Assembly (NCBI GenBank): GCA_004299485.1
Contig: SCQP01000007.1
Coordinates: forward strand, 142,623 to 206,622
Reading direction: 5' to 3'
Origin: Acidobacteriota bacterium
GTDB lineage: Bacteria > Acidobacteriota > Terriglobia > Terriglobales > SCQP01
Length of the DNA: 64,000 nucleotides
In this document: one piece after another, positions 1-64,000 of the stretch
How the letters are laid out: every line of letters starts with the position of its first letter
Position numbering within the stretch: the stretch's first letter is position 1
The notes under the pieces: model-generated
The model's input: only the letters and a program-made list of their open reading frames with translations
Told to the model about the DNA's origin: nothing
The model's database searches: none
Program-made: the position numbers and the translations under genes

Positions 1-1950
1 CAGCATGTCGTGCGTCTGCTGCGCCGAATAGCCCAGACGGAGCAGCGCCTTGTCCACGCTCTGGTTGACGATCTTAATCCGGCCGCCACCCACCAGTTTT
101 TTTTCTTTGACCAGCGCCAGGTCGGGCTCGATGCCGGTCGTATCGCAATCCATCATGAAACCGATGGTGCCTGTAGGCGCCAGCACGGTGACCTGAGCGT
201 TGCGGTAACCGTGACGGGAGCCCTGCTCCAGCGCCTCATCCCAGCACTGCCGCGCCGCGGCCAGAACCGGCTCGGGGGCATTGCGTGGGTTGAGGTTGTT
301 GACCGCGGCGCGATGCATGCGGATGACATCCAGCATCGGCTCGCGGTTGGCGGCAAAGCCGGCAAATGCACCGCTGCGGTCGGGCGTGGCCAGGGCCTCG
401 GCGATACGCGCCGACTGGTAATAGGCCTGGCCGCACAGGATGGCGGTGAGAGCGCCGGCGAAGTCCCGGCCGGCATCGCTGTCGTACGGCAATCCATTCG
501 ACATCAACAGGGCGCCGAGGTTGGCGTAGCCCAGGCCGAGAGGCCGGTAGTCGTGTGAGTTCTGGGTGATGCGCTTCGTCGGATAGCTGGCGTTGTCGAC
601 GATGATCTCCTGCGCGGTGATCAGGATGTCGATCGCCTGGCGATAGCCGGCGACATCGAACCCGCCGGGACCATTGAACTTGTTCAGATTGATCGAGGCC
701 AGGTTGCAGGCCGAATCGTCCAGGAACATGTACTCCGAACAGGGATTGCTGGCGTTGATGCGCGCCGTGTTCTTGGAGGTGTGCCAGCGATTCGTGGTGG
801 TGTCGTACTGCATGCCCGGATCGCCGCACTGCCAGGCTGCTTCCGCGATTTGCCGCAGCAGACCTTTGGCATCGACGGTTTTAATGGCCTCGCCCTTGCG
901 CTCGCCGGCAACGCGGCGGAGCTGGAAAGGCTCGTCGGCCTCGGCGGCCCGCATGAATTCATCGGTGACACGAACGCTATTGTTGGCGTTCTGGAAAAAG
1001 ATCGAGGAATACGCTTCCCCATCGAGCGCGGCGTCGTAGCCCGCCTGCACCAGCGTCCACGCCTTGCGCTCCTCCTTGGCCTTGCACCAGATGAACTCTT
1101 CGACGTCAGGGTGGTCGACGTTCAGCACCACCATCTTCGCGGCTCGCCGCGTCTTGCCGCCGGACTTGATCACGCCGGCGAAAGCGTCAAACCCGCGCAT
1201 GAAGCTGAGCGGACCGCTGGCCGTGCCGCCGCCAGAAAGTTGCTCGGTCGAGCTGCGGATGGGCGAAAGGTTGGTGCCGGTTCCCGAACCCCACTTGAAT
1301 AGCATGCCTTCCGTTTTCGCCAGCGTCAGGATGCTGTCCAGCGAGTCGTTGACGGAGTTGATGAAGCAGGCCGAGCACTGGGGCTTACGATACCCGATGA
1401 CGCCAAACTCGGGCCGGCTCTGGTTTTCATCCCAGAACCAATTGGCCGCCGACGATTCCGGCTCGATGCGATCGACGCCGCAGTTGAACCAGACCGGAGA
1501 GTTGAAGGCCGCTCGCTGCGTGACCAGCAGATGCACCAGCTCGTCGTGGAAGATGGCGGCGTCTTCAGGCGTGTGGAAGTAGCCGCCTTGTACGCCCCAG
1601 TCGCGCATGGTTTCCGCCACGCGCGCCACCAGGGCGCGGACGCTGTTTTCCCGCTCCGGCGCATGCAGTTTGCCGTGCAGATATTTCGAGGCCACGATGT
1701 TGGTGGCCGTCTGCGACCAGTCGCGCGGCACCTCGATATCCTTCTGCTCGAAGATGGTCTCGCCCTTTTCGTTCTGAATCAGCGCCGAACGCTTTTCCCA
1801 CTGCACCTGCTCGTACGGCGACTGCTGCGCCGAGGTAAAGTGCCGGCGCAGGCTGAGGCCTGTTCCCCGGCGGACAATTGGAGTTTTGAGCGTTTCCAGC
1901 TTGGTGTTTACAGCAGAACGGGTGACCGGCTCCGGCACAGATTCAGACAT
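1..1950 (-). CDS. nrdJ: Class II (adenosylcobalamin-dependent) ribonucleotide reductase, N-terminal ~650 codons; the 3' end runs off the window
   Basis: Not in the supplied ORF track (edge-truncated). My minus-strand translation from ATG at 1950-1948 reads MSESVPEPVTRSAVNTKLETLK...EVPRDWSQTATNIVASKYLHG...NPCSEYMFLDDSACNLASINL...VLAPTGTIGFMMDCDTTGIEPD with no stop down to base 1. GGGAGA Shine-Dalgarno 6 nt upstream. Confidence 0.9.
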   Translation of the reverse strand, partial: MSESVPEPVTRSAVNTKLETLKTPIVRRGTGLSLRRHFTSAQQSPYEQVQWEKRSALIQNEKGETIFEQKDIEVPRDWSQTATNIVASKYLHGKLHAPERENSVRALVARVAETMRDWGVQGGYFHTPEDAAIFHDELVHLLVTQRAAFNSPVWFNCGVDRIEPESSAANWFWDENQSRPEFGVIGYRKPQCSACFINSVNDSLDSILTLAKTEGMLFKWGSGTGTNLSPIRSSTEQLSGGGTASGPLSFMRGFDAFAGVIKSGGKTRRAAKMVVLNVDHPDVEEFIWCKAKEERKAWTLVQAGYDAALDGEAYSSIFFQNANNSVRVTDEFMRAAEADEPFQLRRVAGERKGEAIKTVDAKGLLRQIAEAAWQCGDPGMQYDTTTNRWHTSKNTARINASNPCSEYMFLDDSACNLASINLNKFNGPGGFDVAGYRQAIDILITAQEIIVDNASYPTKRITQNSHDYRPLGLGYANLGALLMSNGLPYDSDAGRDFAGALTAILCGQAYYQSARIAEALATPDRSGAFAGFAANREPMLDVIRMHRAAVNNLNPRNAPEPVLAAARQCWDEALEQGSRHGYRNAQVTVLAPTGTIGFMMDCDTTGIEPDLALVKEKKLVGGGRIKIVNQSVDKALLRLGYSAQQTHDML

Positions 1951-2127
1951 TCGACATCTCCCTATTAACCATACATCTTGTGGGCGAATGATTGTAGCGC
2001 ACAAGCTGATGGGCATCATCGGAGAAAATCCTGTGCCGCGTCAAGGGGAAAAGCTTAGAGCGAAAGCCACAGAATGTGGCGAAAATGGCACACAAGCAAA
2101 TAGCGCGCCAGTGCACTAATCTCCCCT

Positions 2128-3111
2128 TCAGGAGCGGCGAATCGGCTGGGCCGCGGGTGCGAGCGAATCCGCTGGGAGTGGCTCGGAAGATTCTGCCCCC
2201 GCAGCCGTGGCTTCGAAGCAAATTTCGAGCTGCGTGCCGCGTTCCGGCAGCGGCGCCGCCACCTCCGCGCAAAACAAAAGGATCAGCGCCGAGACATACG
2301 CCCACAGCAGCAGCGTCACGGAGATGGCGAAGGGGCCGTACAGGTCCTGAAAATTGAGCAACGGCAGCAGCAGGATGTAGATGTATTTCGACGCTTCCCA
2401 GAGCAGTCCCGCGATGATCGCCGCCGGCAGCACCCGGCGCACCGGCACGCGCCGGTTGGGCAGCCACCAGTAGACTAAAAAGAAAATGGCGATGGTGAAG
2501 GGCACGGCGCTCACGCGCACCGCCGCAATCGAGAACACGTCCAGCGAAACCGGGTGTTTTTGCAGCAGCGTGGCGTGGCTGAGGAAGCGGTAGAGGCGGG
2601 CGGAATAGGTTTCCGTCAGCGAAGTCAGCGAGGCCGAAAGCATGCCCAGCAGGCCGCAGGAAAACGCCAGCACAATCGACACCGCCCAGTTACTCAGGTA
2701 ATTGCGGTTGCGCAGCACGCCCCAGATGCGGTTGAGCGCCACTTCCAGCGGCATGAACACCCCGGTGCAGGTCACCAGCAGGATGAGCAGCGAAGCCACC
2801 TGCACCGCGCGCTGGTGTTCGACGATCAACTGCAGGTTGCGGATGATGAAGCTCTGCGTGGGTAAATCCACCGTTTCGGCCACCGGCAGATAGGCGCGCA
2901 GCAGCTCGATCAGGCTGTGATACAGCCGCTCATTCTGCAGGAAATCGCGCGTGAGCGTGAGCAGTAGAACAATAAAGGGGAAAAACGACAGCAGCGCATA
3001 CGCCGCCACCGCGCTGGCGTAGGTGTGGGTCTCGGTGGCCACCAGGTAGGCCGCCGTCTGGCGCAGGCGTGGATGCCGGCGCGACGCGGCAGGAGGCAAC
3101 AGGGTCTGCAC
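2128..3111 (-). CDS. YihY/BrkB family inner-membrane protein
   Basis: 327-aa ORF with GTG start. Multi-TM profile and family-typical stretches (YASAVAAYALLSFFPFIVLL, FMPLEVALNRIWG, LLWAYVSALILLFCAE). Confidence 0.8.
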   Translation of the reverse strand: MQTLLPPAASRRHPRLRQTAAYLVATETHTYASAVAAYALLSFFPFIVLLLTLTRDFLQNERLYHSLIELLRAYLPVAETVDLPTQSFIIRNLQLIVEHQRAVQVASLLILLVTCTGVFMPLEVALNRIWGVLRNRNYLSNWAVSIVLAFSCGLLGMLSASLTSLTETYSARLYRFLSHATLLQKHPVSLDVFSIAAVRVSAVPFTIAIFFLVYWWLPNRRVPVRRVLPAAIIAGLLWEASKYIYILLLPLLNFQDLYGPFAISVTLLLWAYVSALILLFCAEVAAPLPERGTQLEICFEATAAGAESSEPLPADSLAPAAQPIRRS

Positions 3112-3128
3112 AGGTTCATTTTACTAAT

Positions 3129-3228
3129 CGCGGGCATCCAGCGTGGCTTCGCCACGCGGCCCGCTCTCCAAGGCCGCAAAACCGCTGCGCCGGGGACCCC
3201 TACGCCCCGGCTCCGCTTCGGCCCGGCG
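3129..3228 (+). repeat. Dispersed structured repeat, subfamily III, copy G
   Basis: ~85% identical by hand alignment to the reverse complement of 25747-25848. Contains hairpins GCGTGGC-ttc-GCCACGC and GCCGGGG-N9-CCCCGGC. Lies in the divergent yihY/DUF47-pit intergenic region. Confidence 0.8.
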
Positions 3229-3254
3229 ACTTCACCCGCTATACTGAGTCAACC

Positions 3255-3866
3255 ATGCGATTCCTGCCGCGGGAAGCAAAGTTCTTCACTATGTTCGAGC
3301 AGATGGGCGCCATGCTCATCGAGGGCGCGGATTTGCTCAACAAGGCGCTCGCCGACATTGCCGAAGCACCTCTGCGGGCAGGGGAAATCAAGGCCCTCGA
3401 ACACAAGGCCGATACCCTGACTCACCAGATCATCACCAAACTCAATCAGACCTTCATCACTCCCTTCGATCGCGAAGACATCCACACCCTGAGCTCGCGG
3501 CTGGACGATGTCCTCGACCTGATCGATGCCACCACCATGCGCATCGTGATTTACAAGATCGCGGTCTTGCCGCCCGGCGCGCAGGAGCTCGGGAAGGTGC
3601 TCGCCGCCCAGGTGCGGGAAATCGCCGCGGCGCTGGCGCTGTTGCAGCGGCCCGATGGCATCCTGAAGCACTGCATCGAGATCAACCGCCTGGAGGACGA
3701 GGCCGACCGCATTTCCCGCGCCGGCATCGGCATGCTGTTCGAGAAAGCCTCGAACCCCATCTCGCTGATCAAGCAAAAAGAACTCTACGAAGTCCTGGAG
3801 CTGGCCACGGATAAATGCGAAGACGTCGCCAACGTGATCGAAACCATCGTGCTCAAGGCCGCCTAG
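3255..3866 (+). CDS. DUF47 / PhoU-like accessory protein of PiT phosphate transporters
   Basis: Internal ATG at 3255 of ORF 3069..3866. MRFLPREAKFFTMFEQM...HKADTLTHQIITKLNQTFITPFDREDIH...EDEADRI is typical of DUF47. Sits directly upstream of pit. The longer ORF start would run through repeat copy G. Confidence 0.85.
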   Translation: MRFLPREAKFFTMFEQMGAMLIEGADLLNKALADIAEAPLRAGEIKALEHKADTLTHQIITKLNQTFITPFDREDIHTLSSRLDDVLDLIDATTMRIVIYKIAVLPPGAQELGKVLAAQVREIAAALALLQRPDGILKHCIEINRLEDEADRISRAGIGMLFEKASNPISLIKQKELYEVLELATDKCEDVANVIETIVLKAA

Positions 3867-3882
3867 CGGTGCGAGCCGCCGC

Positions 3883-4878
3883 ATGAGCACCCTGCACGTC
3901 ATTATCATCATTGTCATCGCGGCGTTCTGCTTTGATTTTCTGAACGGCTTTCACGACGCCGCCAATTCCATCGCCACCGTCGTTTCCACGCGCGTGCTCA
4001 CGCCCGGCGTGGCCGTGGCCTGGTCGGCCGTCTTCAACTTCATCGCGGCGGTTTTTCTGGGCACGGGCGTAGCCGCCATGGTCGGTCACGGCATGGTGAA
4101 GTTATCGCTGGTGAACGAGCGCGTGGTGGTGGCCGGCCTTATTGGCGCCATCGTCTGGGATCTGCTGACCTGGTGGCTGGCGCTGCCCACCAGCAGCACC
4201 CATGCCCTGTTGGGCGGCTACGCCGGCGCCGCGATCGCCGCCGCGGGTTGGGGCGCGATCATCGCCCGCGGCTGGATCCTGACGCTGGCCTTCATCGTCA
4301 TCAGCCCCGCGACGGGGCTGGTCTTGGCATGGTTTTTCATGATCCTGGCCTCATGGGCCTTCCGGCGCTCACACCCGATGCGCGTGGACCGGCTGTTCCG
4401 CAAGCTGCAACTGGTGTCGGCGGCGCTGCTCAGCCTCGCCCACGGCACCAACGACGCCCAAAAAACCATGGGCATTGTTACCACCGCGCTGGTGACGGCG
4501 CATTTCATTCCCACCTTCAAGGTGCCCTTGTGGGTCATCCTGATGGCGGCAACGGCGATGGGCTTGGGAACGGCCTCCGGCGGCTGGCGCATTGTGCACA
4601 CCATGGGCTCGCGCATCACCAAGCTCAAGCCCGTGGGCGGTTCCTGCGCCGAGTTCGCCAGCGCGATCGCGCTGTTTGGCAGCACCGCTCTCGGCATTCC
4701 GGTCTCCACGACGCATACCGTCACGGGCGCCATCGTGGGCGTCGGCTCGGTCGAACGCTTGTCGGCCGTGCGCTGGGGCGTTGCCCGCAACATCGTCTGG
4801 GCCTGGATCCTGACCATCCCCGCCGCCGCCGTCGTGGCCGCCGGGTTCTGGTGGGCGCTGGGCCCGGTCCTGCACTAG
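3883..4878 (+). CDS. pit: Inorganic phosphate transporter, PiT family
   Basis: 331 aa with N-terminal FDFLNGFHDAANSIATVVSTR and second GTNDAQKTMGI signature. Polytopic membrane protein. Confidence 0.9.
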   Translation: MSTLHVIIIIVIAAFCFDFLNGFHDAANSIATVVSTRVLTPGVAVAWSAVFNFIAAVFLGTGVAAMVGHGMVKLSLVNERVVVAGLIGAIVWDLLTWWLALPTSSTHALLGGYAGAAIAAAGWGAIIARGWILTLAFIVISPATGLVLAWFFMILASWAFRRSHPMRVDRLFRKLQLVSAALLSLAHGTNDAQKTMGIVTTALVTAHFIPTFKVPLWVILMAATAMGLGTASGGWRIVHTMGSRITKLKPVGGSCAEFASAIALFGSTALGIPVSTTHTVTGAIVGVGSVERLSAVRWGVARNIVWAWILTIPAAAVVAAGFWWALGPVLH

Positions 4879-4904
4879 GAAGAAAGTATTACAATTAGGA
4901 AGAA

Positions 4905-5168
4905 ATGCCCGCCCTCAACATCAAAGACGCGGAGGTGCGCGCCCTCGCTCAGCAATTGGCCGAGGTCACCCATCAGACCATGACCGAGGCCGTCAAGACC
5001 GCCCTGCGCGAAAAGCTGGAGAGCGAACGCGCTCGTGACGAAAAGCACCGCCAGCGCATTCTGCGCCGGGTGCATGAACTGCAGCGCGAAATTGCCGCCT
5101 TGCCCGTCCTCGATACGCGCAGCGAAGACGAAATCCTCGGCTACGACGAAAACGGGCTGTTCAAGTGA
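4905..5168 (+). CDS. vapB: Type II antitoxin, VapB/FitA-like (Rv0623-like)
   Basis: 87 aa, MPALNIKDAEVRALAQQLAEVTHQTMTEAVKTALREKL. Its stop overlaps the GTG start of the downstream PIN gene (GTGA). Confidence 0.8.
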   Translation: MPALNIKDAEVRALAQQLAEVTHQTMTEAVKTALREKLESERARDEKHRQRILRRVHELQREIAALPVLDTRSEDEILGYDENGLFK

Positions 5169-5557
5169 TCATTGACGCCTCGGCGCTCGTCGCGATCGTG
5201 TTGAGCGAACCGGAGGCGGACCGGTTCACGACCGCCGTGTCGGCGGCGACGGTACGTCTGATGGCGGCGGTCAATTGGCTGGAAACGCTGGTGGTGGTCG
5301 ACTCACGGAAGAGCGCCAGCGGCGTGACCAAAGCCCAAGGCCTGCGCGCCGAACTGGGGATCCAGATTCTCCCGGCCGATGAGGGCCAAATCCGCGCCGC
5401 ACACGAAGCCTGGCGACGTTACGGCAAAGGCCGGCACCGGGCGCGATTGAACCTGGGCGATTGCTGTGCCTATGCAGCCTCGGTGACGTTGAACGAGCCG
5501 CTACTGTTCAAGGGGAACGATTTCTCTCTGACCGACGTCGAAGTGGCCGATTGGTAA
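5165..5557 (+). CDS. vapC: PIN-domain ribonuclease toxin VapC
   Basis: 130 aa, MIIDASALVAIV... with a C-terminal LNLGDCCAYA motif. 4-nt overlap with vapB. Confidence 0.85.
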   Translation: MIIDASALVAIVLSEPEADRFTTAVSAATVRLMAAVNWLETLVVVDSRKSASGVTKAQGLRAELGIQILPADEGQIRAAHEAWRRYGKGRHRARLNLGDCCAYAASVTLNEPLLFKGNDFSLTDVEVADW

Positions 5558-5560
5558 ACC

Positions 5561-6592
5561 TTAGGCGCCGACGTAGCGCGCATAGAGGGAGCGGGCGAGG
5601 CCGGGTTCGGTGGTGCCTTTGATGAGCGCACGGCCATCGGGGAAAATCATTAGCTCGAGACCTGGGGGTGTGGTGGGCACGAAGCGCAGGGCGAAATCAT
5701 TGCTGCGCACCATGCCGTGCGGGCGCAGGCGCGCCGCCAACTGTGGCAGCTCCAGCGGATGCTGATGCTCGTGAATCTGCACCGCGTTGCGGCCGCAGAG
5801 CGTGAGCGCGGCGTGGCGCTCGCCCCGCAGATGGACGAAGTCGCGGCGGGCGCAGGTGCGGCACTGCGGATCGCGGGCCGGCGCAGCAAGCTGGCGGAAA
5901 TCGTTCGTCCACAGATCAGCCGTCGCTAGCGTGCGCCGCAGCGCGGCTCGGTTGCCGGTCAGGAGTTTGACGGCTTCCGAAACCTGTAGCGCCGCCACCC
6001 AGGTCACGGTCCAGGCCAGCACACCCGCAGTGTCGCAGGTCTCCGTGAGCGGCGCGTCGCCCTCCTGGCTGGAGAACAGGCACTCGAGGCAGGCGGTTTC
6101 GCCCGGCACGATGGTGAAGCTCATGCCGCGCGCAGCCACCGCGGCGCCATAGATCCAGGAAATGCCGCGCGCTAGGGAAAAATCGTTCAGCAGATAGCGG
6201 GTTTCGAGATTGTCCGTGCCATCGAGCAGCAGTTCGCGGCCGGCGAGCAGGCGCTCGATGTTGCCGGGTTCGAGATCGGTAACCGCGGCTTCGAGATGGG
6301 TGCCGCGGTTGATGCGCTCCAGGCGGGCTTTAGCAGCCACGGCTTTGGGCAGCCCGGCGGCGGCATCCTGCTCGTCAAAAAGCGTTTGCCGCTGGAGATT
6401 GCTGGGCTCGACATAGTCACGATCGATCAGCAGCAAGTCCCCCACTCCCGCGCGGACGAGCAAGTCGGCTTGCGCCGTGCCCAAAGCGCCGCAACCCACA
6501 ATCGCCACGCGCGCCGCTGCGAGTTTCTGCTGGCCGCCCGGGCCCAACGGAGCAAACAGGATCTGGCGCGAATATCGCTCGAAATCGGCCAT
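5561..6592 (-). CDS. ThiF/MoeB/HesA-family adenylyltransferase (E1-like) with a C-terminal extension
   Basis: 343 aa. YSRQILF...VAIVGCGALGTAQADLLVRAGVGDLLLIDRDYVEPSNLQRQ Rossmann/ATP motif, CLEC...CDTAGV and CRTC zinc-type cysteines. Confidence 0.85.
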   Translation of the reverse strand: MADFERYSRQILFAPLGPGGQQKLAAARVAIVGCGALGTAQADLLVRAGVGDLLLIDRDYVEPSNLQRQTLFDEQDAAAGLPKAVAAKARLERINRGTHLEAAVTDLEPGNIERLLAGRELLLDGTDNLETRYLLNDFSLARGISWIYGAAVAARGMSFTIVPGETACLECLFSSQEGDAPLTETCDTAGVLAWTVTWVAALQVSEAVKLLTGNRAALRRTLATADLWTNDFRQLAAPARDPQCRTCARRDFVHLRGERHAALTLCGRNAVQIHEHQHPLELPQLAARLRPHGMVRSNDFALRFVPTTPPGLELMIFPDGRALIKGTTEPGLARSLYARYVGA

Positions 6593-6645
6593 CTGCGTTC
6601 ATTGTAAGGGCACCGCTATACTGATGAGAGTTAACCGCTTGCGCC

Positions 6646-7386
6646 ATGTCGTACCGCTCCACGCCACCGCCCTCCTACTCCTTCAGCGTCCCCGGCTTCA
6701 CCCGCGCCGTGAAGGCCCTGGTCATCGTCACCACCGCGGTCTGGATTCTGCAGTTCGTCAGCGGCTGGCTCAACGTTCATCTCATCACGTGGTTTGCGCT
6801 CGTGCCCGGCTGGGTCATGGCCGGAGAAATTTGGCGCCTGGCCAGTTACCTGTTCCTGCACGCCAGCTTCTGGCACTTGTTCTGGAACATGTTCGCGCTC
6901 TGGATGTTCGGCGTGTGGGTGGAAGAAGAGCTGGGCGCGCGCAAGCTTTACCAGCTCTATTTCATCAGCGGCATTGGTGGCGCCATCGTGGATGTGCTGT
7001 GGCACACCTGGTTCAGCACCAGCCAAAGCTACACGATCGGAGCCTCGGCCTCGGTTTTCGGGATTTTGCTCGCCGTCGGCCTGCTGTTTCCCGACCGCGA
7101 AGTCTTCCTGCTGCTGCCGCCGGTGGCGATCAAGGCGAAGTGGCTGGTGCTCGGCTACGGCGTACTGGAGTTCCTCTTTACGCTGCACGGCGCCGGCGCC
7201 GATGGCATCGCCCACTTTGCGCATCTCGGCGGCATGCTGTTCGCCTTCCTCTACCTGCGCATGAGCGGCACCAACCTCGGCCTGACGCAAGGCTACAGCC
7301 GCTGGCGCCGCCGCCAAATGCAGCGCAAGTTCGACGTCTACATGAACCAGCGCGACCGCCGTCCCCCCGGCGGCTGGCGCAACTAG
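6646..7386 (+). CDS. Rhomboid-family intramembrane serine protease
   Basis: 246 aa. HASFWHLFWNMFALWMFG, catalytic GASASVFG and AHLGGMLFAFLYL motifs, 6 TM. Confidence 0.85.
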   Translation: MSYRSTPPPSYSFSVPGFTRAVKALVIVTTAVWILQFVSGWLNVHLITWFALVPGWVMAGEIWRLASYLFLHASFWHLFWNMFALWMFGVWVEEELGARKLYQLYFISGIGGAIVDVLWHTWFSTSQSYTIGASASVFGILLAVGLLFPDREVFLLLPPVAIKAKWLVLGYGVLEFLFTLHGAGADGIAHFAHLGGMLFAFLYLRMSGTNLGLTQGYSRWRRRQMQRKFDVYMNQRDRRPPGGWRN

Positions 7387-7450
7387 GCTAGCGCAAGCTG
7401 CGGTGGTGCTGAGCCGTAGCGTTTGCTACAGTTGAAGCCTTGGGCACCAC

Positions 7451-8623
7451 ATGCTGAAATTCCGCGATGTTGATTTTTTGCGTATCGCTGATGCGCTGAG
7501 CGAGAACGAGCGCCTGGTGCGCGACAGCGCCCGCCGCTGGGTGGAAGAGCGCATCATCCCCATCATCGAAGAGTGCGCCCGCGAAGGCCGGTTTCCACGC
7601 GAGTTGATTCCCGAAATGGCCGCCATGGGCTTTTTTGGCGCCACCATGAACGACTACGGCGGGGTGGGCATGAGCCAGGTCGAGTACGGCCTGCTCATGC
7701 AAGAGCTGGAGCGCGGCGACAGCGGCCTGCGCAGCTTCGTCAGCGTCCACAGCTCGCTCGCCATGTGGCCGATCCATGAGTTTGGCAGCGACGAGCAAAA
7801 AAGCACTTGGCTGCCGGCGATGCAGAAGGGCGAGAAGATTGGCTGCTTCGGCCTGACCGAGCCGGACTTTGGTTCCAATCCTGGCGGCATGCGCACGGTG
7901 GCGCGCAAGGTGGGCAACGAGTACATTCTCAACGGCGAGAAAATGTGGATCACTTCGGGATCCATCGCCGATGTCGCGGTCATCTGGGCCAAAGAAGAAG
8001 GCAAAAAGATTCGCGGCTTTCTGGTCGAAACCGGCCGGCCCGGCTTCCGCGCGGAAGACATTCACGGCAAGTTCTCGCTGCGCGCCTCGGTCACCTCGAG
8101 CTTGTCCCTGCAAGACGTCCATATTCCCGCCGGCAATTTGCTGCCGGGCACGGCCGGTCTCAAGAGCGCGCTGCAGTGCCTCGATCAGGCGCGCTACGGC
8201 ATTGGCTGGGGCACGGTGGGTGCGGCCATGCAATGCTACGACACCGCGCTGCAGTATGCCGGCTTTCGCAAGCAGTTTGCCGATGAGCCCATCGCGGCGC
8301 GGCAGATCGTACAGGAAAAGCTGGTGGGCATGATCAGCGGCATCACCCATGGCCAACTGCTGGCGCTGCACGTGGGCCGGCTTAAAGACAAGGGTCTGGC
8401 GACGCCGGCGCATATTTCCATGCTCAAGCGCAACAACGCCGCCATGGCGCTGGAGGTGGCGCGCACCGCGCGGGACATCCTGGGCGCGAACGGCATTGCC
8501 GATGAGTACCCCATCTTCCGCCATATGGCCAACCTGGAATCGGTTAAAACTTATGAAGGCACCCATGATATTCACACCCTGATCGTGGGCGCCAGCATCA
8601 CCGGTATTGAAGCGTTCAAGTAG
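7451..8623 (+). CDS. gcdH: Acyl-CoA dehydrogenase, glutaryl-CoA dehydrogenase-like
   Basis: 390 aa. IGCFGLTEPDFGSNPGGMRT...YILNGEKMWITSGSIADVAVIWAK...YEGTHDIHTLIVG resembles GCDH. Confidence 0.8.
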   Translation: MLKFRDVDFLRIADALSENERLVRDSARRWVEERIIPIIEECAREGRFPRELIPEMAAMGFFGATMNDYGGVGMSQVEYGLLMQELERGDSGLRSFVSVHSSLAMWPIHEFGSDEQKSTWLPAMQKGEKIGCFGLTEPDFGSNPGGMRTVARKVGNEYILNGEKMWITSGSIADVAVIWAKEEGKKIRGFLVETGRPGFRAEDIHGKFSLRASVTSSLSLQDVHIPAGNLLPGTAGLKSALQCLDQARYGIGWGTVGAAMQCYDTALQYAGFRKQFADEPIAARQIVQEKLVGMISGITHGQLLALHVGRLKDKGLATPAHISMLKRNNAAMALEVARTARDILGANGIADEYPIFRHMANLESVKTYEGTHDIHTLIVGASITGIEAFK

Positions 8624-8647
8624 CTGCTGCACAAGGAACAAGACACT

Positions 8648-9648
<1,001 letters not shown>

Positions 9649-9652
<4 letters not shown>

Positions 9653-10698
9653 ACCAGCGCCGCCGAGAAGAAGTTCTCGACGCGACCCATGATTTCTTCC
9701 GCCGAGCGGGCCTCGTAGATAGCGCGGCGCAGGGTCGAGCCGTCTTCGACACCGTGGGTGAACCAGGCGGCAAACTGCTTCATCTTGCCGGCAGCGCCGG
9801 GCATCGGCTCGCGCAGCAGGCGCGAGAAGTAGTCGGTGATGAGCGCCGCGCGGTCGGCGGTCGTGGGCTGGCGATAGGTGCCCGTGCGCCGGTAGGACTC
9901 CATCTGCCGGAAGATCCAGGGGTTGGAGGCGGCGGTGCGGCCGATCATGACGCCGTCGCAACTGGTGTAGGCGACCATGGCCGCCGCATCTTCGGGCGTG
10001 CGGATATCGCCGTTGCCCAGCACCGGAATCGCAACCGCCTGCTTGACCTCGGCAATCCATTGCCATTGCGCCTGACCGGAATAGCCCTGCTCGCGCGTGC
10101 GGGCATGCAACGCCAGCCCGTTCACGCCGCTGGCCTCGGCCAGCCGGGCCAGCTCGACGTGCACAAGCTGATCGGTGTCCCAGCCGGCGCGGAATTTCAC
10201 CGTAAACGGCAGCGTGACCGCCGCACGGATGCTGGCAAACAGACGCCCCAGCAGCGGCAGATCGCGCAGCAGTCCGCTGCCCCCATTGCACTTCACCACT
10301 TTTTTCGCCGGGCAACCGAGGTTGAGATCGATGCTGTCGAAACCCATCTGCTCGACCACGCGCGCGGCTTCGGCCATCACGTCCGGATCGCTGCCAAAAA
10401 GCTGGGCGGCAATCGGGCGTTCGCTTTCCGCAAAGCTGAGATAGCGGCGGGCGACTTTTTCCGACCGGATCAGACCATCACCGGAGGTGAACTCGGTCAT
10501 GATCAGGCCGCAGCCACCGAGGTCGCGGATAAAGCTGCGAAACACCGTATCCGTAATGCCCGACATCGGAGCCAGGGCGTTGGCCGGCGCGATGCAGAGA
10601 TGGCGGGCGCCGTGCGCTACGGTGTAGCTGGCCGGAAGCTGCGCGGGCTCGGCCACGATGTCCGGCCGCGGCGCCGGGCTGTCCCAGAACTTCTGCAC
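9649..10698 (-). CDS. tRNA-dihydrouridine synthase
   Basis: 349 aa. [21 protein letters not shown]...[24 protein letters not shown]...VKFRAGWD. Convergent 4-nt overlap with glpX. Confidence 0.88.
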
Positions 10699-10707
10699 CT
10701 CTCGATT

Positions 10708-11364
10708 TTAGGCGATATTGATGACCTTGTTCTGAATGGCCCAGCGCACCAGTTGCGCTTTATTGTGGATGTCGAGCTTGCGCATGAGATTGAACTTGTG
10801 CGCTTCCACCGTCTTGGTGCTCAGGTTCAGGTGCACCGCAATTTCCTTGACCGACAGACCCTCGGCGAGCAGCTTGACGGTTTCGCGCTCGCGCGGGGTG
10901 AGCGTGGCCAGGCGCGGCTTGAAGCCCTCGGCGGGGTTACGCCCGACGCCGTCCGGCACCATCTTGGCCACGATGCGCGGGCTCAAATATTTCCCGCCGC
11001 GGCGCACCTCGCGCAAGGCGCCGATCAGGTGCTCCGCGGGGCTGTCCTTGAGCAGATAGCCGGAACCGCCGGCTTCCAGACACTGCTGCAGATAATCCTC
11101 GTCGTCATACATGCTCAGAAAAACGACCTTGGTTTCCGGACGCCGCTTGCGAATCTGGCGCACCGCCTCAAAGCTGGGCAAGCCGGGCATGCCGATATCC
11201 ATCAGCACCAGATCCGGCCGCAGCTCCGCGGCTTTCGCTATGGCTTCGCTGCCGTTCTGGGCTTCGCCCACCACCTGCATGTCGTACTGGGCTTCGAGCA
11301 GCGTCTTCAGGCCCTGGCGGAACAGAGTGTGGTCATCAGTGAGGAGTAAACGCATTTTCATCAT
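10708..11364 (-). CDS. NarL/FixJ-family response regulator (REC + LuxR HTH)
   Basis: 218 aa. LLLTDDHTLFRQGL...DLVLMDIGMPGL...LTPRERETVKLLAEGLSVKEIAVHLNLSTKTVEAHK. Confidence 0.9.
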   Translation of the reverse strand: MMKMRLLLTDDHTLFRQGLKTLLEAQYDMQVVGEAQNGSEAIAKAAELRPDLVLMDIGMPGLPSFEAVRQIRKRRPETKVVFLSMYDDEDYLQQCLEAGGSGYLLKDSPAEHLIGALREVRRGGKYLSPRIVAKMVPDGVGRNPAEGFKPRLATLTPRERETVKLLAEGLSVKEIAVHLNLSTKTVEAHKFNLMRKLDIHNKAQLVRWAIQNKVINIA

Positions 11365-11370
11365 GGGAGA

Positions 11371-13002
11371 TCAATGCACACGGGCGGCGCGCGCGCTGGC
11401 GGCGGCCGTCAGGGGAATATGCAGCCGCAGGCAGACCCCGCGGCCGGGCTGCGAGTGCAGCTCGAAGCGGCCGCCGGCCAGGCGGATGCGCTCGCGCATG
11501 CCCACCAGGCCGAAGCCCGGGCTGGCCGGCGCGCCTTCAGGCATGCCGATGCCGTCGTCCGCGAGCTGGACGGTGATGGCGTTGCCGGCGGCAGTGATGC
11601 CCAGGCGCACGTTGCGGGCCTGGGCATGGCGGGCGACGTTGCGCAGCCCCTCGAGCACCACGCGATAGAGCAGAATTTCGTGACGGCGGTCGAGGTGCAG
11701 GCCGTTCAGGGCAAATTGAAAGCGGGTGTGCCAGTGTTGCTGCGCACGCAGACGCTGCAGCTCGCGGCGCAGCGTGGCCTCGAGGCCGAGCTCATCCAGC
11801 ACGAGCGGGGAGAGCTCGGCCAGGATGCGGCGCAGTTCGCCCACGCTGGTATCTACCAGCGCCACGCCTTTTTCCAGCCATTTGCGGGTGGTCGGGGTGG
11901 GACCGGCGTGCAGCGCCATTTCCAGGTAGAGCCGCAGGGCCAGCAGCGCCTGCCCGGTTTCATCGTGCAGGTCGCGGCTGATGCGCCGGCGCTCTTCATC
12001 GTGGGCTTCGAGCAGCCGGCGCGACAACGCCGTCGCCCGCACCTGCTCCCGCTGCAGCCGTTCGCGCATGCGCGTGCGCTCGATCGCTAACGTCGAGCGC
12101 TCGGCCAGCGCCAGGAGGAGATCCTTCTCCTTGGGCAGGCATTCGTAGACGCGGTCAAACGCCACCGTCAACACCCCCTGCACTTCCGCGCCATCGCGCA
12201 GCGGCACCGCCCAGACGGATTTGATGTCCAGCTCCCGGTAAAAGGGTTGCGCTACCCGCGGGTCATCGGCCGCATTCAGCACGAATCCAGGTTCACCCGT
12301 GCGCAGCACCCCCAGGAAGAACGAGCCCACGCCGGCGTGATCCAGAATCATTTCGGGCGCAAAACCGAACGTGGCCGCATGTTGCAGGCGCGGAGGGCTT
12401 GCCCCCCGGTTCGGGTGCTCGAGCAGCAGAATCTCGCCATAGCGCAACGGAAACAAGCGCGCAGCCTGCTGCAGCAGGCGGTCAAGAAGCTGATTGAGAT
12501 TGGCGGCGCTGAGCTCCACGTCGAGCACCGACAGCAGCGCTTCGACCGCGCGGCCTTGGGTCGCCACATAAGCGTCGGCCACAGCCGCCTGCGTCTCGTG
12601 CTGCAAGCGGTCCTGTGCAGCAGTCGCCGCCGGCTCACCCAGGCTGGGCACGAGGAAGGCAATCCCCAGCGGTCGGAATGCGGCAAAGGCCGCATGCACC
12701 ATGTCCAGCGGAACATTGAGCTTGGCCAGACGCACCGCCGTGTACTGCACGTGCTCGCGCCAGATTTCCCAACCCCCGCTCGTCGCCTCCGGCCGGGGCA
12801 AAATGAGTTGTTCCAGGGTGCGCAGAGCGCGCGGGTGCAAGCCCGGGCTGGGATGGAAGCGGCGGCGCCATGCGGCCAGCAATTCGGCCGCATGTTCGCG
12901 CAGGCAGCGCTGTGCGTCTGCTAATTGCGGATCGGCGTCGGTCTTGTCCACGACGCGGAAATGCGAAGATGAGGGTACTGCCAAATTCACTACTGCACGC
13001 AA
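11371..13002 (-). CDS. GAF-domain sensor histidine kinase (HisKA_3 / HATPase_c, NarL-type partner)
   Basis: 543 aa. H-box ERRRISRDLHDETGQAL, C-terminal DDGIGMP...GFGLVGMRERI. 6 nt upstream of its response regulator. Confidence 0.88.
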   Translation of the reverse strand: MRAVVNLAVPSSSHFRVVDKTDADPQLADAQRCLREHAAELLAAWRRRFHPSPGLHPRALRTLEQLILPRPEATSGGWEIWREHVQYTAVRLAKLNVPLDMVHAAFAAFRPLGIAFLVPSLGEPAATAAQDRLQHETQAAVADAYVATQGRAVEALLSVLDVELSAANLNQLLDRLLQQAARLFPLRYGEILLLEHPNRGASPPRLQHAATFGFAPEMILDHAGVGSFFLGVLRTGEPGFVLNAADDPRVAQPFYRELDIKSVWAVPLRDGAEVQGVLTVAFDRVYECLPKEKDLLLALAERSTLAIERTRMRERLQREQVRATALSRRLLEAHDEERRRISRDLHDETGQALLALRLYLEMALHAGPTPTTRKWLEKGVALVDTSVGELRRILAELSPLVLDELGLEATLRRELQRLRAQQHWHTRFQFALNGLHLDRRHEILLYRVVLEGLRNVARHAQARNVRLGITAAGNAITVQLADDGIGMPEGAPASPGFGLVGMRERIRLAGGRFELHSQPGRGVCLRLHIPLTAAASARAARVH

Positions 13003-13087
13003 ACTGCCCTGAGGTGAGGCTACAACTTCTGAGCAGTATAACAGCTACACGCAAGGTACATACCTTATTGTTCGTAGTGCTAATCCG

Positions 13088-14035
13088 ATGCTCGGCTTAC
13101 TGCCTATCGCGCTGATTGTTGCCGGTCCGACCGCCAGCGGAAAGACATCGCTGGCGCTGGCCTTGGCCGAAAGTCTAAGTCCGCAGATCTCGTGCGAGAT
13201 CGTCAACTTCGACTCTGTTCAGCTCTATCGCGACTTCGATCTGGGCACGGCCAAGCCCAGCGCAGAAGATTTGGCGCGCGCGCGGCACCACTTGATTGGC
13301 GTTGCGGACGCACGGGCGCCATGGACCGCGGGTGAATACGCACGCCAGGCGCGGCCCGTGGTGGAGGCAATCCTCCAACGCGAGCGCCTGCCGATTCTGG
13401 TGGGAGGCACCGGCTTCTATCTGCGGGCCTTGCTGGAGGGACTTTCTGCGGCGCCCGGCAGCGATGCGGCACTGCGGCAGAAATTACGGCGGCGAACGCC
13501 GGAGCAATTACACCGCTTATTGCTGCGCCTTGATCCGGAGGCAGGCAAGCGCATTGCGGTACGCGATGCCAGCAAGGCCATTCGGGCCTTGGAGGTGCGT
13601 CTGCTGTCGGGACGGCCCATGGGCGAGGTGTGGAGCGATGCACCACCGCAACCCTGGCGCGAATTGCAAACGCTGCGTCTCGGCCTGGCGCCGGAGCGCG
13701 CGGCGCTATACGAACGCATCAACCGTCGCGCCAGTCATATGTTTGCCGGCGGCATTCAGGAGGAGACGCGGCGGCTGCTGGCGCAGTATCCGGCCGAGCT
13801 GCGCATCTGGACCTCGCACGGCTATAAGCAGGCCTGCGACATCGTGCTGCGCGGCGCCAATACTGCGGCCGCGCTGGCGGAAGCGGCACAGGAGCAGCGC
13901 CGCTACGCCAAGCGGCAATGGACGTGGTTCCGTGCCGACCGCGCGATGCACTGGCTCGCCGGTTTCGGCGATGACGCCGCGGTTCAGGCCGAAGCCCTCG
14001 CGCTCGCCCGCGCCGCGATACACAAAGATTGCTAA
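13088..14035 (+). CDS. miaA: tRNA dimethylallyltransferase
   Basis: 315 aa. P-loop AGPTASGKTSLAL, NFDSVQLYRDFDLGTAKPS, LVGGTGFYLRALL. Confidence 0.92.
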   Translation: MLGLLPIALIVAGPTASGKTSLALALAESLSPQISCEIVNFDSVQLYRDFDLGTAKPSAEDLARARHHLIGVADARAPWTAGEYARQARPVVEAILQRERLPILVGGTGFYLRALLEGLSAAPGSDAALRQKLRRRTPEQLHRLLLRLDPEAGKRIAVRDASKAIRALEVRLLSGRPMGEVWSDAPPQPWRELQTLRLGLAPERAALYERINRRASHMFAGGIQEETRRLLAQYPAELRIWTSHGYKQACDIVLRGANTAAALAEAAQEQRRYAKRQWTWFRADRAMHWLAGFGDDAAVQAEALALARAAIHKDC

Positions 14036-14057
14036 AATATACACACGAGGTGGCCCC

Positions 14058-14264
14058 ATGCGGACCAACATTGAAATCGACGACAGCCTGATGCGGCGGG
14101 CGATGCGTGCCGGCGGTATGCGCACCAAACGGGCGACCGTCGAGCAGGCTTTGCAACTGCTGATTCATGTGCGAGGTCAGGAGGCGTTCCTGAAAAGCTT
14201 CGGTGCGCGCCACATGATCGAAAATGTGCGCGAGCGGGAAAAGGCCCGTTCGGCGCGCGCCTGA
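14058..14264 (+). CDS. vapB: Type II antitoxin VapB (DUF2191-like)
   Basis: Internal ATG at 14058 in the frame of ORF 13296..14264. MRTNIEIDDSLMRRAMRAGGMRTKRATVEQALQLLI. GAGGTGG SD. ATGA overlap with the downstream PIN gene. Confidence 0.8.
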   Translation: MRTNIEIDDSLMRRAMRAGGMRTKRATVEQALQLLIHVRGQEAFLKSFGARHMIENVREREKARSARA

Positions 14265-14674
14265 TGGTCGTGGTGGATACCTCCGTGTTGGTCGATTGGG
14301 ATCGGGGCCGGTCGAACGCGGAAACCAATTGGCTGCGGAACCACCTGCAAGCAGAAGAGATCGCGATCACGGATCTCATCCTGTGCGAAGCCTTGCGCGG
14401 CTGCCGTGATGAGGCGCAGGCACGGCGGCTGGAGGGGTGGCTAGCGCTGTTTCGCCTCCTGCACGGCGCCAGCCCGGAACTGGCGCGCGACGCCGCCGCC
14501 AAGTACCGCACCTTGCGGCAGGCGGGCATAACCGTGGTCAGCATCGTCGACTGTCTGACCGCAGCCTTTTGCCTGCACGAGGGTCATTCCCTGTTGCATC
14601 GGGATCACGACTACGATGCCTTTGAGAAGCGCTTTGGGCTGGCGGTGATTCACCCCGGCGAGGCGCGGGCATAA
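14264..14674 (+). CDS. vapC: PIN-domain toxin VapC
   Basis: 136 aa. MVVVDTSVLVDW..., IVDCLTAAFCL..., HRDHDYD. Confidence 0.85.
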   Translation: MVVVDTSVLVDWDRGRSNAETNWLRNHLQAEEIAITDLILCEALRGCRDEAQARRLEGWLALFRLLHGASPELARDAAAKYRTLRQAGITVVSIVDCLTAAFCLHEGHSLLHRDHDYDAFEKRFGLAVIHPGEARA

Positions 14675-14684
14675 TAAAAGAGAG

Positions 14685-15674
14685 TTGTCGCCGCTCGCCG
14701 CACTCCCGCCTGAAAACGCAGCCGCTCCGCCGCATACTGGCCGGCGGCGCTTTGCCGTTTTCGCCTGGATTGTGCTCGCGTACAACGTGCTGGTAATTCT
14801 GTGGGGCACCTACGTGCGCGCGGCCGGAGCGGGCAACGGCTGTGGGCCGAACTGGCCGCTGTGCGATGGCCAGTTTTTGCCTTCGCATCCCAAAATCAAA
14901 ATGCTGATCGAGTTCGCGCACCGCGCCTCCAGCGGCGTGGACGTGATCCTGATCGTGGCGCTGATCGTGGGAGCGTTCTGGCTCTTTCCGCGCCGGCACG
15001 CCGTACGCCAAGGCGCCATCGCTTCGGGCGTGTTCATCGTGACCGAGGCGCTGCTCGGCGCGGCGCTGGTGCTGTTCGGCTGGGTCGGCACGAACACCTC
15101 GGCGGCGCGCGTTACCGCGGACTCCCTGCACCTCGCCAATACCCTCTGTCTGCTGGCCTGCGTGGCCATGACCGCGGCGTGGGCCTCGGGGCTGCCGGAA
15201 CTGCACTGGCAGGGCCAGCGGACGCGCGCCAAACTGCTGACTGGCGTCATCGGCGTTTTGCTGACCGCGATCTGCGGCGCCATGGCGGCGCTGGCCGACA
15301 CCATCTTCCCTTCCCAATCCCTGGCGGCGGGACTGCATGCGGATTTCTCCGGCACGACGGCGCTGCTCGAACGGCTGCGGGTGATTCATCCCGCGGTCGC
15401 CGTTCTGGTCGGACTGTATTTGCTCTGGCTGGTGCTCGACGGCCTGCCGCGGCCGCACACCGCAGCGGTGCGCCGCCTGGGCTATGGCTTGGCGGCGGCA
15501 GTGCTGCTGCAATGGGGCTGCGGCGCGCTCGACATTTTACTGCTGACGCCGGTCTGGATGCAGATTGCCCATCTGCTCACCGCCGATCTGCTCTGGCTAA
15601 CGCTGGTGCTCTATACGCTCGCCTGGTGGGCGAAGCCCGCCGTTGCGGCGGCGTCCGTTTCGACGGCGGTGTAG
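14685..15674 (+). CDS. ctaA: Heme A synthase (COX15/CtaA family)
   Basis: 329 aa, TTG start. VRAAGAGNGCGPNWPLCDGQ, IEFAHRASSG and a second IAHLL histidine region. 8 TM. Confidence 0.85.
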   Translation: MSPLAALPPENAAAPPHTGRRRFAVFAWIVLAYNVLVILWGTYVRAAGAGNGCGPNWPLCDGQFLPSHPKIKMLIEFAHRASSGVDVILIVALIVGAFWLFPRRHAVRQGAIASGVFIVTEALLGAALVLFGWVGTNTSAARVTADSLHLANTLCLLACVAMTAAWASGLPELHWQGQRTRAKLLTGVIGVLLTAICGAMAALADTIFPSQSLAAGLHADFSGTTALLERLRVIHPAVAVLVGLYLLWLVLDGLPRPHTAAVRRLGYGLAAAVLLQWGCGALDILLLTPVWMQIAHLLTADLLWLTLVLYTLAWWAKPAVAAASVSTAV

Positions 15675-15692
15675 TTGTGCTAGCGTGCAAAC

Positions 15693-17735
15693 ATGCACAA
15701 GCTGAGTTGCACGTTTTTGCTCGCCGCCGCAGTGGGGCTGGCAGGTTGCCATCAGGCCGCGACCGCCGCGCCCAAACCGCCCGATCCGCTGCGCGCCGAC
15801 TTGGACATGGCCGTGAGTCCCGCCCAGGACTTCTTCGACTACGCCAACGGTGGCTGGCTGAAAGCGCACCCGATTCCGGCGAGTGAGTCCTCCTGGGGCA
15901 TCGGCAACGAAGTGCAGGATGAAATCTGGGCACGGCTGCGCAGCCTCAGCGAACACGATGCCGTCGCGCATCCCGCCGCGGCCAGCGACGCGCAGAAGAT
16001 TGGCGACTTCTGGGCTACGGCGATCGACACCGCCCAGGCGAATGCGCAGGGCCTTGCGCCCATCGAGCCCTACCTGAAGCAGATTGACGGCATCCAGAGC
16101 GTGCCGCAGGCGCTGGCGGTTGCTGCGGCGCTGCGGCCCATCGGTGTGCGCGCGTTTTTCGGCATGAACGTTTCCCAGGACGAGAAGAACAGCGCACTGG
16201 AGTCGGTGCATCTCGAACAGGGCGGGCTGGGGCTGCCCAATCGCGATTTTTACTTCAGCAAAGTGCCCAGCATCGCCAAGCTGCGCACCGCCTATGGGGC
16301 CCATCTGGCGGCCGTGCTGCAACTGCTGGGCGACAACCCAGCACAGGCGGGCGCGGGCGCTGCCGCCGTCATGAAGTTGGAGACGGCGCTGGCGCAGGGC
16401 TCGCGCACTGACGAGCAACTGCAGGATCCCTACAAGAACTACCACCCCATGACGCCTGCGGCGCTGACCGCACGCTACACGCCTGGCATCCGCTGGCGCC
16501 AGGAGCTGGCCGGCTGGAAGCTGCCGGCGAAAACCGTCATCGTCGGCCAGCCGGAATTTTTCCGCGCTCTGCAAACCGCGCTGCGCACCACCCCGGTTGC
16601 GGTGCTGCGCGATTATCTGAAGCTGCATCTGCTGGCCAGCTACGCGCCCTATCTGGGCGGCAAGTTCGAGCAGGCGCATTTCGATTTCTACAACCGCGAG
16701 CTGCGCGGCCAGCAGCAGCCGCGTCCGCTGTGGAAGCGGGCGCTGGGCGCGGAGAACCAGGCGCTGGGCATGGTGCTGGGCCGGGAGTACGTGCACCAAT
16801 ACGTCCCGCCCAGCGAAAAGCAGCGGTATACCAACCTGGTGGCGGCCATCCGCGCGGCCTTCGCGCGCCGCATCGCAGCGCTGACCTGGATGTCGCCGGC
16901 CACCAAAAAGCAGGCGCTGCTCAAGCTGGCGGCGGTGCACGCCAAGGTCGCCTATCCCGACAAGTGGAAAGATTACTCGACGCTCGCAATCAGTCGCGCC
17001 TCCTACGCCGGCAACATGATGAGCGCCGCGCGCTGGCGCTTCCACGACATGGTGGCGAAATTCGGCAAACCCGTCGACCACAGCGAATGGAACATGACGC
17101 CGCAGACGTATAACGCCTATTACAATCCCTCAGAAAACGAGATCGTGCTGCCGGCCGCGATGTTCGTCATCCCCGGCGTGCCCGATCAGGACCTCGACGA
17201 CGCCGTCGTCTACGGCTACGTCGGCGCCTCCACCATCGGCCATGAGATCACCCACGGCTCTGACGACCAGGGGCGGCTCTACGATGCCCAGGGCAACCTC
17301 AAGAACTGGTGGACCCCGCAGGACGCCAAAAACTTCCAGCAGCAGGCGGCGCTGATGGTCAAGCAGTTCGACAGCTATGAACCGCTGCCCGGATTGCACA
17401 TCCGCGGCCAGGCCTCGCTCGGCGAAAACATCGCCGACTACGGCGGCATTCTGATCGGCCTGAACGCCTTCGAGCAAACCGCGGAATATAAAGCGGGTAA
17501 CAAGATTGACGGCTTCACCCCGGTGCAGCGCTTCTTTCTGGGTTACGCGCTGGGCTGGCTTTCGCAGGAGCGGACAGCGAGCCTGCGCACGCAATTGCTC
17601 GACGACGTACATGCGCCCGCGAAGTACCGCGTCGACGGTCCCCTGTCGGACGTGCCCGCCTTCTACCAGGCCTTCGACGTGAAACCCGGCGACGCCATGT
17701 GGCGCCCGCCGAACGAGCGCCCGCACATCTGGTAG
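15693..17735 (+). CDS. M13-family zinc metallopeptidase (PepO / endothelin-converting-enzyme-like), lipoprotein
   Basis: 680 aa. Lipobox LAGC, HEITHGSDDQG (HExxH), ENIADYGG. Confidence 0.9.
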   Translation: MHKLSCTFLLAAAVGLAGCHQAATAAPKPPDPLRADLDMAVSPAQDFFDYANGGWLKAHPIPASESSWGIGNEVQDEIWARLRSLSEHDAVAHPAAASDAQKIGDFWATAIDTAQANAQGLAPIEPYLKQIDGIQSVPQALAVAAALRPIGVRAFFGMNVSQDEKNSALESVHLEQGGLGLPNRDFYFSKVPSIAKLRTAYGAHLAAVLQLLGDNPAQAGAGAAAVMKLETALAQGSRTDEQLQDPYKNYHPMTPAALTARYTPGIRWRQELAGWKLPAKTVIVGQPEFFRALQTALRTTPVAVLRDYLKLHLLASYAPYLGGKFEQAHFDFYNRELRGQQQPRPLWKRALGAENQALGMVLGREYVHQYVPPSEKQRYTNLVAAIRAAFARRIAALTWMSPATKKQALLKLAAVHAKVAYPDKWKDYSTLAISRASYAGNMMSAARWRFHDMVAKFGKPVDHSEWNMTPQTYNAYYNPSENEIVLPAAMFVIPGVPDQDLDDAVVYGYVGASTIGHEITHGSDDQGRLYDAQGNLKNWWTPQDAKNFQQQAALMVKQFDSYEPLPGLHIRGQASLGENIADYGGILIGLNAFEQTAEYKAGNKIDGFTPVQRFFLGYALGWLSQERTASLRTQLLDDVHAPAKYRVDGPLSDVPAFYQAFDVKPGDAMWRPPNERPHIW

Positions 17736-17813
17736 TGCGCGGTCACGCCGTGCGCTGGATTCAGGCTGGCTTCAGGCGGCGCGTCGCAAGCTCGGAGCAG
17801 GAGGTGCATTCTC

Positions 17814-18278
17814 ATGCACGGAAAACTGCAAGGAGCTTTGCTTACGGGTTTGGCGTTGTTGTGCGGCGTGGCACTGTGGGCGCAGGACAAGCCGGTGAAG
17901 ATGGCGAGTCTGCCAGCGCCGGTGCAGGCCACGGTGAAGGCCCAATTGGCCCAGGGTGCGCATCTGCGCGGCCTGACGACGGATATGGAAAACGGTCAGC
18001 GCGAATATGAAGCCGAGCTTACAGTCAACGGTCGTCACCGCGACATCGCCATGAACGCGGCGGGGCAGATCACCGAACAGGAAGATACGGTTCACCTGGC
18101 GTCGTTGCCGGCGGCGGCGCAGGCGGCGCTGCGGCATGATGGCCGGGTGCTGCATGTCGAGCGCGTGACGCACAACGGCCAGTTCGTGGCCTATGAAGCG
18201 GTGGTGCGCCAGCCGGACGGCAAGCGCACGGAGGTGCGCGTCAATCAGGCCGGACACGCCCTGCCTGATAATGGCTAA
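17814..18278 (+). CDS. Secreted PepSY-like (beta-lactamase-inhibitor-like) two-repeat protein
   Basis: 154 aa. Signal peptide, then two LP..VQ/AQ...YE..V repeats typical of PepSY_like. Confidence 0.6.
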   Translation: MHGKLQGALLTGLALLCGVALWAQDKPVKMASLPAPVQATVKAQLAQGAHLRGLTTDMENGQREYEAELTVNGRHRDIAMNAAGQITEQEDTVHLASLPAAAQAALRHDGRVLHVERVTHNGQFVAYEAVVRQPDGKRTEVRVNQAGHALPDNG

Positions 18279-19735
18279 TCCCAAAGGTCGCGCTGTTGAA
18301 GCCGCACGAGCGAGAGGGGCGGCATATAGATGCCGGTGAAATCGCGCGCCCACCAGGCGCCGGTGGCGCGCTTTTCTTCCGGTGTGGTGAAGCGATAACG
18401 GTAATAGAGCGCGCGGACGAAGGCGGGGCGCTGCCGGCCGAAGGGCGCCTGCCGCAATAAGCGCAGCGCGGGCGCGTCGGCGGCGAGCAGCTTGGCGACG
18501 AAGCGCAGGAACCAGATTTCGTGGCCGGGAATCAGCAGGCCCTCGCGGCCCAGACGCACGGAGAACGGCAGAAACCACATTGCCCAGTCCAGGCGCAGAT
18601 GCCAGGGGGCGATCTGCGGCGGGCGGCGATGCGGGTCGCCGGGCTTGGCGCGGAATTCGTATTCGCTCCATTGCGTCGTGCTGCTGAGCACGGCGTCAAG
18701 CGTGGCTTCCAGCACCACTTCGTAACGTACGCGCGTGATCGAACCAAACGCGCCATAGGAGCCGACCAGGTGAAACGGATTGTAACTGCGATTCATGGCC
18801 TGGCGCTCGGAGAAGAAATTCCGCACCGGTCCGACGCTGGCAGCGATGGTAAATGCCGCGAGCACCAGTAGCACCACCAAAAACGCCAGCGGCACGGGCC
18901 ACGAGGCCGGCGCCGCGAAGCCGAGCGTCAGGTCGCTGAACGCGGAGAAACCGAGAATGACCGTCAGCCAGTTCAGCCAGGAATAATTGCCGCTGACGAT
19001 AAGCAAAAGCTGGTGCAAAATCGCCAGGCCGCCGCAGATGGCCGCGACCGGCTGCGGCGCAAACAGCCCGAAGGGCACGACGATCTGCACGAAATGGCTG
19101 AACAGCACCGACTGGCGCTGCATGCGGTGGGGAAAGCGGTGAAACCAGCGGCTGCAGGGGTTGGGCAGCGGCTGGGTTTCGTAATGGTAGTACAGGCAGG
19201 TGAGGTCGCGCCAGCAGGGATCGTGGCGCAGCTTGATCAGGCCGGCACCGAGCTCGGTGCGGAACAGCATCCAGCGCAGAATCAGGATCGGGATCAGGGG
19301 CGCGCGCATCCAGCCGGGACCGAGAAAGGCGGCGAAAAAGCCGGCTTCGAGCAGCATCGACTCCCAGCCGAAGGCGTAGAAGTTCTGGCCGATGTTGACA
19401 ATTGAAAGATAGAGAAACCACAACACGAGCCAGATGACGACGGAAACCCAGACTGGCCCGCGCTCGGCGATGCCTGCGAGCGCCAGCGCCGCCAGGAGGA
19501 TGCCCGTCCAGGCGACGGCGCGCAGCAGCCGGTCCGAATAGCGCCAATGAAACAGGCTGGGGTTACCCCAGAAGTTTTGGCCTTCCAGGAATTTTGGCGC
19601 CGGCAGCAAGCCGCGCTCGCCCAGCAGCGCCGGAAATTGCCGCAGTGCCCCCGCGAAGGCGATCAGGTAAAGGATGGCGAGACCGCGCTGGATCAGCAGG
19701 CGCGGCAGCGCCACCGTGCCGAAATAGCCGTGCAT
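18275..19735 (-). CDS. Lipase maturation factor (LMF1-like) family membrane protein
   Basis: 486 aa. N-terminal LLIQRGLAILYLIAFAGALRQFPALLGERGLLP and a polytopic profile resemble the LMF family. Confidence 0.7.
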   Translation of the reverse strand: MHGYFGTVALPRLLIQRGLAILYLIAFAGALRQFPALLGERGLLPAPKFLEGQNFWGNPSLFHWRYSDRLLRAVAWTGILLAALALAGIAERGPVWVSVVIWLVLWFLYLSIVNIGQNFYAFGWESMLLEAGFFAAFLGPGWMRAPLIPILILRWMLFRTELGAGLIKLRHDPCWRDLTCLYYHYETQPLPNPCSRWFHRFPHRMQRQSVLFSHFVQIVVPFGLFAPQPVAAICGGLAILHQLLLIVSGNYSWLNWLTVILGFSAFSDLTLGFAAPASWPVPLAFLVVLLVLAAFTIAASVGPVRNFFSERQAMNRSYNPFHLVGSYGAFGSITRVRYEVVLEATLDAVLSSTTQWSEYEFRAKPGDPHRRPPQIAPWHLRLDWAMWFLPFSVRLGREGLLIPGHEIWFLRFVAKLLAADAPALRLLRQAPFGRQRPAFVRALYYRYRFTTPEEKRATGAWWARDFTGIYMPPLSLVRLQQRDLWD

Positions 19736-19738
19736 TCC

Positions 19739-20701
19739 TTAAGGAACGAGCACGATTTTGCCGCGCGCGCCCGCCGCCATCACCGCGCGATGGGCTTCGG
19801 CGGCTTCGGCCAGCGGCAGCTCGCGACCGACGACCGGGCGCAGCGTGCCGTCGCGCAGGCCCGCGACGAGGCCGGCATGGATTTCGCGCAGCTCGACGTC
19901 GGTTGCACCCCAAAGCGTGAAGCCGAGAATCTTGCCGCGCCGGCCCATCAGGTCGCGCGGCGAAATGGTGACGTCGCCGCGTGAGCCGATCACCACCACG
20001 CGGCCCTCGCGCGCCAGCAACTTCAGGTCCGCGCCCAGGTTCACGTTGGCGAGCATCTCCAGGATCACATCGACGCCGCGGCCGCCGGTGGCTTCGAGTA
20101 TCTGCTGCTGGTATCCGGCCTGCGCGTGGTCGAACACCCGCGCGGCGCCTTCGCGTTTCACCAGCTCGCGTCCGGCTTGGCTGCCGGCCGTGGCCAGCAC
20201 CGTCAAACCCAGCGCCCGGGCCAGTTGCACTGCAGCAATGCCGACGCCGCCGCTGGCGCCATGCACCAGCACGGTTTCGCCGGCATGCACGCGCGCCTGT
20301 TGCACCAGCGCGTGGTACGCCGTGCCGTAGGGAACGCCAACCGCGGCGCCCTGCGCGAAGCTGACGTTTTCCGGCAGCGGATGCACCTGCGCCTGCTCGG
20401 CCACGGCGAACTCCCCATAGCCCCCGCCCGCCATGCCCGCGGTGTAAACCCGTTCGCCCGCACGCACGCCGTTCACGCCTGCACCCACAGCTTCGACGAT
20501 CCCGGCGGCATCGCCTCCGGGCGTATAGGGCAGCGCCGGCTTGATAGCGTACGTGCCGGTGCGGATGTAGGTGTCGTACGGATTCACCCCGCCGGCCTTG
20601 ACCCGCACCAGCACCTGCCCCGCGCCCGGCTGCGGCTGCGGCGTCTCCGCCAGCCGCAACACCTCCGGCCCGCCAAATTCCTTGACTACGATGGCTTTCA
20701 T
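19739..20701 (-). CDS. qor: NADPH:quinone oxidoreductase (zeta-crystallin-like MDR)
   Basis: 320 aa. MKAIVVKEFGGPEVLRL...VKAGGVNPYDTYIRTG...HGASGGVGIAAVQLA. Confidence 0.8.
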   Translation of the reverse strand: MKAIVVKEFGGPEVLRLAETPQPQPGAGQVLVRVKAGGVNPYDTYIRTGTYAIKPALPYTPGGDAAGIVEAVGAGVNGVRAGERVYTAGMAGGGYGEFAVAEQAQVHPLPENVSFAQGAAVGVPYGTAYHALVQQARVHAGETVLVHGASGGVGIAAVQLARALGLTVLATAGSQAGRELVKREGAARVFDHAQAGYQQQILEATGGRGVDVILEMLANVNLGADLKLLAREGRVVVIGSRGDVTISPRDLMGRRGKILGFTLWGATDVELREIHAGLVAGLRDGTLRPVVGRELPLAEAAEAHRAVMAAGARGKIVLVP

Positions 20702-20721
20702 GTCCCCTCCTGCCCAAAATT

Positions 20722-20753
20722 ATTGCACCCTGTCTGGTTGGACAGGGTGCAAT
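20722..20753 (-). terminator. Rho-independent terminator candidate downstream of the FecR/DUF6600 gene
   Basis: Perfect 13-bp inverted repeat ATTGCACCCTGTC / GACAGGGTGCAAT with a 6-nt loop. On the minus strand it is followed by AATTTTGGG. Confidence 0.55.
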
Positions 20754-20780
20754 ATCGCTTACCAGGTGGAGACGGATTGC

Positions 20781-23015
20781 TTAGGCGTGGGGATGGCCGC
20801 CACCACCGGGGCCGCGCGATACGTGCGGCGCAGAGTGGACGGCGGGGGCGCGATACGCCGGAGCGTGATACGCAGGTGCATGGTAAGCCGGGGCGCGGTA
20901 CGCGGGCGCGTGATACGCCGGAGCACGATACGTGGGCTCGTGGTACGCCGGAGCGCGGTAGGCGGGTTCACGGTAAGTGGGCTCGTGGTACGCCGGAGCG
21001 CGATAGGCCGGCTCCCGGTAAGCGGGCTGATGATAGGCCGGGGCTTGGTCACGCGGAGCCGAGACGATGGGATGGCCCACCTCAAGCGGCGGCCGGTAGC
21101 TGCCGCGCGGAGCACGCTCCTGCGGCGTAAAGCCGCGAGCCTCGGGCTGCTGATCCCGAGGCTGCGGGCGGAAGGTCCGCCATCCGCCCCCGCCGCCCGG
21201 TTTGCGGGGCGACGCGGAAGGACGGGGAGCGGCTTCGCGAGGCGCGGGTGAAGACTGGCGCGGCGTGAAGAAGTGCGACGCATTGCCGCGCGGAGCATTC
21301 TCGCGGGGCGCGGCGTTGCGCTGGCCGGGCTGCATGGCACGGGCATTGCCGTTGCCGAAACTCCGCCAACCGGAGCGTGCCGGGGGCGCGGAGCGCTCGG
21401 GGCGCGGCTGCGCCTGATGGGGTTGCACCTGCCGCAGCGAGCCGGAACTTTCAAAATGCTGCATCCGGCCCGTTGCGGCGGGAGCACGCGCCGGCTCGGC
21501 CGGCCGCGCGGTGCGGGTCGCAGGCGCACCACGCAGCGCCGTCTGCACGTGGGCGCGTTCCTGGGTAAACGTGGGCCGCGACATCACCGTCCCACGCTGC
21601 CCGAAGAAATGAGAAGCGGTATGCACGGGCGCGCGCCCGGGCCGCTCAAAGCGGCTGCTGGTGAGGCTGGCCCGCGTCGGAACCACCGGCAGCGTGCCGC
21701 CAAGCACCCGGCTGCCGCGGATTTCCGACGCCGTCACGTGCGAACGCGCGCCCATACCGCCGCGCGCAAAGCGCCCTTGCGGCACCCGGATCAGTGCCGT
21801 GCGCACGCGGGCGTTGGTGCGCAGATCGCGCAGATTCGAGTAGGCCACCCGCTCATGGCTCACGACCGCGAGCGGAGGCAGCACGCTCCGGCCGCGAATC
21901 ACGTTGATGTTGGTGATATTGACGTAGGTGACGTTAAAGGAGTTAAACCCGCCCCACCACGGCCGGAAGGGATCGCACGGCCCGATCGGTAGCCAGCCGA
22001 TGCTGCCAAAGCCCACGCCCACGCCAAAGCCGCCGCCCCAGCCGAAGAAGGAGACGTACGCCGGCGCCCAAATAGGCTGATAGAACGGCGTCACCGGCCC
22101 CGGCCACCACACCCAGTTGGCGCCATAGACGAACCAGCGGCCATAGTGATACGGCGCCCAGCCCCAGGGCTCATAGGAAACCCACGTCCAGCCCCAGTAG
22201 GGCTCCCACGTCCAGCGGCCATCGCTGTAGGGCGTCCAGCCGTTCTGATTGTCAGGAACCCAGACCTGGCCGTAGCCGGGAACCTCGTTCCAGTAACCGT
22301 AACCTTCGAGCGCCTGCGAGCCGGTGTAGTAGCGGTTGGCGTGATTGTAGGCTTGCGCTTCTTCTACGGCGCGGTCACGGTTCTCGTTCCACTGATCCCA
22401 GGAATCGCGTCCAGGAGCATCGCTGATCTGGTACTGCGGCGAATCGACGCCCTCAACCGTAATCATCTGTCCCGCGTTCAGCCGGGTGCTCCCCTGCGGC
22501 GTGCTGATCTCCGCTTCGCCACGGCGCACGATCACCTGCGTTTGGTTGTTGGAAGAAACCAGAATGCGGTAGACACCCGCCCGCTGCGGGTAAATGGCGA
22601 TGTTGGGCGTGTCGATTTCCGACGTCGCCTCAGCGCCCTTGAGCACAATGTAGTCGGCGAGGCCGGAACCGACCTGCACCTGGATATTCTTGCGCGAGAG
22701 ATTGACCAGATTCACGTCGGCGTTATCGCCCAGCCGGATCAGGTTGGCGTAGTCGATTTGCACTTCGGCGCGCGAACCCTCGCCGGCGGCTATCTTATCG
22801 CCGCTCAACAAGGGCGTATTGACCGCGCCCGCGACCCAATCGCCGCTATCGGCGCGCTGGGTGGAAACGTTGCCGCGGATGGCGCTCAGGTGCGCCACCA
22901 CGTCGTTCGAGACCGGCGGTTGGTTCTGATCCTGCTCCGGTCCCTGCGCCAAAGCCGTCCAGGCGAATAACCCAGCCAGCCCAAGTACCAGGAAACGCGA
23001 AATCGCTGCCTTCAT
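20781..23015 (-). CDS. Secreted FecR-domain / DUF6600 (YXWGXW-repeat) protein with a C-terminal P-A-Y-[RH]-x pentapeptide array
   Basis: Start moved to ATG 23015 (MKAAISRFLVLGLAGLFAWTALAQ signal peptide), preceded by GGAGGTG 6 nt upstream. W/Y/G-rich core YWGWTWVSYEPWGWAPYHYGRW. Confidence 0.75.
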   Translation of the reverse strand: MKAAISRFLVLGLAGLFAWTALAQGPEQDQNQPPVSNDVVAHLSAIRGNVSTQRADSGDWVAGAVNTPLLSGDKIAAGEGSRAEVQIDYANLIRLGDNADVNLVNLSRKNIQVQVGSGLADYIVLKGAEATSEIDTPNIAIYPQRAGVYRILVSSNNQTQVIVRRGEAEISTPQGSTRLNAGQMITVEGVDSPQYQISDAPGRDSWDQWNENRDRAVEEAQAYNHANRYYTGSQALEGYGYWNEVPGYGQVWVPDNQNGWTPYSDGRWTWEPYWGWTWVSYEPWGWAPYHYGRWFVYGANWVWWPGPVTPFYQPIWAPAYVSFFGWGGGFGVGVGFGSIGWLPIGPCDPFRPWWGGFNSFNVTYVNITNINVIRGRSVLPPLAVVSHERVAYSNLRDLRTNARVRTALIRVPQGRFARGGMGARSHVTASEIRGSRVLGGTLPVVPTRASLTSSRFERPGRAPVHTASHFFGQRGTVMSRPTFTQERAHVQTALRGAPATRTARPAEPARAPAATGRMQHFESSGSLRQVQPHQAQPRPERSAPPARSGWRSFGNGNARAMQPGQRNAAPRENAPRGNASHFFTPRQSSPAPREAAPRPSASPRKPGGGGGWRTFRPQPRDQQPEARGFTPQERAPRGSYRPPLEVGHPIVSAPRDQAPAYHQPAYREPAYRAPAYHEPTYREPAYRAPAYHEPTYRAPAYHAPAYRAPAYHAPAYHAPAYRAPAVHSAPHVSRGPGGGGHPHA
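20841..21045 (-). repeat. 15-bp tandem coding repeat (about 13 units) encoding PAY[RH][AEQ]
   Basis: Protein tail reads PAYHQPAYREPAYRAPAYHEPTYREPAYRAPAYHEPTYRAPAYHAPAYRAPAYHAPAYHAPAYRAPA. DNA shows period-15 GGCGCG(A/G)TA(C/G)GC-like units. Confidence 0.85.
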
Positions 23016-23050
23016 AAAGGCACCTCCACAATGCTGCAGCCTTTCTATTG

Positions 23051-23065
23051 GCACGTGGCGGGCCA
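23051..23065 (-). promoter_or_regulatory. Candidate sigma-54 (-24/-12) promoter for the FecR/DUF6600 gene
   Basis: Minus strand reads TTGGCCC-GCCAC-GTGCC versus consensus TGGCAC-N5-TTGC, with correct GG-N10-GC spacing. The -12 GC is 35 nt from the ATG. An NtrC-type activator gene lies immediately upstream. Confidence 0.35.
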
Positions 23066-23171
23066 AAGCGCAAAGGCTTCTTATTCAAGCAGATGCGCTG
23101 AAGATGCGGTTCGATTCGGTGGCTGGAAAAAACCAGAGTGGTGGATTTCGGCCACCCGGACGCGTAGGCCA

Positions 23172-24533
23172 CTACGCGCCGTCATCCTCTTCGCCCATGG
23201 TGGAGAGGCGGTAGCGCAGGGCGTTGCGCGAAAGCCCGAGCAGCCGCGCCGCCTGGCTCTTATTGCCGTTGGCGCGCCGCAGCGCGTCGCGGATGACTTC
23301 CTGCTCCCAGCGTTCCAGCGTCCAGCCGCTCGGCAACAGCGCGCCGCCGGGCTGAGGCGGTAGCGGCGGCGAGAATTCGAGATGGATGTCGGCCACATCA
23401 AGCGTGGCGCGGTCGCTCAAAGCCACTGCGCGCTCGACGATGTTTTCCAGCTCGCGGATATTGCCCGGCCAATCCGCCGCCATCAACTTCGCCACCGCGG
23501 CGGGCGTGAAACCGGTGATGGCTTTGCCGGATTGTTCGGCAAAGCGGCGGAGAAAAAAAGCCGCCAGCTCGGGAATATCTTCCTTGTGCTCCCGCAGCGG
23601 CGGAATCTCGATGGGTACCACGTTGAGGCGATAGTACAAATCCTCGCGGAAGCTGCCCTCTTCCAGCGCCGCGCGCAGGTTGCGGTTGGTGGCGGCGATC
23701 AGGCGCACATCGACCTGCAGCGTGCGCGTGCCGCCCAGGCGCTCGAATGCGCGCTCCTGCAGCACGCGCAGCAGCTTAGCCTGCACGGCCAGTGGCACGT
23801 CGCCGATTTCATCCAGGAACAGCGTGCCGTGATCGGCGAGCTCGAATTTACCCGGCTTCATGCGGGCCGCGCCGGTAAAGGCGCCCTTTTCGTAGCCGAA
23901 CAACTCGCTCTCCAGCAGATTTTCGGGAATGGCGGCGCAATTGATCTTGATAAACGGTCCCGCGGCGCGGCGCGAGTTTTCATGCAGCGCGCGGGCAATG
24001 CGGTCCTTGCCCACGCCACTTTCCCCGCCCAGCAGCACCGTGGACTGCGCCGGCGCGACGCGCGCCACCAGCGCCAGCACCTCCTGCATGCGCGCGCTCG
24101 AGCCAATAATGTTGGGGAAGCTGTAACGCTCGCCCAGCGCCGCGCGCAGCGAGGCATTCTCGCGCCGCAGATTCGAAACCCCCAACTCTTTGTTGACCAC
24201 CAGCCGCAACTCTTCCAGCGGAAACGGCTTGAGCACATAATCGGCCGCGCCCGCCTTCATCGCCTCGACCGCCGTCTCGACCGTGCCGTGCGCCGTCATC
24301 ACCACCACGGGCAGCTCCGGGTTGTCGCGCTTGATCGCCTGCAAAAAGGCGAGGCCGTCCATGCCCGGCAGCCGCAAGTCGGTAATCACCAGATCGACCG
24401 GCTCCTCGCGCAGCTTCTGCATGCCCTCCTCGGCCGTCGGTGCCGTGATGACGCGCTGGCCGTTCCCGGCCAACTGCAGCTCCAGCAGCCGCAGCATTTT
24501 GGCTTCGTCATCCACGATGAGCAGTGTCGGCAT
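23172..24533 (-). CDS. Sigma-54-dependent response regulator (NtrC family: REC + AAA+ + Fis HTH)
   Basis: Start at internal ATG 24533 ([10 protein letters not shown]...). [22 protein letters not shown] Walker A, GAFTGA sigma-54 contact loop, C-terminal [16 protein letters not shown]. Confidence 0.9.
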
Positions 24534-25734
24534 GCTTGTATTCTCCCCCTGGAAGGAATAGCTCAAACGCCGCGCCGCCCGCGCCGCGGCCCAGGCGGAT
24601 CCAGCCCCCGTGCTGATCCATGATTTTGGCCACGATCGCCAGCCCCAGGCCGACGCCGGTGGGTTTGGTGGTGAAAAAAGGATTGAAGATCTGCTCGCGC
24701 AGCTCCTCCGGCACGCCCGGGCCGGTATCGCGGAAAACAATCTGCACGCCGCCGGCCAGCGCCTCCGCAGTCACCCGCAGGGTGCCCTCCGCCATCGCCT
24801 CCAATGCGTTCTGCGCCAGGTTGGCGAAGGCGCGCTCGCACAGCGTGGCATCGAGCGGCAGCAGCGGCAGCGCCTTCGCATACGCGCGCTCGACCACGAT
24901 CCCGGCGCCGGGGTGCACGCTGGCGAGCGCGCGGTCGAGCAGTTGCGCCACGTCGGTGGGCTCGCGTTGCAACTGCAGCGGCTTGGCGAAATCGAGAAAG
25001 CGCGACACTAACAAATTGGTGCGGTTCACTTCTTCGGAGATGTAACCCGCCAGCTCGAGCGCCACCGGTGAGGCGCCGTGCAGTTCTTTCTGCAGCATTT
25101 CCGCCGAGCCTTTGATCACCTGCAGCGGATTGCGAATCTCATGCGCCAGCCCGGCGGAAAGCTGCCCCAGCGCGGCCAGCCGCTCGGCGGTGCGCGCCTC
25201 CGCCTGTGCCTGCGCGAGCGACTCCGCGGTCTGGCGGTACAGATCGCGCTGCTGGCGCGTCTCGACCACGAAGCGGTTGATGATCAGGGCCACGAAATAA
25301 AAGAAGAACACCCGCAGCGCCAGCTCGTCGCGCGCCTCCGCCGTCAGCCGGTAGTACTGCAGCGCCGGCCAGAGATAGGCGACGTAGGCGGCGGAGCTGA
25401 GCGTGGTCCAGCCCAGCGTGCCCCAGGGGCCGAAGAGCATGGCCGCGGTGACCACGGGAATGTAATAGATCGGGTAGTAGCGGCTGTTGATGGCAATGAC
25501 ACCGGTGTGGCCGATAAGCAACGTCGCCAGCGCAATCTTGATCAGCACCGCGAGTGCCGGACCGCGCTGCGGCGCGTGCGCCAGCAGCCGCCCCTCAAAA
25601 ATCTGAAAGACGGCAAAGCCGAACAGAATCAACTGCTTATGGATTTCCGTGATGGGCGGCAGAATCGCCAGCCCGGCCAGAAACACCAGCCAGATCAAAT
25701 CCATCCACGTCCATACCGGCCTTCGGCTCTCCAC
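24508..25734 (-). CDS. Membrane sensor histidine kinase (HisKA + HATPase_c)
   Basis: 408 aa, GTG start. ~6 N-terminal TM, H-box LSAGLAHEIRNPL, DTGPGVP...GVGLGLAIV. Overlaps the response-regulator start by 26 nt. Confidence 0.88.
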   Translation of the reverse strand: MESRRPVWTWMDLIWLVFLAGLAILPPITEIHKQLILFGFAVFQIFEGRLLAHAPQRGPALAVLIKIALATLLIGHTGVIAINSRYYPIYYIPVVTAAMLFGPWGTLGWTTLSSAAYVAYLWPALQYYRLTAEARDELALRVFFFYFVALIINRFVVETRQQRDLYRQTAESLAQAQAEARTAERLAALGQLSAGLAHEIRNPLQVIKGSAEMLQKELHGASPVALELAGYISEEVNRTNLLVSRFLDFAKPLQLQREPTDVAQLLDRALASVHPGAGIVVERAYAKALPLLPLDATLCERAFANLAQNALEAMAEGTLRVTAEALAGGVQIVFRDTGPGVPEELREQIFNPFFTTKPTGVGLGLAIVAKIMDQHGGWIRLGRGAGGAAFELFLPGGEYKHADTAHRG

Positions 25735-25746
25735 CCGCTGAATCTA

Positions 25747-25848
25747 CCACGAGCCGGGCAGCGGAGCCGGGGCACAGGGGCCCCCGGCGAAGCGGCCGTG
25801 CGGCCTTAGAGAGCGGGCCGCGCGGCAGCGCCGCGCTGGGTGCCCGCG
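25747..25848 (-). repeat. Dispersed structured repeat, subfamily III, copy F (inverted relative to G)
   Basis: The reverse complement aligns with 3129-3228 over ~100 nt. Hairpin GCGCGGC-gct-GCCGCGC is equivalent to G's GCGTGGC-ttc-GCCACGC. Shares GCCGGGG-N9-CCCCGGC. Confidence 0.75.
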
Positions 25849-25930
25849 ATTAAGAAATGCTCCCTGGCCTCTGGCCTCTGGACCCTGGCATATGTCATAG
25901 TGCAGGCTGAATTCCTGGGAGGTTGATAAT

Positions 25931-27787
25931 ATGGACGCCCTCGATAGCAACCGCCGTCGTTTTCTCGCCGCCTGCTCGACCTTGGGCATTTCCGCCACCC
26001 TGCTGCCCGGCCTGCTCTGGGGCAAGATGCTGGAGCAAGATCCCAAGGCCGCCGCCGTCGCCGTCACCCCCGAGCTCATTGATGGATCGGCCGCGCTTGC
26101 CGGGCTGAGTATCGACGACGCCGAGCGCACGCGCATGGCGCGCATTTTCCACGAGCAACTGCAGAGCCTCGATGAACTGCGCCAACTCCCGCTGCACAAC
26201 TGGGACCCGCCGGCGCAGATCTTTTCGCCCGTCCTGCCCACCATGACGTTTGAAAAGGAGCACCGGCCGACGCGCCTGGCGCGCATTCCGGCGCCGCGCG
26301 CGCCCCGGGACCTCGAAGACGTGGCGTTCTATAGCGTGCGCCAGTTGGGCGAGCTGATCCGCACCAGGCGCGTCAGCTCCGTGAACCTGACGGAGATGTA
26401 TCTACAGCGGCTGAAGCGCTACGATCCGCTGCTGCTGTTCGTCATTACTTATACCGAAGAGCGCGCCCTGGCGCACGCGCGCGAAGCCGACCGCGACCTT
26501 GCTGCCGGGCGCTACCGCGGCCCGCTGCATGGCATTCCCTGGGGCGCGAAAGATCTGCTCGCGGTCAAGGGCTATCCCACCACCTGGGGCGCCCAGCCCT
26601 ACGAACACCAGATGATTGACGAAGACGCCACCGTCGTGAAGCGGCTCGATGCCGCGGGCGCAGTGCTGATCGCCAAGCTCTCGCTGGGCGCGCTGGCGCA
26701 GGATGACGTCTGGTTTGGCGGCCAGACGCGCAACCCCTGGAAGCCCAGCCAGGGCTCCAGCGGATCCTCGGCCGGCCCAGCCTCGGCCACCTCGGCCGGC
26801 TGCGTGGGCTTTTCGATCGGCTCGGAAACCGAAGGCTCGATCTCCAGCCCTTCGACCCGCTGCGGCGTCACCGGCTTGCGGCCCACGTTTGGCCGCGTGG
26901 ACCGCTCCGGCGCGATGACCTTATCCTGGACTCAGGACAAACTCGGCCCCATCTGCCGCCGCGTGGAAGACGCGATTCTGGTGTTGCAGGCCATCTATGG
27001 CCCCATGCGCGACGATCCCAAAGCCGACCGCACCGTGCTCGACGTGCCGCTGAACTGGGATGCGCAAACGCCGCTCGCCTCGCTGCGCGTCGGCTACGTC
27101 AAGGCCGCTTTCGAGCAAGAGAGTCAGCCCCTGCCGGCCAGCGGCTCGGACGGACGGCGCGGCCGTTTCTTCCAGCGCATGACCCCGGCGGAGCGCGAGG
27201 CTTACGCCGCCCGCCGTGCCGAGCAATCCAAATTCGACAGCGCCGTGCTTGATGCGCTGCGCGGCATGGGCGTAACGCTCAACCCCGTCGAGCTGCCCAA
27301 AGAGCCGCCCTTTGCCGGCTACGGTCCGGCGGTGAACTGCGAAGCCGGCGCCGCGTTCGATCACCTCGTCCGCAGCGGCCGCATCAAACTGATGGAAGCG
27401 CCGGTAAAAAACCCCTCAACCTGGCCGGGCACCTTCCGCGTGGCGCACTTCTACCCCGCCGTCGACTACATCAATGCCGACCGTATCCGCCTCGACCTGA
27501 TGACCCAGATGGATGCCATGATGCACGACCACGACGTCATCGTCGTGCCCACCAATGGCCCCCAGTTGGCCATCACCAACCTCACGGGCCACCCGGCCTG
27601 CATTGTGCCCAACGGCTTCCGCTCCAGCGACGGCACGCCCACCAGCATCACCTTCCTGGGCAAACTCTGCGGCGAAGAAAAACTCTGCCTCCTCGCCCGC
27701 GCCTACCAGGAAAAATCCGGCTTCCACCTCAAACACCCCACCCTCGACGCCGAACTCAAGAAATTCCAGTCAACCGGCAAACGCTAG
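25931..27787 (+). CDS. Amidase-signature family enzyme with Tat signal peptide
   Basis: 618 aa. SNRRRFLAACSTLG twin-arginine leader, GGQTRNPW...GSSGSSAGPASA...GSETEGSISSPS amidase signature. Confidence 0.85.
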   Translation: MDALDSNRRRFLAACSTLGISATLLPGLLWGKMLEQDPKAAAVAVTPELIDGSAALAGLSIDDAERTRMARIFHEQLQSLDELRQLPLHNWDPPAQIFSPVLPTMTFEKEHRPTRLARIPAPRAPRDLEDVAFYSVRQLGELIRTRRVSSVNLTEMYLQRLKRYDPLLLFVITYTEERALAHAREADRDLAAGRYRGPLHGIPWGAKDLLAVKGYPTTWGAQPYEHQMIDEDATVVKRLDAAGAVLIAKLSLGALAQDDVWFGGQTRNPWKPSQGSSGSSAGPASATSAGCVGFSIGSETEGSISSPSTRCGVTGLRPTFGRVDRSGAMTLSWTQDKLGPICRRVEDAILVLQAIYGPMRDDPKADRTVLDVPLNWDAQTPLASLRVGYVKAAFEQESQPLPASGSDGRRGRFFQRMTPAEREAYAARRAEQSKFDSAVLDALRGMGVTLNPVELPKEPPFAGYGPAVNCEAGAAFDHLVRSGRIKLMEAPVKNPSTWPGTFRVAHFYPAVDYINADRIRLDLMTQMDAMMHDHDVIVVPTNGPQLAITNLTGHPACIVPNGFRSSDGTPTSITFLGKLCGEEKLCLLARAYQEKSGFHLKHPTLDAELKKFQSTGKR

Positions 27788-27918
27788 CGCAGCCTCAGCG
27801 CCGCGCGGGTTGGACGATTGGTCGCGTCAGCGGCGGTTTTGGCCAGAAGGCGCAGGGCGAGGTTCACAGAGGCGGCGCCTGGGAATGCCTGCATGAGCTC
27901 GAGCTTTATAGTGAGGCC

Positions 27919-28374
27919 ATGGCGCGGGTGAGCGCGGGGATCTTGCTGTACCGGCGGGGAACGGCTGGCATCGAGGTGTTGCTGGTGCATCCAGGCGGAC
28001 CGTTTTGGGTGAAGAAAGACGCCGGGGCGTGGATGCTGCCCAAGGGCGAGCTGCATCCGGACGAGGAGCCGCTGGCCGGGGCGCAGCGGGAGTTCGCCGA
28101 GGAGACCGGCATCCGCCTCGCGGCGGATGCTAGCTATATGCCCCTCGGCGAGGTGCGGCAGCGCAGCGGGAAAACCGTGATCGCGTTTGCCCTCGAGAGC
28201 GACTGCGACCCGCGCGCCATCCGCAGCAATACATTCGAAATCGAATGGCCGCCGCGGTCGGGCAAACAGCAGCAATTCCCCGAGATCGACCGGGCGGCGT
28301 TTTTTACGCTCGCCGAGGCCCACGAAAAAATTCTGCCCTCCGAGGCTGCATTCCTCGATCGGCTGAATTCCTAA
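27919..28374 (+). CDS. NUDIX hydrolase
   Basis: 151 aa. Nudix box-like PKGELHPDEEPLAGAQREFAEETG. Confidence 0.85.
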   Translation: MARVSAGILLYRRGTAGIEVLLVHPGGPFWVKKDAGAWMLPKGELHPDEEPLAGAQREFAEETGIRLAADASYMPLGEVRQRSGKTVIAFALESDCDPRAIRSNTFEIEWPPRSGKQQQFPEIDRAAFFTLAEAHEKILPSEAAFLDRLNS

Positions 28375-29402
28375 AAGCCAACAGCGACCGGCTCCAGCTC
28401 CAGGCGCACGCCCCAGCGGGCGGCTACAGTCGAGCGAATGTGCTCGGCCAGCGCCATCACCTCAGCCGCCGTGCCGCGGCCGTCGTTGACCAGCGCCAGC
28501 ACGTGCTTGGTCGAGACATGAATGCCGCTCGCCGGCAGGCGGAAGCCTTTGCCGATGCCGGCGTGCTCGATCAGCCAGGCCGCGGAGATTTTGACGCTGC
28601 CACTCGTCCCGGTGAACTGCGGCGGTCGGGCGCCGTCAGCGCGGGCGTCGAGCGCTTCGGCTTCGGCAAGCGACAGCACCGGGTTTTTGAAAAACGATCC
28701 GGCGCTGCGGCTGTCCGGCTCGCCCGGGTCGAGCACCATGGCTTTCCCGCGGCGCAGCGCCAGCACCGCCTCGCGCACGGCAGTGAGCGAGGCATCGCCG
28801 CGGATGTGCTGGCGCAACTCCGGATAACGCAGCCGGGCGGCGCCGCCGGGATGAAGCTGGAACTCAACCGCGGTGATCACGAAGCGCCCGCGATCGGCGG
28901 CATTGAAGCGGCTGGCACGGTAGCCGAAACCGCATTCGGCAGCCGTCAGCTCGACCCAGACGTGTTCGCGTCGGTCCCAGGCGCGCACTTGCGTAATGAC
29001 CTCGGCCACTTCCTGTCCATAGGCGCCTACGTTCTGCACCGGCGTGGCGCCCACGCTGCCGGGAATGCCGCTCAGGCATTCAACCCCGGCCCAGCCGCGC
29101 ACCACGCCGCGCGCAACCACAGCGTCCCAATTCTCGCCGGCGGCGACGCGCACGCGGCCGGCGCCCGTCTCCTGCTCGCCTTCCAGCGCCAGGTGCAGCG
29201 CCAGACCCGCAAAGCCGCCATCGCTCGCCAAAACGTTGCTGCCCGCTCCCAGCACCAGCACCGCAAGCCTGCGCGCCCCGGCCCAGGCCAGCACTTCCGG
29301 AAGCTCGGCTTCCCGCGCCACGTCGGCCCAGTAGCGCGCCGGGCCACCCAAGCCCAGCGTCGTATGCGCCGCCAAGGGTACGTTTTCGCGCAACGCAGTC
29401 AC
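28371..29402 (-). CDS. murB: UDP-N-acetylenolpyruvoylglucosamine reductase
   Basis: 343 aa. LAAHTTLGLGGPA, LGAGSNVL, GAGSFFKNP, HVSTKHVLALVN. Confidence 0.9.
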   Translation of the reverse strand: MTALRENVPLAAHTTLGLGGPARYWADVAREAELPEVLAWAGARRLAVLVLGAGSNVLASDGGFAGLALHLALEGEQETGAGRVRVAAGENWDAVVARGVVRGWAGVECLSGIPGSVGATPVQNVGAYGQEVAEVITQVRAWDRREHVWVELTAAECGFGYRASRFNAADRGRFVITAVEFQLHPGGAARLRYPELRQHIRGDASLTAVREAVLALRRGKAMVLDPGEPDSRSAGSFFKNPVLSLAEAEALDARADGARPPQFTGTSGSVKISAAWLIEHAGIGKGFRLPASGIHVSTKHVLALVNDGRGTAAEVMALAEHIRSTVAARWGVRLELEPVAVGF

Positions 29403-29428
29403 TTCGCCAGCATAGCGCGCTCAAGCCT

Positions 29429-30988
29429 TTGCGGTATTCTACCGATAGCTCCGCTATGCCGGTCGAGGCTCCCGCAGTCACTGCAAGCGCTAGCGCGCAC
29501 GAGTCTGCGCTCAACCCGCGGCTCTATTACGCGCTGCTTGGCCTGGCGTTTGTGCTGGCGATTGTGCCGCTCTGGCTGGTGCGCTTTCCCGAGCTGATGG
29601 ATTACCCGGCGCACCTGGCGCGCTGCTACATCCTCGCGCATTTTCACAGCAACCCGCTCTGGCCGCAGGTCTATCGCGTCCAGTTCGGGCCCATCCCCGA
29701 CCTCGCCATCGATGCCATCGTCACCCCACTGGCGCATTGGCTGCCCATCGCTCTGAGCGGTAAACTTTTTCTCACCCTGCTCGCCCTCCTCTACGTCGGC
29801 GGCTGTGAGGCGCTGGGACGCGCCGCCTGGGGACAGCGCCATGGCATGACGCTGGTGGCGGCGTTCACGTTCTTGAACTCGAACCTGATGGATGGCCGGG
29901 TGAATTACCTGTTCGGCCTGGCGCTGGCCTTTTGGGTGCTGGCGCTCTGGCTGCGCTGGCGTGCAGAAATGACGGCGCGGCGCTTCCTGCTGTTTTGCGG
30001 CCTGTCGCTCATTATTTATCTGGCCCATCTGGGCGCGATCGCCGTCCTGGGCGTCGCCTGCTGCACCATCGCACTGGTTGACTTCGCCGGTCATCGCCGG
30101 TTCGGGCGGCTGGTGGCCGCAGTTGGCTGGATGGCCTGTCCGACGCTGCTACTCGTCTTCGGCTTCCTGGGACGCAGCGGCCGCGTCGGTCAACTGGACT
30201 GGGGCACGTGGCCAATCAAAGTCTCGCATCTGCTCACGCTTACCCGCAGCTTCAACCCGCGCTTCGAGGCGTTACTGACACTCGAGTTGCTCGCCTGCGC
30301 CGGCGTGCTGCTCTGGCGCGCGCGTTGGAACCGGCCGCTCGCCATCGCTGGCCTGGTTTTGCTGGGCTGCTACGTCATCACACCGATGACCATATTCACG
30401 GCCAACTACGCCGATGCCCGCTTCGTGTTGCCCGGCTTCGTGCTGCTGATCCTGGCCGTGCGGCCGCGCGAGGGCGCCCTGCGCCGCCTGGCGCTGGGTT
30501 TCGTGCTGGCACTGCTCGTCGCGCGTGTCGTCTTCATTGGCCACGGCTGGATTGCGGAGCAACCCGAGGCGCGCGCGGTGCTGGCCATGGGCAGCGTGTT
30601 GCCCGCAGGGGCGCGCGTGGATGCCATCGACGGCACGGAAGGCAAATCCGGCAGCCGTGGCTTTCAGCGCCTTGCGTTCAGCCATTTGATTGACGTCTGG
30701 AGCATGAGCCGGGGCGTGTACATGTCCAACCTGTTTGCTGCAGCCGGGCAGCAGCCGCTGATCCAGCGCCCCGATCTGGAAATCTGCTGGCCGGGCGAAG
30801 ACCCCGGCTGCCTGGCGCACTTTGATTATGTCTGGACCGACGGCCCGCCCGCTCTTGTAACGGCAACCTTGCAGGCAGCGGCCGTCCCGGTCGCCCGCTA
30901 CTCGACTTTTGTCCTGTGGCGAGTTCGTAAGCCTACTGTGCGAATACGAACAGTGGCGCCGGCACCGGAGCCAGCCGCCCGCCGCTAA
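29429..30988 (+). CDS. Polytopic integral membrane protein, function unknown (GT-C-like topology)
   Basis: 519 aa. >10 hydrophobic segments followed by a ~130-aa soluble tail. No motif recognised. Confidence 0.55.
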   Translation: MRYSTDSSAMPVEAPAVTASASAHESALNPRLYYALLGLAFVLAIVPLWLVRFPELMDYPAHLARCYILAHFHSNPLWPQVYRVQFGPIPDLAIDAIVTPLAHWLPIALSGKLFLTLLALLYVGGCEALGRAAWGQRHGMTLVAAFTFLNSNLMDGRVNYLFGLALAFWVLALWLRWRAEMTARRFLLFCGLSLIIYLAHLGAIAVLGVACCTIALVDFAGHRRFGRLVAAVGWMACPTLLLVFGFLGRSGRVGQLDWGTWPIKVSHLLTLTRSFNPRFEALLTLELLACAGVLLWRARWNRPLAIAGLVLLGCYVITPMTIFTANYADARFVLPGFVLLILAVRPREGALRRLALGFVLALLVARVVFIGHGWIAEQPEARAVLAMGSVLPAGARVDAIDGTEGKSGSRGFQRLAFSHLIDVWSMSRGVYMSNLFAAAGQQPLIQRPDLEICWPGEDPGCLAHFDYVWTDGPPALVTATLQAAAVPVARYSTFVLWRVRKPTVRIRTVAPAPEPAARR

Positions 30989-31053
30989 GTGCCTGTAGCG
31001 ATTGCCGTTACTACGTCAGCCCTTTGGTCCGAAGATTGCTACGCTAAGCAATC

Positions 31054-33618
31054 ATGGCCGACTGGATCGATCCTCTCGCCGCCGACCTGCGCCAAGCCTG
31101 GCGCGGTCTGCGCAAGCGGCGGGCCTTTGCGCTGACCATCATCGCCATCCTGGCGCTCGGCCTTGGCGGCAGTACGCTGGTGTTCGGCTGGGTCAACGCG
31201 ACGCTGCTGCATCCGCTGGCCAATATTCCCGGCGCGAGCCGGCTCACGGCGGTCGAGACCGTGATGCCCGATGGCTCGTATCACACCACCTCGTATCTCG
31301 ACTACCGCGATTACCGCGACCAGAACACCGCATTTACCGGCCTCGCCGCAGCGGCCCTGCTCCCCGCGGACGTGGCACGGCCCAGCGCGCGCCAGCCCGA
31401 GCGCGCCTGGGGCATGATCGTCAGCGAAAACTATTTCCAGGTGCTCGGGATTCACGCGACGCTAGGCCGTGTCTCCACGCCCGCCGACGCCCACGGCCCG
31501 GGCTCGGATCCGGAAATCATCCTGAGCTACCGCTATTGGCGGCAGCGCTTTGGCGGCTCGCCGGGCGTCGTCGGCACGGTGCTCGACGTCGACCACCAGC
31601 CCTTCACCATAATGGGCGTCACGCCGCGCGGCTTCGAAGGCACGACGGTAGGCGTCCAGCCGCAGTATTACGTCCCGCTGATGATGGAGCCGCTGCTGCT
31701 CCCGCTCGAAGATTTGCACTATCGCGCGCCGGGCTTTCTGCACATGATCGGCCGGCTGAAGCCGGGCGTTACGGCCGCCGCCGCCAACCTCGAGATGCGG
31801 CGCCTGGCGGTGAGCCTTGCGGCGCAGTATCCCGCGACGAATCGCAACGTCGGCATCGCGGTCAGCCCTATCGGCGAGGCGCACTACGGCTTGCAGCCGT
31901 CGCTCGGCCCGGTGCTGCTGTTTCTGCTGCTGGCGATGGCGCTGGTGCTGGTCATCGGCTGCGCCAACGTGGCCACGCTGCTGCTGACGCGGGCCGCCGC
32001 GCGCTGGCGCGAGCAGGCGGTGCGCGCCGCGCTGGGCGCCAGCCGCGGACGCCTGTTGCGGCAGTCCCTCGCCGAGCACGGGTTAATGGCACTGTTGGGC
32101 GGCGCCGCAGGCCTGCTGCTCGCCTACGCCACAGGCGGCTGGCTGGCGGCGCTGCTGCCCTCCGGTGGCGTCCCGCTCGGCCTCTCGACCGGCTTGAGCG
32201 GCCGCGCGGTTTTATTCCTCGGGCTTGCCACCGTAGCCGTCGCGGCCTGGATGGTCGCGGCGCCCGCGCTGGCCTCCGCGCCACAATTGCTAGACGCGCT
32301 CAAAAGCGGCGATCGCGGCGCCATCGCCGGCCGTGCGCACCACCGCCTGCGGACCGCCCTGGTGGTGCTCGAAGCGACGCTGGCTTTTACCGTCCTTGTG
32401 ACCGCTGGTCTGGTGGCGCGCAGCCTGCAGCGGGCCCAGCAGACCGATCCCGGCTTTGCCACCCGCAACCTGCTCATCGCCTCGCTCGACCTGCGCAGCG
32501 CCGGCAGCAGCGACGCGCAAGCGGCCAATTTCTACGCCCGCTTGAACGACCGCGTCCGCATGCTGCCGGGCGTTGCGGCCGCGAGCTTCGAGCGCTGGCT
32601 GCCGCTCAGCGGCTCCGGCAACGGCTCGACCCGGCCGGCGATTGCCGGCTACGCCCAGGCGCCCGGCGAAGACATTGATATCGCCTACAACGCCGTCGGG
32701 CCGCAGTACTTCTCGACGATGCGCATACCGCGGCTGGCCGGCCGCGGCTTCACCGCCGCCGACCGCGCCGGCGCGCCGCTCGTCTGCATCGTGAACGAAT
32801 CCATGGCACAGCGCTACTGGCCCGGCGCAAGCCCCATCGGCCACCGCCTCAACAGTTGGGACCGCTGGTGGACGGTGGTCGGCGTCGTCCGTGACAGCCG
32901 CTTCGCCAGCCTGCGCGAGCCGCCCCGTCCGTTTTTGTATTTTCCCTTTTTGCAGAACCCCACGAGCGACGCCACGCTGGTGGTGCGAGCCTCTAGTGGT
33001 GCTCCGCTGGCGGCAACTTGGAGGAGCCCGGAGCGCCAGCGGGCGGACCCTGCCAAGAATCGAAGCCCGCACTCCAAACGACCATCGGGAGCGACCAGGG
33101 CAAATAGTGGCGAGCCACTGGCCCTCGCGTCCTCCATCCGCAACGCCGCGCGCGCGCTCGATGCCGGGGCGACGGTGTATGCGCTGCACTCGGGCGGTGC
33201 GGTACTGGAGGCGTCCCTCTTTGCCGAGCGCACCGCGGCGCAGCTCGGCCTGCTGCTCGCCGTGCTGGCGCTGCTGCTGGCGGCGATTGGCCTCTACGGC
33301 GTGTTGTCCTTCTCGGTGGCGCAGCGCATGCGCGAAATGGGCCTGCGCCTGGCGCTCGGCGCACAACCACAGCAGGTTTATCGCTCGGTCGTCGGCCGCG
33401 GTCTGGCGACAGTGGCCATCGGCATCGTCCTTGGCGCCGCCCTCGCCGCCGTCCTCGCGCGCACGCTCTCCGGCCTGCTCTTCGGCGTGACCGCAGCCGA
33501 CCCGCTCACCTGGGCCTCGGCCGCCGCCATCCTGCTCGCTCTCGCCCTCGCCGCCAGTTTCGCCCCTGCCCGCCGCGCCACCCGCGCCGATCCCGCCGCC
33601 GTGCTGCGCTGCGAATAG
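31054..33618 (+). CDS. MacB-like duplicated ABC permease (ADOP family, two FtsX domains) carrying a 37-aa repeat-derived in-frame insert
   Basis: 854 aa. N-terminal DLRQAWRGLRKRRAFALTIIAILALGLGGST and two FtsX TM blocks. The ORF stays open through the insert at 33007-33122. Confidence 0.85.
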   Translation: MADWIDPLAADLRQAWRGLRKRRAFALTIIAILALGLGGSTLVFGWVNATLLHPLANIPGASRLTAVETVMPDGSYHTTSYLDYRDYRDQNTAFTGLAAAALLPADVARPSARQPERAWGMIVSENYFQVLGIHATLGRVSTPADAHGPGSDPEIILSYRYWRQRFGGSPGVVGTVLDVDHQPFTIMGVTPRGFEGTTVGVQPQYYVPLMMEPLLLPLEDLHYRAPGFLHMIGRLKPGVTAAAANLEMRRLAVSLAAQYPATNRNVGIAVSPIGEAHYGLQPSLGPVLLFLLLAMALVLVIGCANVATLLLTRAAARWREQAVRAALGASRGRLLRQSLAEHGLMALLGGAAGLLLAYATGGWLAALLPSGGVPLGLSTGLSGRAVLFLGLATVAVAAWMVAAPALASAPQLLDALKSGDRGAIAGRAHHRLRTALVVLEATLAFTVLVTAGLVARSLQRAQQTDPGFATRNLLIASLDLRSAGSSDAQAANFYARLNDRVRMLPGVAAASFERWLPLSGSGNGSTRPAIAGYAQAPGEDIDIAYNAVGPQYFSTMRIPRLAGRGFTAADRAGAPLVCIVNESMAQRYWPGASPIGHRLNSWDRWWTVVGVVRDSRFASLREPPRPFLYFPFLQNPTSDATLVVRASSGAPLAATWRSPERQRADPAKNRSPHSKRPSGATRANSGEPLALASSIRNAARALDAGATVYALHSGGAVLEASLFAERTAAQLGLLLAVLALLLAAIGLYGVLSFSVAQRMREMGLRLALGAQPQQVYRSVVGRGLATVAIGIVLGAALAAVLARTLSGLLFGVTAADPLTWASAAAILLALALAASFAPARRATRADPAAVLRCE
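33010..33118 (+). repeat. Dispersed structured repeat, subfamily II, copy A (inside the ADOP permease CDS)
   Basis: 109 nt, ~89% identical (about 12 mismatches, hand alignment) to copy B at 33676-33784. Flanked by direct CTGGC at 33007-33011 and 33118-33122. Confidence 0.8.
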
Positions 33619-33675
33619 TGCAGAACCAGCATCGCCGCACCCCAGCCGGGCGTGCCGGTTGCGGCCTTTCCATTG

Positions 33676-33784
33676 GCGGCAGCTTTGAGGAGCCCTGGGC
33701 GCCAGCGTGCGGACCCTGCCGGCAATCGAAGCCCGCACTCCGAGCGACCAACGGGAGCGACCAGGGCAAAAAGTGGCGAGCCAC
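33676..33784 (+). repeat. Dispersed structured repeat, subfamily II, copy B (intergenic)
   Basis: GCGGCAGCTTTGAGGAGCCCTGGGCGCCAGCGTGCGGACCCTGCC...GTGGCGAGCCAC. Lies between the ADOP stop and the next gene's start. Confidence 0.8.
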
Positions 33785-33853
33785 CACGAAAAGCCGCACG
33801 GAACGGCACGAAGCGGGCCACGCCAACGCCGATTCTGCTCTAAGATATCGCAG

Positions 33854-36229
33854 ATGAAACGACGCGAATTTATCTCAGGCCTGGCAGCGGCCGGCGCGTG
33901 GCTGGGCACACGGCCGCGGCGCGCCCAGGCGCAATCCGTGGCTGCCACCTCGCCGCGTGACTTGCCCCCCGCCGCAGGGCATTTCCCTGCCGGTGACTAC
34001 ACCCCCTACGGCTACCTCGACAATCCCTTCCACAGTTGGGACCTGCACCGTAGCGGCGTGCTGCGCTCGGTCGAGGCGATAGGCTTCGGTTTCTACTATC
34101 CAGCGGGGCCGGGCGGCTATTTTGATTATCGCGATTCGGCCATCTACCAAATGCTGCTGCGGGTGGGCGCGGTGATCGAAGGCCAGCCGTTTCTCGACGC
34201 CGCCGATTTTGCCCCCGGCCAGCTCACTGCTCCCCACCACAGCCACAACCTCTTCACCTTCGCGTTCGAGGCGCAGCAGACGCGGCTGGAAGCCAGCTTT
34301 CTGCAAGTGGACGAAAACACGCTGGCGGCGCGCGTGCGCCTGCGTAATCTGGGCGGAGCGCCGCGCCACATTACCCTGATCGGCGCGCACACCTATCATC
34401 TGGGCGCGCAGCGCTGGTGGGGGCGCGACGGCCTGGCCGGCACGGCCGAACACGCCGGCGGCGCCGTGACGACGCGCTCGTTCGCCGCAGGCGAGGTTTG
34501 CCGCCTGGCTTGCTCAGAGGCCAGCGCCGCCGCCCACGTATCGGCAAAGGATGGCGCGGCGCGGGCGTTTCTGCTGGGCGGCGCGGCCAGCGCCGAGGCC
34601 GTAAGCTACTTTCCCGCGCCGCTGTATGCCGCACTGCGCACGGAGCTGACGCTGGCGCCGGGCGGCAGCGAGGATCTCTGGTTCTGGCTCACCCGCGCGG
34701 CCAACCTGCCGCAGGTGCGCGCCCGCGAGCGCCGCGCCCGCGCCGCCGCCAGCGCCACGCTCGGCGAGCGCGCCGGCGACGATGACCGCTTCTGGGCGCT
34801 GGCGCCGCGCCTCGAAGGCGACTGGCCCGCGCACTGGCGCCGCGGCTGGGTCTACGATTTCGAAACCCTGCGCATGAACGTCCGCCACCCCCTGGGCGTG
34901 TACCACCATCCCTGGGACGGCATGCAGATTCAGGCGCCGCGCAACGTGCTCGCCGAAACCTCGCTCGACATGTGGGCGCTCAGCTACGCCGATCCGGCCA
35001 CCGCCGAGACCGTGCTCGCCGGCCAGTTCGCCGACGCCCTGGAGACCAATGTGCCCTGCATGCGCGAGAGCGGCGTGATGAACATGGTCGCCGCCGACGG
35101 CTCCGCCTGCGGCACCTCCATCGCCTGGTGCTACCCGCTTTTCTGCATGCAGTCGGTGGCGCGCCGCACCGGCAACCGCGCCTGGCGCGCGCAGCTCTAT
35201 GAACCCGTGGCCGCGTTCGTGCGCTGGACATTAGCGCACCGCACCGACCGCGCCGGCTACGTCGTGGGCAAATGCAGTTGGGAAACGGGCATGGATGCCT
35301 CCAGCCGCTTCCTCATTGCGCAGCCCACCGGCGCCGAGCTGATTGACTTCATCCGCGTGGTCGAGCTGCAGGCCGCGACCGCCCATGCCTGCGGCTGGCT
35401 GGCAGCGCTCGCGAACGAACAGGGCAATGCCGCATCTGCGGCCGAGTGGCGCGCGCTCGAGCACCAGTACACCGCGCGCACCCAAAGCCTGTGGAACGGC
35501 CACGACTGGTTCCAGGATTTCAACACCCGCGACGGCAAGCCTATCGTGCTGCACAACCCTCCCACAGGCCAGTTGGGGCGCGAAGTGGGCCAGTGCGCGC
35601 CCATCTTCCTCGGACAGGCGACCGCGGCGCAGATGCAGGCCATGCGGCCGCTGCTGCGCGAGTACCGCGCGCGGCCGCAGTATTTTCTGGAGTGGCCTTC
35701 GTTCGTGCTGCCCTATATCGAGTCGCTCTGGACCGCGGGCGAGCACGCCTTCGCCGCCGAGGTGGTGCGCGATATTGCCGAGCGCGTTTACGCGTCGACC
35801 GACCGCCGGCAGCCGGGCCATGACGGCTTGGGCTGGCCCGGCGTGAGCTGCGAGATGTGGGCGCTCAAGGGCGCTCTCGGCGGCGAGGGCTACGGCTGGG
35901 GCGCTACGCTGCCCGCGCACATTCTGCGCAGCGTGGTGGGCTTCCGCGAAACCACCGATTCTTTGCGCCTCGAGCTCAGCCCCAACCTGCCGGAAGAGCT
36001 GGCGCAGGCGGGCCGCAGCTACGCGGTGCGCAACCTGCGGCTGGGTAGTGATCGCCTCGACGTCCGCTACGACGTGCGCGCAGGCGGCGAGGTGCGGGTC
36101 ACCGGCACGTGGGCGGGCGGCACGCGCACGGTCGCCGCGCAAGGCGCGGCTCTCGAAGCAAGCGGCCGCACGTTCCGCTTCAACGTGCCCAATCACACGC
36201 CGGTGCTGCTGCGGCTTGAAACGGCCTAG
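33854..36229 (+). CDS. Tat-secreted (alpha/alpha)6-barrel glycoside hydrolase-like protein (clan GH-G, GH63/GH37-like)
   Basis: Start at internal ATG 33854 (MKRREFISGLAAAGAWLG twin-arginine leader). SWETGMDASSRF resembles the E-[ST]-G-[WM]-D-x-S-x-R acid motif of GH37/GH63. The longer ORF start would run through repeat copy B. Confidence 0.65.
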   Translation: MKRREFISGLAAAGAWLGTRPRRAQAQSVAATSPRDLPPAAGHFPAGDYTPYGYLDNPFHSWDLHRSGVLRSVEAIGFGFYYPAGPGGYFDYRDSAIYQMLLRVGAVIEGQPFLDAADFAPGQLTAPHHSHNLFTFAFEAQQTRLEASFLQVDENTLAARVRLRNLGGAPRHITLIGAHTYHLGAQRWWGRDGLAGTAEHAGGAVTTRSFAAGEVCRLACSEASAAAHVSAKDGAARAFLLGGAASAEAVSYFPAPLYAALRTELTLAPGGSEDLWFWLTRAANLPQVRARERRARAAASATLGERAGDDDRFWALAPRLEGDWPAHWRRGWVYDFETLRMNVRHPLGVYHHPWDGMQIQAPRNVLAETSLDMWALSYADPATAETVLAGQFADALETNVPCMRESGVMNMVAADGSACGTSIAWCYPLFCMQSVARRTGNRAWRAQLYEPVAAFVRWTLAHRTDRAGYVVGKCSWETGMDASSRFLIAQPTGAELIDFIRVVELQAATAHACGWLAALANEQGNAASAAEWRALEHQYTARTQSLWNGHDWFQDFNTRDGKPIVLHNPPTGQLGREVGQCAPIFLGQATAAQMQAMRPLLREYRARPQYFLEWPSFVLPYIESLWTAGEHAFAAEVVRDIAERVYASTDRRQPGHDGLGWPGVSCEMWALKGALGGEGYGWGATLPAHILRSVVGFRETTDSLRLELSPNLPEELAQAGRSYAVRNLRLGSDRLDVRYDVRAGGEVRVTGTWAGGTRTVAAQGAALEASGRTFRFNVPNHTPVLLRLETA

Positions 36230-38739
36230 GCCTCGACGGTGAAGCGGAGCGGCTGGCCGCTGGCGAGCGCCTCGGCCGGAATCACCACCCAGCCGCCCGC
36301 GAGCTTGCCCGCGCTGCTGCGCCGCAGCGGCGCGCCGCCGGGCGGATGCAGATGCGCGACCACCTCGGCCGTCCAGCCCGCCGCGGCGGTAATCGTCACC
36401 TGCCAACGCGTGGAAGATTCGGCCTCGGTGCGCCAGGCGAGCGGACCGAAGCGGGTCGGGCAGCGGCGGACAGCGATGTGGCGCCCCTCGACAAACCAGT
36501 GCCGGGGCGCGGCTTTTTGCAGATGCACCCGCGCCTGCTGCCGCTCCTCCCACACCAACAGCCAGCGCAAGCCCAGCGTGGGTTGCAAGGTGCTGTTCAC
36601 CACTGCTGACCAGGCATAAGGGCTGCCTTCGCCGGGCCAGTTGCCCGGCAGCAGCGCATCTTCGGGCGCGTAGCGCGAGCCGCTGTCCATGGCGTAGCAG
36701 AGGTTGCCGTAGAGCGCCATAAGGAAGGGGCGGTAGTCGTCCTGCCGGATGCGGCCCGCGAGCGTGCCGTGCTCCATGAAGTTCGAGGTGCGCGGGTAAT
36801 CGCCGTCGGTGTTCATCCCCAGCATCTGCTCGCCGGCAAGCGCGCGGTGCCGGAAGTGGCCGGCGTCGAGGCTGGCGTCGCCCCAATCGGCAGTCCACCA
36901 ATCCATCATGAAGCGATGGTTTTCGTAACTGGTGAGCTGACGCGGATTGCGGCGGGTGTCGTCGGGAGAAAACGGTGTGATGCAGGCGGCCTTCATGGCG
37001 GCATTGCGGGCGGCAAGCGTGCCCGCCAGGCTGCGCTCGGTATCGGCGCGCAGCGTGGCCGCGGCCTGCGCCACCTCGTCCGCCTCGGTCGCCATCCCCG
37101 CGAGCTGCAGGCAGCGCGCGTGCTCGCTCAGCCCGCGCCAGATCCAGGCGGCGTTCTGGTAAAAGTAGGGGTGCGCGTCCGGCGTGTTGTGGGCAGGATC
37201 GCCCAGGTCTGCCTCAGGCGAGCCCCAGATGAGGCCGTGGCGGCCATCGCCGGGCGGAAAGCGACGCTTCGACCACGCCTGCCGCTCCCGCACGAAGGCG
37301 ATCATGCGCCGCAGCACCGGCAACCTCCGCTCGAGCCCGGCGCGGTCGCCGGTGTAGTCGAAGGCGCGCGCCGAATTCGCCAGGAAGACGCCGGTATTCA
37401 GCGGCGCCTCGACCTGGTCCTGCGTGTTATACAGAAAATCGCCGCTCGGTAGAATGTACTTGTCCAGATAGTGCTGGAAATAAGGCTCGACTGCGGCGCT
37501 CAGACCCCACTCCTGCTGCGCCCAGACGAACTCATAGTGCGCCACCGGAAACAACGCGTGGCTGCGCTCGGGAATTTTGGTGTACGCGCCCTCGCCCACC
37601 TGATAGCTGGGCTCGAGGCCGCGATAGCTGCACCGCGCCAGCACGATGCCCGCGCGGGCGGCATCGCGCAGCCAGGAGTCGGGAATGTCGGCCTCCATCG
37701 CGCCGGCGAAAAAGCCGGTCCAGTGCTGCCAGACCTCGAGCAGAACAGTGAAGAATTTGGCGGCATCGCCATTCCAGTAGCGCTCGACCCAGGCGGCCTC
37801 GGGCATCGTTTCACCGGCGTGGCTGTCGCCGGCCGGAATCAGGCCCTGCGGCTTGGGCGGCAGCATGGCACGCACGCGCGCGACCGGCTCGGCCGCGGCG
37901 CCCCGCGGCAGCACCATCATCACTTCGTAGCCGAGCTGGAAGCGCGGATTCCAGACCCCGATGTCGGCGGCGGGCAAAAAGCCGCCGAGCAGCGTGCGCT
38001 TGCTGTAGCCGCGCGGCGCCTCGTAGAGATACTCGGAAGGCAGCAACCGCCGCGGGTCAAACCGCCGCCCGCCGAGATCGGGCGCCCAGAGCGCCTGCGG
38101 ATTGTCGGCCAACTGACGCGAGCGCCCGTCAGGCTCCAGCCACAGGCTGCGCTCCGGCCCGGCTTCTTCGTTGGCCACCAGCGTCCAGCCGAGAAACTCC
38201 GCGCCCAGCGCCGCCACGTTCTCGTAACAGGGATCCTCATTCGACCCCAGGATGTAGTCGCTCGCCGCATCCGGCCCCGGCACGTACCGCGCCGGCCGCT
38301 CGATTTTGACCGACGGCGCATTGGTGGGTCGCGGCCGGATGACGTCCAGCCGCCCAACGCCTTTGGGAATGCGCGCCACCTCGCCCTGCGGCCCAACGTA
38401 GACGAGCACGCCCTGGTGCGTGGCGTGGCGCTCGAACACCGCCGTCTGATCCGCCAGCCGCGCCACCAGCCGCCAGCCTCCGGCCTCAGTGCCCACCGGC
38501 GCGTTTGCCGTCCAAGCGGGTGTCTGGGCCAGCGCTTCCCGCTCGCCCTCAAGCCAGAGCGAATACTCATTCGGAATCCGCCCCGGTGCATAGCCGCCCG
38601 CCTGCGCGCTCTCGGCCCCAGACGCCGCGCTCTCCGCCGCAGGCGCGCCCGCCGCCCACGCCCCCAGCTCCGCCGCCCCCGCGGCCAGCCCAAGCCCCGT
38701 CAGCCCCGCCGCGCCTTTCAGAAATTCCCGTCGTTGCAT
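36226..38739 (-). CDS. Large Tat-secreted protein of unknown function (possible glycan-active enzyme)
   Basis: 837 aa. MQRREFLKGAAGLTGLGLAAG twin-arginine leader. No catalytic motif recognised. Convergent 4-nt overlap with the preceding gene. Confidence 0.6.
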   Translation of the reverse strand: MQRREFLKGAAGLTGLGLAAGAAELGAWAAGAPAAESAASGAESAQAGGYAPGRIPNEYSLWLEGEREALAQTPAWTANAPVGTEAGGWRLVARLADQTAVFERHATHQGVLVYVGPQGEVARIPKGVGRLDVIRPRPTNAPSVKIERPARYVPGPDAASDYILGSNEDPCYENVAALGAEFLGWTLVANEEAGPERSLWLEPDGRSRQLADNPQALWAPDLGGRRFDPRRLLPSEYLYEAPRGYSKRTLLGGFLPAADIGVWNPRFQLGYEVMMVLPRGAAAEPVARVRAMLPPKPQGLIPAGDSHAGETMPEAAWVERYWNGDAAKFFTVLLEVWQHWTGFFAGAMEADIPDSWLRDAARAGIVLARCSYRGLEPSYQVGEGAYTKIPERSHALFPVAHYEFVWAQQEWGLSAAVEPYFQHYLDKYILPSGDFLYNTQDQVEAPLNTGVFLANSARAFDYTGDRAGLERRLPVLRRMIAFVRERQAWSKRRFPPGDGRHGLIWGSPEADLGDPAHNTPDAHPYFYQNAAWIWRGLSEHARCLQLAGMATEADEVAQAAATLRADTERSLAGTLAARNAAMKAACITPFSPDDTRRNPRQLTSYENHRFMMDWWTADWGDASLDAGHFRHRALAGEQMLGMNTDGDYPRTSNFMEHGTLAGRIRQDDYRPFLMALYGNLCYAMDSGSRYAPEDALLPGNWPGEGSPYAWSAVVNSTLQPTLGLRWLLVWEERQQARVHLQKAAPRHWFVEGRHIAVRRCPTRFGPLAWRTEAESSTRWQVTITAAAGWTAEVVAHLHPPGGAPLRRSSAGKLAGGWVVIPAEALASGQPLRFTVEA

Positions 38740-38852
38740 ATCCAGAGCCTACCCGCTTTTGCGGTGGGATGCGCAGCCGCGCCGCCACCCGACTCGGCGC
38801 GCCGACTTCAGCCCGAGCCCATTGGCCGTGCTAAGCCTCTGCTGGGGCTACC

Positions 38853-39104
38853 GTGCGGGCGCTTATTCATGAGACGCGAATCGACATCCTGGGTGCCCAT
38901 CGATTACCCAAGCAGGCTTGGGAACCACTGCTCGACGACCTAAAGGCCGAGTACGTACCCGGCGCCACGCCCGACGGGAAACGAAGGGCGGTGTTCGCTG
39001 CGCCGGACGGCGGGTTCGATGCTTTCATTTACCGCATGAGCGGTCAGGCAGACAGCGAAATCGTCGGCATCCTCGCCAAATACGGGATCCGGGTCGAGCA
39101 GTGA
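38853..39104 (+). CDS. Small hypothetical protein (83 aa)
   Basis: GTG-start ORF in a locally lower-G+C stretch with plausible codon usage. No family recognised. Confidence 0.3.
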   Translation: MRALIHETRIDILGAHRLPKQAWEPLLDDLKAEYVPGATPDGKRRAVFAAPDGGFDAFIYRMSGQADSEIVGILAKYGIRVEQ

Positions 39105-39136
39105 CGCTGCAAGCCGCGCTTAAACGTAAAACTTGA

Positions 39137-39292
39137 GCAGCTACTCTCGACAGCCCGGGTACGCCTAAGAAGATCGCGCCCTCCCCGAAGGCGCAATTCG
39201 AGCGGGGCAATCTGGGCGACGCGAAGGCCCTAGGCGACGGGATCAGCGGCGGGACGTTCAGTTGGCTAGAAAATTCTGGAGTGATCACTTAG
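39137..39292 (+). pseudogene. Relic of a RelE/ParE-superfamily 'addiction module killer' (HigB-like) toxin
   Basis: Start-less frame reads ...AQFERGNLGDAKALGDGISGGTFSWLENSGVIT*. RGNLGDAKALGDGIS matches the R-L-x-x-G-N-x-G-D-x-K-x-[VL]-G-x-G-[VI]-S core, but the N-terminus and the GPGYRVYF C-terminal half are missing. Confidence 0.5.
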
Positions 39293-39304
39293 AGGCGAGG
39301 CGCC

Positions 39305-39616
39305 ATGGCAAAGCACAGTGAGGACTGGAATATTGGGCTGGCGAAGGACCTGCACGACCCCGAATTCGCGCGGGAGTTTCTGCTGGCCGCGGTTGAACAG
39401 GGCGCGCCTCTGCAAATCGCCCTGGCCAAGGTAATTCGTGCCATCGGGGTCAAGCAGTTCGCCTCCCGCGTGCGCATGGCCGGACCTAACGTCCTGCGTG
39501 CGATCAATCCGCGTCACAACCCAACCCAGGCAACTCTCAATCGCCTTCTCCGGCCATTCAAGCTGCGGCTCGCCTTGGCCCCGCTCCAGCCCCGGAAGCG
39601 CAACCACGCCGCGTGA
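39305..39616 (+). CDS. HTH antitoxin, addiction-module antidote (HigA/COG3636-like)
   Basis: 103 aa. FAREFLLAAVEQGAPLQIALAKVIRAIGVKQFASRVRMAGPNVLRAINPRHNPTQATLNRLL. Sits 13 nt after the toxin relic. Confidence 0.65.
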   Translation: MAKHSEDWNIGLAKDLHDPEFAREFLLAAVEQGAPLQIALAKVIRAIGVKQFASRVRMAGPNVLRAINPRHNPTQATLNRLLRPFKLRLALAPLQPRKRNHAA

Positions 39617-39678
39617 GCAAGCCGCGCCGGCGCAGCTCTGATCTCATGCCCCACGCGCTGCAAGTAAAATGAAACCGT

Positions 39679-39756
39679 GCGCCTGTAGCTCAGAAGGAAC
39701 AGAGCAGCGGTTTCCTAAACCGCGTGTCGGGGGTTCGATTCCCTCCAGGCGCACCA
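39679..39756 (+). tRNA. tRNA-Arg (anticodon CCT), CCA encoded
   Basis: Hand-folded cloverleaf: acceptor GCGCCTG/CAGGCGC, D-arm GCTC-AGAAGGAACA-GAGC, anticodon stem GCGGT/ACCGC with loop TTCCTAA, variable GTGTC, T-arm GGGGG-TTCGATT-CCCTC, discriminator A, CCA. Confidence 0.9.
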
Positions 39757-39766
39757 ACTCGCGGCG

Positions 39767-39988
39767 ATGAAGGCCCGGATCACGGTTACGGTGAATGCAG
39801 CGCTGCTCGCGCGCGCCCGCGCGGCCTCGCGACGGCGTGGACAGAGTTTGTCACAGGCGCTGGCGCCGGCTCTGCGCGAGCTGGCCGAAGAGCGCGAGCC
39901 GTCGTTCGCGGAGCGCTGGCGCGGGAAGTTCCGGCCGGGGCGGCGGCGGAGCGCGCGCTATCGGCGCCTGGCGCAGAAGTATCTGTAA
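39767..39988 (+). CDS. Orphan ribbon-helix-helix-type antitoxin-like protein
   Basis: 73 aa. MKARITVTVNAALLARARAASRRRGQSLSQALAPALRELA. Starts 11 nt after the tRNA. No toxin gene follows. Confidence 0.5.
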   Translation: MKARITVTVNAALLARARAASRRRGQSLSQALAPALRELAEEREPSFAERWRGKFRPGRRRSARYRRLAQKYL

Positions 39989-40057
39989 GGCACCCACGGG
40001 CGCGAAGTTGTCCTGCGCGCCGAAAGGCGCATCTTAACGCCGAGGAGGCAAGCGGCC

Positions 40058-40621
40058 ATGAGCGTTACCACAGCGCGGGCACTTTTGATGGACGAGCTGA
40101 AGAACATCTATTCGGCGGAAAAGCAGGCGGTGCGCGCCTATCCGCGGCTGACCAAGGCGGCCGATTCCGGCGAGCTGCGCGAGGCCATGCAGGAGCACCT
40201 GGAGCAGACGCAAGCGCAAGTCGAGCGGCTGGAGCGCGTCTTTGAACGGCTGGACGCGCGCGCGAGCGGCAAGACCTGCGAAGGCATGCGGGGGCTGCTG
40301 GAGGAGGCAGCCACGCAGGCGCAGCAGATCGACGGCGGCCCGGTGCGGGATGCGGCGCTGATCGGCGCCCTGCAGCGCATCGAGCACTATGAAATCGCCG
40401 CGTATGGAACGGCAGCCACAATGGCCTCGCTGATGGGCGAGCCGGAGATCAAGGATCTGCTGGGCCAGTCGCTGCAGGAGGAGAAAGACGCCGACGAGAA
40501 GCTGACCCAGGTCGCCGAGAGCGTCAATCGCGATGCGCTCGCCGCCGGCGAGGGCATGGAAGAAGAAGCCGAAGAAGAAGAACAGCCCGCGAGCCGCAGC
40601 CGCCGCCGCAAGGCGGCATAA
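40058..40621 (+). CDS. Ferritin-like DUF892 (YciE/YciF) family protein
   Basis: 187 aa. LLMDELKNIYSAEKQAVRAYPRLTKAA...EHLEQTQAQVERLERVF...IEHYEIAAYGTA. Confidence 0.85.
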   Translation: MSVTTARALLMDELKNIYSAEKQAVRAYPRLTKAADSGELREAMQEHLEQTQAQVERLERVFERLDARASGKTCEGMRGLLEEAATQAQQIDGGPVRDAALIGALQRIEHYEIAAYGTAATMASLMGEPEIKDLLGQSLQEEKDADEKLTQVAESVNRDALAAGEGMEEEAEEEEQPASRSRRRKAA

Positions 40622-40778
40622 AGCGGTTTTAGCATCGCTGTAGCCCGTGCCAACCATACCGCATGCGGCTTTAACAACAGGAAAAGCCGCACGCACTCCA
40701 CCGGAGCGGAGTACACCAACGCTAAAACTGCTTTTAGCCCGCGGCAGAACGCGCTCCGGCGCGGTATCTGAGTCAAGC

Positions 40779-41957
40779 ATGCGGCGGCGTACCGCGTGGA
40801 TTATCGCGGGAGCGATTGCGGCGGCAGTGGTCGTGGTGCTGGGCCTGCCGGCATGGCTGGCGAACGGAACGGTGCGGCCACAAGTGGAAACGAAGCTGAG
40901 CGCGGCGCTGGGGCGGCCGGTGCGGATCCAGCATCTCTCGCTTTCGATGCTCCAGGGCCAGGTCAAGATCACCGGCCTGACCATTCCTGACGCGCCCGGC
41001 TTCGGTCGTGAACCGCTTGCCGTGGTGCCCGCCGCTGTGGTTCACCTGAACTGGTGGGCGCTGCTCACCGGCAGCATCGAGGCATCGTCGGTCCGGCTGC
41101 AGCAGCCCCGCCTCCGCCTGGTGCGGCAGGGAAACGGCCGATGGAATGTGGCCACGCTCCGGCGGACGACGCCGCAGCCGCGGCCCGTCGCGCAGCAGCC
41201 GACAAAGCTGCACATCGGCTCGTTCGAGATCCGCGACGCCGCGATCACTCTCACCCAGCCGGGCGCTGGGGAAACCCGCGCCGTAATGACCGCCACGGCG
41301 CGGGACGTAAATCAAAAGCGGGCCTTCCCGGTGCAGCTTGCCGCAGAGGTGGACGGCGGCGAGATCTCCGGTTCCGGCAGCATCGGCCCGCTCGACCAGA
41401 ACCTGGCCGCCGCTCCGCTGCAACTGGTGATCTCCGCCAGGCGGCTCTCGGCCGCCGAGCTCGCGCGCACCATCGCCATTCTCGGCTATCGCCCCACCGG
41501 CTTCACCATCGCGAGTGGCAGCGTGCAAGTGGACGCGAAGCTGAACGGCTCACTGGCGCATCTCAAAGTCACGGCGCAGGCGCGCGCCGGCCGCGTCCGG
41601 GTGCAACAGGTGATGCTCGGCGGGCGCGAACTCGCGCAGTTCGGCATGACGGGCGGCACGGGCACCATCGAGGTCACCCGCCTCGATGCCGCGCTCGGTT
41701 ACGCCGGCTCCGCTTTCGACCTGAGCCGCCTGCGCGCGGGCACCAACTTCGGCGACCTGGCCGCGCACGGACACATCGCCCCGTCGGGGCGGCTGCGGTT
41801 CCTGCTCGACATTCACGTCGCGGCAGCGCCCCACAAAAGCGGCCTGAGCGGCCTGGTGGGAGCGCTGGTCCGGCTGTTTCAGAAAGCCAAGGATCCGGAG
41901 CTCCGGCTGGAAATTTATGGCAGTACGCACCGGGCGCTGGTGCGCCAGCTCAAGTAG
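40779..41957 (+). CDS. AsmA-family protein
   Basis: Internal ATG 40779 (MRRRTAWIIAGAIAAAVVVVLGLPAWL TM anchor), then a beta-rich AsmA-like N-terminal region. Confidence 0.7.
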   Translation: MRRRTAWIIAGAIAAAVVVVLGLPAWLANGTVRPQVETKLSAALGRPVRIQHLSLSMLQGQVKITGLTIPDAPGFGREPLAVVPAAVVHLNWWALLTGSIEASSVRLQQPRLRLVRQGNGRWNVATLRRTTPQPRPVAQQPTKLHIGSFEIRDAAITLTQPGAGETRAVMTATARDVNQKRAFPVQLAAEVDGGEISGSGSIGPLDQNLAAAPLQLVISARRLSAAELARTIAILGYRPTGFTIASGSVQVDAKLNGSLAHLKVTAQARAGRVRVQQVMLGGRELAQFGMTGGTGTIEVTRLDAALGYAGSAFDLSRLRAGTNFGDLAAHGHIAPSGRLRFLLDIHVAAAPHKSGLSGLVGALVRLFQKAKDPELRLEIYGSTHRALVRQLK

Positions 41958-41983
41958 CGGCTGCGCGGGGTGGCGCAAACTGA

Positions 41984-42819
41984 CCCACCACCCGCCATGT
42001 GCAGTTTGAGCGGTGCGCGGTCACCCGCATCGACCTGCACGCGCGCCGCGTCCGTACGGAGGACGGCCGCGAGCGGACCTATGATACCGTGATGCTGGCC
42101 ACCGGAATCAGGACCGATCCGGCGCGCGTGCCCGGCCTCGCCGCAGCCAACGCGGAATTCGGCGACTATCACTCGACCGTGCCGCAGGCGATGAAGATCT
42201 GGCAGCACCTCAAGCATTTTCGGGGCGGCACCATCGTCATCGGGCAGGCCGGGCCGATCTGCAAGTGTCCGCCTTCGCCGCTGGTGGGCATCTTCCTGAC
42301 CGAGGAGCTGCTGCGCCGGCGCGGCCTGCGGCACAAAGCCCGGCTGGTGTATTTCACGCCCTATCCGCGCGCCTACCCGGCAGAGCCGATGAACGAAATT
42401 GTCGAGCCTATCTTGCGTGAACGCGGCATCGAGGTGTGCACGTTCTTCGATCTGGAGCAGGTCGACCCTGCAAACCGCACGCTGCACTCGCTCGAGGCGC
42501 AGCGCGCACCTGCAGGCCAGGGTGATTGCGCAAGGAGCTGGCGGGCAAGGCCGCGCAATTCGATGGGCGGACGAACTGCCCGCTCGACATGGGCTACGGC
42601 AAGGGTACGTTCATCATCAGCTCCTACACCGCGCCGGTGGTGAAGTATCGCTCCAGCCGGATGAATCACTTCATGAAGGCGATGATGGCGCGCATCTACT
42701 GGATGAGTCTGCGCGGCTGGCTTGACCCTCTGTTCGATCTCTACTTCTGGTCCACCACGCCCCCAACACCCGCTGCCGAAAAACCCGCCGAGCCCCCGCA
42801 CGACCGCCTGGCCGCGTAA
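41984..42819 (+). pseudogene. Decayed sulfide:quinone-oxidoreductase-like FAD/NAD(P) oxidoreductase
   Basis: Two ORFs in different frames (41999..42643 and 42526..42819) carry YDTVMLATG...GGTIVIGQAGPICKCPPSPL and ...CPLDMGYGKG...HFMKAMMARIYW. The N-terminal Rossmann ~70 aa is absent (in-frame stop at 41981). There is a frame change and an apparent internal deletion near 42500-42530. Confidence 0.7.
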
Positions 42820-42929
42820 CAGCAGAGTCTGCACTGTCCCCAAGGACAGGTGGTGACTGTACTTCTACGTGTTCAAAAAAGACCTGCCAGTCAGTGTTTT
42901 CCCGGTGCGGAAACGCCGATGATGACGGC

Positions 42930-44648
42930 ATGCAAAAATTTTGTCTTCCCGGGGTGCTGCTGGCCGCTGCCCTGGCCATGGCGTGCGCAGGCGCAGCGCC
43001 AGCGCCCGCCGCGGCGGTGGCCAGTGCGCCGCAACGGCCCAAGCCAACGCCCGCGCCAGGACCGCCGCCACCAGTCCTGGACACATATGGGGGCCTGAGC
43101 AGCGTCACGGCAGGCACAGCTACGGGCTTTTTCCGCGTGCAGAAAGTGGGCGAGCGCTGGGTCTTCGTAGATCCGCTCGGCCACCCCTTCTGGATGCTGG
43201 GCGTGTTCGCTGTGGATACGAACACCGACACCGCCGCCGGAACCATCTACACCATCGGCAAGTACGGCAGCCGCGCCACCTGGGGCGAGCAGGCGGTGCG
43301 CCGGCTGCGCACCTGGGGTTTCAACTCGACCGCGGAATATTCCTCGGCGTATGTGGTTCCGGTAAACAATGACGGCAGTTACGAAACCACGGATCCGATG
43401 CCCTGGGTCGCCATCATGCGGCCCTCCTACTACAGCCTGCGCGACAGCGGTGGCTATGCGCCGCAGCCGGTCAAGGATCTGGTCGCCGGTCTCGATAGCG
43501 TGTATAGAAACTATCGCGGCGATACGCTGCCCGATGTTTTTGACCCCGATTTTGCGATGTATGCCAACGCTTCGCTGGCCGCGCAGACCAGTGCCGCAGA
43601 AGCGGCCTCGAGCTGGCTGATCGGCACGGCGGTGGACGATCTCGATGACCTCTGGGGCTTCGGCCCCAGCCCGGACTTGCCGGCCGCGCGCACCTCCTCA
43701 AACATCGGCTGGATCGCGCTTTGCACCAATTTCCAGCAGACCGCCAACGCGCAACTGGGCGAGATCTATACCGATCCGGAGGTCTACACCAAATACGCGC
43801 TGGCCAACTGGCTGCAGGCCAAATATGGCAGCATTGCGGCGCTCGATGCCGCCTGGGGCGCCAACTACACCAGCTTCGGCGACGCCGGCGGCTTCGGTAC
43901 CGGAACTGGCCTGCTCGATGAGGACGGGCGCGACCCCTGGGTGGGAGCGGACGACGTGGCGTTGCGCGGCGCGAGCGCGGCCGTGCGCGCCGACCTGAAT
44001 GCCTTTCTCGCGGTGTACGCACAGAAGTATTTTTCAATTGTGAGCGCGGCGCTGCGCAAGTACCGGCCCAATCAGTTGATCTTCGGCCCCTGCACGCTGA
44101 ATAGCTGGAACGGCATCAGCCGTGCGGCGATTCTGGCGGCGGCGGGGCAGTACACCGATGTAATTCAGGCCAGCATGGCGACCCAGCAGGTGTTTGACCT
44201 GAGCCTGCAGGAGGCAGGCGACCGCCCCTTCGTGACCTGGACGGGCATGCCGGCGAACCCCGATTCGGACCTGTCGGCCTATCCCAATCCCAACGAGCCG
44301 GATGTGTACAGCACCCAGGCCGCGCGCGCCACGGCCTATACGGCCGCGATTAAAGCCGATTTCGCCTACACCGGCTCAACCGCGGCGGGCAATCTGGCTG
44401 GCAGCCAGAATGTCGCCGGCAGCAAATTCTGGGCGTGGACGGATTCCTGGGGCGAGCGCACGAATTGGGGCCTGGTGACATTTCTGGATAATCCTTACGA
44501 TGGCGTGGCGGATGGAATTGCGGCGGGTACCGACGCCTGGGGCTACGCGACTGGCGGCGAAGCCGCGAATTACGGCAACTTCATCGGACCAGCGCAGCAG
44601 GCCAACGCTGCCGTGATCGCCTCATTCGCGGCCGCGCTCGGGCACTGA
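42930..44648 (+). CDS. Putative glycoside-hydrolase-like lipoprotein (TIM-barrel, GH5/GH42-like)
   Basis: Start at ATG 42930 (MQKFCLPGVLLAAALAMAC lipobox). P-rich linker, FWMLGV...RLRTWGFNSTAEYSS. Family assignment is tentative. Confidence 0.55.
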   Translation: MQKFCLPGVLLAAALAMACAGAAPAPAAAVASAPQRPKPTPAPGPPPPVLDTYGGLSSVTAGTATGFFRVQKVGERWVFVDPLGHPFWMLGVFAVDTNTDTAAGTIYTIGKYGSRATWGEQAVRRLRTWGFNSTAEYSSAYVVPVNNDGSYETTDPMPWVAIMRPSYYSLRDSGGYAPQPVKDLVAGLDSVYRNYRGDTLPDVFDPDFAMYANASLAAQTSAAEAASSWLIGTAVDDLDDLWGFGPSPDLPAARTSSNIGWIALCTNFQQTANAQLGEIYTDPEVYTKYALANWLQAKYGSIAALDAAWGANYTSFGDAGGFGTGTGLLDEDGRDPWVGADDVALRGASAAVRADLNAFLAVYAQKYFSIVSAALRKYRPNQLIFGPCTLNSWNGISRAAILAAAGQYTDVIQASMATQQVFDLSLQEAGDRPFVTWTGMPANPDSDLSAYPNPNEPDVYSTQAARATAYTAAIKADFAYTGSTAAGNLAGSQNVAGSKFWAWTDSWGERTNWGLVTFLDNPYDGVADGIAAGTDAWGYATGGEAANYGNFIGPAQQANAAVIASFAAALGH

Positions 44649-45260
44649 CGCCTGGAGCACGCGCAGCATCAGTTCATGGCGGCTGGGCACACGGTAGCGG
44701 TGCAGCAGATGGGAGACGTGGAATTTGACCGTGCGTTCGGAAATCCCCAGGCCGGCCGCGATCTCCTTATTGCTGCGGCGCGACAGGATGCCGTCGAGCA
44801 CCTGCCGTTCGCGCGCGCTCAGGCCGGCCATCGCCGGCGCGAGCCGCGCGCCGGGAAGCTGAGTCAGCAACTCGTCGATGAACCCGGCGAGCAACAAGCG
44901 CGGCGCCCAGTAGGCGCCGGCGGCGACGGCGCGCAAAGCCCGCGCCAGATCGCGGCCGAGCACGTCATAGCTGACGAGGCCGCGCACCCCTTCCCGTAAC
45001 AAGGTGAACGCCCGATTCCGGTCGAAGGCCTCGGCGACGGCCACAACCCGAGGCTGCACGGGGAGCCGTACCAGCACGCGCTCCAGCAACTCAGGGTTAT
45101 GGGCATCAATCGCCCATGCAGCCGAGGGCAGCAGCTTCAGCCGCTCGACCTGGCCGGCATCCGGCAACAGGAACGCATGCACCACAAACTCCCGCTGCGG
45201 GAGCTGCAGGCGCATGCGTTCCAGCATGACGGGATGGGCGGCAACGAGGGAAACTTCCAT
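44622..45260 (-). CDS. LuxR/FixJ-type HTH regulator with an atypical receiver-like N-domain
   Basis: Start at internal ATG 45260 (MEVSLVAAHPVML...). C-terminal LSARERQVLDGILSRRSNKEIAAGLGISERTVKFHVSHLL. The track ORF's extra 80 codons are repeat copy C read antisense. Confidence 0.8.
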   Translation of the reverse strand: MEVSLVAAHPVMLERMRLQLPQREFVVHAFLLPDAGQVERLKLLPSAAWAIDAHNPELLERVLVRLPVQPRVVAVAEAFDRNRAFTLLREGVRGLVSYDVLGRDLARALRAVAAGAYWAPRLLLAGFIDELLTQLPGARLAPAMAGLSARERQVLDGILSRRSNKEIAAGLGISERTVKFHVSHLLHRYRVPSRHELMLRVLQASVPERGRE

Positions 45261-45348
45261 GCGGCGAACGGACAATCCGCTGCACGCCGCGTTCCAAAGC
45301 GGAAGGACGGCGGAATAGTGCAAAAGCTTGCAGCAAAACGACACTGCT

Positions 45349-45500
45349 CGCGGCAACTTGGAGACGCCATGAGCACCTGCGGGCGTCCGTTGCCGGGGAG
45401 TGAAGCCCAGCCACAGCCCGACCAGCGCCGGGGCCCCCAAGCCGCACGCGGCTTGGGGTGGCAGCGGGAGGGCGGCTCCAGCAAGAGGTGGCTGTGCCAC
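45349..45500 (+). repeat. Dispersed structured repeat, subfamily I, copy C (152 nt)
   Basis: 150/152 identical to 46986-47137. Hairpins GGCAAC..GACGCC-N13-GGCGTC.GTTGCC, CCCCAAGCCGC-ac-GCGGCTTGGGG and terminal GTGGC-tgt-GCCAC. Confidence 0.9.
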
Positions 45501-45505
45501 ACGCC

Positions 45506-46825
45506 TCAGGCGGCACGGAGATGTGAGCTGAGGTGGTCGGTAAACCAGGTGGCGGCGAGGCGGGCGACTTCGTCGAGGGCGCCGGATTCTTCGAACAGGT
45601 GCGAGGCGCTGGGAACGATGACCAGCTTCTTGACGGGCGCGGCGCAGCGGGCAAGCGCGTCCTGATTGAGAGCGATGCCCTCGGTGTCGCGGCCGCCGAC
45701 GATGAACAGCGTAGCAGCACGGACCGAGCCCAGCGCCGGACCGGCCAGATCGGGGCGTCCGCCGCGCGAGACGATGGTGGTGACGCGGGGCTCACCGGCG
45801 GCCGCCATCAGCGCGGCCGCGGCACCGGTGCTGGCGCCGAAGTAGCCAAAGTCGAGCTGCTCGAGTTCGGCCTGCTGCGCCGCCCATCGTGTGGCGTGGC
45901 GGAGCCTACCGGCGAGCAGCGGTATATCAAAGCGGAAGCCCGCGGTCGCATGGTCGAGCACTTCTTCTTCGGGCGAGAGCAGGTCAAACAATAGCGTGCC
46001 CAGCCCGGCTCCGTGCAGCCGCTCCGCCACGCGGCGGTTGCGCGGACTGTGGCGGCTGCTGCCGCTGCCGTGCGCGAACAGCACCAGGCCCCGTGCGCCC
46101 GCGGGCAGCCCCAGCGTGCCCTCCAGATCGACGCCTCCAGTGCGAATCGTGACTGCCCGCGCCCGCGCCGCATTTTGCGCGTAAGCGGCATCGGCTTCGG
46201 CCAGCGCCTGCACCACCGCCTCATCGGTAATCTGGCGGAAATCCTGATAGACCTGCCCAACCGCATAGTAATCGTATGGCGCCGAAAGGCAAACCATGTC
46301 ATCGGCAGCAAAGCGCGCCGCGTCGCAGGCGTCGGGTGGCGCGACCGGCACCGCGATCACAAGCTGCCGCGGGTTGCGCGGCCGCAACACGCGAATGGCG
46401 GCGCGCATGTCGGCCCCCGTGGCGATACCGTCATCCACCACAATCACGGGCTTGCCGGCAATGTCGCGCGCTGGACGGCCCTGCCGGTACAACTGCTCGC
46501 GCCGTTTCACTTCCGCACGTGCCATCTCGATGACTCGCTGCACGGCAGCATCGGAGAGACCGAGCTTCTGCATGATTTCGCTGTCGAGCACAGGTGAGCC
46601 TGCGGCCGCAATGGCTCCAAAGGCCAGCTCCTCATGGCCGGGCACACCCAGTTTGCGCAGAATCACCACGTCGAGCGGCCAACCCAGCACCTTCGCTACC
46701 TCGCCGGCCACAATCACGCCACCACGCGGAATGGCAAACACCACGCCTTCCGGCCCCTGGGCAAAACGGGCCAACCGGCGCGCAAGCTGCTGGCCGGCAT
46801 CCTGGCGATCGCGGAACACAGACAC
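45506..46825 (-). CDS. Phosphoribosyltransferase domain fused to a dienelactone-hydrolase/alpha-beta-hydrolase domain
   Basis: 439 aa. FRDRQDAGQQLA...VIVVDDGIATGADM PRT motif, then LFAHGSGSSRHSPRN...GASTGAAAAL...SHLFEE hydrolase triad context. Confidence 0.8.
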   Translation of the reverse strand: MSVFRDRQDAGQQLARRLARFAQGPEGVVFAIPRGGVIVAGEVAKVLGWPLDVVILRKLGVPGHEELAFGAIAAAGSPVLDSEIMQKLGLSDAAVQRVIEMARAEVKRREQLYRQGRPARDIAGKPVIVVDDGIATGADMRAAIRVLRPRNPRQLVIAVPVAPPDACDAARFAADDMVCLSAPYDYYAVGQVYQDFRQITDEAVVQALAEADAAYAQNAARARAVTIRTGGVDLEGTLGLPAGARGLVLFAHGSGSSRHSPRNRRVAERLHGAGLGTLLFDLLSPEEEVLDHATAGFRFDIPLLAGRLRHATRWAAQQAELEQLDFGYFGASTGAAAALMAAAGEPRVTTIVSRGGRPDLAGPALGSVRAATLFIVGGRDTEGIALNQDALARCAAPVKKLVIVPSASHLFEESGALDEVARLAATWFTDHLSSHLRAA

Positions 46826-46885
46826 CCCCCTCCAACTTTAGATGCTCCCTTGCGGCCGGACTGCGGCAGCGAAGCGGAGAGTGCC

Positions 46886-47263
46886 TTACTTGGCGCCGGG
46901 CGGAGTGCGGAAGGCCACGTTGACCCAGTTCCAGGTGTTGATGGCAACGATGGCCATGGTGAGCGCGATGAGTTCCTGCTCGTTACGCGGCAACTTGGAG
47001 ACGCCATGAGCACCTGCGGGCGTCCGTTGCCGGGGAGTGAAGCCCAGCCACAGCCCGACCAGCGCCGGGGCCCCCAAGCCGCAGGCGGCTTGGGGTGGCA
47101 GTGGGAGGGCGGCTCCAGCAAGAGGTGGCTGTGCCACGAACTCGCGCCGGGCCTCTTCGTACACGGCCTCGGGAACGTGGTCGACGGCGACCAGCGTCAG
47201 CGCCTCGGTCCAGGTGAGAGCGGCGTGCTCGCGCGGCGGGCATCGGGTGAAGCAGCGCGGTAA
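46886..47263 (-). pseudogene. Relic of a carboxymuconolactone decarboxylase (AhpD-like) family gene: C-terminal half only, interrupted by repeat copy D
   Basis: Minus strand reads ...REHAALTWTEALTLVAVDHVPEAVYEEARREF-[51 aa from the repeat]-NEQELIALTMAIVAINTWNWVNVAFRTPPGAK*. In-frame TGA at 47266-47264. The CxxC-containing N-terminal half is absent. Confidence 0.65.
46986..47137 (+). repeat. Dispersed structured repeat, subfamily I, copy D (152 nt, inside the CMD relic)
   Basis: Differs from copy C only at two positions (GCACGC vs GCAGGC hairpin apex; GGCAGCGGG vs GGCAGTGGG). Confidence 0.9.
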
Positions 47264-47291
47264 TCAATGCGAACGGGCACAGCCAGCTCCC

Positions 47292-47537
47292 TCAGGCGTC
47301 GAAGTCGGTGCCGCAGGCGCCACCGCCACAACAGCCGCCCTCGTCACCGCCGCCGCAACATCCGTCTGCAAACGCGGGCTCGCTGGCGCGACCGCTGGTC
47401 GAGACGGCGACCCGCGAATACCAGACGCGTTCGACTTTTTGCGAGCCGCAGCCGCAGGTCGGCGTCTGCTCGCCGCCCCAGCTCAGACGTTCGAATTGCT
47501 GGCCGCACTGCTGGCAACGATATTCAAAGATCGGCAT
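47292..47537 (-). CDS. FmdB-family zinc-ribbon protein (CxxC-CxxC)
   Basis: 81 aa. MPIFEYRCQQCGQQFE...CGCGSQKVERV, Cys/Gly-rich tail. Confidence 0.85.
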   Translation of the reverse strand: MPIFEYRCQQCGQQFERLSWGGEQTPTCGCGSQKVERVWYSRVAVSTSGRASEPAFADGCCGGGDEGGCCGGGACGTDFDA

Positions 47538-47541
47538 ACGC

Positions 47542-50500
47542 CTATTTTATCGCCGGCAAACCGGCGGCGCGGAGCAGCGGGTTGAGCTTCGCCAGATCGG
47601 CGGCGCGGGTCGATTTCCAGGCGGCAAGCTGTGGCTCCAGTAGGTTGTGCTCCTGCTGATAGACGGCCACATCCTGGCTGGTGGGCGCTGCGTCGGCGGA
47701 GTCAACGCTGGTGGTCAGCGCGCCGAGCGTGCCATTGATCAGCGCCATGCCGCCGCCGGCCGCGCCCGAACCGAAGAGGTCGGAGGCGCCGCCGGCCACC
47801 TTCGTTGCGGCCGCGGCGAGCTGGCGGGCAGCGGCGAGCGCGACAGCGTGGCCGGCGAGTCTCGACTCCAGGGCATGAAGATGCGCGGCCAGACGTCCGG
47901 CGTCCTGATAGACGGCCATGCTCGCGGCGAGATCGGCGCGAATCTTCATTTCCAGATCCATCTGCGCCTCCAGCTCCGCGCGCGGCACATGCACGCGCGG
48001 GTCCTGTCTAACGTCGAGCGGCGCGGAGTAGCTGCGGCCATCGACGGTCAGGCTCACTTCGTACTGGCCGGGCAGGACCATGGGGCCTTGCGGCAGCCGG
48101 AACGACGCGCCCGGACTAGCGGCGATGGAGTAGTTGGTGTCGCGGCCAAGCGCTTCCGGCGGCGGATAGCGCAGGTCCCACACCCAGCGGTGCATGCCCG
48201 CTGTCGCGGGCAGTGCGCGCGGCGGCGTCTCCCAGTAGGCGGCGGCCTGCGGCGGCGTTGCCGGCGGCTTGGGCGTGGCTTCGGTGCTCGAGTACTCGCG
48301 GATGAGCTGCCCGGAAGACGTGCGGAGGCTCAGCGTGACGCGGCCGGAAGCCGCGGCGGGCAGGTAGTAATCAAGGATGGCGCCGGCGGGAGGGTTCTCG
48401 CCCGTGGGCGTCGAGCGCGGTAGCGGCGTGTCGGCGTTCACGTCGGCGCGTACGCGGATGGCAGTTGCAGGCTGAAAGAGCGTAACCGCACTGGTAGATG
48501 CGCGGCCCGAGGCGATCTGTTCGAGCGGCGTAATGTCGTCCAGCACCCAGAAGGCGCGGCCGTGCGTGGCCACAACCAGATCGTTGTCGCGGATGGCGAG
48601 ATCGCGGACGGACGCGTCCGGCAGATTGAGCTGCAGCGGCTGCCAATCCCTGCCGTTGTTGAACGAGACGTAGACGCCGCGCTCGGTACCGGCAAACAGC
48701 AGCCCTGGGTGTTGCGGGTCTTCGCGCACGGCATGCACGTAGGCGCGCGGCGCAATGCCGGCGTCAATCTGCGTCCAGCTTTGGCCGAAATCGGTGGTGC
48801 GGTAAATGTGCGGCCGGAAGTCGTTGATGCGATGGCTGTCGACCGCGGCCCAGGCGGTGCCGGGCAGGCTGTGCGAAGCCTCGATCAGGCTGATCTTGCT
48901 CCAGACAGGCAGGCCCCTGGGCGTCACGTTGGACCAGTGCGCGCCGGCGTCCTGCGTCAGCCAGATGAGGCCGTCGTCGGTGCCCGCCCAGATCTCGCCG
49001 TTCTTCACCGGCGAGGGCGCGATGGTATAGATGACGCCGCGGTTTTCGCCCTTCACGAAACGCTCGGCTTCGGCGGGATCGGTGGGCTTAGGCTCGGCAT
49101 TTTGGTAGAGCGTCAAGTCAGGGCTGATACGCTTCCAGCTCTTGCCCGCGCTGCCTTGGTCATCGACGGTGGTTTCGAGCAGATACTGCGTTCCCGCGTA
49201 GAGCGTGTGCGGGTTAGTGGCGGAGAAGAGGATGGGGAAGGTCCAGGTAGTGCGGTAAGTGCCGTTGCCGGGCCAGGGCGTGATGTTTTCCACCTGGCCG
49301 GTGACGCTGTCGAAGCGCGTGATCACCCCGCCATAGCTGCCGGCAAAGATGATTTTGGGATCGAGCGGATCGGGGGCGACATAACCGCTTTCGCCGCCGC
49401 CGATGGGATGCCAGTCGCGGAAGCTGATGCGGCCCCAATTGCTGCGGCTGACGATGCCTGCGGTGCCGGAATCCTGCTGCGCGCCGTAGATCCAGTAGGG
49501 CCACTGGTTATCGGTAATGACGTGATAGAACTGGCCGATGGGCTGGTTGAACCAGCTCGACCACGCCTGGCCACCGTTAAGGGTAATGACGGCGCCCTGA
49601 TCCACGCCGAGGATCATGTGGTGCGTGTTGCTGGGGTCGATCCAGAGGGTGTGGTAGTCGTCGCCGCCGGGCGCGCCTTTGAGGGCGGTGAAGCTTTCCC
49701 CGCCATTGTCGGAGTGGTAAAAAGCCACGTCGCAGATGTAGACCTCATCGCGGCTGGCGGGCGAAGCGTAAACGCCGGAAAAATACCAGGAGCGGCTGTC
49801 GATGCGCGCATCGGCGCTGACACGCTTCCAGGTGGCGCCGCTGTCGTCGGAGCGGTACAAACCGCCTTGCTTGGCGCTGATCAGTGCGTACACGCGCCGG
49901 CCGCCATCGTGATAGGCAACCGCAAGACCCACGCGGCCCCATTGACCGGCGGGCAAGCCGTGCCCGGAGATTTCAGTCCAGGTGGCGCCCTCGTCGCTGG
50001 ATTTGTAAATCCCGCTGCCGGGACCTTGCGTCGGCGGGTATTGATTCCAGGCCGGGCGGTACGCGGCCCAGAGCGACGCGTAGATGACCTGCGGGTTGTC
50101 AGGATCCATCGCCAGGTCGATGCCGCCGACGGTGGGGTTTTTATACAGCACCTTGCGCCAGGTGGCGCCGCCATCGGTCGAGCGATAAATGCCGCGCTCG
50201 GGATTGGGCGCGTAGGCCCGGCCAAGGGCCGCGACCAGCACGATGTCGGGATTGTGCGGATCGACGTCGATGGCGCCGATGTGCCGCGTCTCCAGTAGCC
50301 CGATATGCCGCCAGGTACGGCCGCCATCCATCGATTTATACACGCCGTTGCCGTAGGAGGTGTCGGAGCGCATGTCGGCTTCGCCCGTGCCGGCATAAAT
50401 AATGTTGGGGTTCGAAGGCGCGATGGCAATGGCGCCAATGGAGGCGATGTTCTGCTGGTCGAAGATGGAGTGCCAGGTGCGCCCGGCATTGTCGGTGCGC

Positions 50501-50697
50501 CACACGCCCCCACCCACGCCGCCCATGTAATAGGTGCTGGTGCCGGGTACGCCGGCGACGGCCAGCACCCGGCCCGAACGGAACGGCCCCACCAGCCGCC
50601 AGCGCATGGCGGAAAACAGGCTGGGGCTGACCTGCGCCGCCAACGGCAGCGCGAGCAAGAGAACGAGAGCGGGCGTGAACCGGCGCAAGTAACTCAT
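47542..50697 (-). CDS. Secreted BNR/sortilin(VPS10)-like multi-beta-propeller protein
   Basis: 1051 aa. Signal peptide and many S-x-D-x-G-x-T-W BNR repeats (TDNAGRTW, SMDGGRTW, STDGGATW, SSDEGATW, SDDSGATW, SDNGGESF, TQDAGAHW, TTDFGQSW, FNNGRDW). Confidence 0.85.
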   Translation of the reverse strand: MSYLRRFTPALVLLLALPLAAQVSPSLFSAMRWRLVGPFRSGRVLAVAGVPGTSTYYMGGVGGGVWRTDNAGRTWHSIFDQQNIASIGAIAIAPSNPNIIYAGTGEADMRSDTSYGNGVYKSMDGGRTWRHIGLLETRHIGAIDVDPHNPDIVLVAALGRAYAPNPERGIYRSTDGGATWRKVLYKNPTVGGIDLAMDPDNPQVIYASLWAAYRPAWNQYPPTQGPGSGIYKSSDEGATWTEISGHGLPAGQWGRVGLAVAYHDGGRRVYALISAKQGGLYRSDDSGATWKRVSADARIDSRSWYFSGVYASPASRDEVYICDVAFYHSDNGGESFTALKGAPGGDDYHTLWIDPSNTHHMILGVDQGAVITLNGGQAWSSWFNQPIGQFYHVITDNQWPYWIYGAQQDSGTAGIVSRSNWGRISFRDWHPIGGGESGYVAPDPLDPKIIFAGSYGGVITRFDSVTGQVENITPWPGNGTYRTTWTFPILFSATNPHTLYAGTQYLLETTVDDQGSAGKSWKRISPDLTLYQNAEPKPTDPAEAERFVKGENRGVIYTIAPSPVKNGEIWAGTDDGLIWLTQDAGAHWSNVTPRGLPVWSKISLIEASHSLPGTAWAAVDSHRINDFRPHIYRTTDFGQSWTQIDAGIAPRAYVHAVREDPQHPGLLFAGTERGVYVSFNNGRDWQPLQLNLPDASVRDLAIRDNDLVVATHGRAFWVLDDITPLEQIASGRASTSAVTLFQPATAIRVRADVNADTPLPRSTPTGENPPAGAILDYYLPAAASGRVTLSLRTSSGQLIREYSSTEATPKPPATPPQAAAYWETPPRALPATAGMHRWVWDLRYPPPEALGRDTNYSIAASPGASFRLPQGPMVLPGQYEVSLTVDGRSYSAPLDVRQDPRVHVPRAELEAQMDLEMKIRADLAASMAVYQDAGRLAAHLHALESRLAGHAVALAAARQLAAAATKVAGGASDLFGSGAAGGGMALINGTLGALTTSVDSADAAPTSQDVAVYQQEHNLLEPQLAAWKSTRAADLAKLNPLLRAAGLPAIK

Positions 50698-50818
50698 GGT
50701 GTGAGCATACCAGATACACGGCGTCTCATGACGGCGCGATCAATCGTGCGTTTGTGGCCTACGGCGCTGGTAGTAGGGCCGGTTTGCCTGCACCTTAGGA
50801 GGTGATCCTGGAACCAGA

Positions 50819-53800
50819 ATGAAGCCCGTTCGTTATCTAATTCTGCAGGCGGTTTTGATCGCATGCGGTGTAGCGATGGCGCAGTCGGCGACCGGCGGCC
50901 TTGCGGGCACGGTCGCGGATGCCACCGGCGCGCGTGTTCCGGCCGCCCACATTGTGCTGCACGCCTCCGCCGTGGGCCTCGAGCGCCGGCTTCAGGCCAA
51001 CGCTCGCGGGGAATTCCGCCTGAGTCAGCTTCCCCCGGGCGCCTATGAGCTGAGCGTGAGCGCGCCGGGTTTTGCCACCGCGAGCGCGAACATCACCGTG
51101 CAGGTGAGCACGGTCCGCAGTGTGCATGTCACGCTGCGCCCGGCGGCGGCGCATACCACGGTGAACGTGTCGGCTTCGGCGTCGTCGATCACCACGGCAT
51201 CGATCGATCTGACCAGCGCCGCCCATCAGGGAGTGGTGACGGCACACGATCTCGCCACGCTGCCGATGGCGCAGCGCAGTTTCGCCAACATCGCCTATTT
51301 GGTGCCGGGCACCGAGCCGGTCGAACCTTCCGATCCGACCAAGGCGCGGATTACCGCGGTATCAACCGGCGGCAGCTCGGGACTGAACAACAGCCTGACG
51401 GTGGACGGCGCCGCTAACAGCGACGACTACATCGGAGGGTTTCTGCAGAACCTTCCGGTGGACGCCCTGCAGGAATTTGCCTTCCAGTCTGCGGGGCAGA
51501 ACGCCTCGGTCGGCGGCACCACTGCCGGCGCAGTCGAGATCACCACCAAGCGCGGCACCGATGAGTGGCACGGCAGCGCGGCAGTTCTCGAACGTGCGGC
51601 GGCGTTGAACGCCCGCTTCCCCATCGACAATCCGGCGCCGAATCCCAAGCAGCCGTTCTCGCGCCAGGACTACAGCGCCTCGCTCGGTGGACCCATTGCG
51701 CGCGGCAAGCTTTGGTTCTTCAGCGCGCTGGAATATGTGCCCGAACAGGCCAGCATCGCCTATAGCCCCGCCAACCAGATTCAGTTCCAGGCGCTGGCGC
51801 AACTCGCCAACGACGGCCTGATTCCGGGCGTGCGCTCCATCCCCACGCCCTCGTCGGTCAGCGTGCCCTTTCATGACTTCATGGCAGATGAGCGGCTGGA
51901 CTGGGCGCAGTCGTCCAATTCGCACTGGTTCTTGCGTCTTTCTGCCGACAACTACACCACCGATAATGCTTTTGTGCAGCAGGGCAGCCTGCCCTCAACC
52001 GGCACGACCTGGCATGCGAACTATCTCAACGGCGTGGTCAGCAATACCTACACCTTCTCACCCAACTGGGTCGGCAGCCTGGCGATGGCGGCCAGCTACC
52101 TGCACATGACACAGTTGCGGAACCAGCATCTGGGCTTCGCGCTGGCGTTTCCGTTCACCTCAACTTCCAGCACCATCTCCGGATTCGAAACCTTTGGCGA
52201 CAATCAGTTTCTGACGCCGATCACCGCCTTTCCGGTGCTGCGGAATCAGGAAAACTACCAGTTCAGCTACGACATGAGCCACAACCGCGGCGCGCATGCG
52301 ACCCGCTTCGGCGTGAACTTCGTGCACGAGCCGGTGCTCAGCGGGGCGCTGAGCGGCACCGCCGAAACCCTTACCGTTTTCCCCATGAACCCGGGCGCCT
52401 ACGTGGCCGATCCGGCGCAGTTTGCCGCCGACCTTAACTGCGCCCCCAATGCCAGTCCAGGCGCGACCTGCACCGCGACCCCTGCGGGCAATGGAAGCTT
52501 CTCGCAAAACGTGCAGCGGTTGGGCCTGTACGGCCAGGACGCCTGGAAGCTGACGCCGGATTTAACGCTGGACTACGGCCTGCGGTACGACACCACCTTC
52601 GGCCTGTTTCTGGCGTCCGGCCGGACGCAAGCGGATAATCCCGCTTATCTGACGCTGAAGGCACTTCAGATCCCGTTGGTGCCGGGCGTTCCTCACGATG
52701 ACCATAGCCACTTCGCGCCGCGGCTGGGGTTGATCTACGCGCCAGGGGCGCAGCACCGCCTGGTGATCCGCTCCGGCTTTGGACTTTACTACGATGACCT
52801 GGCGCAGAACGGCTGGGTCACAGCCATGCAGGCGGTGAATAGCGCGCCAGCGCCGTGTGTGGCGGCCTCCGATCCGGGGTGTCTGCCGGGAGCCGCCAGC
52901 GGCGGCAGCGGTGCGCTGATCGATCCCAACTACAAAACCCCGTATGCGCTCGATGCCACCGGCGGCGCAGCCTATGCCTTAACCCCCAACTGGAACCTGA
53001 GCGCCGACTTCACGCACGAAGAAGGCAACCACGGTTATCGCGCCTACAACTACAACGCCGGCTATACCCTGTTTTCGCCCCGGTTTGCCCGGACCATGGC
53101 GGCGCAGCAGGCGAACGTGCCCGACATCACCGTGTTCCGCTCCGACAACCGCTCGCGCTACGACGCGCTCATGCTGCACCTGCAAGGGAATCTGTCCCGG
53201 CGGCTCCACTTCATCGCCAACTACACCCTGTCGCGCGCGAACACCTGGGGCTGCGTGCTGGGCGAACTCTTCGACTACGTGGATGGCGTCTGCAATCCGC
53301 TCAACGCCTTCGGCCCGGGCGACTTTGGCCCCTCGGGCGAGGACGTAACCCACCGCCTGGTCCTGGCCGGCGACACCTTCGCGCCCGGCGGCTTCCAGCT
53401 TTCGGCACTGTTGCAAGCGGAGAGCGGCCGGCCCCTGACGCTGACCACGCCGGTGGACGTCAATGGCGCGGGCGACGCGGCCAACGACCGCGCCGTGATC
53501 AACGGCGTGCCCACCGCGCTCGATGAGTTCCGCGGCACGCCTTACATCCAGCTCGACCTGCGCCTGAGCCGGCCGTTCACTCTGGGCGAAAGGTGGCACG
53601 TCTATCCATCTCTGGATATGTTCAACGTGTTCAACCGCAATAACCCGGGCTCGAATTACATCACCAACATCGCGGCTCTGCCAACGCCGGTAAACAACCT
53701 GTTCAACGCGACCGCGCTGTGTCAGAACGCCGCCTGCACCGAGGCGCAACCCATCACTAGCCCGAAGCAGTTGCTGGCGCCGGCTGGCGCGCTGGGAGAT

Positions 53801-53869
53801 TTCTTCGGTCCCGGAACGACGGTCGGGATTCCGTTTGCCGCGCAGCTTGGTTTGCGGATCAGCTTTTAG
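50819..53869 (+). CDS. TonB-dependent receptor with N-terminal carboxypeptidase-regulatory-like domain
   Basis: 1016 aa. Signal peptide, GGLAGTVADATGARVPAAHIVL...GEFRLSQLPPGAYELSVSAPGF (CarboxypepD_reg), plug region, C-terminal aromatic residue (F). Confidence 0.88.
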   Translation: MKPVRYLILQAVLIACGVAMAQSATGGLAGTVADATGARVPAAHIVLHASAVGLERRLQANARGEFRLSQLPPGAYELSVSAPGFATASANITVQVSTVRSVHVTLRPAAAHTTVNVSASASSITTASIDLTSAAHQGVVTAHDLATLPMAQRSFANIAYLVPGTEPVEPSDPTKARITAVSTGGSSGLNNSLTVDGAANSDDYIGGFLQNLPVDALQEFAFQSAGQNASVGGTTAGAVEITTKRGTDEWHGSAAVLERAAALNARFPIDNPAPNPKQPFSRQDYSASLGGPIARGKLWFFSALEYVPEQASIAYSPANQIQFQALAQLANDGLIPGVRSIPTPSSVSVPFHDFMADERLDWAQSSNSHWFLRLSADNYTTDNAFVQQGSLPSTGTTWHANYLNGVVSNTYTFSPNWVGSLAMAASYLHMTQLRNQHLGFALAFPFTSTSSTISGFETFGDNQFLTPITAFPVLRNQENYQFSYDMSHNRGAHATRFGVNFVHEPVLSGALSGTAETLTVFPMNPGAYVADPAQFAADLNCAPNASPGATCTATPAGNGSFSQNVQRLGLYGQDAWKLTPDLTLDYGLRYDTTFGLFLASGRTQADNPAYLTLKALQIPLVPGVPHDDHSHFAPRLGLIYAPGAQHRLVIRSGFGLYYDDLAQNGWVTAMQAVNSAPAPCVAASDPGCLPGAASGGSGALIDPNYKTPYALDATGGAAYALTPNWNLSADFTHEEGNHGYRAYNYNAGYTLFSPRFARTMAAQQANVPDITVFRSDNRSRYDALMLHLQGNLSRRLHFIANYTLSRANTWGCVLGELFDYVDGVCNPLNAFGPGDFGPSGEDVTHRLVLAGDTFAPGGFQLSALLQAESGRPLTLTTPVDVNGAGDAANDRAVINGVPTALDEFRGTPYIQLDLRLSRPFTLGERWHVYPSLDMFNVFNRNNPGSNYITNIAALPTPVNNLFNATALCQNAACTEAQPITSPKQLLAPAGALGDFFGPGTTVGIPFAAQLGLRISF

Positions 53870-55167
53870 CGCACCGCTGCCGGTTGCGGCGCCGCAACCG
53901 CCGCTACTGCGGTCTCCAGCCGCGGCATGAGCTGCTCCAGATCGGCCATGGAGGCGACGCCGATCGAAATCCGGAACCAGCCTTCCCCTTCGGCGGCGCC
54001 GAAGGCGGCAAACGGGACCATGCCGACGTGGGCGGCCTGCAGCAGGTAGCGGCGGATGTCGTCATCGGTCTGCAGCCGTTGACCTTGGGGCGTGCGCAGC
54101 CCATGCAGGGCGAAGCGGACGCTGGCGTAAATCGCGCCCTGCGGCTTGAGACTATCGACCGGAAGCCCTTTGGCGCGCAACGCCTGCATGCCCTTGTGAA
54201 CGACCTCGAGGCGGGCGGCGGCTTCGCGGCGCATGCCGGCAATGTAGGCGTCCACCGCGGCCGCGTCGTTCAGGAATTTGGCGGTCGCGATCTGTTCCGG
54301 ACGCGGCGCCCAGGCACCGACGTGGCCGTTGATTTTGTTGATCGCCTTGGCGATGGCAGGCGGCGCAATCGCCCAGCCCACACGCAGGCCGGTGGCAGCG
54401 AAGCATTTCGAGATGGCGTCAATGGTGACCAGATAGGGAGCGATGGCGGGGCGCAGCAGCACCGGATCGGAATGCACCGTACCCGGCGTTGTGAGCATCC
54501 AGTAGACCTGGTCGTAAAGCATGTACAGCGGCCGCTCGCCGGCCGGGCGGCGGGTGTTTTCTTCCAGCACCGCGTCGCAGATGGCAGCGAGCTCTTCGGC
54601 GGAAAGCGATGAACCGGCGGGGTTGAGCGGCGAGTTCAGCGCCAGCAGGCGCGCGCCGCGCAAATGCGGCTGGAGGGCCTTGGCGGTGGGCAGAAAGCCG
54701 GCTTCTTTGGGACAGGCGACGCGAATTTGCTCCGCCCCCACCATGTCGCAGTAGTATTCGTTGTTCCAGCCCGGTACGCCAAAGACGACGCGGTCGCCGG
54801 CTTCGACCAGCGCCGCGTAGGCCGCGTAAATGACCGGACGCGCACCTGCCGCAATCACAACGTTGTCGAGCGTCACCTCGCGGCCGCCGCGTGGCTTGTA
54901 CAGGCCGCAAATGGCGCGCCGCAGAACTTCCATGCCTATGGGCGGCGGGTAGTTCGCCTCACCCGCCCGCAACGCCTCGACGATGTTGTCTTCGAGGCCG
55001 CGCGGAATGCGAAACTGCGCCGGATGGAAATCACCCACCGTAAGGTTCAGAATCGGCTCGCCCTGGGCCATGAGCTCACGGATTTCGGCCGCGATGCCCA
55101 GAATGGCGGAGCCTTTTAAACGTTCGGCAAGAGACGTCAGTTGGGAACCCGGTTGGCTGGCCTGCAT
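53866..55167 (-). CDS. Class I/II pyridoxal-phosphate aminotransferase (aspartate aminotransferase-like)
   Basis: 433 aa. NLTVGDF...NSPLNPAGS...DAISKCFAATGLRVGW (PLP lysine context). 4-nt convergent overlap with the TonB receptor gene. Confidence 0.85.
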   Translation of the reverse strand: MQASQPGSQLTSLAERLKGSAILGIAAEIRELMAQGEPILNLTVGDFHPAQFRIPRGLEDNIVEALRAGEANYPPPIGMEVLRRAICGLYKPRGGREVTLDNVVIAAGARPVIYAAYAALVEAGDRVVFGVPGWNNEYYCDMVGAEQIRVACPKEAGFLPTAKALQPHLRGARLLALNSPLNPAGSSLSAEELAAICDAVLEENTRRPAGERPLYMLYDQVYWMLTTPGTVHSDPVLLRPAIAPYLVTIDAISKCFAATGLRVGWAIAPPAIAKAINKINGHVGAWAPRPEQIATAKFLNDAAAVDAYIAGMRREAAARLEVVHKGMQALRAKGLPVDSLKPQGAIYASVRFALHGLRTPQGQRLQTDDDIRRYLLQAAHVGMVPFAAFGAAEGEGWFRISIGVASMADLEQLMPRLETAVAAVAAPQPAAVR

Positions 55168-55172
55168 GTCCC

Positions 55173-55649
55173 TTAGTATGGCAAAGGATCGGTCACCGCG
55201 TGGCGCCAGAAAGCGAAGGTCGTCGGGTCGATGGTGGCGGGATAAAGGCGATAGAGTCCCTGCAGGTGAGCCAACAAATCTTGCGCCTCTGTTTCCAGGC
55301 CGGCGAGCCGCAGGCTCCGCAAAATGCGGGTCAAACGTAGGAAATTATGGTCGCCGGCGCAAAGCCAGGGCATCGGCCCGGGAGGGTTAACGCCATAGAA
55401 GGCGAGCATGGCGGCGAGCGCCTGGCGCATGCGGTCTTGCAGCTCGGGCGAGCGGCGGAACTCGGCGGCGTCTTCCGGGGTCAGCAAAGGCGCGGAGGGT
55501 TGAAAGGCGCTCGGCTCGGGCAGCGGAAACAGCCACTGGATGTAATCGTGGGTGTGCTCGAGACGGGCCGCATCCCAGGCGATAATTTCGCTCAGCCGGC
55601 GGCCGCGATGGTCGGGACCACCGCGATAGAAATCCAGAATGCGGGACAT
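55173..55649 (-). CDS. Opioid-growth-factor-receptor (OGFr) N-terminal-domain-like protein
   Basis: 158 aa. ILDFYRGGPDHRGRRLSEIIAWDAARLEHTHDYIQWLFPLPEPS matches the conserved OGFr_N core as I recall it. Confidence 0.65.
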   Translation of the reverse strand: MSRILDFYRGGPDHRGRRLSEIIAWDAARLEHTHDYIQWLFPLPEPSAFQPSAPLLTPEDAAEFRRSPELQDRMRQALAAMLAFYGVNPPGPMPWLCAGDHNFLRLTRILRSLRLAGLETEAQDLLAHLQGLYRLYPATIDPTTFAFWRHAVTDPLPY

Positions 55650-55681
55650 GGCGCTTCAGGGTTAGGATAGCCAAATACGCC

Positions 55682-55779
55682 CTGGGCACCAGCGGGTGTC
55701 CGTTGCCGGGAGCGAAACCCAGCCACAGCCCGGCCAGCGCCGGGGCCCCCAAGCCGCACGCCGTCTACCGGCGGCTCGT
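55682..55779 (+). repeat. Dispersed structured repeat, subfamily I-like, copy E (5'- and 3'-truncated, diverged)
   Basis: CTGGGCACCAGCGGGTGTCCGTTGCCGGGAGCGAAACCCAGCCACAGCCCGGCCAGCGCCGGGGCCCCCAAGCCGCACGC aligns with the core of C/D. Its 5' CCCTGGGC resembles copy B, and its 3' CGGCTCGTG is shared with copy F. Confidence 0.7.
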
Positions 55780-55825
55780 GAAGGCCCTGATCCCATTCGT
55801 TTTGTGAGCGTCGTATACTGCCGTT

Positions 55826-56839
55826 GTGCATCGCCCCGGTCCGGTCCTCGCAGTCGTCGTACTGCAAATCTTTGGGTCGCTGCTGGTTTCCGGCATTGCG
55901 GCCATGATTTTTCTGGGCGCGCTTACGGCCACTGGTGGCGAGTTGGCGGCGCATGGGGAGTCGCGCACCATGCTGTTCGGCGTCGCCGCGTTCGCCGCGG
56001 CGGTAGTGGTCTGGGGCGTGGTCACCGGGCTGGGGCTGCTGTGGATGCGCACGTGGGCGCTGATTTCGACGTTGATCTTTTCCTTCCTGCTGCTGGGCAC
56101 AGGCCTGGGCGTGCTGGCAATGGACCTTTTGCCGCTTGCGCCGGCCGCACCGGCGAGTGCGGCAGCCGCTGTCCACGTGGTGGATACTTTTCTGGGGCTG
56201 ATGTGTACGGGCCTGGCGATCTGGTGGATTGCCTATTTCGTCCGGCCGCACAGCCAAGCTGCCTTCTTCACCACGCGCCGCGACGGTGCGCCGCCGCGCG
56301 TGCCCATCAGCATTGCCGTGATCGCCTGGTTCCTGCTGGGCGGTGGCGTATTGAGCGTTCTCTTCACCCCTCTGCTCGGCGCCCACGCCAGCTTTGCGCT
56401 GGGGATGCACCCGCTCCGCGGCCATGCCGCACAGAGTGCACTGATCGCGGCGGGCGCGATCAGCATGATTGTCGGCTTGGGATTGGTCGAGCTGCGAAGC
56501 TGGGCGCGCGTGGCCGCTATGGTCTGGGTGGTGCTGTGGCTGATCAACAGCGTGCTTGCCTGGTTGAAGCCCGCCGCGCTCACAGATGTGCTCGGCGCGC
56601 GCGCACTTTCGATGCCGCCGCTGGCGCTGATGATCTCGCTCGGCATCGCCGCCTGCCTGGCGCAACTCTATTTCCTTTGGACGCGCCAGGCGGCCTTCGA
56701 ACAACCTGGGGCGCTAAGCGCTGGCACCGGCGGCGGCGGGCAGGAGAGCACCGAAGCGGCGCTGCCGGCGGGCGAAGACCCGCAGCGCGCGGCGCAGGTG
56801 CGCGGGGCGGAAGTCCGGCCAGGCGACACGCAGGAATAG
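55826..56839 (+). CDS. Polytopic membrane protein, function unknown (internally duplicated 4+4 TM pattern)
   Basis: 337 aa, GTG start. Hydrophobic segments throughout and a polar G/E/A-rich tail overlapping uppS on the other strand. Confidence 0.55.
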   Translation: MHRPGPVLAVVVLQIFGSLLVSGIAAMIFLGALTATGGELAAHGESRTMLFGVAAFAAAVVVWGVVTGLGLLWMRTWALISTLIFSFLLLGTGLGVLAMDLLPLAPAAPASAAAAVHVVDTFLGLMCTGLAIWWIAYFVRPHSQAAFFTTRRDGAPPRVPISIAVIAWFLLGGGVLSVLFTPLLGAHASFALGMHPLRGHAAQSALIAAGAISMIVGLGLVELRSWARVAAMVWVVLWLINSVLAWLKPAALTDVLGARALSMPPLALMISLGIAACLAQLYFLWTRQAAFEQPGALSAGTGGGGQESTEAALPAGEDPQRAAQVRGAEVRPGDTQE

Positions 56840-57436
56840 CAGCTCCGCATACGCGGCCTCCCAAAGCACGAAATCCGACAGACGCCGCTCGCCGCCGGTG
56901 CGGATAAGCAGATCCACCGGCCCGGCTTCACGCTCCAGGGCGCTGGCGGTCAGCCGCTGCATCAGCTCGACGCTGGGCGGCAATCCCGCCGTCCAGCGGG
57001 TAGCGGCAGCGGCCGAGGCGCGCGCGATTTCGCCCCGCGCGGAATAATCAATCGCCAGCCGCAGCCAAAGTTTGGTGCAGGCGCGCGTGACCACTTCCAT
57101 GCGCTCCAGCGCCGTGACCAGCGACTGCGGCAGCCGGTCGCGGCGGCCGATGGCGGTGCAGCGCACGCCCGCGCGGCGCAGCGGTTCACGCTCGCTTTCG
57201 AGGTAAGCCGCAAACAGCTCCATCAGCGCCTGCACCTCGCCGGGCGGACGCTGCCAGTTGTCCGACGAGAAGGCATAGACCGTGAGCGTGCCGATGCCCA
57301 GGCCGGGCGCGGCTTCGACAATTGTGCGCAGGGCTTCGGCGCCGGCGGCGTGGCCGCGCGCGCGTGGCCAGCCGCGCGCCTCCGCCCAACGGCCGTTGCC
57401 GTCCATGATGATCGCGGTGTGCAATAAACTTTGCAT
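56714..57436 (-). CDS. uppS: Isoprenyl transferase (undecaprenyl-diphosphate synthase family)
   Basis: 240 aa. IIMDGNGRWA, TVYAFSSDNWQRP, DLLIRTGGERRLSDFVLWEAAYAEL, RRFG. Confidence 0.9.
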   Translation of the reverse strand: MQSLLHTAIIMDGNGRWAEARGWPRARGHAAGAEALRTIVEAAPGLGIGTLTVYAFSSDNWQRPPGEVQALMELFAAYLESEREPLRRAGVRCTAIGRRDRLPQSLVTALERMEVVTRACTKLWLRLAIDYSARGEIARASAAAATRWTAGLPPSVELMQRLTASALEREAGPVDLLIRTGGERRLSDFVLWEAAYAELLFLRVAWPDFRPAHLRRALRVFARRQRRFGALLPAAAGASA

Positions 57437-57460
57437 GGCAAAGTCTCCGGGGAAAAAAAT

Positions 57461-57835
57461 TTACCTTGAACCCTCCGTCGCAAGCCGGCCGGCGAAGCGG
57501 CGAACCTCGGCGGCATCGGCTACGACCTGCTCGAGTTCGTTCAGATATTGCGCAAAGCGCTCGCGTCCCGCGGCGGTCAGGCGGCAGAGTGTCCGTGGGC
57601 GCTGGCGATGGACGCCTTTGGTGATCTGCACCAGGCCAGTCTCCTGCAATACCGCCAGATGGCGGCTGAGATTGCCGTCGCTGAGATCGCAGAGCACTTT
57701 GAGATCGTTAAAGGTGAGGCCGCGCGGATGGGCGGCGAGCGAGGTGACGATACCGAGGCGCGCGCGCTCATGCAGCACGCGGTCAAGACCCGCGTAGGCG
57801 TAGCGGCCGGCGCCGGTGCGTTCGGCTTCGCTCAA
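57461..57835 (-). CDS. Winged-helix (HTH_34/MarR-like) transcriptional regulator
   Basis: Proposed TTG start at 57835, with GGAGG 4 nt upstream and a TTGA overlap with the upstream gene's stop. LDRVLHERARLGIVTSLAAHPRGLTFNDLKVLCDLSDGNLSRHLAVLQETGLV. Confidence 0.7.
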   Translation of the reverse strand: MSEAERTGAGRYAYAGLDRVLHERARLGIVTSLAAHPRGLTFNDLKVLCDLSDGNLSRHLAVLQETGLVQITKGVHRQRPRTLCRLTAAGRERFAQYLNELEQVVADAAEVRRFAGRLATEGSR

Positions 57836-58467
57836 GACGCCTCCTGTTCCGCGGCCACGCGCTGGGGCCGTGCGGCACGCCAGAGAATGGCGGAGGCCAA
57901 AGCCTGGCCAACCACGAACGGCGCCGCCATCAGCCAGGGCTGCAGCGCCATGCCGCCCTGCGACAGCAGCAGCACCCAGATGCCAGTCAGTAGATACCAG
58001 CCCCCGACCAGCAGCGTAGGACGCGGCAGGAAACGGCAGGAGGCAAATACGCCCAGGCTGAAAACCACTTGCCACAACCCCGGCAGCAGCGCCACATTCT
58101 GCGGCAGCGACCGCAGCAGGACGAAGGTCAGCGCCGCGGCGGCGACCGCAGAGGGCAGAAATTGCTCGACCGCGCAGCGGATCATGACGTTGCTGACGCC
58201 GGCGTGCAGTCGGCGCGTCCGCGCCACCGCCTCGCAGGCGATCAGGGCGCCGGCCAGCAGCGCCGCCGCGCCCCAGAGCAGAACATAGTGCAGGGGCGCA
58301 CGCGTGGGATCGGGAATCCAGAGGGGCTGCACCACGCCCGCCGCTGCGGCCACCAAAGCCGTCGCCGCCAGCGCGGCGGGGCCGTAGCCTTGAAATTCCG
58401 CCGCACGCGCCATCTGGCCGCGAATGGCGGCGATCTCGTCCAGTGCCTGGTGAAGTGGATCGCCCAT
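57832..58467 (-). CDS. Small membrane protein co-transcribed with the wHTH regulator
   Basis: 211 aa, 5-6 TM. Translationally coupled to the downstream regulator. Confidence 0.55.
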   Translation of the reverse strand: MGDPLHQALDEIAAIRGQMARAAEFQGYGPAALAATALVAAAAGVVQPLWIPDPTRAPLHYVLLWGAAALLAGALIACEAVARTRRLHAGVSNVMIRCAVEQFLPSAVAAAALTFVLLRSLPQNVALLPGLWQVVFSLGVFASCRFLPRPTLLVGGWYLLTGIWVLLLSQGGMALQPWLMAAPFVVGQALASAILWRAARPQRVAAEQEAS

Positions 58468-58476
58468 ACCGTTACT

Positions 58477-58997
58477 TTACGATGCAAAGCGAAAAGCAGT
58501 CAATGGGCATTTCGGCCGCATCGCCTGGCTTGTGTCGGACAGCGCGCCTGGCGTGCTCGCCAAAGCAGGATTCCGGCGAGAGAAGCGGCGGCCAGGCCGA
58601 GCAGCCAGGCGCGCGGCTGGCGGCGGGTTGGGGGAATAGGCGCTCGCGAGCTGGTTGCTTCGCCGCGTTTGGCGGATTTGCTCGCGGCAGCTAAAACCGT
58701 CGGCGACGATGAGGGCGCTGGCGGGCGCCTGGCGGATGGCGGGCAGCAGGCGGCGCTCGCCGACCGCGACCGAAACATCGTATTTGTCAGCCTCGAAACC
58801 GAACGAGCCGGCCATGCCGCAACAACCGGCGTCGAGCGGCTCGACGGCAACGCCCATCCGGTCGAGGAGCTTGCCTTCGAGGTTAGATTGACCAGCTCAT
58901 CGCGGAGGACCGCGGCGCAGCTCGGCTCGAGCACGAGCATGGGAGTGCCGGCCCCGATTTCCTCGCGCGTGACCTCTATGGCGCGGCAGAGGCGCAT
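58477..58997 (-). pseudogene. C-terminal relic of a GlcF/heterodisulfide-reductase-type (CCG-domain) Fe-S oxidoreductase, frameshifted
   Basis: Two frames carry GTPMLVLEPSCAAVLRDELVNL and then MGVAVEPLDAGCCGMAGSFGFEADKYDVS...IVADGFSCREQI. The frame changes near 58875-58890. The bulk of such a protein would lie upstream, where another gene ends at 59009. Confidence 0.6.
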
Positions 58998-59008
58998 CGC
59001 CCGGCATG

Positions 59009-60799
59009 TCAGGCCTTGAGGTCGCGGATCTTGTCGCGGAACATGGTGAGCGCGATTTGGTTGGCGTTGGGTTCGCCGCGCGCCAGCGCTGCGGCCAGAT
59101 GCAGACCCTGTTTCGGGGTGGCTTCGGCGGGCATGGGCGGCTCGAATTGATCAGTAATGCACTCGACCAGGTGCGGCTTGGGCGAGCGTAGCGCTTGCTG
59201 AAGCGCGGCACGAAGCTGGAGTGGATCCTCCACCGTGGTGCCGAGGCCGCCGCAGGCGCGCGCGAAGGCGGCGAAGTCGATGGGCTGCAGCTCGCACTGA
59301 TACTCGGGATTACCGAGGAAGACCATCTGCTCCCATTTAATCTGTCCGAGGGTATTGTTCTTGATGAGTACGACGGTGAGCGGCAGGTTGTACTTGACGG
59401 CAGTGGCAAATTCACCCATGAGCATGGTGAAAGCTCCGTCACCAACAAAGGCGATCGCGCGGCGGTGCGGAAATGCAGCCGCGCCGGCGATGCCGTAGGG
59501 CAGGCCGGGCGCCATGGTGGCAAGATTGCCCGCCATGGCCCACTTCTGCTGATCGCGGATCTGGAACTGGCGGGCCATAAAGGTGGTGACGGTGCCGCAG
59601 TCGCAGGCAATGACGGCGTCGCGCGGGGCGAGCTCGGAAAGCGTGGCGGCGACCATTTCCGGCTTCATCGGCGTTTGCATGTTGCTCCCGCGCTCGTGCA
59701 TGAGCCGATGCCACTCGGCCATGCGCTTCTGCGTGGTTTTGAGAAAGCGATGGTCGTGCTTTTTCAGGCGTGGCAGCAGCTTGTCGAGCGTCTCGGCGGC
59801 GGCGCCGACGAGGCCGACCGACATCGGAAAGCGCAGGCCGATGCGCTCGGGGCGGAGGTCGAGCTGGATGCCGACGACGTCGTTCTTCTTTTCCGGCAGC
59901 CACTGCATGTAGGGGAACGAACTGCCGATCATGAAGAAGGTGTCGCACTCCTCCATGGCCTTTTGCGCGGGCAGCGTGCCGATGAGGCCAAGGCCGCCGG
60001 CGCTGAGTGGATGATCATCGGGAATAGCAGCTTTTCCGAGCAGGGACTTGACGATGGGCGCAGCAAGCTTCTCGCCGGTGGCGATGAGCTGCTCGCGCGC
60101 ATGCACCGCGCCAACGCCGGCGAGGATGGCGATCTTCCTGCCGTGATTGAGCGCCTCGGCGGCGTGGTCGAGATCGGAATCACAGGGTACGGTCACGTAG
60201 CGGCCGCGCGTGGCCGACGTTACGGTGCGTACCGGACGCATGGCCGAGAGCTTTTCCCTGGCAGGCTCGCCCTGGAGGTCCACCGGGATATTGATGTGCG
60301 CTACGCACGCTTTGGCGATGGCGTGGCGGCAGGCAAGATCGGTGACGCTTTCGGCCTGGTTGGCGTTAATGATGGCCTCGTTGTACTCGGCCACGTCGGC
60401 AAAGAGGCGGACGACGTTGACCTCCTGCTGGTAATGCGTACCCTTCAGATCGGAGTAGGTCTGGCCGGTGATGGCCAGCACACCCGCGCGGTCGAGCTTG
60501 GCGTCATAGAGACCGTTGAGCAGGTGAATCGCACCGGGGCCGGAAGTGGCGATGCAGACGCCCAGTTTTCCGGTGTACTTGTAATGCGCACTGGCCATGA
60601 ACGCTGCCGCCTCCTCGTGGCGCACTTGCATGAAGCGGATTTCGCGTTCACGCTGGCGCAACGCTTCGAACATGCCGTTGATGCCATCGCCGGGCAATCC
60701 AAAGATGGTGTCCACGCCCCAGTCGAGCAGCGTAGCCACGACAACGTCGGAAAGGGTCTTGACCTTACGGCCGCGGAAGATGATGGGAAGTGCCGCCAT
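59009..60799 (-). CDS. Thiamine-diphosphate enzyme, pyruvate oxidase / pyruvate dehydrogenase (quinone)-like
   Basis: 596 aa. FGLPGDGINGMF...VRHEEAAAFMASAHYKYTGKLGVCIATSGPGAIHLLNGLYDA...GDGAFTMLMGE. The exact start is uncertain by ~10 codons. Confidence 0.85.
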   Translation of the reverse strand: MAALPIIFRGRKVKTLSDVVVATLLDWGVDTIFGLPGDGINGMFEALRQREREIRFMQVRHEEAAAFMASAHYKYTGKLGVCIATSGPGAIHLLNGLYDAKLDRAGVLAITGQTYSDLKGTHYQQEVNVVRLFADVAEYNEAIINANQAESVTDLACRHAIAKACVAHINIPVDLQGEPAREKLSAMRPVRTVTSATRGRYVTVPCDSDLDHAAEALNHGRKIAILAGVGAVHAREQLIATGEKLAAPIVKSLLGKAAIPDDHPLSAGGLGLIGTLPAQKAMEECDTFFMIGSSFPYMQWLPEKKNDVVGIQLDLRPERIGLRFPMSVGLVGAAAETLDKLLPRLKKHDHRFLKTTQKRMAEWHRLMHERGSNMQTPMKPEMVAATLSELAPRDAVIACDCGTVTTFMARQFQIRDQQKWAMAGNLATMAPGLPYGIAGAAAFPHRRAIAFVGDGAFTMLMGEFATAVKYNLPLTVVLIKNNTLGQIKWEQMVFLGNPEYQCELQPIDFAAFARACGGLGTTVEDPLQLRAALQQALRSPKPHLVECITDQFEPPMPAEATPKQGLHLAAALARGEPNANQIALTMFRDKIRDLKA

Positions 60800-60874
60800 G
60801 CTGGCTCGGAAGATCCAGAGGGCAAAGAGGTTGCATCGGCTCTGCCATGCTTGCTAGTTTCAACAAAAACAAGT

Positions 60875-61324
60875 ATGGTGACGCAAATGGCGATCGTAAC
60901 CAGTGGCAAGGGCACGTCCAAGCGGGTGCAAGCTCTGCTCCTGGCGCACTACATCGAGCCGGCACGGCAGCGCGGGAAAAAGAAGGTGCGCGTCACCGCG
61001 GGTGAGATTATTCGAGAGCTGAAACTGCAGAATCGGGCGCCCCAGGTTTGCACCGCGATGCAAGGACAGCGATTCCTGAAGCAACACGGGCTGGAGATCA
61101 TGAAACGGGAAGGTCCGCCGTCGGGCCAGAGCACCACCGTGGCTGTGACGTACATCTGGAACGACAACGGCCAGCACAAGAAAGATCCCCTCTTGGCGCT
61201 TTATGGCCGCCTGCGCGATGCATTCGCAGCCGAAGGCGGAGCGGAGCGCGCGCTGCAAAAGGAGCGAACCGCTTTCCATCGCGATTTTGAACGGCGACAG
61301 CGGACCATGTGGAAGCAATCGTGA
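60875..61324 (+). CDS. Hypothetical protein, putative cognate (antitoxin?) partner of the downstream PIN protein
   Basis: Last 149 codons of track ORF 59195..61324, starting after poxB-like ends (alternative ATG at 60887). Its stop overlaps the GTG of the PIN gene (GTGA). No family recognised. Confidence 0.45.
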   Translation: MVTQMAIVTSGKGTSKRVQALLLAHYIEPARQRGKKKVRVTAGEIIRELKLQNRAPQVCTAMQGQRFLKQHGLEIMKREGPPSGQSTTVAVTYIWNDNGQHKKDPLLALYGRLRDAFAAEGGAERALQKERTAFHRDFERRQRTMWKQS

Positions 61325-61746
61325 CCCGCGTCTACTGGGACACAATGCTGTTTGCCTACCTGACGGAAGGCAACCCTGAATTCGGCCCCACGGTACGAGC
61401 AACCCGGCAAGCGATGCTCGAGCGCGGGCACCGGTTGTGCGCCAGCATGTTCACCTTGTGCGAACTTGCGGTGCTCCCAACCAAGCGGGATGACCTGGCC
61501 GCGATCGAAGCCCTACAGGACCTGTTTTCGTCCACGGCCCTGGACGTGCTCCCGCTGCGGCCCGATGCCGTACCGCATTTTGCGCGGCTGCGGGCAACGA
61601 CCGGCGTCTCAACCCCGGACGCATTGCACCTCGCTATCGCTGCGGCGGCTAAGGTCGATGTGTTTCTGACCAACGACCGGCGGCTGCAGAAGCTGCACGT
61701 GCCTGGCATCGGCTTCATTGCTGGGCTGGATGCCGGGCTGTACTGA
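61321..61746 (+). CDS. PIN-domain protein (VapC-like toxin)
   Basis: VTRVYWDTMLFAY..., FTLCELAV..., TPDALHLAIAAAAKVDVFLTNDRRL. Alternative GTG start at 61309. Confidence 0.8.
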   Translation: MTRVYWDTMLFAYLTEGNPEFGPTVRATRQAMLERGHRLCASMFTLCELAVLPTKRDDLAAIEALQDLFSSTALDVLPLRPDAVPHFARLRATTGVSTPDALHLAIAAAAKVDVFLTNDRRLQKLHVPGIGFIAGLDAGLY

Positions 61747-61748
61747 GC

Positions 61749-63152
61749 CTACCGCTGCCAGCCGCCGCCGAGGGCGTTGTAGAGAGCGACAAGCGCTAGG
61801 CGCTCGTTGAGCTCGGCCTGGGAAAGATTGAGCTGGGCGGAAAAGGAGTTGGTTTCGGCAACCAGCACTTGCAGGAAACTGCCGCCGCCGTGCTGATAGA
61901 GAACTTGGGAAAGCTGCTCGGCTTTTTCCGCCGCCTGCGTGAGAGTCTGCTGCTGCTGGCGGAACTGGTGGTCTTTTTGCAAACCGACGAGCGCGTCGGA
62001 AACCTGGGCGAAGGCGTTCTGGATGCTCTGCTCATAGGTGAGCAGCATGGCTTGTTTCTGCGCCTCGCTGAGGCGAACACCGGCGCGCAAGCTGCCGGCG
62101 GCAAAGACCGGCTGCAGCAAGTCGCCGGCGACGTTCCATTGGCGTCCTGCGGGTGAGAACAACCGGTTCAAGGCGTAGCTTTCGACGCCGCCCGAGGCGG
62201 TGAGCGTAATGCTCGGGAACAGCGCCGCTTTGGCGACGCCGATTTGGGCGTTGGCCGCGGCGAGTTGCATCTCGGCGGCGCGGATATCGGGACGGCGGTC
62301 GAGCAGCGCCGAAGGCAGGCCGGCGGGAACGGAAGGTGGATTGGGCTGGGCGGTGAGCGGAGCGCCGCGGGGAATGGGGCCGGGATTTTCGCCCATCAGA
62401 GTGCGGAGCAGATTTTCCTGTTGTGCAATCTGGCGCTGGAGATCGGGGATGGTCTCGCCCGCCTGCGATTCCAGCTCCTGCGCCTGAGCGACATCCAGAT
62501 CGGAGGCAGAGCCGTAATGATCCAGAACCTGAATCAGGTGCAGCGAATCCTGGCGGGCGGCGATTGTTTTCTGCGCGATGGCCAACGCGGCGTCGAGCTC
62601 GCGGAGTTGAAAGTACGCGACCGCTACCTGAGCCACCACGGAGGAGACGACGGCGCGCTGACCCCAGCGCGTGGCAAACCATTGATCGCGGGCGGCTTCC
62701 GTGGCGCGGCGGTATTTGCCCCAGAAATCGAGGTTCCAGAGGACATCAAGGTTGAGGCGGCCGAAGCGGGTGCTGTAGGAGGGCAGAGCTTTGGAGGTTT
62801 TGGGATTGCGAAGGGCAGTAACCCCGGCATCGACGGCCGCGAAGGGAAATTCGCCGGCGCGCGTGATGCCGGCTTGCTGCTGGGCCGCGAGCACGCGCGC
62901 GGCGGCGATGCGGACATCGTAATTGTTGGCGACCGCGGTGCGGAGGAGTCTCTGCAGGACCGGGTCCTGGAAGAGGGTGAACCATTTTTCGTTGCCGAGG
63001 CTGGCGGCGGCCTGGGGCGTCGCCGTGGCGGCAGCCGCGCCGCGATAGGCGGCTGGCGCACTGATCGCCGGGCGGTGATAGTTGGGGCCAAGCAAACAGC
63101 CGGCGAGGCATGCGCTCAGGGCAAGGACAACGATCGCAGAGAGCCGGCGCAT
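61749..63152 (-). CDS. RND efflux outer-membrane factor lipoprotein (NodT family)
   Basis: 467 aa. Lipobox LSACLAGC, GPNYHRP motif, two TolC-like repeats. Confidence 0.9.
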   Translation of the reverse strand: MRRLSAIVVLALSACLAGCLLGPNYHRPAISAPAAYRGAAAATATPQAAASLGNEKWFTLFQDPVLQRLLRTAVANNYDVRIAAARVLAAQQQAGITRAGEFPFAAVDAGVTALRNPKTSKALPSYSTRFGRLNLDVLWNLDFWGKYRRATEAARDQWFATRWGQRAVVSSVVAQVAVAYFQLRELDAALAIAQKTIAARQDSLHLIQVLDHYGSASDLDVAQAQELESQAGETIPDLQRQIAQQENLLRTLMGENPGPIPRGAPLTAQPNPPSVPAGLPSALLDRRPDIRAAEMQLAAANAQIGVAKAALFPSITLTASGGVESYALNRLFSPAGRQWNVAGDLLQPVFAAGSLRAGVRLSEAQKQAMLLTYEQSIQNAFAQVSDALVGLQKDHQFRQQQQTLTQAAEKAEQLSQVLYQHGGGSFLQVLVAETNSFSAQLNLSQAELNERLALVALYNALGGGWQR

Positions 63153-64000
63153 CAGACCACCTCCTGCGGCGTCGCGGGCGCCGGCGCGGGCAAGGCGGTG
63201 TGGGCGCGCTTGCGTTCGCCGCCCAGCAACTGCTCGATCAGGACAAACATCGCCGGAATGAGGAAAACCGCGAAGGCGGCCGCGGCGGCGGCGCCTCCGA
63301 TGACCACCGTACCCATAATGCGGCGCGCCACGGCGCCGGAGCCGGAGGCGAACCAGAGAGGTGCGCAGCCAAAGATAAAGGCGAAGGTCGTCATCAGAAT
63401 GGGGCGCAGGCGCAGGTGCGCCGCCGCCAGCGCCGATTCGATCAGATCGCGGCCGGCCGCGTACTCGGTGCGCGCGAACTCGACAATCAGAATGGCGTTC
63501 TTCGCCGCCAGGCCGATCAGCATAACCAACCCAATCTGGGCGTAGACGTCGTTTTCCAATTGCACTGAATACGCCGGCGCCAGATGCAGCATGACGACGC
63601 GCCGCAGCCAGAGGACGAAAAAGGCGCCAAACACGGCGACGGGCAGGCAGATGAGGACGCTCAGCGGTAAAGACCAGCTTTCATACAGCGCTGCCAGCAG
63701 CAGGAAGACGAAGAGCACCGAGAAGCCGAAGATGACGCTGGCCGGAATGCCTTCCATGGCCTTCTTTTCCTGGAATGACATGCCCATGTAGTTGAAGCCC
63801 ATGTCGTGGGGCATGGTCTGGTGGAAGACCTGTTCGAGCGCGGCCATGGCCTGTTCGGAGCTGACGCCAGGCGCGGCGGTGGCGTTGATCTGTGCCGAGT
63901 TGTATTCGTTGAAATGCATCACGAACTCGGGACCGAACCCCGGCTCGAAGCTGGCTACCGCCGAAAGCGGCACCATGCCGCCATGATTGTTGCGCACGTA
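63152..64000 (-). CDS. RND (HAE1/AcrB-like) efflux permease, C-terminal ~282 codons; the 5' end lies beyond the window
   Basis: LLAALYESWSLPLSVLICLPVAVFGAF...GLVMLIGLAAKNAILIVEFA...RLRPILMTTFAFIFG. The frame is open to base 64000. TGATG overlap with the OMF start. Confidence 0.9.
   Translation of the reverse strand, partial: YVRNNHGGMVPLSAVASFEPGFGPEFVMHFNEYNSAQINATAAPGVSSEQAMAALEQVFHQTMPHDMGFNYMGMSFQEKKAMEGIPASVIFGFSVLFVFLLLAALYESWSLPLSVLICLPVAVFGAFFVLWLRRVVMLHLAPAYSVQLENDVYAQIGLVMLIGLAAKNAILIVEFARTEYAAGRDLIESALAAAHLRLRPILMTTFAFIFGCAPLWFASGSGAVARRIMGTVVIGGAAAAAAFAVFLIPAMFVLIEQLLGGERKRAHTALPAPAPATPQEVV

Follow-up and report, generated by a model that had tools for sequence, protein, structure and literature searches.

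Do the seven short GC-rich segments dispersed over the 64,000-nt stretch of acidobacterial DNA analyzed here (the window) belong to a single repeat, and are they mobile DNA or structured RNA? An earlier inspection made without database searches (the sequence-only reading) had described them as one family of seven copies in three subfamilies, and had likened them to REP/BIME or PATE elements that a Y1 (HUH) transposase mobilizes in trans, with structured RNA as the alternative.

Family membership of the repeats

Each of the seven segments was found where it had been placed or a few bases off. Repeat searches of the window matched copies C and D over 152 nt (99% identity), A and B over 116 nt (88%), G and F over 98 nt in inverted orientation (84%), and E with C/D over 54 nt at 94% and a further 34 nt at 88%. 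Comparisons with nhmmer gave E values of 1e-22 for A-B, 1e-38 to 1e-39 for C-D, 1e-13 for C/D-E, and 1e-12 to 1e-15 for G-F. The link between A/B and C/D was significant but weak (nhmmer E of 6.5e-5 to 0.02) and is backed by numerous intermediate copies in other genomes. No match connected G/F with A-E, either as single sequences (nhmmer, E<=10) or against profiles in either direction (E<=20), and G and F have in common with C/D/E only a 14-nt motif, GCGCCGGGGNCCCC, and the style of their hairpins. Since A-E are linked to one another and G/F are unlinked to them, the window contains five copies of one family (family 1) and two of another (family 2). Consequently, the single family holds for A-E only, and the three subfamilies resolve into two within family 1 plus the separate family 2.

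The motifs on which the original grouping was based fared differently. The motif GCGCCGGGG(N)CCCC is real, with four matches (G, C, D and E) against 0.03 expected. The degenerate box thought to unite all seven segments was by itself non-significant, its four matches comparing with 1.33 expected and being equalled in 3 of 100 shuffles. The palindrome GYGGC-N3-GCCRC was matched nine times in the window, with 4.8 matches expected.

All family 1 copies in the window lie on the plus strand. Copies A (33008-33118; bounds from the family consensus, with the conserved flanking C at 33004) and B (33674-33784) are of the A type. Copy B is intergenic, 56 nt past the stop codon of a permease gene and 70 nt ahead of the ATG at 33854, the true start of the downstream gene, which opens with a Tat-like MKRREFISGL. 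The C type comprises C (45348-45500), D (46985-47137) and E (55674-55766). Copy C separates a PRTase-domain gene (45506-46825, minus) from a LuxR/GerE gene (44622-45323, minus) and is antisense to both, while D sits upstream of the same PRTase-domain gene and downstream of a sortilin/BNR gene (47542-50697, minus); the flanks of C and D are unrelated despite their 99% identity. Copy E is truncated at both ends, lacking the GCGGCAACTTGGAG 5' arm and everything past the first arm of the module hairpin described below. As for family 2, copy G (3116-3233, plus; main hairpin 3130-3165) occupies the whole divergent intergenic region immediately upstream of a PhoU_div (3255-3866) and PiT (3883-4878) operon, and copy F (25746-25861, minus; main hairpin 25812-25847) lies directly upstream of a histidine kinase gene (24508-25734, minus). 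In this second, lower-copy repeat, an AT-rich TAAT motif precedes a GCGGG..CCAGCG(Y)GGC-N3-GCC(R)CGC..CCCGC hairpin. Its hairpin module motif is common with family 1; homology is not demonstrable.

Architecture of family 1

The 5' hairpin (HP1; 45351-45395, plus, in copy C) pairs CGGCAAC with GTTGCCG, GG with CC, and ACGCC- with GGGCGT around a conserved loop box GAGCRCCWGCG; invariance of the box GAGCGCCAGCGGGCG exceeds 90%. Among 48 distinct copies, 90.7% of HP1 cells were paired, as compared with 32-51% when partners were slid for the whole proposed structure; one HP1 pair covaries, from A-U to G-C, in seven copies. The REP-like core CGACC-N3-GGGAGCG, a pattern taken from Table S1 of Quentin et al. 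2018, follows at 33079-33093 in A and 33745-33759 in B (both plus). An optional internal hairpin module, CCCCAAGCCGC-AC-GCGGCTTGGGG, is present on the plus strand at 45435-45458 in C and 47072-47095 in D; comparison of copy C with 118-nt copies that lack the module places it in the loop of the REP-like core, with AGC at both sides. The 3'-terminal hairpin (HP3), GTGGC-TGT-GCCAC at 45488-45500 in C and 47125-47137 in D (both plus), reads GTGGC-GA-GCCAC in A and B, and conservation ends at its last base. HP3 stems fall mainly into two classes, GCGGC/GCCGC in about 40 copies and GTGGC/GCCAC in 24, a pair shift from C-G to U-A occurring in 10 distinct rows, and mixed stems are few (four GTGGC/GCCGC and one GCGGC/GCCAC). 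With copies this young, covariation is scarce, and selection on hairpin structure is therefore weakly documented.

A complete element is composed of a conserved 5' hairpin module, (W)(C/G)GCGGCAACTTGGAG..GAGCGCCAGCGGGCG..GTTGCCGG, a core of the class 3 HuH Y1 REP-like type (CGACC, loop, GGGAG(G)CG), zero to several nested hairpin modules, and a terminal hairpin G(Y)GGC-N3-GCC(R)C. Sizes are discrete (112, 115, 118, 139, 150-159, 173-178, 192, and 231-235 nt; 111 nt for copy A), and truncated and nested copies exist.

Spread, ends, and orientation

The spread of family 1 has brought it to tens of copies per genome or more. A 25-position pattern scanned over 185,579 species genomes matched 75 stretches from 10 Terriglobales/Acidobacteria MAGs, a single MAG accounting for 45, and a 53-nt HMM of the 5' module detected 126 copies in the window and 532 kb of loci; subfamily copy numbers differ among genomes. 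The ends are sharp, with conservation beginning at -2/-1. A flanking C occupies position -6 in 91% of copies, and positions -5 to -3 have an entropy of about 2 bits and no mutual information with the element. Comparison of ends and flanks revealed no terminal inverted repeats, no target-site duplication, and no flank-flank complementarity. Insertion thus takes place four bases 3' of a C, without target duplication. The sequence-only reading was therefore right that the repeats lack terminal inverted repeats, as it was about the absence of a transposase from the window.

Copies show no bias with respect to co-directional flanking genes (21 sense, 25 antisense). Sites were convergent in 17 cases and divergent in eight, and the distance from an element end to a stop codon is frequently 0-15 nt. 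Neighboring copies on one contig have the same strand in 38 of 42 pairs (p=6e-8), and those at least 1 kb apart in 24 pairs versus three. Orientation predicts local GC skew (Fisher p=0.0017; regression p=0.002) independently of gene strand. Insertion of family 1 is strand-specific and follows GC skew, a putative signature of replication asymmetry.

Tolerated positions are mostly those right behind a stop codon, with occasional in-frame sites inside genes. Copy A is a 111-nt in-frame insertion that adds 37 residues to a duplicated MacB_PCD/FtsX permease gene of the ADOP type (31054-33618, plus; Pfam), the product of which has an identical NCBI protein annotated 'FtsX-like permease family protein'. 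Permease homologues of 813-814 amino acids, up to 66% identical, all lack the segment; the codon signal falls across 32930-33110, and the native frame is re-established at the junction. Two ORFs had been proposed to contain copies: this holds for A only; reading frames overlapping B, D and E are weakly called or spuriously extended. Other in-frame copies were found in the anticodon-binding domain of ValRS and in a NIR_SIR (sulfite/nitrite) reductase. Intragenic copies are a minority (some 3-4 credible cases among roughly 100), and those in coding sequences occur in both orientations. Copy A and one tandem pair (locus L075) landed 2 nt past a hairpin resembling the element's own end.

Proposed link to class 3 HuH Y1 transposases

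Genes for class 3 tnpA_Y1 occur mainly in Planctomycetes, Acidobacteria and Proteobacteria, and on their flanks carry atypical hairpins with a CnGA foot, of which about 600 copies are present in Solibacter usitatus (Quentin, Siguier, Chandler & Fichant 2018, BMC Genomics 19:475; PMC6006769). Table S1 of that study lists repeats such as CAGAGCCGCGACCGTTAGGGAGCGTCCCG, and the pattern CGACC-N3/4-GGGAGCG is common to those sequences and family 1. The core pattern occurs twice in the window, where 0.05 matches are expected, and 42 times in the fetched loci, 32 of which carry it; at least one of these 42 matches (L053, 6020-6034) lies outside any detected family 1 copy. Furthermore, Acidobacteria contain a distinct group of RAYT-like genes, the flanking repeats of which can form repeat families (Di Nocera et al. 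2013, PMC3733652).

The Solibacter repeats come from the same phylum as family 1, are likewise high in copy number, and resemble it in their weak or atypical hairpins and CnGA foot. The published core, GCCGC-GA-CC-loop-GG-GA-GCGG, has a 4-nt loop whereas that of family 1 has 3 nt, and the C/D-type core departs from it, reading GGGAGGGCG. The published units measure 25-30 nt. In family 1 the unit is embedded in a composite of 111-235 nt, together with a separate terminal hairpin, nested modules that are optional, and a 47-nt 5' hairpin module that is strongly conserved and to which nothing in the published 26-29-nt units corresponds. The foot is clear in the A type (CCGA-GCGACC...), while other types have TCGA or a foot further away. 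The strand carrying the foot is the C-rich strand. The polarity reported for IS608 differs from this arrangement.

No Y1 transposase gene was detected in the window and 75 loci (about 600 kb), either by tblastn with an approximate IS200 TnpA probe or by regular expressions for the published class 3 HuH and Y motifs. Given that this search covered only about 600 kb, the link to the enzyme rests on a 12-base motif match and the literature, and the role of the transposase is one that we infer.

Comparison with other known systems

Like the REP/BIME/REPIN sequences associated with RAYT (TnpA_REP), family 1 consists of short GC-rich extragenic palindromes in high copy, mostly after gene ends, without terminal inverted repeats or target-site duplications; REPs are presumed to be mobilized in trans by a single-copy Y1 enzyme, and in-frame intragenic units are known among them. 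However, family 1 lacks the GT[AG]G foot of REP, its unit is much longer, and it occurs as single, directly oriented units (38 of 42 co-oriented) whereas REPINs and BIMEs are head-to-head pairs. The IS200/IS605-derived PATEs also have (sub)terminal hairpins at both ends, lack inverted repeats and duplications, and insert 3' of a short target on one strand with orientation coupled to replication. Their target, however, is a fixed tetra- or pentanucleotide instead of C-N3, and the right end of family 1, unlike theirs, coincides with the hairpin foot. No IS200/IS605 element with family 1 ends is known or was found, and the Rfam IS605-orfB and omega-RNA models did not match the repeats. Rickettsia palindromic elements are 100-150 nt palindromes that, as in family 1, are inserted in frame, even in essential genes, and translated as an extra peptide. 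Their sequences are unrelated to family 1, which inhabits a free-living GC-rich soil bacterium and has only a minority of intragenic copies. Classical MITEs (Correia/NEMIS, ERIC, Nezha and others) are similarly small, non-autonomous, structured, dispersed and often near genes, but their definition rests on terminal inverted repeats and target-site duplications, and family 1, tested for these, has neither.

Alternative explanations

Another enzyme could move these non-autonomous elements, namely an IS110/IS1111-type DEDD recombinase, a rolling-circle HUH enzyme like that of IS91 or Helitrons, a serine recombinase of the IS607 type or a retroelement. IS91/ISCR, IS110 and IS607 elements also lack inverted repeats and target duplications, carry a 3'-terminal hairpin and have a loose target, traits that the ends and target of family 1 would fit equally; the landing of copy A and the L075 pair 2 nt after an end-like hairpin recalls hairpin-targeting insertion sequences, and no Y1 gene lies nearby (window and 75 loci). 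Nevertheless, we consider this unlikely, as the core motif matches repeats published for class 3 Y1, no transposase-type gene recurs beside copies (the largest neighbor clusters have five members, and those examined were ordinary), and the truncated copies that were printed (5' module without 3' partner) enter no transposase ORF recognizable by eye. Copies that are no longer mobile might instead be maintained by the host as binding sites or structural DNA (for nucleoid proteins, gyrase or replication-oriented polar signals) and spread by recombination, and both the GC-skew strand bias, typical of polar chromosomal motifs as well, and the near-invariant box would agree with this. In-frame insertions in conserved genes that are missing from homologues, the near identity of C and D within unrelated flanks, truncated and nested copies, and copy numbers that vary between genomes by subfamily make such maintenance very improbable.

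Least probable of the readings weighed here is that the copies are structured-RNA genes or cis-elements (sRNAs, leaders, or terminators and stabilizers) with a selected RNA fold. In its favor, the hairpins form well, covariation is seen at two pairs, and most of the mixed terminal stems would allow G-U pairing on the written strand (4 vs 1). Stop codons are often no more than 15 nt from a copy, as with E. coli REPs in 3' UTRs, and G, F and B are just upstream of genes in sense orientation. However, Rfam gave no match at the gathering threshold or at E<=10, neither Acido-1 nor Acido-Lenti-1, which the sequence-only reading had named for checking, matched the repeats, and folding was ordinary (MFE z-scores of +0.3 to -2.0) with a weak RNAalifold consensus (-12.6 kcal/mol, covariation term -0.8). 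No conserved promoter precedes the 5' end, and orientation, random relative to co-directional genes and seen both ways in coding sequences, tracks replication-type strand asymmetry instead. The RNA alternative is consequently not supported.

Proposed explanation

We favor the view that family 1 is probably a non-autonomous, REP-like mobile DNA of Terriglobales moved by a class 3 TnpA_Y1, and family 2 a repeat of the same style. Copy number, sharp ends without inverted repeats or duplications, insertion polymorphism inside a gene, GC-skew strand bias and the class 3 core motif support the REP- or PATE-like interpretation originally offered. That the element was unrecognized is only partly right because its core motif was described in 2018 (Quentin et al.). 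In the proposed mechanism, a RAYT-like class 3 TnpA_Y1 encoded elsewhere in the genome would recognize the hairpins and their 5' foot and act in trans, and the elements would move as single-stranded DNA at the replication fork, by a cut-and-paste or a copying route. Both families consist of small, GC-rich, hairpin-forming selfish DNAs, present in many copies in soil Acidobacteria and probably moved by a little-studied single-strand transposase, and those of family 1 are sometimes inserted in frame inside essential genes.

Two families of dispersed hairpin repeats

In the window, whose G+C content is 66%, the repeat finder paired copies C and D (152 nt, 99% identity) and copies A and B (116 nt, 88% identity), recovered copy E as a partial version of C/D, and identified copies G and F as an inverted pair (98 nt, 84% identity). 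The nhmmer E-values were 1e-22 for A-B, about 1e-39 for C-D, 1e-13 for C/D-E, and 1e-12 to 1e-15 for G-F. Matches between A/B and C/D were weak but significant (E of 6.5e-5 to 0.02), whereas profiles of G/F and of A-E did not find each other, even at E<=20. The sequence-only reading had placed all seven copies in one family. The relationship among A-E stands, as does the 14-nt motif GCGCCGGGGNCCCC, which is present in G, C, D and E (4 matches in the window versus 0.03 expected). The degenerate box thought to be common to the seven copies was not significant (4 matches versus 1.33 expected in the window), and a single seven-copy family was rejected since neither single-sequence nor profile nhmmer searches joined G/F to A-E. 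Because of these nhmmer significances and the failure of profiles to link G/F, we treat A-E as family 1, with subfamilies A/B and C/D/E, and G/F as a separate family 2 that has a short hairpin-module motif in common with family 1. Enrichment of solitary GYGGC-N3-GCCRC hairpins in the window was not significant.

A pattern composed of positions common to A-D (GCGGCARCTTKGAGNNGCCNNGNGCNCCNGCG) was run over 185,579 genomes, each representing one species, and hit 75 stretches. These come without exception from 10 Terriglobales/Acidobacteria MAGs (45 in JBOGKW, 11 in JBOGKQ, 6 in JAKAOE, 5 in DAIDIF, 3 in JBOGKK and five singletons, counted by hand from the table). No family-1 match turned up in viral contigs. 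HMMs recovered 116 to 121 family-1 copies in the 532 kb of these loci, far above the pattern alone. The window itself carries 5 copies in 64 kb.

Anatomy and ends of family 1

Anchored logos define both ends of the element. At the 5' side, conservation starts at positions -2/-1 as (W)(C/G)GCGGCAACTTGGAG and continues through the near-invariant GAGCGCCAGCGGGCG..GTTGCCGG; at the 3' side, it stops exactly at the last base of the terminal hairpin G(Y)GGC-N3-GCC(R)C. The element thus runs from GCGGCAAC... to ...GCC(R)C, with complementarity that is subterminal and internal only, and neither the logos of both ends nor the comparison of modules revealed terminal inverted repeats. Complete copies fall into discrete sizes (112, 115, 118, 139, 150-159, 173-178, 192 and 231-235 nt) that differ by the internal hairpin modules present, and truncated 5'-only copies were also found. 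In C and D, for example, an extra module, CCCCAAGCCGC-AC-GCGGCTTGGGG plus flanks, interrupts the core hairpin loop and is bordered by AGC at either end. In another locus (L051, 6525-6708), a family-1 copy harbors a 39-nt hairpin module, CCCGTCCCACCCCAGCATGCGCCGCTGCATGCTGGGGAC, repeated in tandem. This module is bounded by CGTC and in that respect resembles the CGTC-tagged REPs that Di Nocera et al. (2013) described, although its stems are longer than theirs.

In the proposed 5' hairpin (HP1) and 3'-terminal hairpin (HP3), 90% of cells were paired, compared to 32-51% in slid controls. Only two pairs underwent double changes, one from A-U to G-C (7 rows) and the other from C-G to U-A (10 rows). 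The RNAalifold consensus was weak (-12.6 kcal/mol, with a covariation term of -0.8), and the minimum free energy z-scores of single copies were unremarkable (+0.3 to -2.0).

In the upstream flank of family-1 copies a single position stands out: at -6, 91% of copies have C. The three bases after it (-5 to -3) vary at random; their entropy is about 2 bits, and they share no mutual information with any position of the element. Comparison of the two flanks at all offsets gave neither a direct nor an inverted match, no target-site duplication was seen, and the flanks are not complementary to each other. Pairing of the variable flank with the other end of the element was not found either.

Insertion in genes and mobility

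Copy A (33008-33118, + strand) lies inside a gene for a duplicated MacB_PCD/FtsX (ADOP-type) permease (ORF 31054-33618), the product of which is identical to the NCBI entry 'MAG: FtsX-like permease family protein [Acidobacteria bacterium]'. The copy-A segment is missing exactly from seven of seven homologues (46-66% identical), and the codon signal collapses across it. Deletion of these 111 nt gives ...AGT GGT GCT CCG CTG GCC CTC..., which reads SGAPLAL where homologues have GDPLAL, and leaves at most a 2-nt TG ambiguity at the junction. Because the deletion restores this native reading, the C at -6 is target DNA. Furthermore, the native target of A (32995-33011, AGTGGTGCTCCGCTGGC) matches the 3' end of the element and its flank (33106-33122, AGTGGCGAGCCACTGGC) at 13 of 17 positions, and in locus L075 a degenerate second copy starts 2 nt past the terminal hairpin of the first. 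Family 1 may prefer landing beside such hairpins.

Two other insertions preserve the reading frame of their host genes. A 138-nt copy in MAG JBOGKW (locus L064, 6629-6766) lies in frame and in sense orientation in valyl-tRNA synthetase (ValRS), adding 46 residues and splitting the Anticodon_1 domain into two matched stretches. A 115-nt A-type copy in MAG JBOGKK (locus L007, 4679-4793) lies in frame and antisense in a nitrite/sulfite reductase, in which the NIR_SIR match covers 198 residues against a profile of 158 positions. In-frame insertion with the frame kept is also known from Rickettsia palindromic elements; the likeness is functional only, and the sequences are unrelated.

Copies C and D are nearly identical yet their flanks are unrelated. 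A search for empty sites by BLAST of flanks among the loci gave only other repeat copies. C (45348-45500) and D (46985-47137) are direct repeats that bracket a single gene (ORF 45506-46825), which encodes 439 aa with an N-terminal phosphoribosyltransferase domain. The pair readily lends itself to deletion or duplication of the gene in between.

Other coding sequences of the window also deserve mention. The minus-strand ORF 20781-23015 contains a 15-nt tandem array (20814-21068) of at least 12 register-shifted copies, which gives the 745-aa product a C-terminal run of about 13 AY(R/H)(A/E)P pentapeptides. The convergent ORFs 33854-36229 (+) and 36226-38739 (-) have a strong coding signal and encode mutually dissimilar products of 790-840 aa that match no Pfam family at E<=0.001; the N-terminus of the former is Tat-like (MKRREFISGLAAAGAW) and that of the latter is MQRREFLKGAA.

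Genomic context and orientation

Genes in the loci were called with a codon-usage model trained on the loci themselves. Between co-directional genes, 21 copies were sense and 25 antisense; another 17 were located between convergent and 8 between divergent genes, and 8 were called inside genes, about half of them credibly. Element ends that face the 3' end of a gene are often 0-15 nt from the stop codon, which in several copies occupies positions -5 to -3.

While orientation is random with respect to transcription, copies agree with one another. Adjacent copies were on the same strand in 38/42 pairs (p=6e-8), 25 of the 29 multi-copy loci were uniform, and all five copies of the window are on the + strand. 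Co-orientation held at a distance (24 versus 3 for pairs >=1 kb apart and 13 versus 2 for those >=2 kb apart). With elements masked, local GC skew averaged -0.037 in '+' loci and +0.020 in '-' loci (Fisher p=0.0017), the written strand of the element being the C-rich strand, and regression showed that the association between orientation and skew (p=0.002) was independent of gene-strand bias. If skew reflects fork direction in these organisms, the orientation bias is the pattern expected of insertion into one strand at the replication fork. Such a pattern has been documented for IS200/IS605 elements (summarized in PMC6006769). Family 1 matches the strand-specific, replication-coupled insertion of the PATEs of IS200/IS605 in co-orientation along contigs and in GC skew, fork polarity aside.

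Probable relationship to class 3 HuH Y1 transposases

The mobile-element interpretation of the sequence-only reading gains support from published repeats. Class 3 TnpA_Y1 proteins occur mainly in Planctomycetes, Acidobacteria and Proteobacteria, and their repeat units include CAGAGCCGCGACCGTTAGGGAGCGTCCCG and CCGAGCCGCGACCGTAAGGGAGCGGA (Table S1 of Quentin et al. 2018, PMC6006769). A distinct Acidobacteria group of RAYT-like genes has also been described, with flanking repeats that can form repeat families (Di Nocera et al. 2013, PMC3733652). The pattern CGACC-N{3,4}-GGGAGCG, derived from the published table and not from the window, has 2 matches in the window versus 0.05 expected, at equivalent positions of A and B, and 42 matches in 32 of the loci. 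The core type of class 3 repeats, GCCGC-GA-CC-loop-GG-GA-GCGG, is also that of family 1. It takes the form CCGA-GCGACC-AAC-GGGAGCG-ACC in A-type copies, CAGCCGCAGCGACC-AGC-GGGAGCGTCCAG in the JBOGKW type, and CGACC-NNN-GGGAGGGCG in the C/D type, with or without the module in the loop. A candidate for the 5' CnGA tetranucleotide foot of class 3 hairpins precedes the core (CCGA-GCGACC-AAC-GGGAGCG) in B (33674-33784, + strand) and in A-type copies elsewhere; copy A of the window reads CCAAACGACC, and in the other types the nearest foot candidates are a TCGA further upstream or a CnGA in the HP1 loop (logo positions 19-22). Family 1 also has the high copy number of class 3 REP-like repeats, with 45 stretches in one MAG at the strict pattern; Quentin et al. 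list about 600 units for Solibacter.

No Y1 transposase gene was found in the window and the 75 loci, roughly 600 kb, by tblastn with an IS200 TnpA-like query or by a regular expression for the class 3 HuH/Y motifs. Clustering of neighboring genes in the window and loci showed no recurrent gene next to copies, inspection of genes between oppositely oriented copies in the loci gave no autonomous partner, and none of the 5' modules in the loci runs into a transposase ORF. The mover of family 1 is probably a class 3 Y1 enzyme encoded elsewhere in the genome.

Other repeat types fit less well. MITEs have terminal inverted repeats and target-site duplications, and family 1 is without either. REPINs and BIMEs are inverted doublets, whereas adjacent family-1 copies are in direct orientation, and the canonical REP/REPIN-RAYT foot GT[AG]G, 0-2 nt 5' of the stem, shows up neither in the two end logos nor in the core logo. 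A structured RNA, the alternative entertained by the sequence-only reading, would account for the hairpins but is not supported: folds were unremarkable, orientation to transcription was random, and no conserved promoter was found upstream of family-1 copies. The last two observations argue against a strand-specific RNA function. At the gathering threshold, only the tRNA-Arg passed in a search of the whole window against Rfam, whose families include Acido-1, Acido-Lenti-1, IS605-orfB and HEARO; ARAGORN likewise reported nothing in the window but this tRNA-Arg(CCT) at 39679-39756. The repeat copies themselves matched no family at E<=10, and the best sub-threshold hits had E>=0.69; the Acido-Lenti-1 covariance model reached 12.2 bits over 14 nt against a threshold of 37. 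A riboswitch or leader RNA was rejected on the same grounds of Rfam, fold statistics and orientation. Other candidates were discarded as well. A and B are not coding-level paralogues, as their frames differ and B is intergenic, nor, from reading their sequences, the TR/VR pair of a diversity-generating retroelement, as their differences are not adenine-specific and the family exceeds 100 copies; inspection revealed no RYYYAAC/GTTRRRY cores of an integron attC site.

Family 1 probably belongs to a kind of element that is already known, the REP-like repeats of HuH Y1 enzymes, and specifically to those of the little-studied class 3 reported in Acidobacteria. What is new is its composite architecture, its exact ends and C-N3 target, its modular nesting, its replication-type strand bias, and the in-frame copies within permease, ValRS and reductase genes. 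A more ambitious proposal, which we hold tentatively and with somewhat more doubt than belief, is that family 1 represents a currently active composite 'REPIN-like' unit of class 3 HuH Y1 enzymes with rules of its own. The unit would be a single, directly oriented element whose 5' and 3' hairpins differ and in which further hairpin modules are nested. Its insertion would be replication-strand-specific and need no more of the target than C-N3, and essential proteins of soil Acidobacteria would gain translated peptide segments from it.

Family 2

Family 2, likewise a dispersed hairpin repeat, has fewer copies than family 1. Copy G takes up the divergent intergenic region ahead of a PhoU_div/PiT operon, and copy F precedes a histidine kinase gene; both are in sense orientation and end 12-40 nt ahead of the start codon (3116-3254 and 25735-25930). 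Each has TACTAAT or TTCTTAAT before it and TATACT or TAGATT after it, sequences similar to -10 elements. Family-2 copies may supply or displace the promoters of the phosphate-transport operon and the sensor kinase gene. A hairpin HMM recovered about eight more copies in Terriglobales loci, most with an AT-rich TAAT-like motif in front. The stems of these further copies covary (CCAGCGTGGC/GCCACGCGG, CCAGCGCGGC/GCCGCGCGG, GGTCGTGGC/GCCACGAC and CGCCTGGC/GCCAGGCG). A metagenome scan with the 20-base pattern GCGGCCCGCTCTNNAAGGCCGC returned 9 stretches, all chance matches in unrelated sequence. Behind a family-2-type hairpin in locus L019 (7574-7700), GGGTTGCCCGCCCCGCT(A/G)(C/T)GGGTGCGCAGGGCGG recurs in tandem, another GC-rich repeat of these genomes.

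Significance

Most genomic knowledge of Terriglobales, a bacterial group that ranks among the most abundant in soil, comes from MAGs. When a genome contains tens or more copies of a repeat, assemblies break at them and spurious ORFs arise, as over B, D and E. Real proteins (the ADOP permease, ValRS and the sulfite/nitrite reductase) gain segments of 37-46 residues, which is relevant to annotators and structure predictors. Class 3 enzymes have been proposed to connect, in evolution, IS200/IS605 transposases with domesticated RAYTs and, to our knowledge, have never been studied experimentally. Family 1 offers them a sequence-defined and abundant candidate substrate which, if the composite-unit proposal is true, would be the first defined substrate for learning how these enzymes operate. 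Beyond the IS200/IS605 models, its strand bias could serve to read replication-coupled single-strand transposition simply from genome sequence.

Follow-up and report, generated by a model that had tools for sequence, protein, structure and literature searches.

A dispersed 111-nt repeat family of Terriglobales Acidobacteria with an in-frame insertion in an ADOP permease gene

Introduction

Selfish repeats sitting in frame within conserved genes have been discussed mainly for Rickettsia, where the usual explanation is weak selection in a reductive, intracellular genome. For the same phenomenon outside Rickettsia, a review of MITEs goes no further than calling it “conceivable” (PMC10969869). The locus described here lies in a 64,000-nt stretch of DNA (hereafter, the window, meaning the whole stretch that was analysed) and holds two copies of one short repeat, designated A and B, the first of them inside an open reading frame. 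Copy A is very probably a dispersed 111-nt Terriglobales repeat that has inserted in frame in an ADOP permease gene, where it forms a tolerated loop.

Results

Copy A (33008-33118, + strand) lies in frame in the permease gene, at codons 652-689, and copy B (33674-33784, + strand) is an intergenic copy of the same element. By BLAST the two are 89.2% identical over exactly 111 nt (33008-33118 versus 33674-33784), in agreement with the roughly 89% identity to a downstream intergenic copy given in an initial annotation of this DNA, and a repeat scan of the window pairs 33003-33118 with 33669-33784 (88% over 116 nt). The permease stop codon (33616-33618) is followed by a spacer of 235 nt up to the ATG of the next gene (33854), and copy B lies within it: it starts 556 nt downstream of copy A and 56 nt past the stop codon, and ends 70 nt short of the ATG. 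Since a 17-mer common to both copies occurs at no other site in the window, and nhmmer gives E-values of about 1e-30 for both copies (1.8e-30 for copy A), the similarity between them can be taken to lie well past chance. Identity to the consensus is 92.8% for copy A, measured against its subfamily, and 96.4% for copy B.

Copy A begins at the second base of codon 652 and ends at the first base of codon 689, reads in the element's +2 frame as (L)AATWRSPERQRADPAKNRSPHSKRPSGATRANSGEP, and regenerates a CTG Leu codon at both of its junctions; its GC3 is 0.65, versus 0.87 in the host gene on either side. The permease ORF across the insert reads ...VVRASSGAPLA[ATWRSPERQRADPAKNRSPHSKRPSGATRANSGEPLA]LASSIR..., and examples of peptides covering the insert or its junctions are SPERQRADPAK and PSGATRANSGEPLALASSIR. 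The ORF (31054-33618) is open over 854 codons with the insert inside it, as expected from the earlier description of an in-frame insert of 37 residues with no stop; the span then assigned, 33007-33122, does contain the 111-nt insert, but the element proper occupies 33008-33118.

The 37-residue segment was sought in 117 other ADOP homologues and was absent from all of them: where the permease (P0001) has 66 residues, 117/117 have 25-31, and the site of the insert is a loop of variable length among ADOP homologues. At the DNA level, the two closest homologues (L057 and L058) show the empty site, which reads GGTGATCCGC|TGGCG. This alignment, which the initial annotation had put forward as a check, supports its reading of an in-frame repeat insertion in an ADOP/MacB-like permease, as do the empty-site DNA and the many other in-frame hosts described below; at the level of sequence, copy A is confirmed as an insertion of a repeated DNA element into an ADOP permease gene. 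Within the collections searched, the closest permease orthologue has 66% identity and presence/absence polymorphism was not seen; the insertion cannot be dated, because these collections contain no closer orthologue.

Beyond the window, about 25 full-length 111-nt copies are present in at least five assemblies or metagenomes, all of the data being MAGs and metagenome contigs. The full copies all run TGGCGGCA...GCGAGCCAC, and alignments of 25 copies give the element sharp boundaries. There are two subfamilies, a 144-nt variant and a 151-nt relative, with the same termini throughout. The related, longer repeat (family 2) is found in the window at 45350-45500 (+ strand), with termini GCGGCAACTTGGAG...GGTGGCTGTGCCAC and an extra internal hairpin module, and it matches the family-1 profile in nhmmer with E 2e-10; a second family-2 copy at 46987-47137 (+ strand) is 99% identical to it, and a partial one at 55676-55761 (+ strand) consists of the internal part only (E 7e-4 against the family-1 profile). 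Three same-strand copies lie about 1160 nt apart in contig L008, and most of the 19-mer matches outside Acidobacteria were due to chance. As with the Rickettsia palindromic elements (RPEs), we are dealing with a dispersed short repeat of many copies; judged by its sequence, the element is a dispersed, non-autonomous repeat family of Terriglobales Acidobacteria, and the family is best filed as new, RPE-like and apparently undescribed.

The element measures 3 x 37 nt at about 70% G+C, and five of its six frames are open (P about 0.18-0.20 at the same G+C). A coding-compatible design was considered and rejected, the number of open frames being ordinary for the G+C content and subfamily 1b having just three.

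Copies embedded in ORFs occur in about 26 predicted proteins, in at least four reading frames and on both strands; at least eight of them belong, by accession series, to the window's own MAG, and about a fifth of the placeable distinct DNA copies are intragenic. A split or lengthening can be seen in at least six known domains (NirA-like sulfite reductase, VOC/PhnB, ThiE, Ham1/RdgB, DUF4147 kinase and ADOP), so that the element shares with RPEs the presence of in-frame copies in unrelated conserved genes. The NirA-like sulfite reductase has 39 extra residues relative to PDB 1zj8, and its insert is missing from a homologue with 79% identity; the Pfam domain of the VOC/PhnB host is split into positions 2-82 and 82-116, and the domains of the ThiE and Ham1 hosts are likewise split by the element. 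In-frame copies are also carried by a DUF4147/MOFRL protein and by RibA, HycI and ArsR, among others. In a TIGR04053 radical SAM host, the alignments to the related AhbD and NirJ profiles become continuous once the insert is removed; for the L055 radical SAM protein, the insert region fell outside the PDB alignment.

The junctions of copy A had initially been read as a target duplication. The sequence CTGGC is indeed present at 33007-33011 and 33118-33122, 111 nt apart, but it is composed of the conserved 5' terminus TGGC and the conserved 3' base C of the element plus 4 nt of microhomology, the TGGC of the right flank (33119-33122, + strand) repeating the element's first four bases. A fixed flanking duplication was sought in 25 copies and none was found, and a classical TSD is rejected on the ground that their flanks share no duplication. 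The native left flank (32994-33007, + strand; TAGTGGTGCTCCGC, encoding SSGAP) matches the element's own 3' end TAGTGGCGAGCCAC (SGEP) at 10 of 14 positions, a likeness that the ADOP family's native SG(D/A)PLA motif accounts for. Over the copies as a set, similarity of the left flank to the element's 3' end gave p=0.007 in one test and was non-significant in an exact-match test; having failed the latter, it was discarded as a general feature. On the other side, the 3' flank of 4/25 copies contains a repeat of at least 6 nt (6-9, variable) from the copy's 5' end, where 0.52 copies would be expected by chance (p about 0.0003); this signal, carried by only four copies, suggests a weak preference for sites with downstream bases like the element's 5' end. 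Terminal inverted repeats amount to TGGC...GCCA (4 nt) at most, and no conserved target motif was found, the left-flank bases varying among copies.

A transposase, recombinase or autonomous partner was not identified from terminus motifs in the window, plasmids or viral contigs: the element's terminus motifs occur in the window only at the short copies, a plasmid BLAST gave no match and a scan of viral contigs gave 0 matches.

A start codon directly follows many of the intergenic copies (L003a and b, L008a, L025b, L026a, L039, L037), the minus strand opens with a weak hairpin followed by a T-run, and the 40 nt at the 3' end hardly vary between subfamilies; this is what one might expect of an element that is primarily a functional cis-acting or RNA element (a small RNA, 5' leader or terminator), its genic copies being incidental. 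We consider this explanation unlikely. Neither copy matched Rfam at gathering thresholds or even at E up to 10; fold energies were no better than those of shuffled sequences, whether calculated for RNA (z -1.0 and -1.5) or for DNA (z +0.34, -0.46 and -1.11); RNAalifold returned a covariation term of +0.84 with a compensatory change in 1/22 pairs; the two subfamilies favour different stems; and the element occurs in both orientations relative to genes. With fold energies of this kind and covariation absent, a conserved RNA or DNA structure was rejected, and the element does not have the palindrome or stable hairpin of RPEs. The likeness to RPEs drawn in the initial annotation accordingly holds for persistence in frame in many unrelated genes, and has to be given up for its palindromic part. 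The minus strand also contains a tRNA T-arm-like TTCGATT and a 3' GCCGCCA; no tRNA or tmRNA model matched, and we regard the likeness as a coincidence.

The host gene (31054-33618, + strand) encodes an intact 854-residue duplicated MacB/FtsX-type permease of the ADOP family (NCBI TAN23067.1); exact-protein look-ups of P0001, the permease, and of P0123 found no record. The protein scores 786.8 bits against TIGR03434 (ADOP; cutoff 622.3), the profile aligning in two stretches around the insert, and Pfam finds MacB_PCD twice and FtsX twice, in an architecture of duplicated TM-periplasmic domain-3TM. An AlphaFold2 (AF2) model has a pLDDT of 91.1, and its best PDB matches in Foldseek are YbbP (9ge6_A, E 1e-16) and MacB. 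Membership of the ADOP family is indicated by the score above cutoff, the duplicated MacB_PCD and FtsX domains and the MacB/YbbP-like fold alike.

In this model, residues 652-684 of the insert are the sole segment with pLDDT below 50 and are modelled as coil, between the beta-strand 639-646 and the alpha-helix 688-702 of the second periplasmic domain. The structure prediction that had been recommended at the outset thus gives a disordered surface loop, in the second extracytoplasmic region where it had been placed; the distance to the next TM segment, put at some 60 residues, is shorter in the model, with a helix beginning at H723, about 35 residues past the insert. The insert is accordingly modelled as a disordered loop in the second periplasmic MacB-type domain, which would leave the transporter fold, and probably its function too, intact; a surface peptide that does not disrupt the fold, as described for RPEs, is what the AF2 model of this one host predicts.

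Could the insertion nevertheless have inactivated the permease, leaving a young pseudogene whose frame is open by chance? ADOP genes are highly paralogous, making one copy cheap to lose, and most of the changes that separate copy A from the consensus are non-synonymous (7/8 nt). Such an inactivation is nonetheless improbable: the 2565-nt ORF is intact, with the same GC3 of 0.87 on both sides of the insert, and retains all invariant residues of the ADOP family, including every one downstream of the insert; the insert falls in a length-variable loop while the remaining fold is confidently modelled; and the element is tolerated in the single-copy housekeeping enzymes ThiE, RibA and sulfite reductase.

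The source of the sequence is a MAG, and repeats do break assemblies (contigs L008 and L022 end inside an element copy), so an assembly artefact or chimera, produced by a false join at the repeat, had to be weighed. It is very unlikely, given that gene and reading frame are the same on either side of the insert, with equal similarity of the two flanks to the closest homologue (66.8% for the N-terminal part and 65.7% for the C-terminal part), that copies A and B, at 89% identity, are too divergent to collapse at the usual k-mer sizes, and that precise 111-nt in-frame insertions recur in independent assemblies from different projects. The equal similarity of the two gene parts likewise led us to reject a chimeric gene or cassette between copies A and B. 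That one genic copy and one shortly downstream, in the same orientation and both about 110 nt long, might be the variable and template repeats (VR/TR) of a diversity-generating retroelement, or a gene-specific cassette on the permease C-terminus, can be dismissed as extremely unlikely, since the mismatches between A and B are not adenine-specific (G/T, G/C and T/A changes are included), the neighbouring ORFs have no RT domain and the downstream 791-aa ORF no Pfam match, the gene's C-terminal part has the same ancestry as the rest, and copies of the element are scattered over unrelated genes and genomes.

Discussion

The preferred reading is that of a tolerated, in-frame repeat insertion. A non-autonomous 111-nt repeat has entered the coding sequence of an ADOP permease, and the gene now encodes 37 extra hydrophilic residues, modelled as looped out and disordered; the reading frame survives because the element's length is a multiple of three (3 x 37 nt) and because, with a G+C content of about 70%, stop codons in it are rare. 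Most likely the insert is a passenger, near-neutral and tolerated, rather than a functional module; its translation and its neutrality, like the mechanism of integration, we infer. Spread could have been brought about by a trans-acting activity without fixed target duplication, either through integration of a circular or tandem intermediate by way of short homology, as hinted by the 3'-flank preference, or, alternatively, through a copy process primed from the 3' end. More tentatively, Terriglobales may harbour an undescribed family or superfamily of mobile repeats of 111-151 nt, with conserved termini and optional hairpin modules, that has colonised coding sequences on an RPE-like scale, giving housekeeping enzymes and transporters disordered loops specific to the lineage, and possibly moves by a TSD-less, microhomology-guided route matching no characterised bacterial pathway.

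In-frame repeats of this kind now appear in G+C-rich, large-genome, environmental Acidobacteria, and those affected include the single-copy enzymes ThiE, RibA, sulfite reductase and RdgB in addition to the ADOP permease. Insertion of repeats may be a general way, so far little noticed, in which bacterial proteins acquire new surface loops, and the family offers an independent system for asking which sites and reading frames tolerate insertion. Annotation and structure-prediction pipelines applied to acidobacterial MAGs should expect lineage-specific disordered inserts of 37 residues, as well as contig breaks. Given the lack of TIRs and of a fixed TSD, the mechanism of mobilisation is a testable question.

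Among known systems, the Rickettsia palindromic elements (RPE-1 to RPE-10; PMC10969869) are, like the present element, dispersed repeats of about 100-150 bp that occupy intergenic space and also, with unusual frequency, lie in frame within unrelated conserved genes; in both cases the added peptide fits the host fold, there is no known transposase, and a TSD is not part of the definition. The hosts differ, being 66% G+C Terriglobales of a free-living type for the element and AT-rich, obligate intracellular Rickettsia for the RPEs. Unlike RPEs, the element shows no palindromic fold that could be measured; whereas RPEs have one conserved peptide per family, the element is read from either strand and in four frames or more, and its intragenic share, about a fifth of placeable copies, compares with about half for RPE-1. 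Likeness by description suggests that the element is of the same kind as RPEs, membership of the named RPE families not being claimed.

With ERIC, QMITE1 of Coxiella and the MITEb/e of Anabaena (PMC10969869; PMC5896051) the element shares small size, non-coding nature, multiple copies and non-autonomy, as well as occasional translational fusions to host ORFs and indel derivatives with the same termini. Unlike these MITEs it lacks TIRs beyond TGGC...GCCA and a fixed TSD, and no related autonomous IS was found in the window, plasmids or viral contigs; it was rejected as a classical MITE on its TIRs and TSD. REP/BIME (RAYT) and the IS200/IS605-derived PATEs resemble it in having no TSD, in the short G+C-rich hairpins at or near their ends, and in a modular build with optional hairpin modules. 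The element differs from REP in not being confined to extragenic space, and its consensus shows neither a 20-40-nt palindrome nor a GTAG/CGTC head, which excludes REP/RAYT membership; unlike IS200/IS605-derived elements, it has no conserved tetra- or pentanucleotide target at the left junction, where the bases vary among copies, and this origin was rejected too. Integron attC-like sites, suggested by the spacing of the three same-strand copies in L008, were discounted: the copies are located within ordinary genes or at their starts, and they have no RYYYAAC/GTTRRRY cores. The host protein itself folds like E. coli YbbP and MacB, type VII ABC-transporter permeases, and among the family members examined the 37-residue disordered loop is unique to the permease of the window.

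The host permease and its insert

The plus-strand ORF at 31054-33618 comprises 854 open codons (...TLVVRASSGAPLA-ATWRSPERQRADPAKNRSPHSKRPSGATRANSGEPLA-LASSIR...), and its product is identical to NCBI protein TAN23067.1. It scores 786.8 bits against TIGR03434 (cutoff 622.3) and matches the Pfam domains MacB_PCD and FtsX twice each; the host gene is a duplicated permease of the ADOP family. An AlphaFold2 model of the protein, with 118 homologues as input (pLDDT 91.1, pTM 0.88), has E. coli YbbP and MacB as its top PDB matches.

The initial annotation had described a repeat copy in frame in this gene and a second, intergenic copy downstream, and both are present: a repeat search paired 33003-33118 (copy A) with 33669-33784 (copy B, in the spacer past the permease stop codon) at 88% over 116 nt, and BLAST delimited the match to exactly 111 nt that are 89.2% identical between 33008-33118 and 33674-33784. 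This similarity is not due to chance.

That copy A is an insertion is borne out by its homologues. In alignments of 15 and then of 118 sequences all members except this permease are gapped at the insert; the region of residues 640-705 holds 66 residues in this permease only and 25-31 in 117 homologues, and the alignment to the ADOP family HMM breaks into two stretches flanking the insert. The empty site, which the initial annotation had proposed to look for, can be read in the DNA of the nearest two homologues, at 66% and 64% identity, as ...GGTGATCCGC|TGGCGCTG... and ...GGCGATCCAC|TCAGCG..., and third-position G+C is 0.65 in the insert versus 0.87 on either side. In the model, pLDDT falls below 50 only at residues 652-684, which form a coil linking strand 639-646 to helix 688-702 in the second periplasmic domain; a disordered loop is predicted here, and the suggested position in the second extracytoplasmic loop agrees with the model. 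Every invariant family residue is kept 3' of the insert. These observations demonstrate a discrete repeat inserted at a loop-coding site of an intact permease gene. A chimeric gene joined at the repeat is ruled out, since the nearest homologue shows equal similarity to the N-terminal part (66.8%) and the C-terminal part (65.7%). No permease orthologue more than 66% identical was found in the searched collections, and the insertion can therefore not be dated.

Distribution and architecture of the element

Copies were sought by two scans, each for a single exact pattern located in the element's 3' part, one with the 19-mer common to copies A and B over one genome per GTDB species, the other with a one-base-degenerate 19-mer over JGI metagenomes; all sequences analysed are of MAG or metagenome origin. 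True copies from the scans come from Acidobacteria only: the Terriglobales MAG TC-S bin.137 (loci L003, L008, L010, L015, L017 and L022), a Terracidiphilus MAG (L009) and three related metagenomes (L025-L055). Four further copies lie on contigs fetched via host proteins. Alignments of the copies give a consensus with sharp ends, TGGCGGCA(G/A)CTTGGAG...AAAAAGTGGCGAGCCAC, and nearly all full copies are exactly 111 nt long. Two subfamilies can be distinguished, 1a in the window, bin.137 and Terracidiphilus, and 1b in the metagenomes. A 144-nt variant (L037:612-755, L045:1380-1522 and L045:2682-2825), its length still a multiple of three, differs by a hairpin module of 33 nt, CTTGCCCGCCTCGCGCCGCCACAGCGGGGCGGG, inserted where CTTGCC forms a direct repeat.

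Family 2, a related repeat of 151 nt, has the same termini as the 111-nt element and adds a perfect hairpin module, CCCCAAGCCGC...GCGGCTTGGGG. Its two full copies (45350-45500 and 46987-47137, plus strand, 99% identical to each other) are located at, or upstream of, the 5' ends of a minus-strand LuxR-type ORF and a phosphoribosyltransferase ORF, and a partial copy is found at 55676-55761, also on the plus strand. The putative GTG start of the minus-strand ORF 44622-45500 is made by the last three bases of a family 2 element. The window also contains a 98-nt inverted repeat pair (3120-3217 and 25760-25857, 84% identical), unrelated to the 111-nt element, with internal hairpins of its own (for example, CCGGGGACCCCTACGCCCCGG) and without other copies in the loci retrieved, and a tandem array of 15-nt units at 20814-21068, whose minus strand encodes (PAYRA/PAYHE/PTYRE)n pentapeptide repeats.

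In-frame copies in unrelated genes

The 111-nt repeat is embedded in many unrelated genes. At L008:4683-4793 in bin.137, a copy lies inside a gene for a NirA-like sulfite/nitrite reductase on the opposite strand; query residues 214-263 align to residues 240-250 of the PDB 1zj8 chain, so that the protein has some 39 extra residues, and these are missing from a homologue at 79% identity. At L008:5847-5957, continuing in L022, a VOC/PhnB-type domain is split (Pfam positions 2-82 and 82-116). The 144-nt variant stands in frame inside a DUF4147/MOFRL gene in L045, and L055 has a copy within the gene for a TIGR04053 radical SAM/SPASM protein, whose alignments to the related profiles AhbD and NirJ become continuous once the 37 residues are removed. 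When the five translations of the consensus that lack stop codons were concatenated and used as a protein query, the element peptide turned up in 21 more predicted proteins, among them ThiE and Ham1/RdgB, each with a Pfam domain interrupted by it, as well as RibA, HycI, an ArsR regulator, HigB, PIN and AHSA1-like proteins; several belong to the window's own MAG, as their accession series is that of the permease. Frames +2 (AAAWRSPERQ...) and +0 (WRQLGG...) are used about nine times each; -0 (VARHFLPW...) accounts for five or six cases and -1 for one, and -2 is not used. Among about 23 distinct DNA copies with judgeable context, five are clearly intragenic and the remainder intergenic, often immediately 5' of a start codon.

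The NirA-like sulfite reductase of the window organism (P0123, TAN22733.1) has a different insert of about 32 residues (residues ~213-247) in exactly the loop that holds the 111-nt element in its bin.137 orthologue, and the peptide resembles another repeat, at L032:2581-2842 and L039:5272-6427 (tblastn E ~1e-5). Two repeat families thus seem to have inserted into this loop in independent events. The element may also provide start codons or N-terminal extensions: the sole possible starts of a CysG-like TP_methylase/CbiX gene are within or upstream of the copy at L008:3526-3636, and an ATG arises at the boundary of the copy at L003:492-602, upstream of a DUF1902 gene.

Ends, flanks and possible mobility

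CTGGC occurs at 33007-33011 and again at 33118-33122, and had been taken as consistent with a target duplication. TGGC is, however, the conserved 5' terminus of the element and C the conserved base at its 3' end; CTGGC thus recurs because the 3' flank happens to begin with TGGC, and no fixed duplication exists among the copies. In 4 of 25 copies the 3' flank opens with at least 6 nt of that copy's own 5' end (TGGCGG in two; TGGTCGC, matching that copy's own variant start; and GCGGCAGCT), where 0.52 copies would be expected under the null (p ~0.0003). Such variable microhomology, confined to a minority of copies, is not a transposase-type target site duplication. Ten of 14 positions in the left flank of copy A match the 3' end of the element. 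This flank encodes the family-native SG(D/A)PLA motif, and in the model the turn that leads into the helix is consequently formed by the SGEP that the element encodes.

That the insert is translated and tolerated is suggested by the intact reading frame, by the conserved residues and by the presence of single-copy housekeeping genes among the other hosts. Most intragenic insertions would be purged, and those that survive would be the ones in permissive loops whose frames encode hydrophilic peptides. Mobility would depend on a trans-acting function, and integration may run from a circular or tandem intermediate via short homology with TGGCGG-like targets. Four truncated copies (L010:956-1002, 1662-1710 and 2401-2456; L015:3512-3544) have varying 5' breakpoints and keep the exact 3' end GCGAGCCAC; this pattern may point to a 3'-end-primed copy process, or may stem from the bias of the scans towards the 3' part.

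Comparison with known elements

An IS200/IS605-type origin was rejected because the copies have no conserved target, and a MITE because two defining features are missing, the terminal inverted repeat being at most 4 nt and the target duplication not fixed. The head motif of REP sequences is absent, and copies A and B do not form a DGR pair, as their differences are not adenine-specific. The element has no match in Rfam, the sole Rfam match in the window being a tRNA gene at 39679-39753 (RF00005, 64.5 bits), and covariation is lacking (RNAalifold term +0.84; compensatory change in 1 of 22 pairs). Five of its six frames are open, which is ordinary at 70% G+C (P ~0.18-0.20); the sole property favouring its survival in genes is a length divisible by three together with G+C richness.

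The literature yielded no description of such elements in Acidobacteria, and we therefore count this one as a new in-frame repeat resembling the Rickettsia palindromic elements (RPEs), the closest known phenomenon (PMC10969869). The resemblance proposed in the initial annotation holds in part. In fold energy the element does not surpass shuffled sequences, so that the term "palindromic" does not apply to it; it also differs from RPEs in the phylum and genome type of its host and in being read in several frames. Like RPEs (PMC10969869), it is short, dispersed, often in frame in unrelated genes, compatible with the host fold and not linked to a known mobilising gene. We regard it as an RPE-like in-frame repeat, with no claim to membership of the named RPE families.
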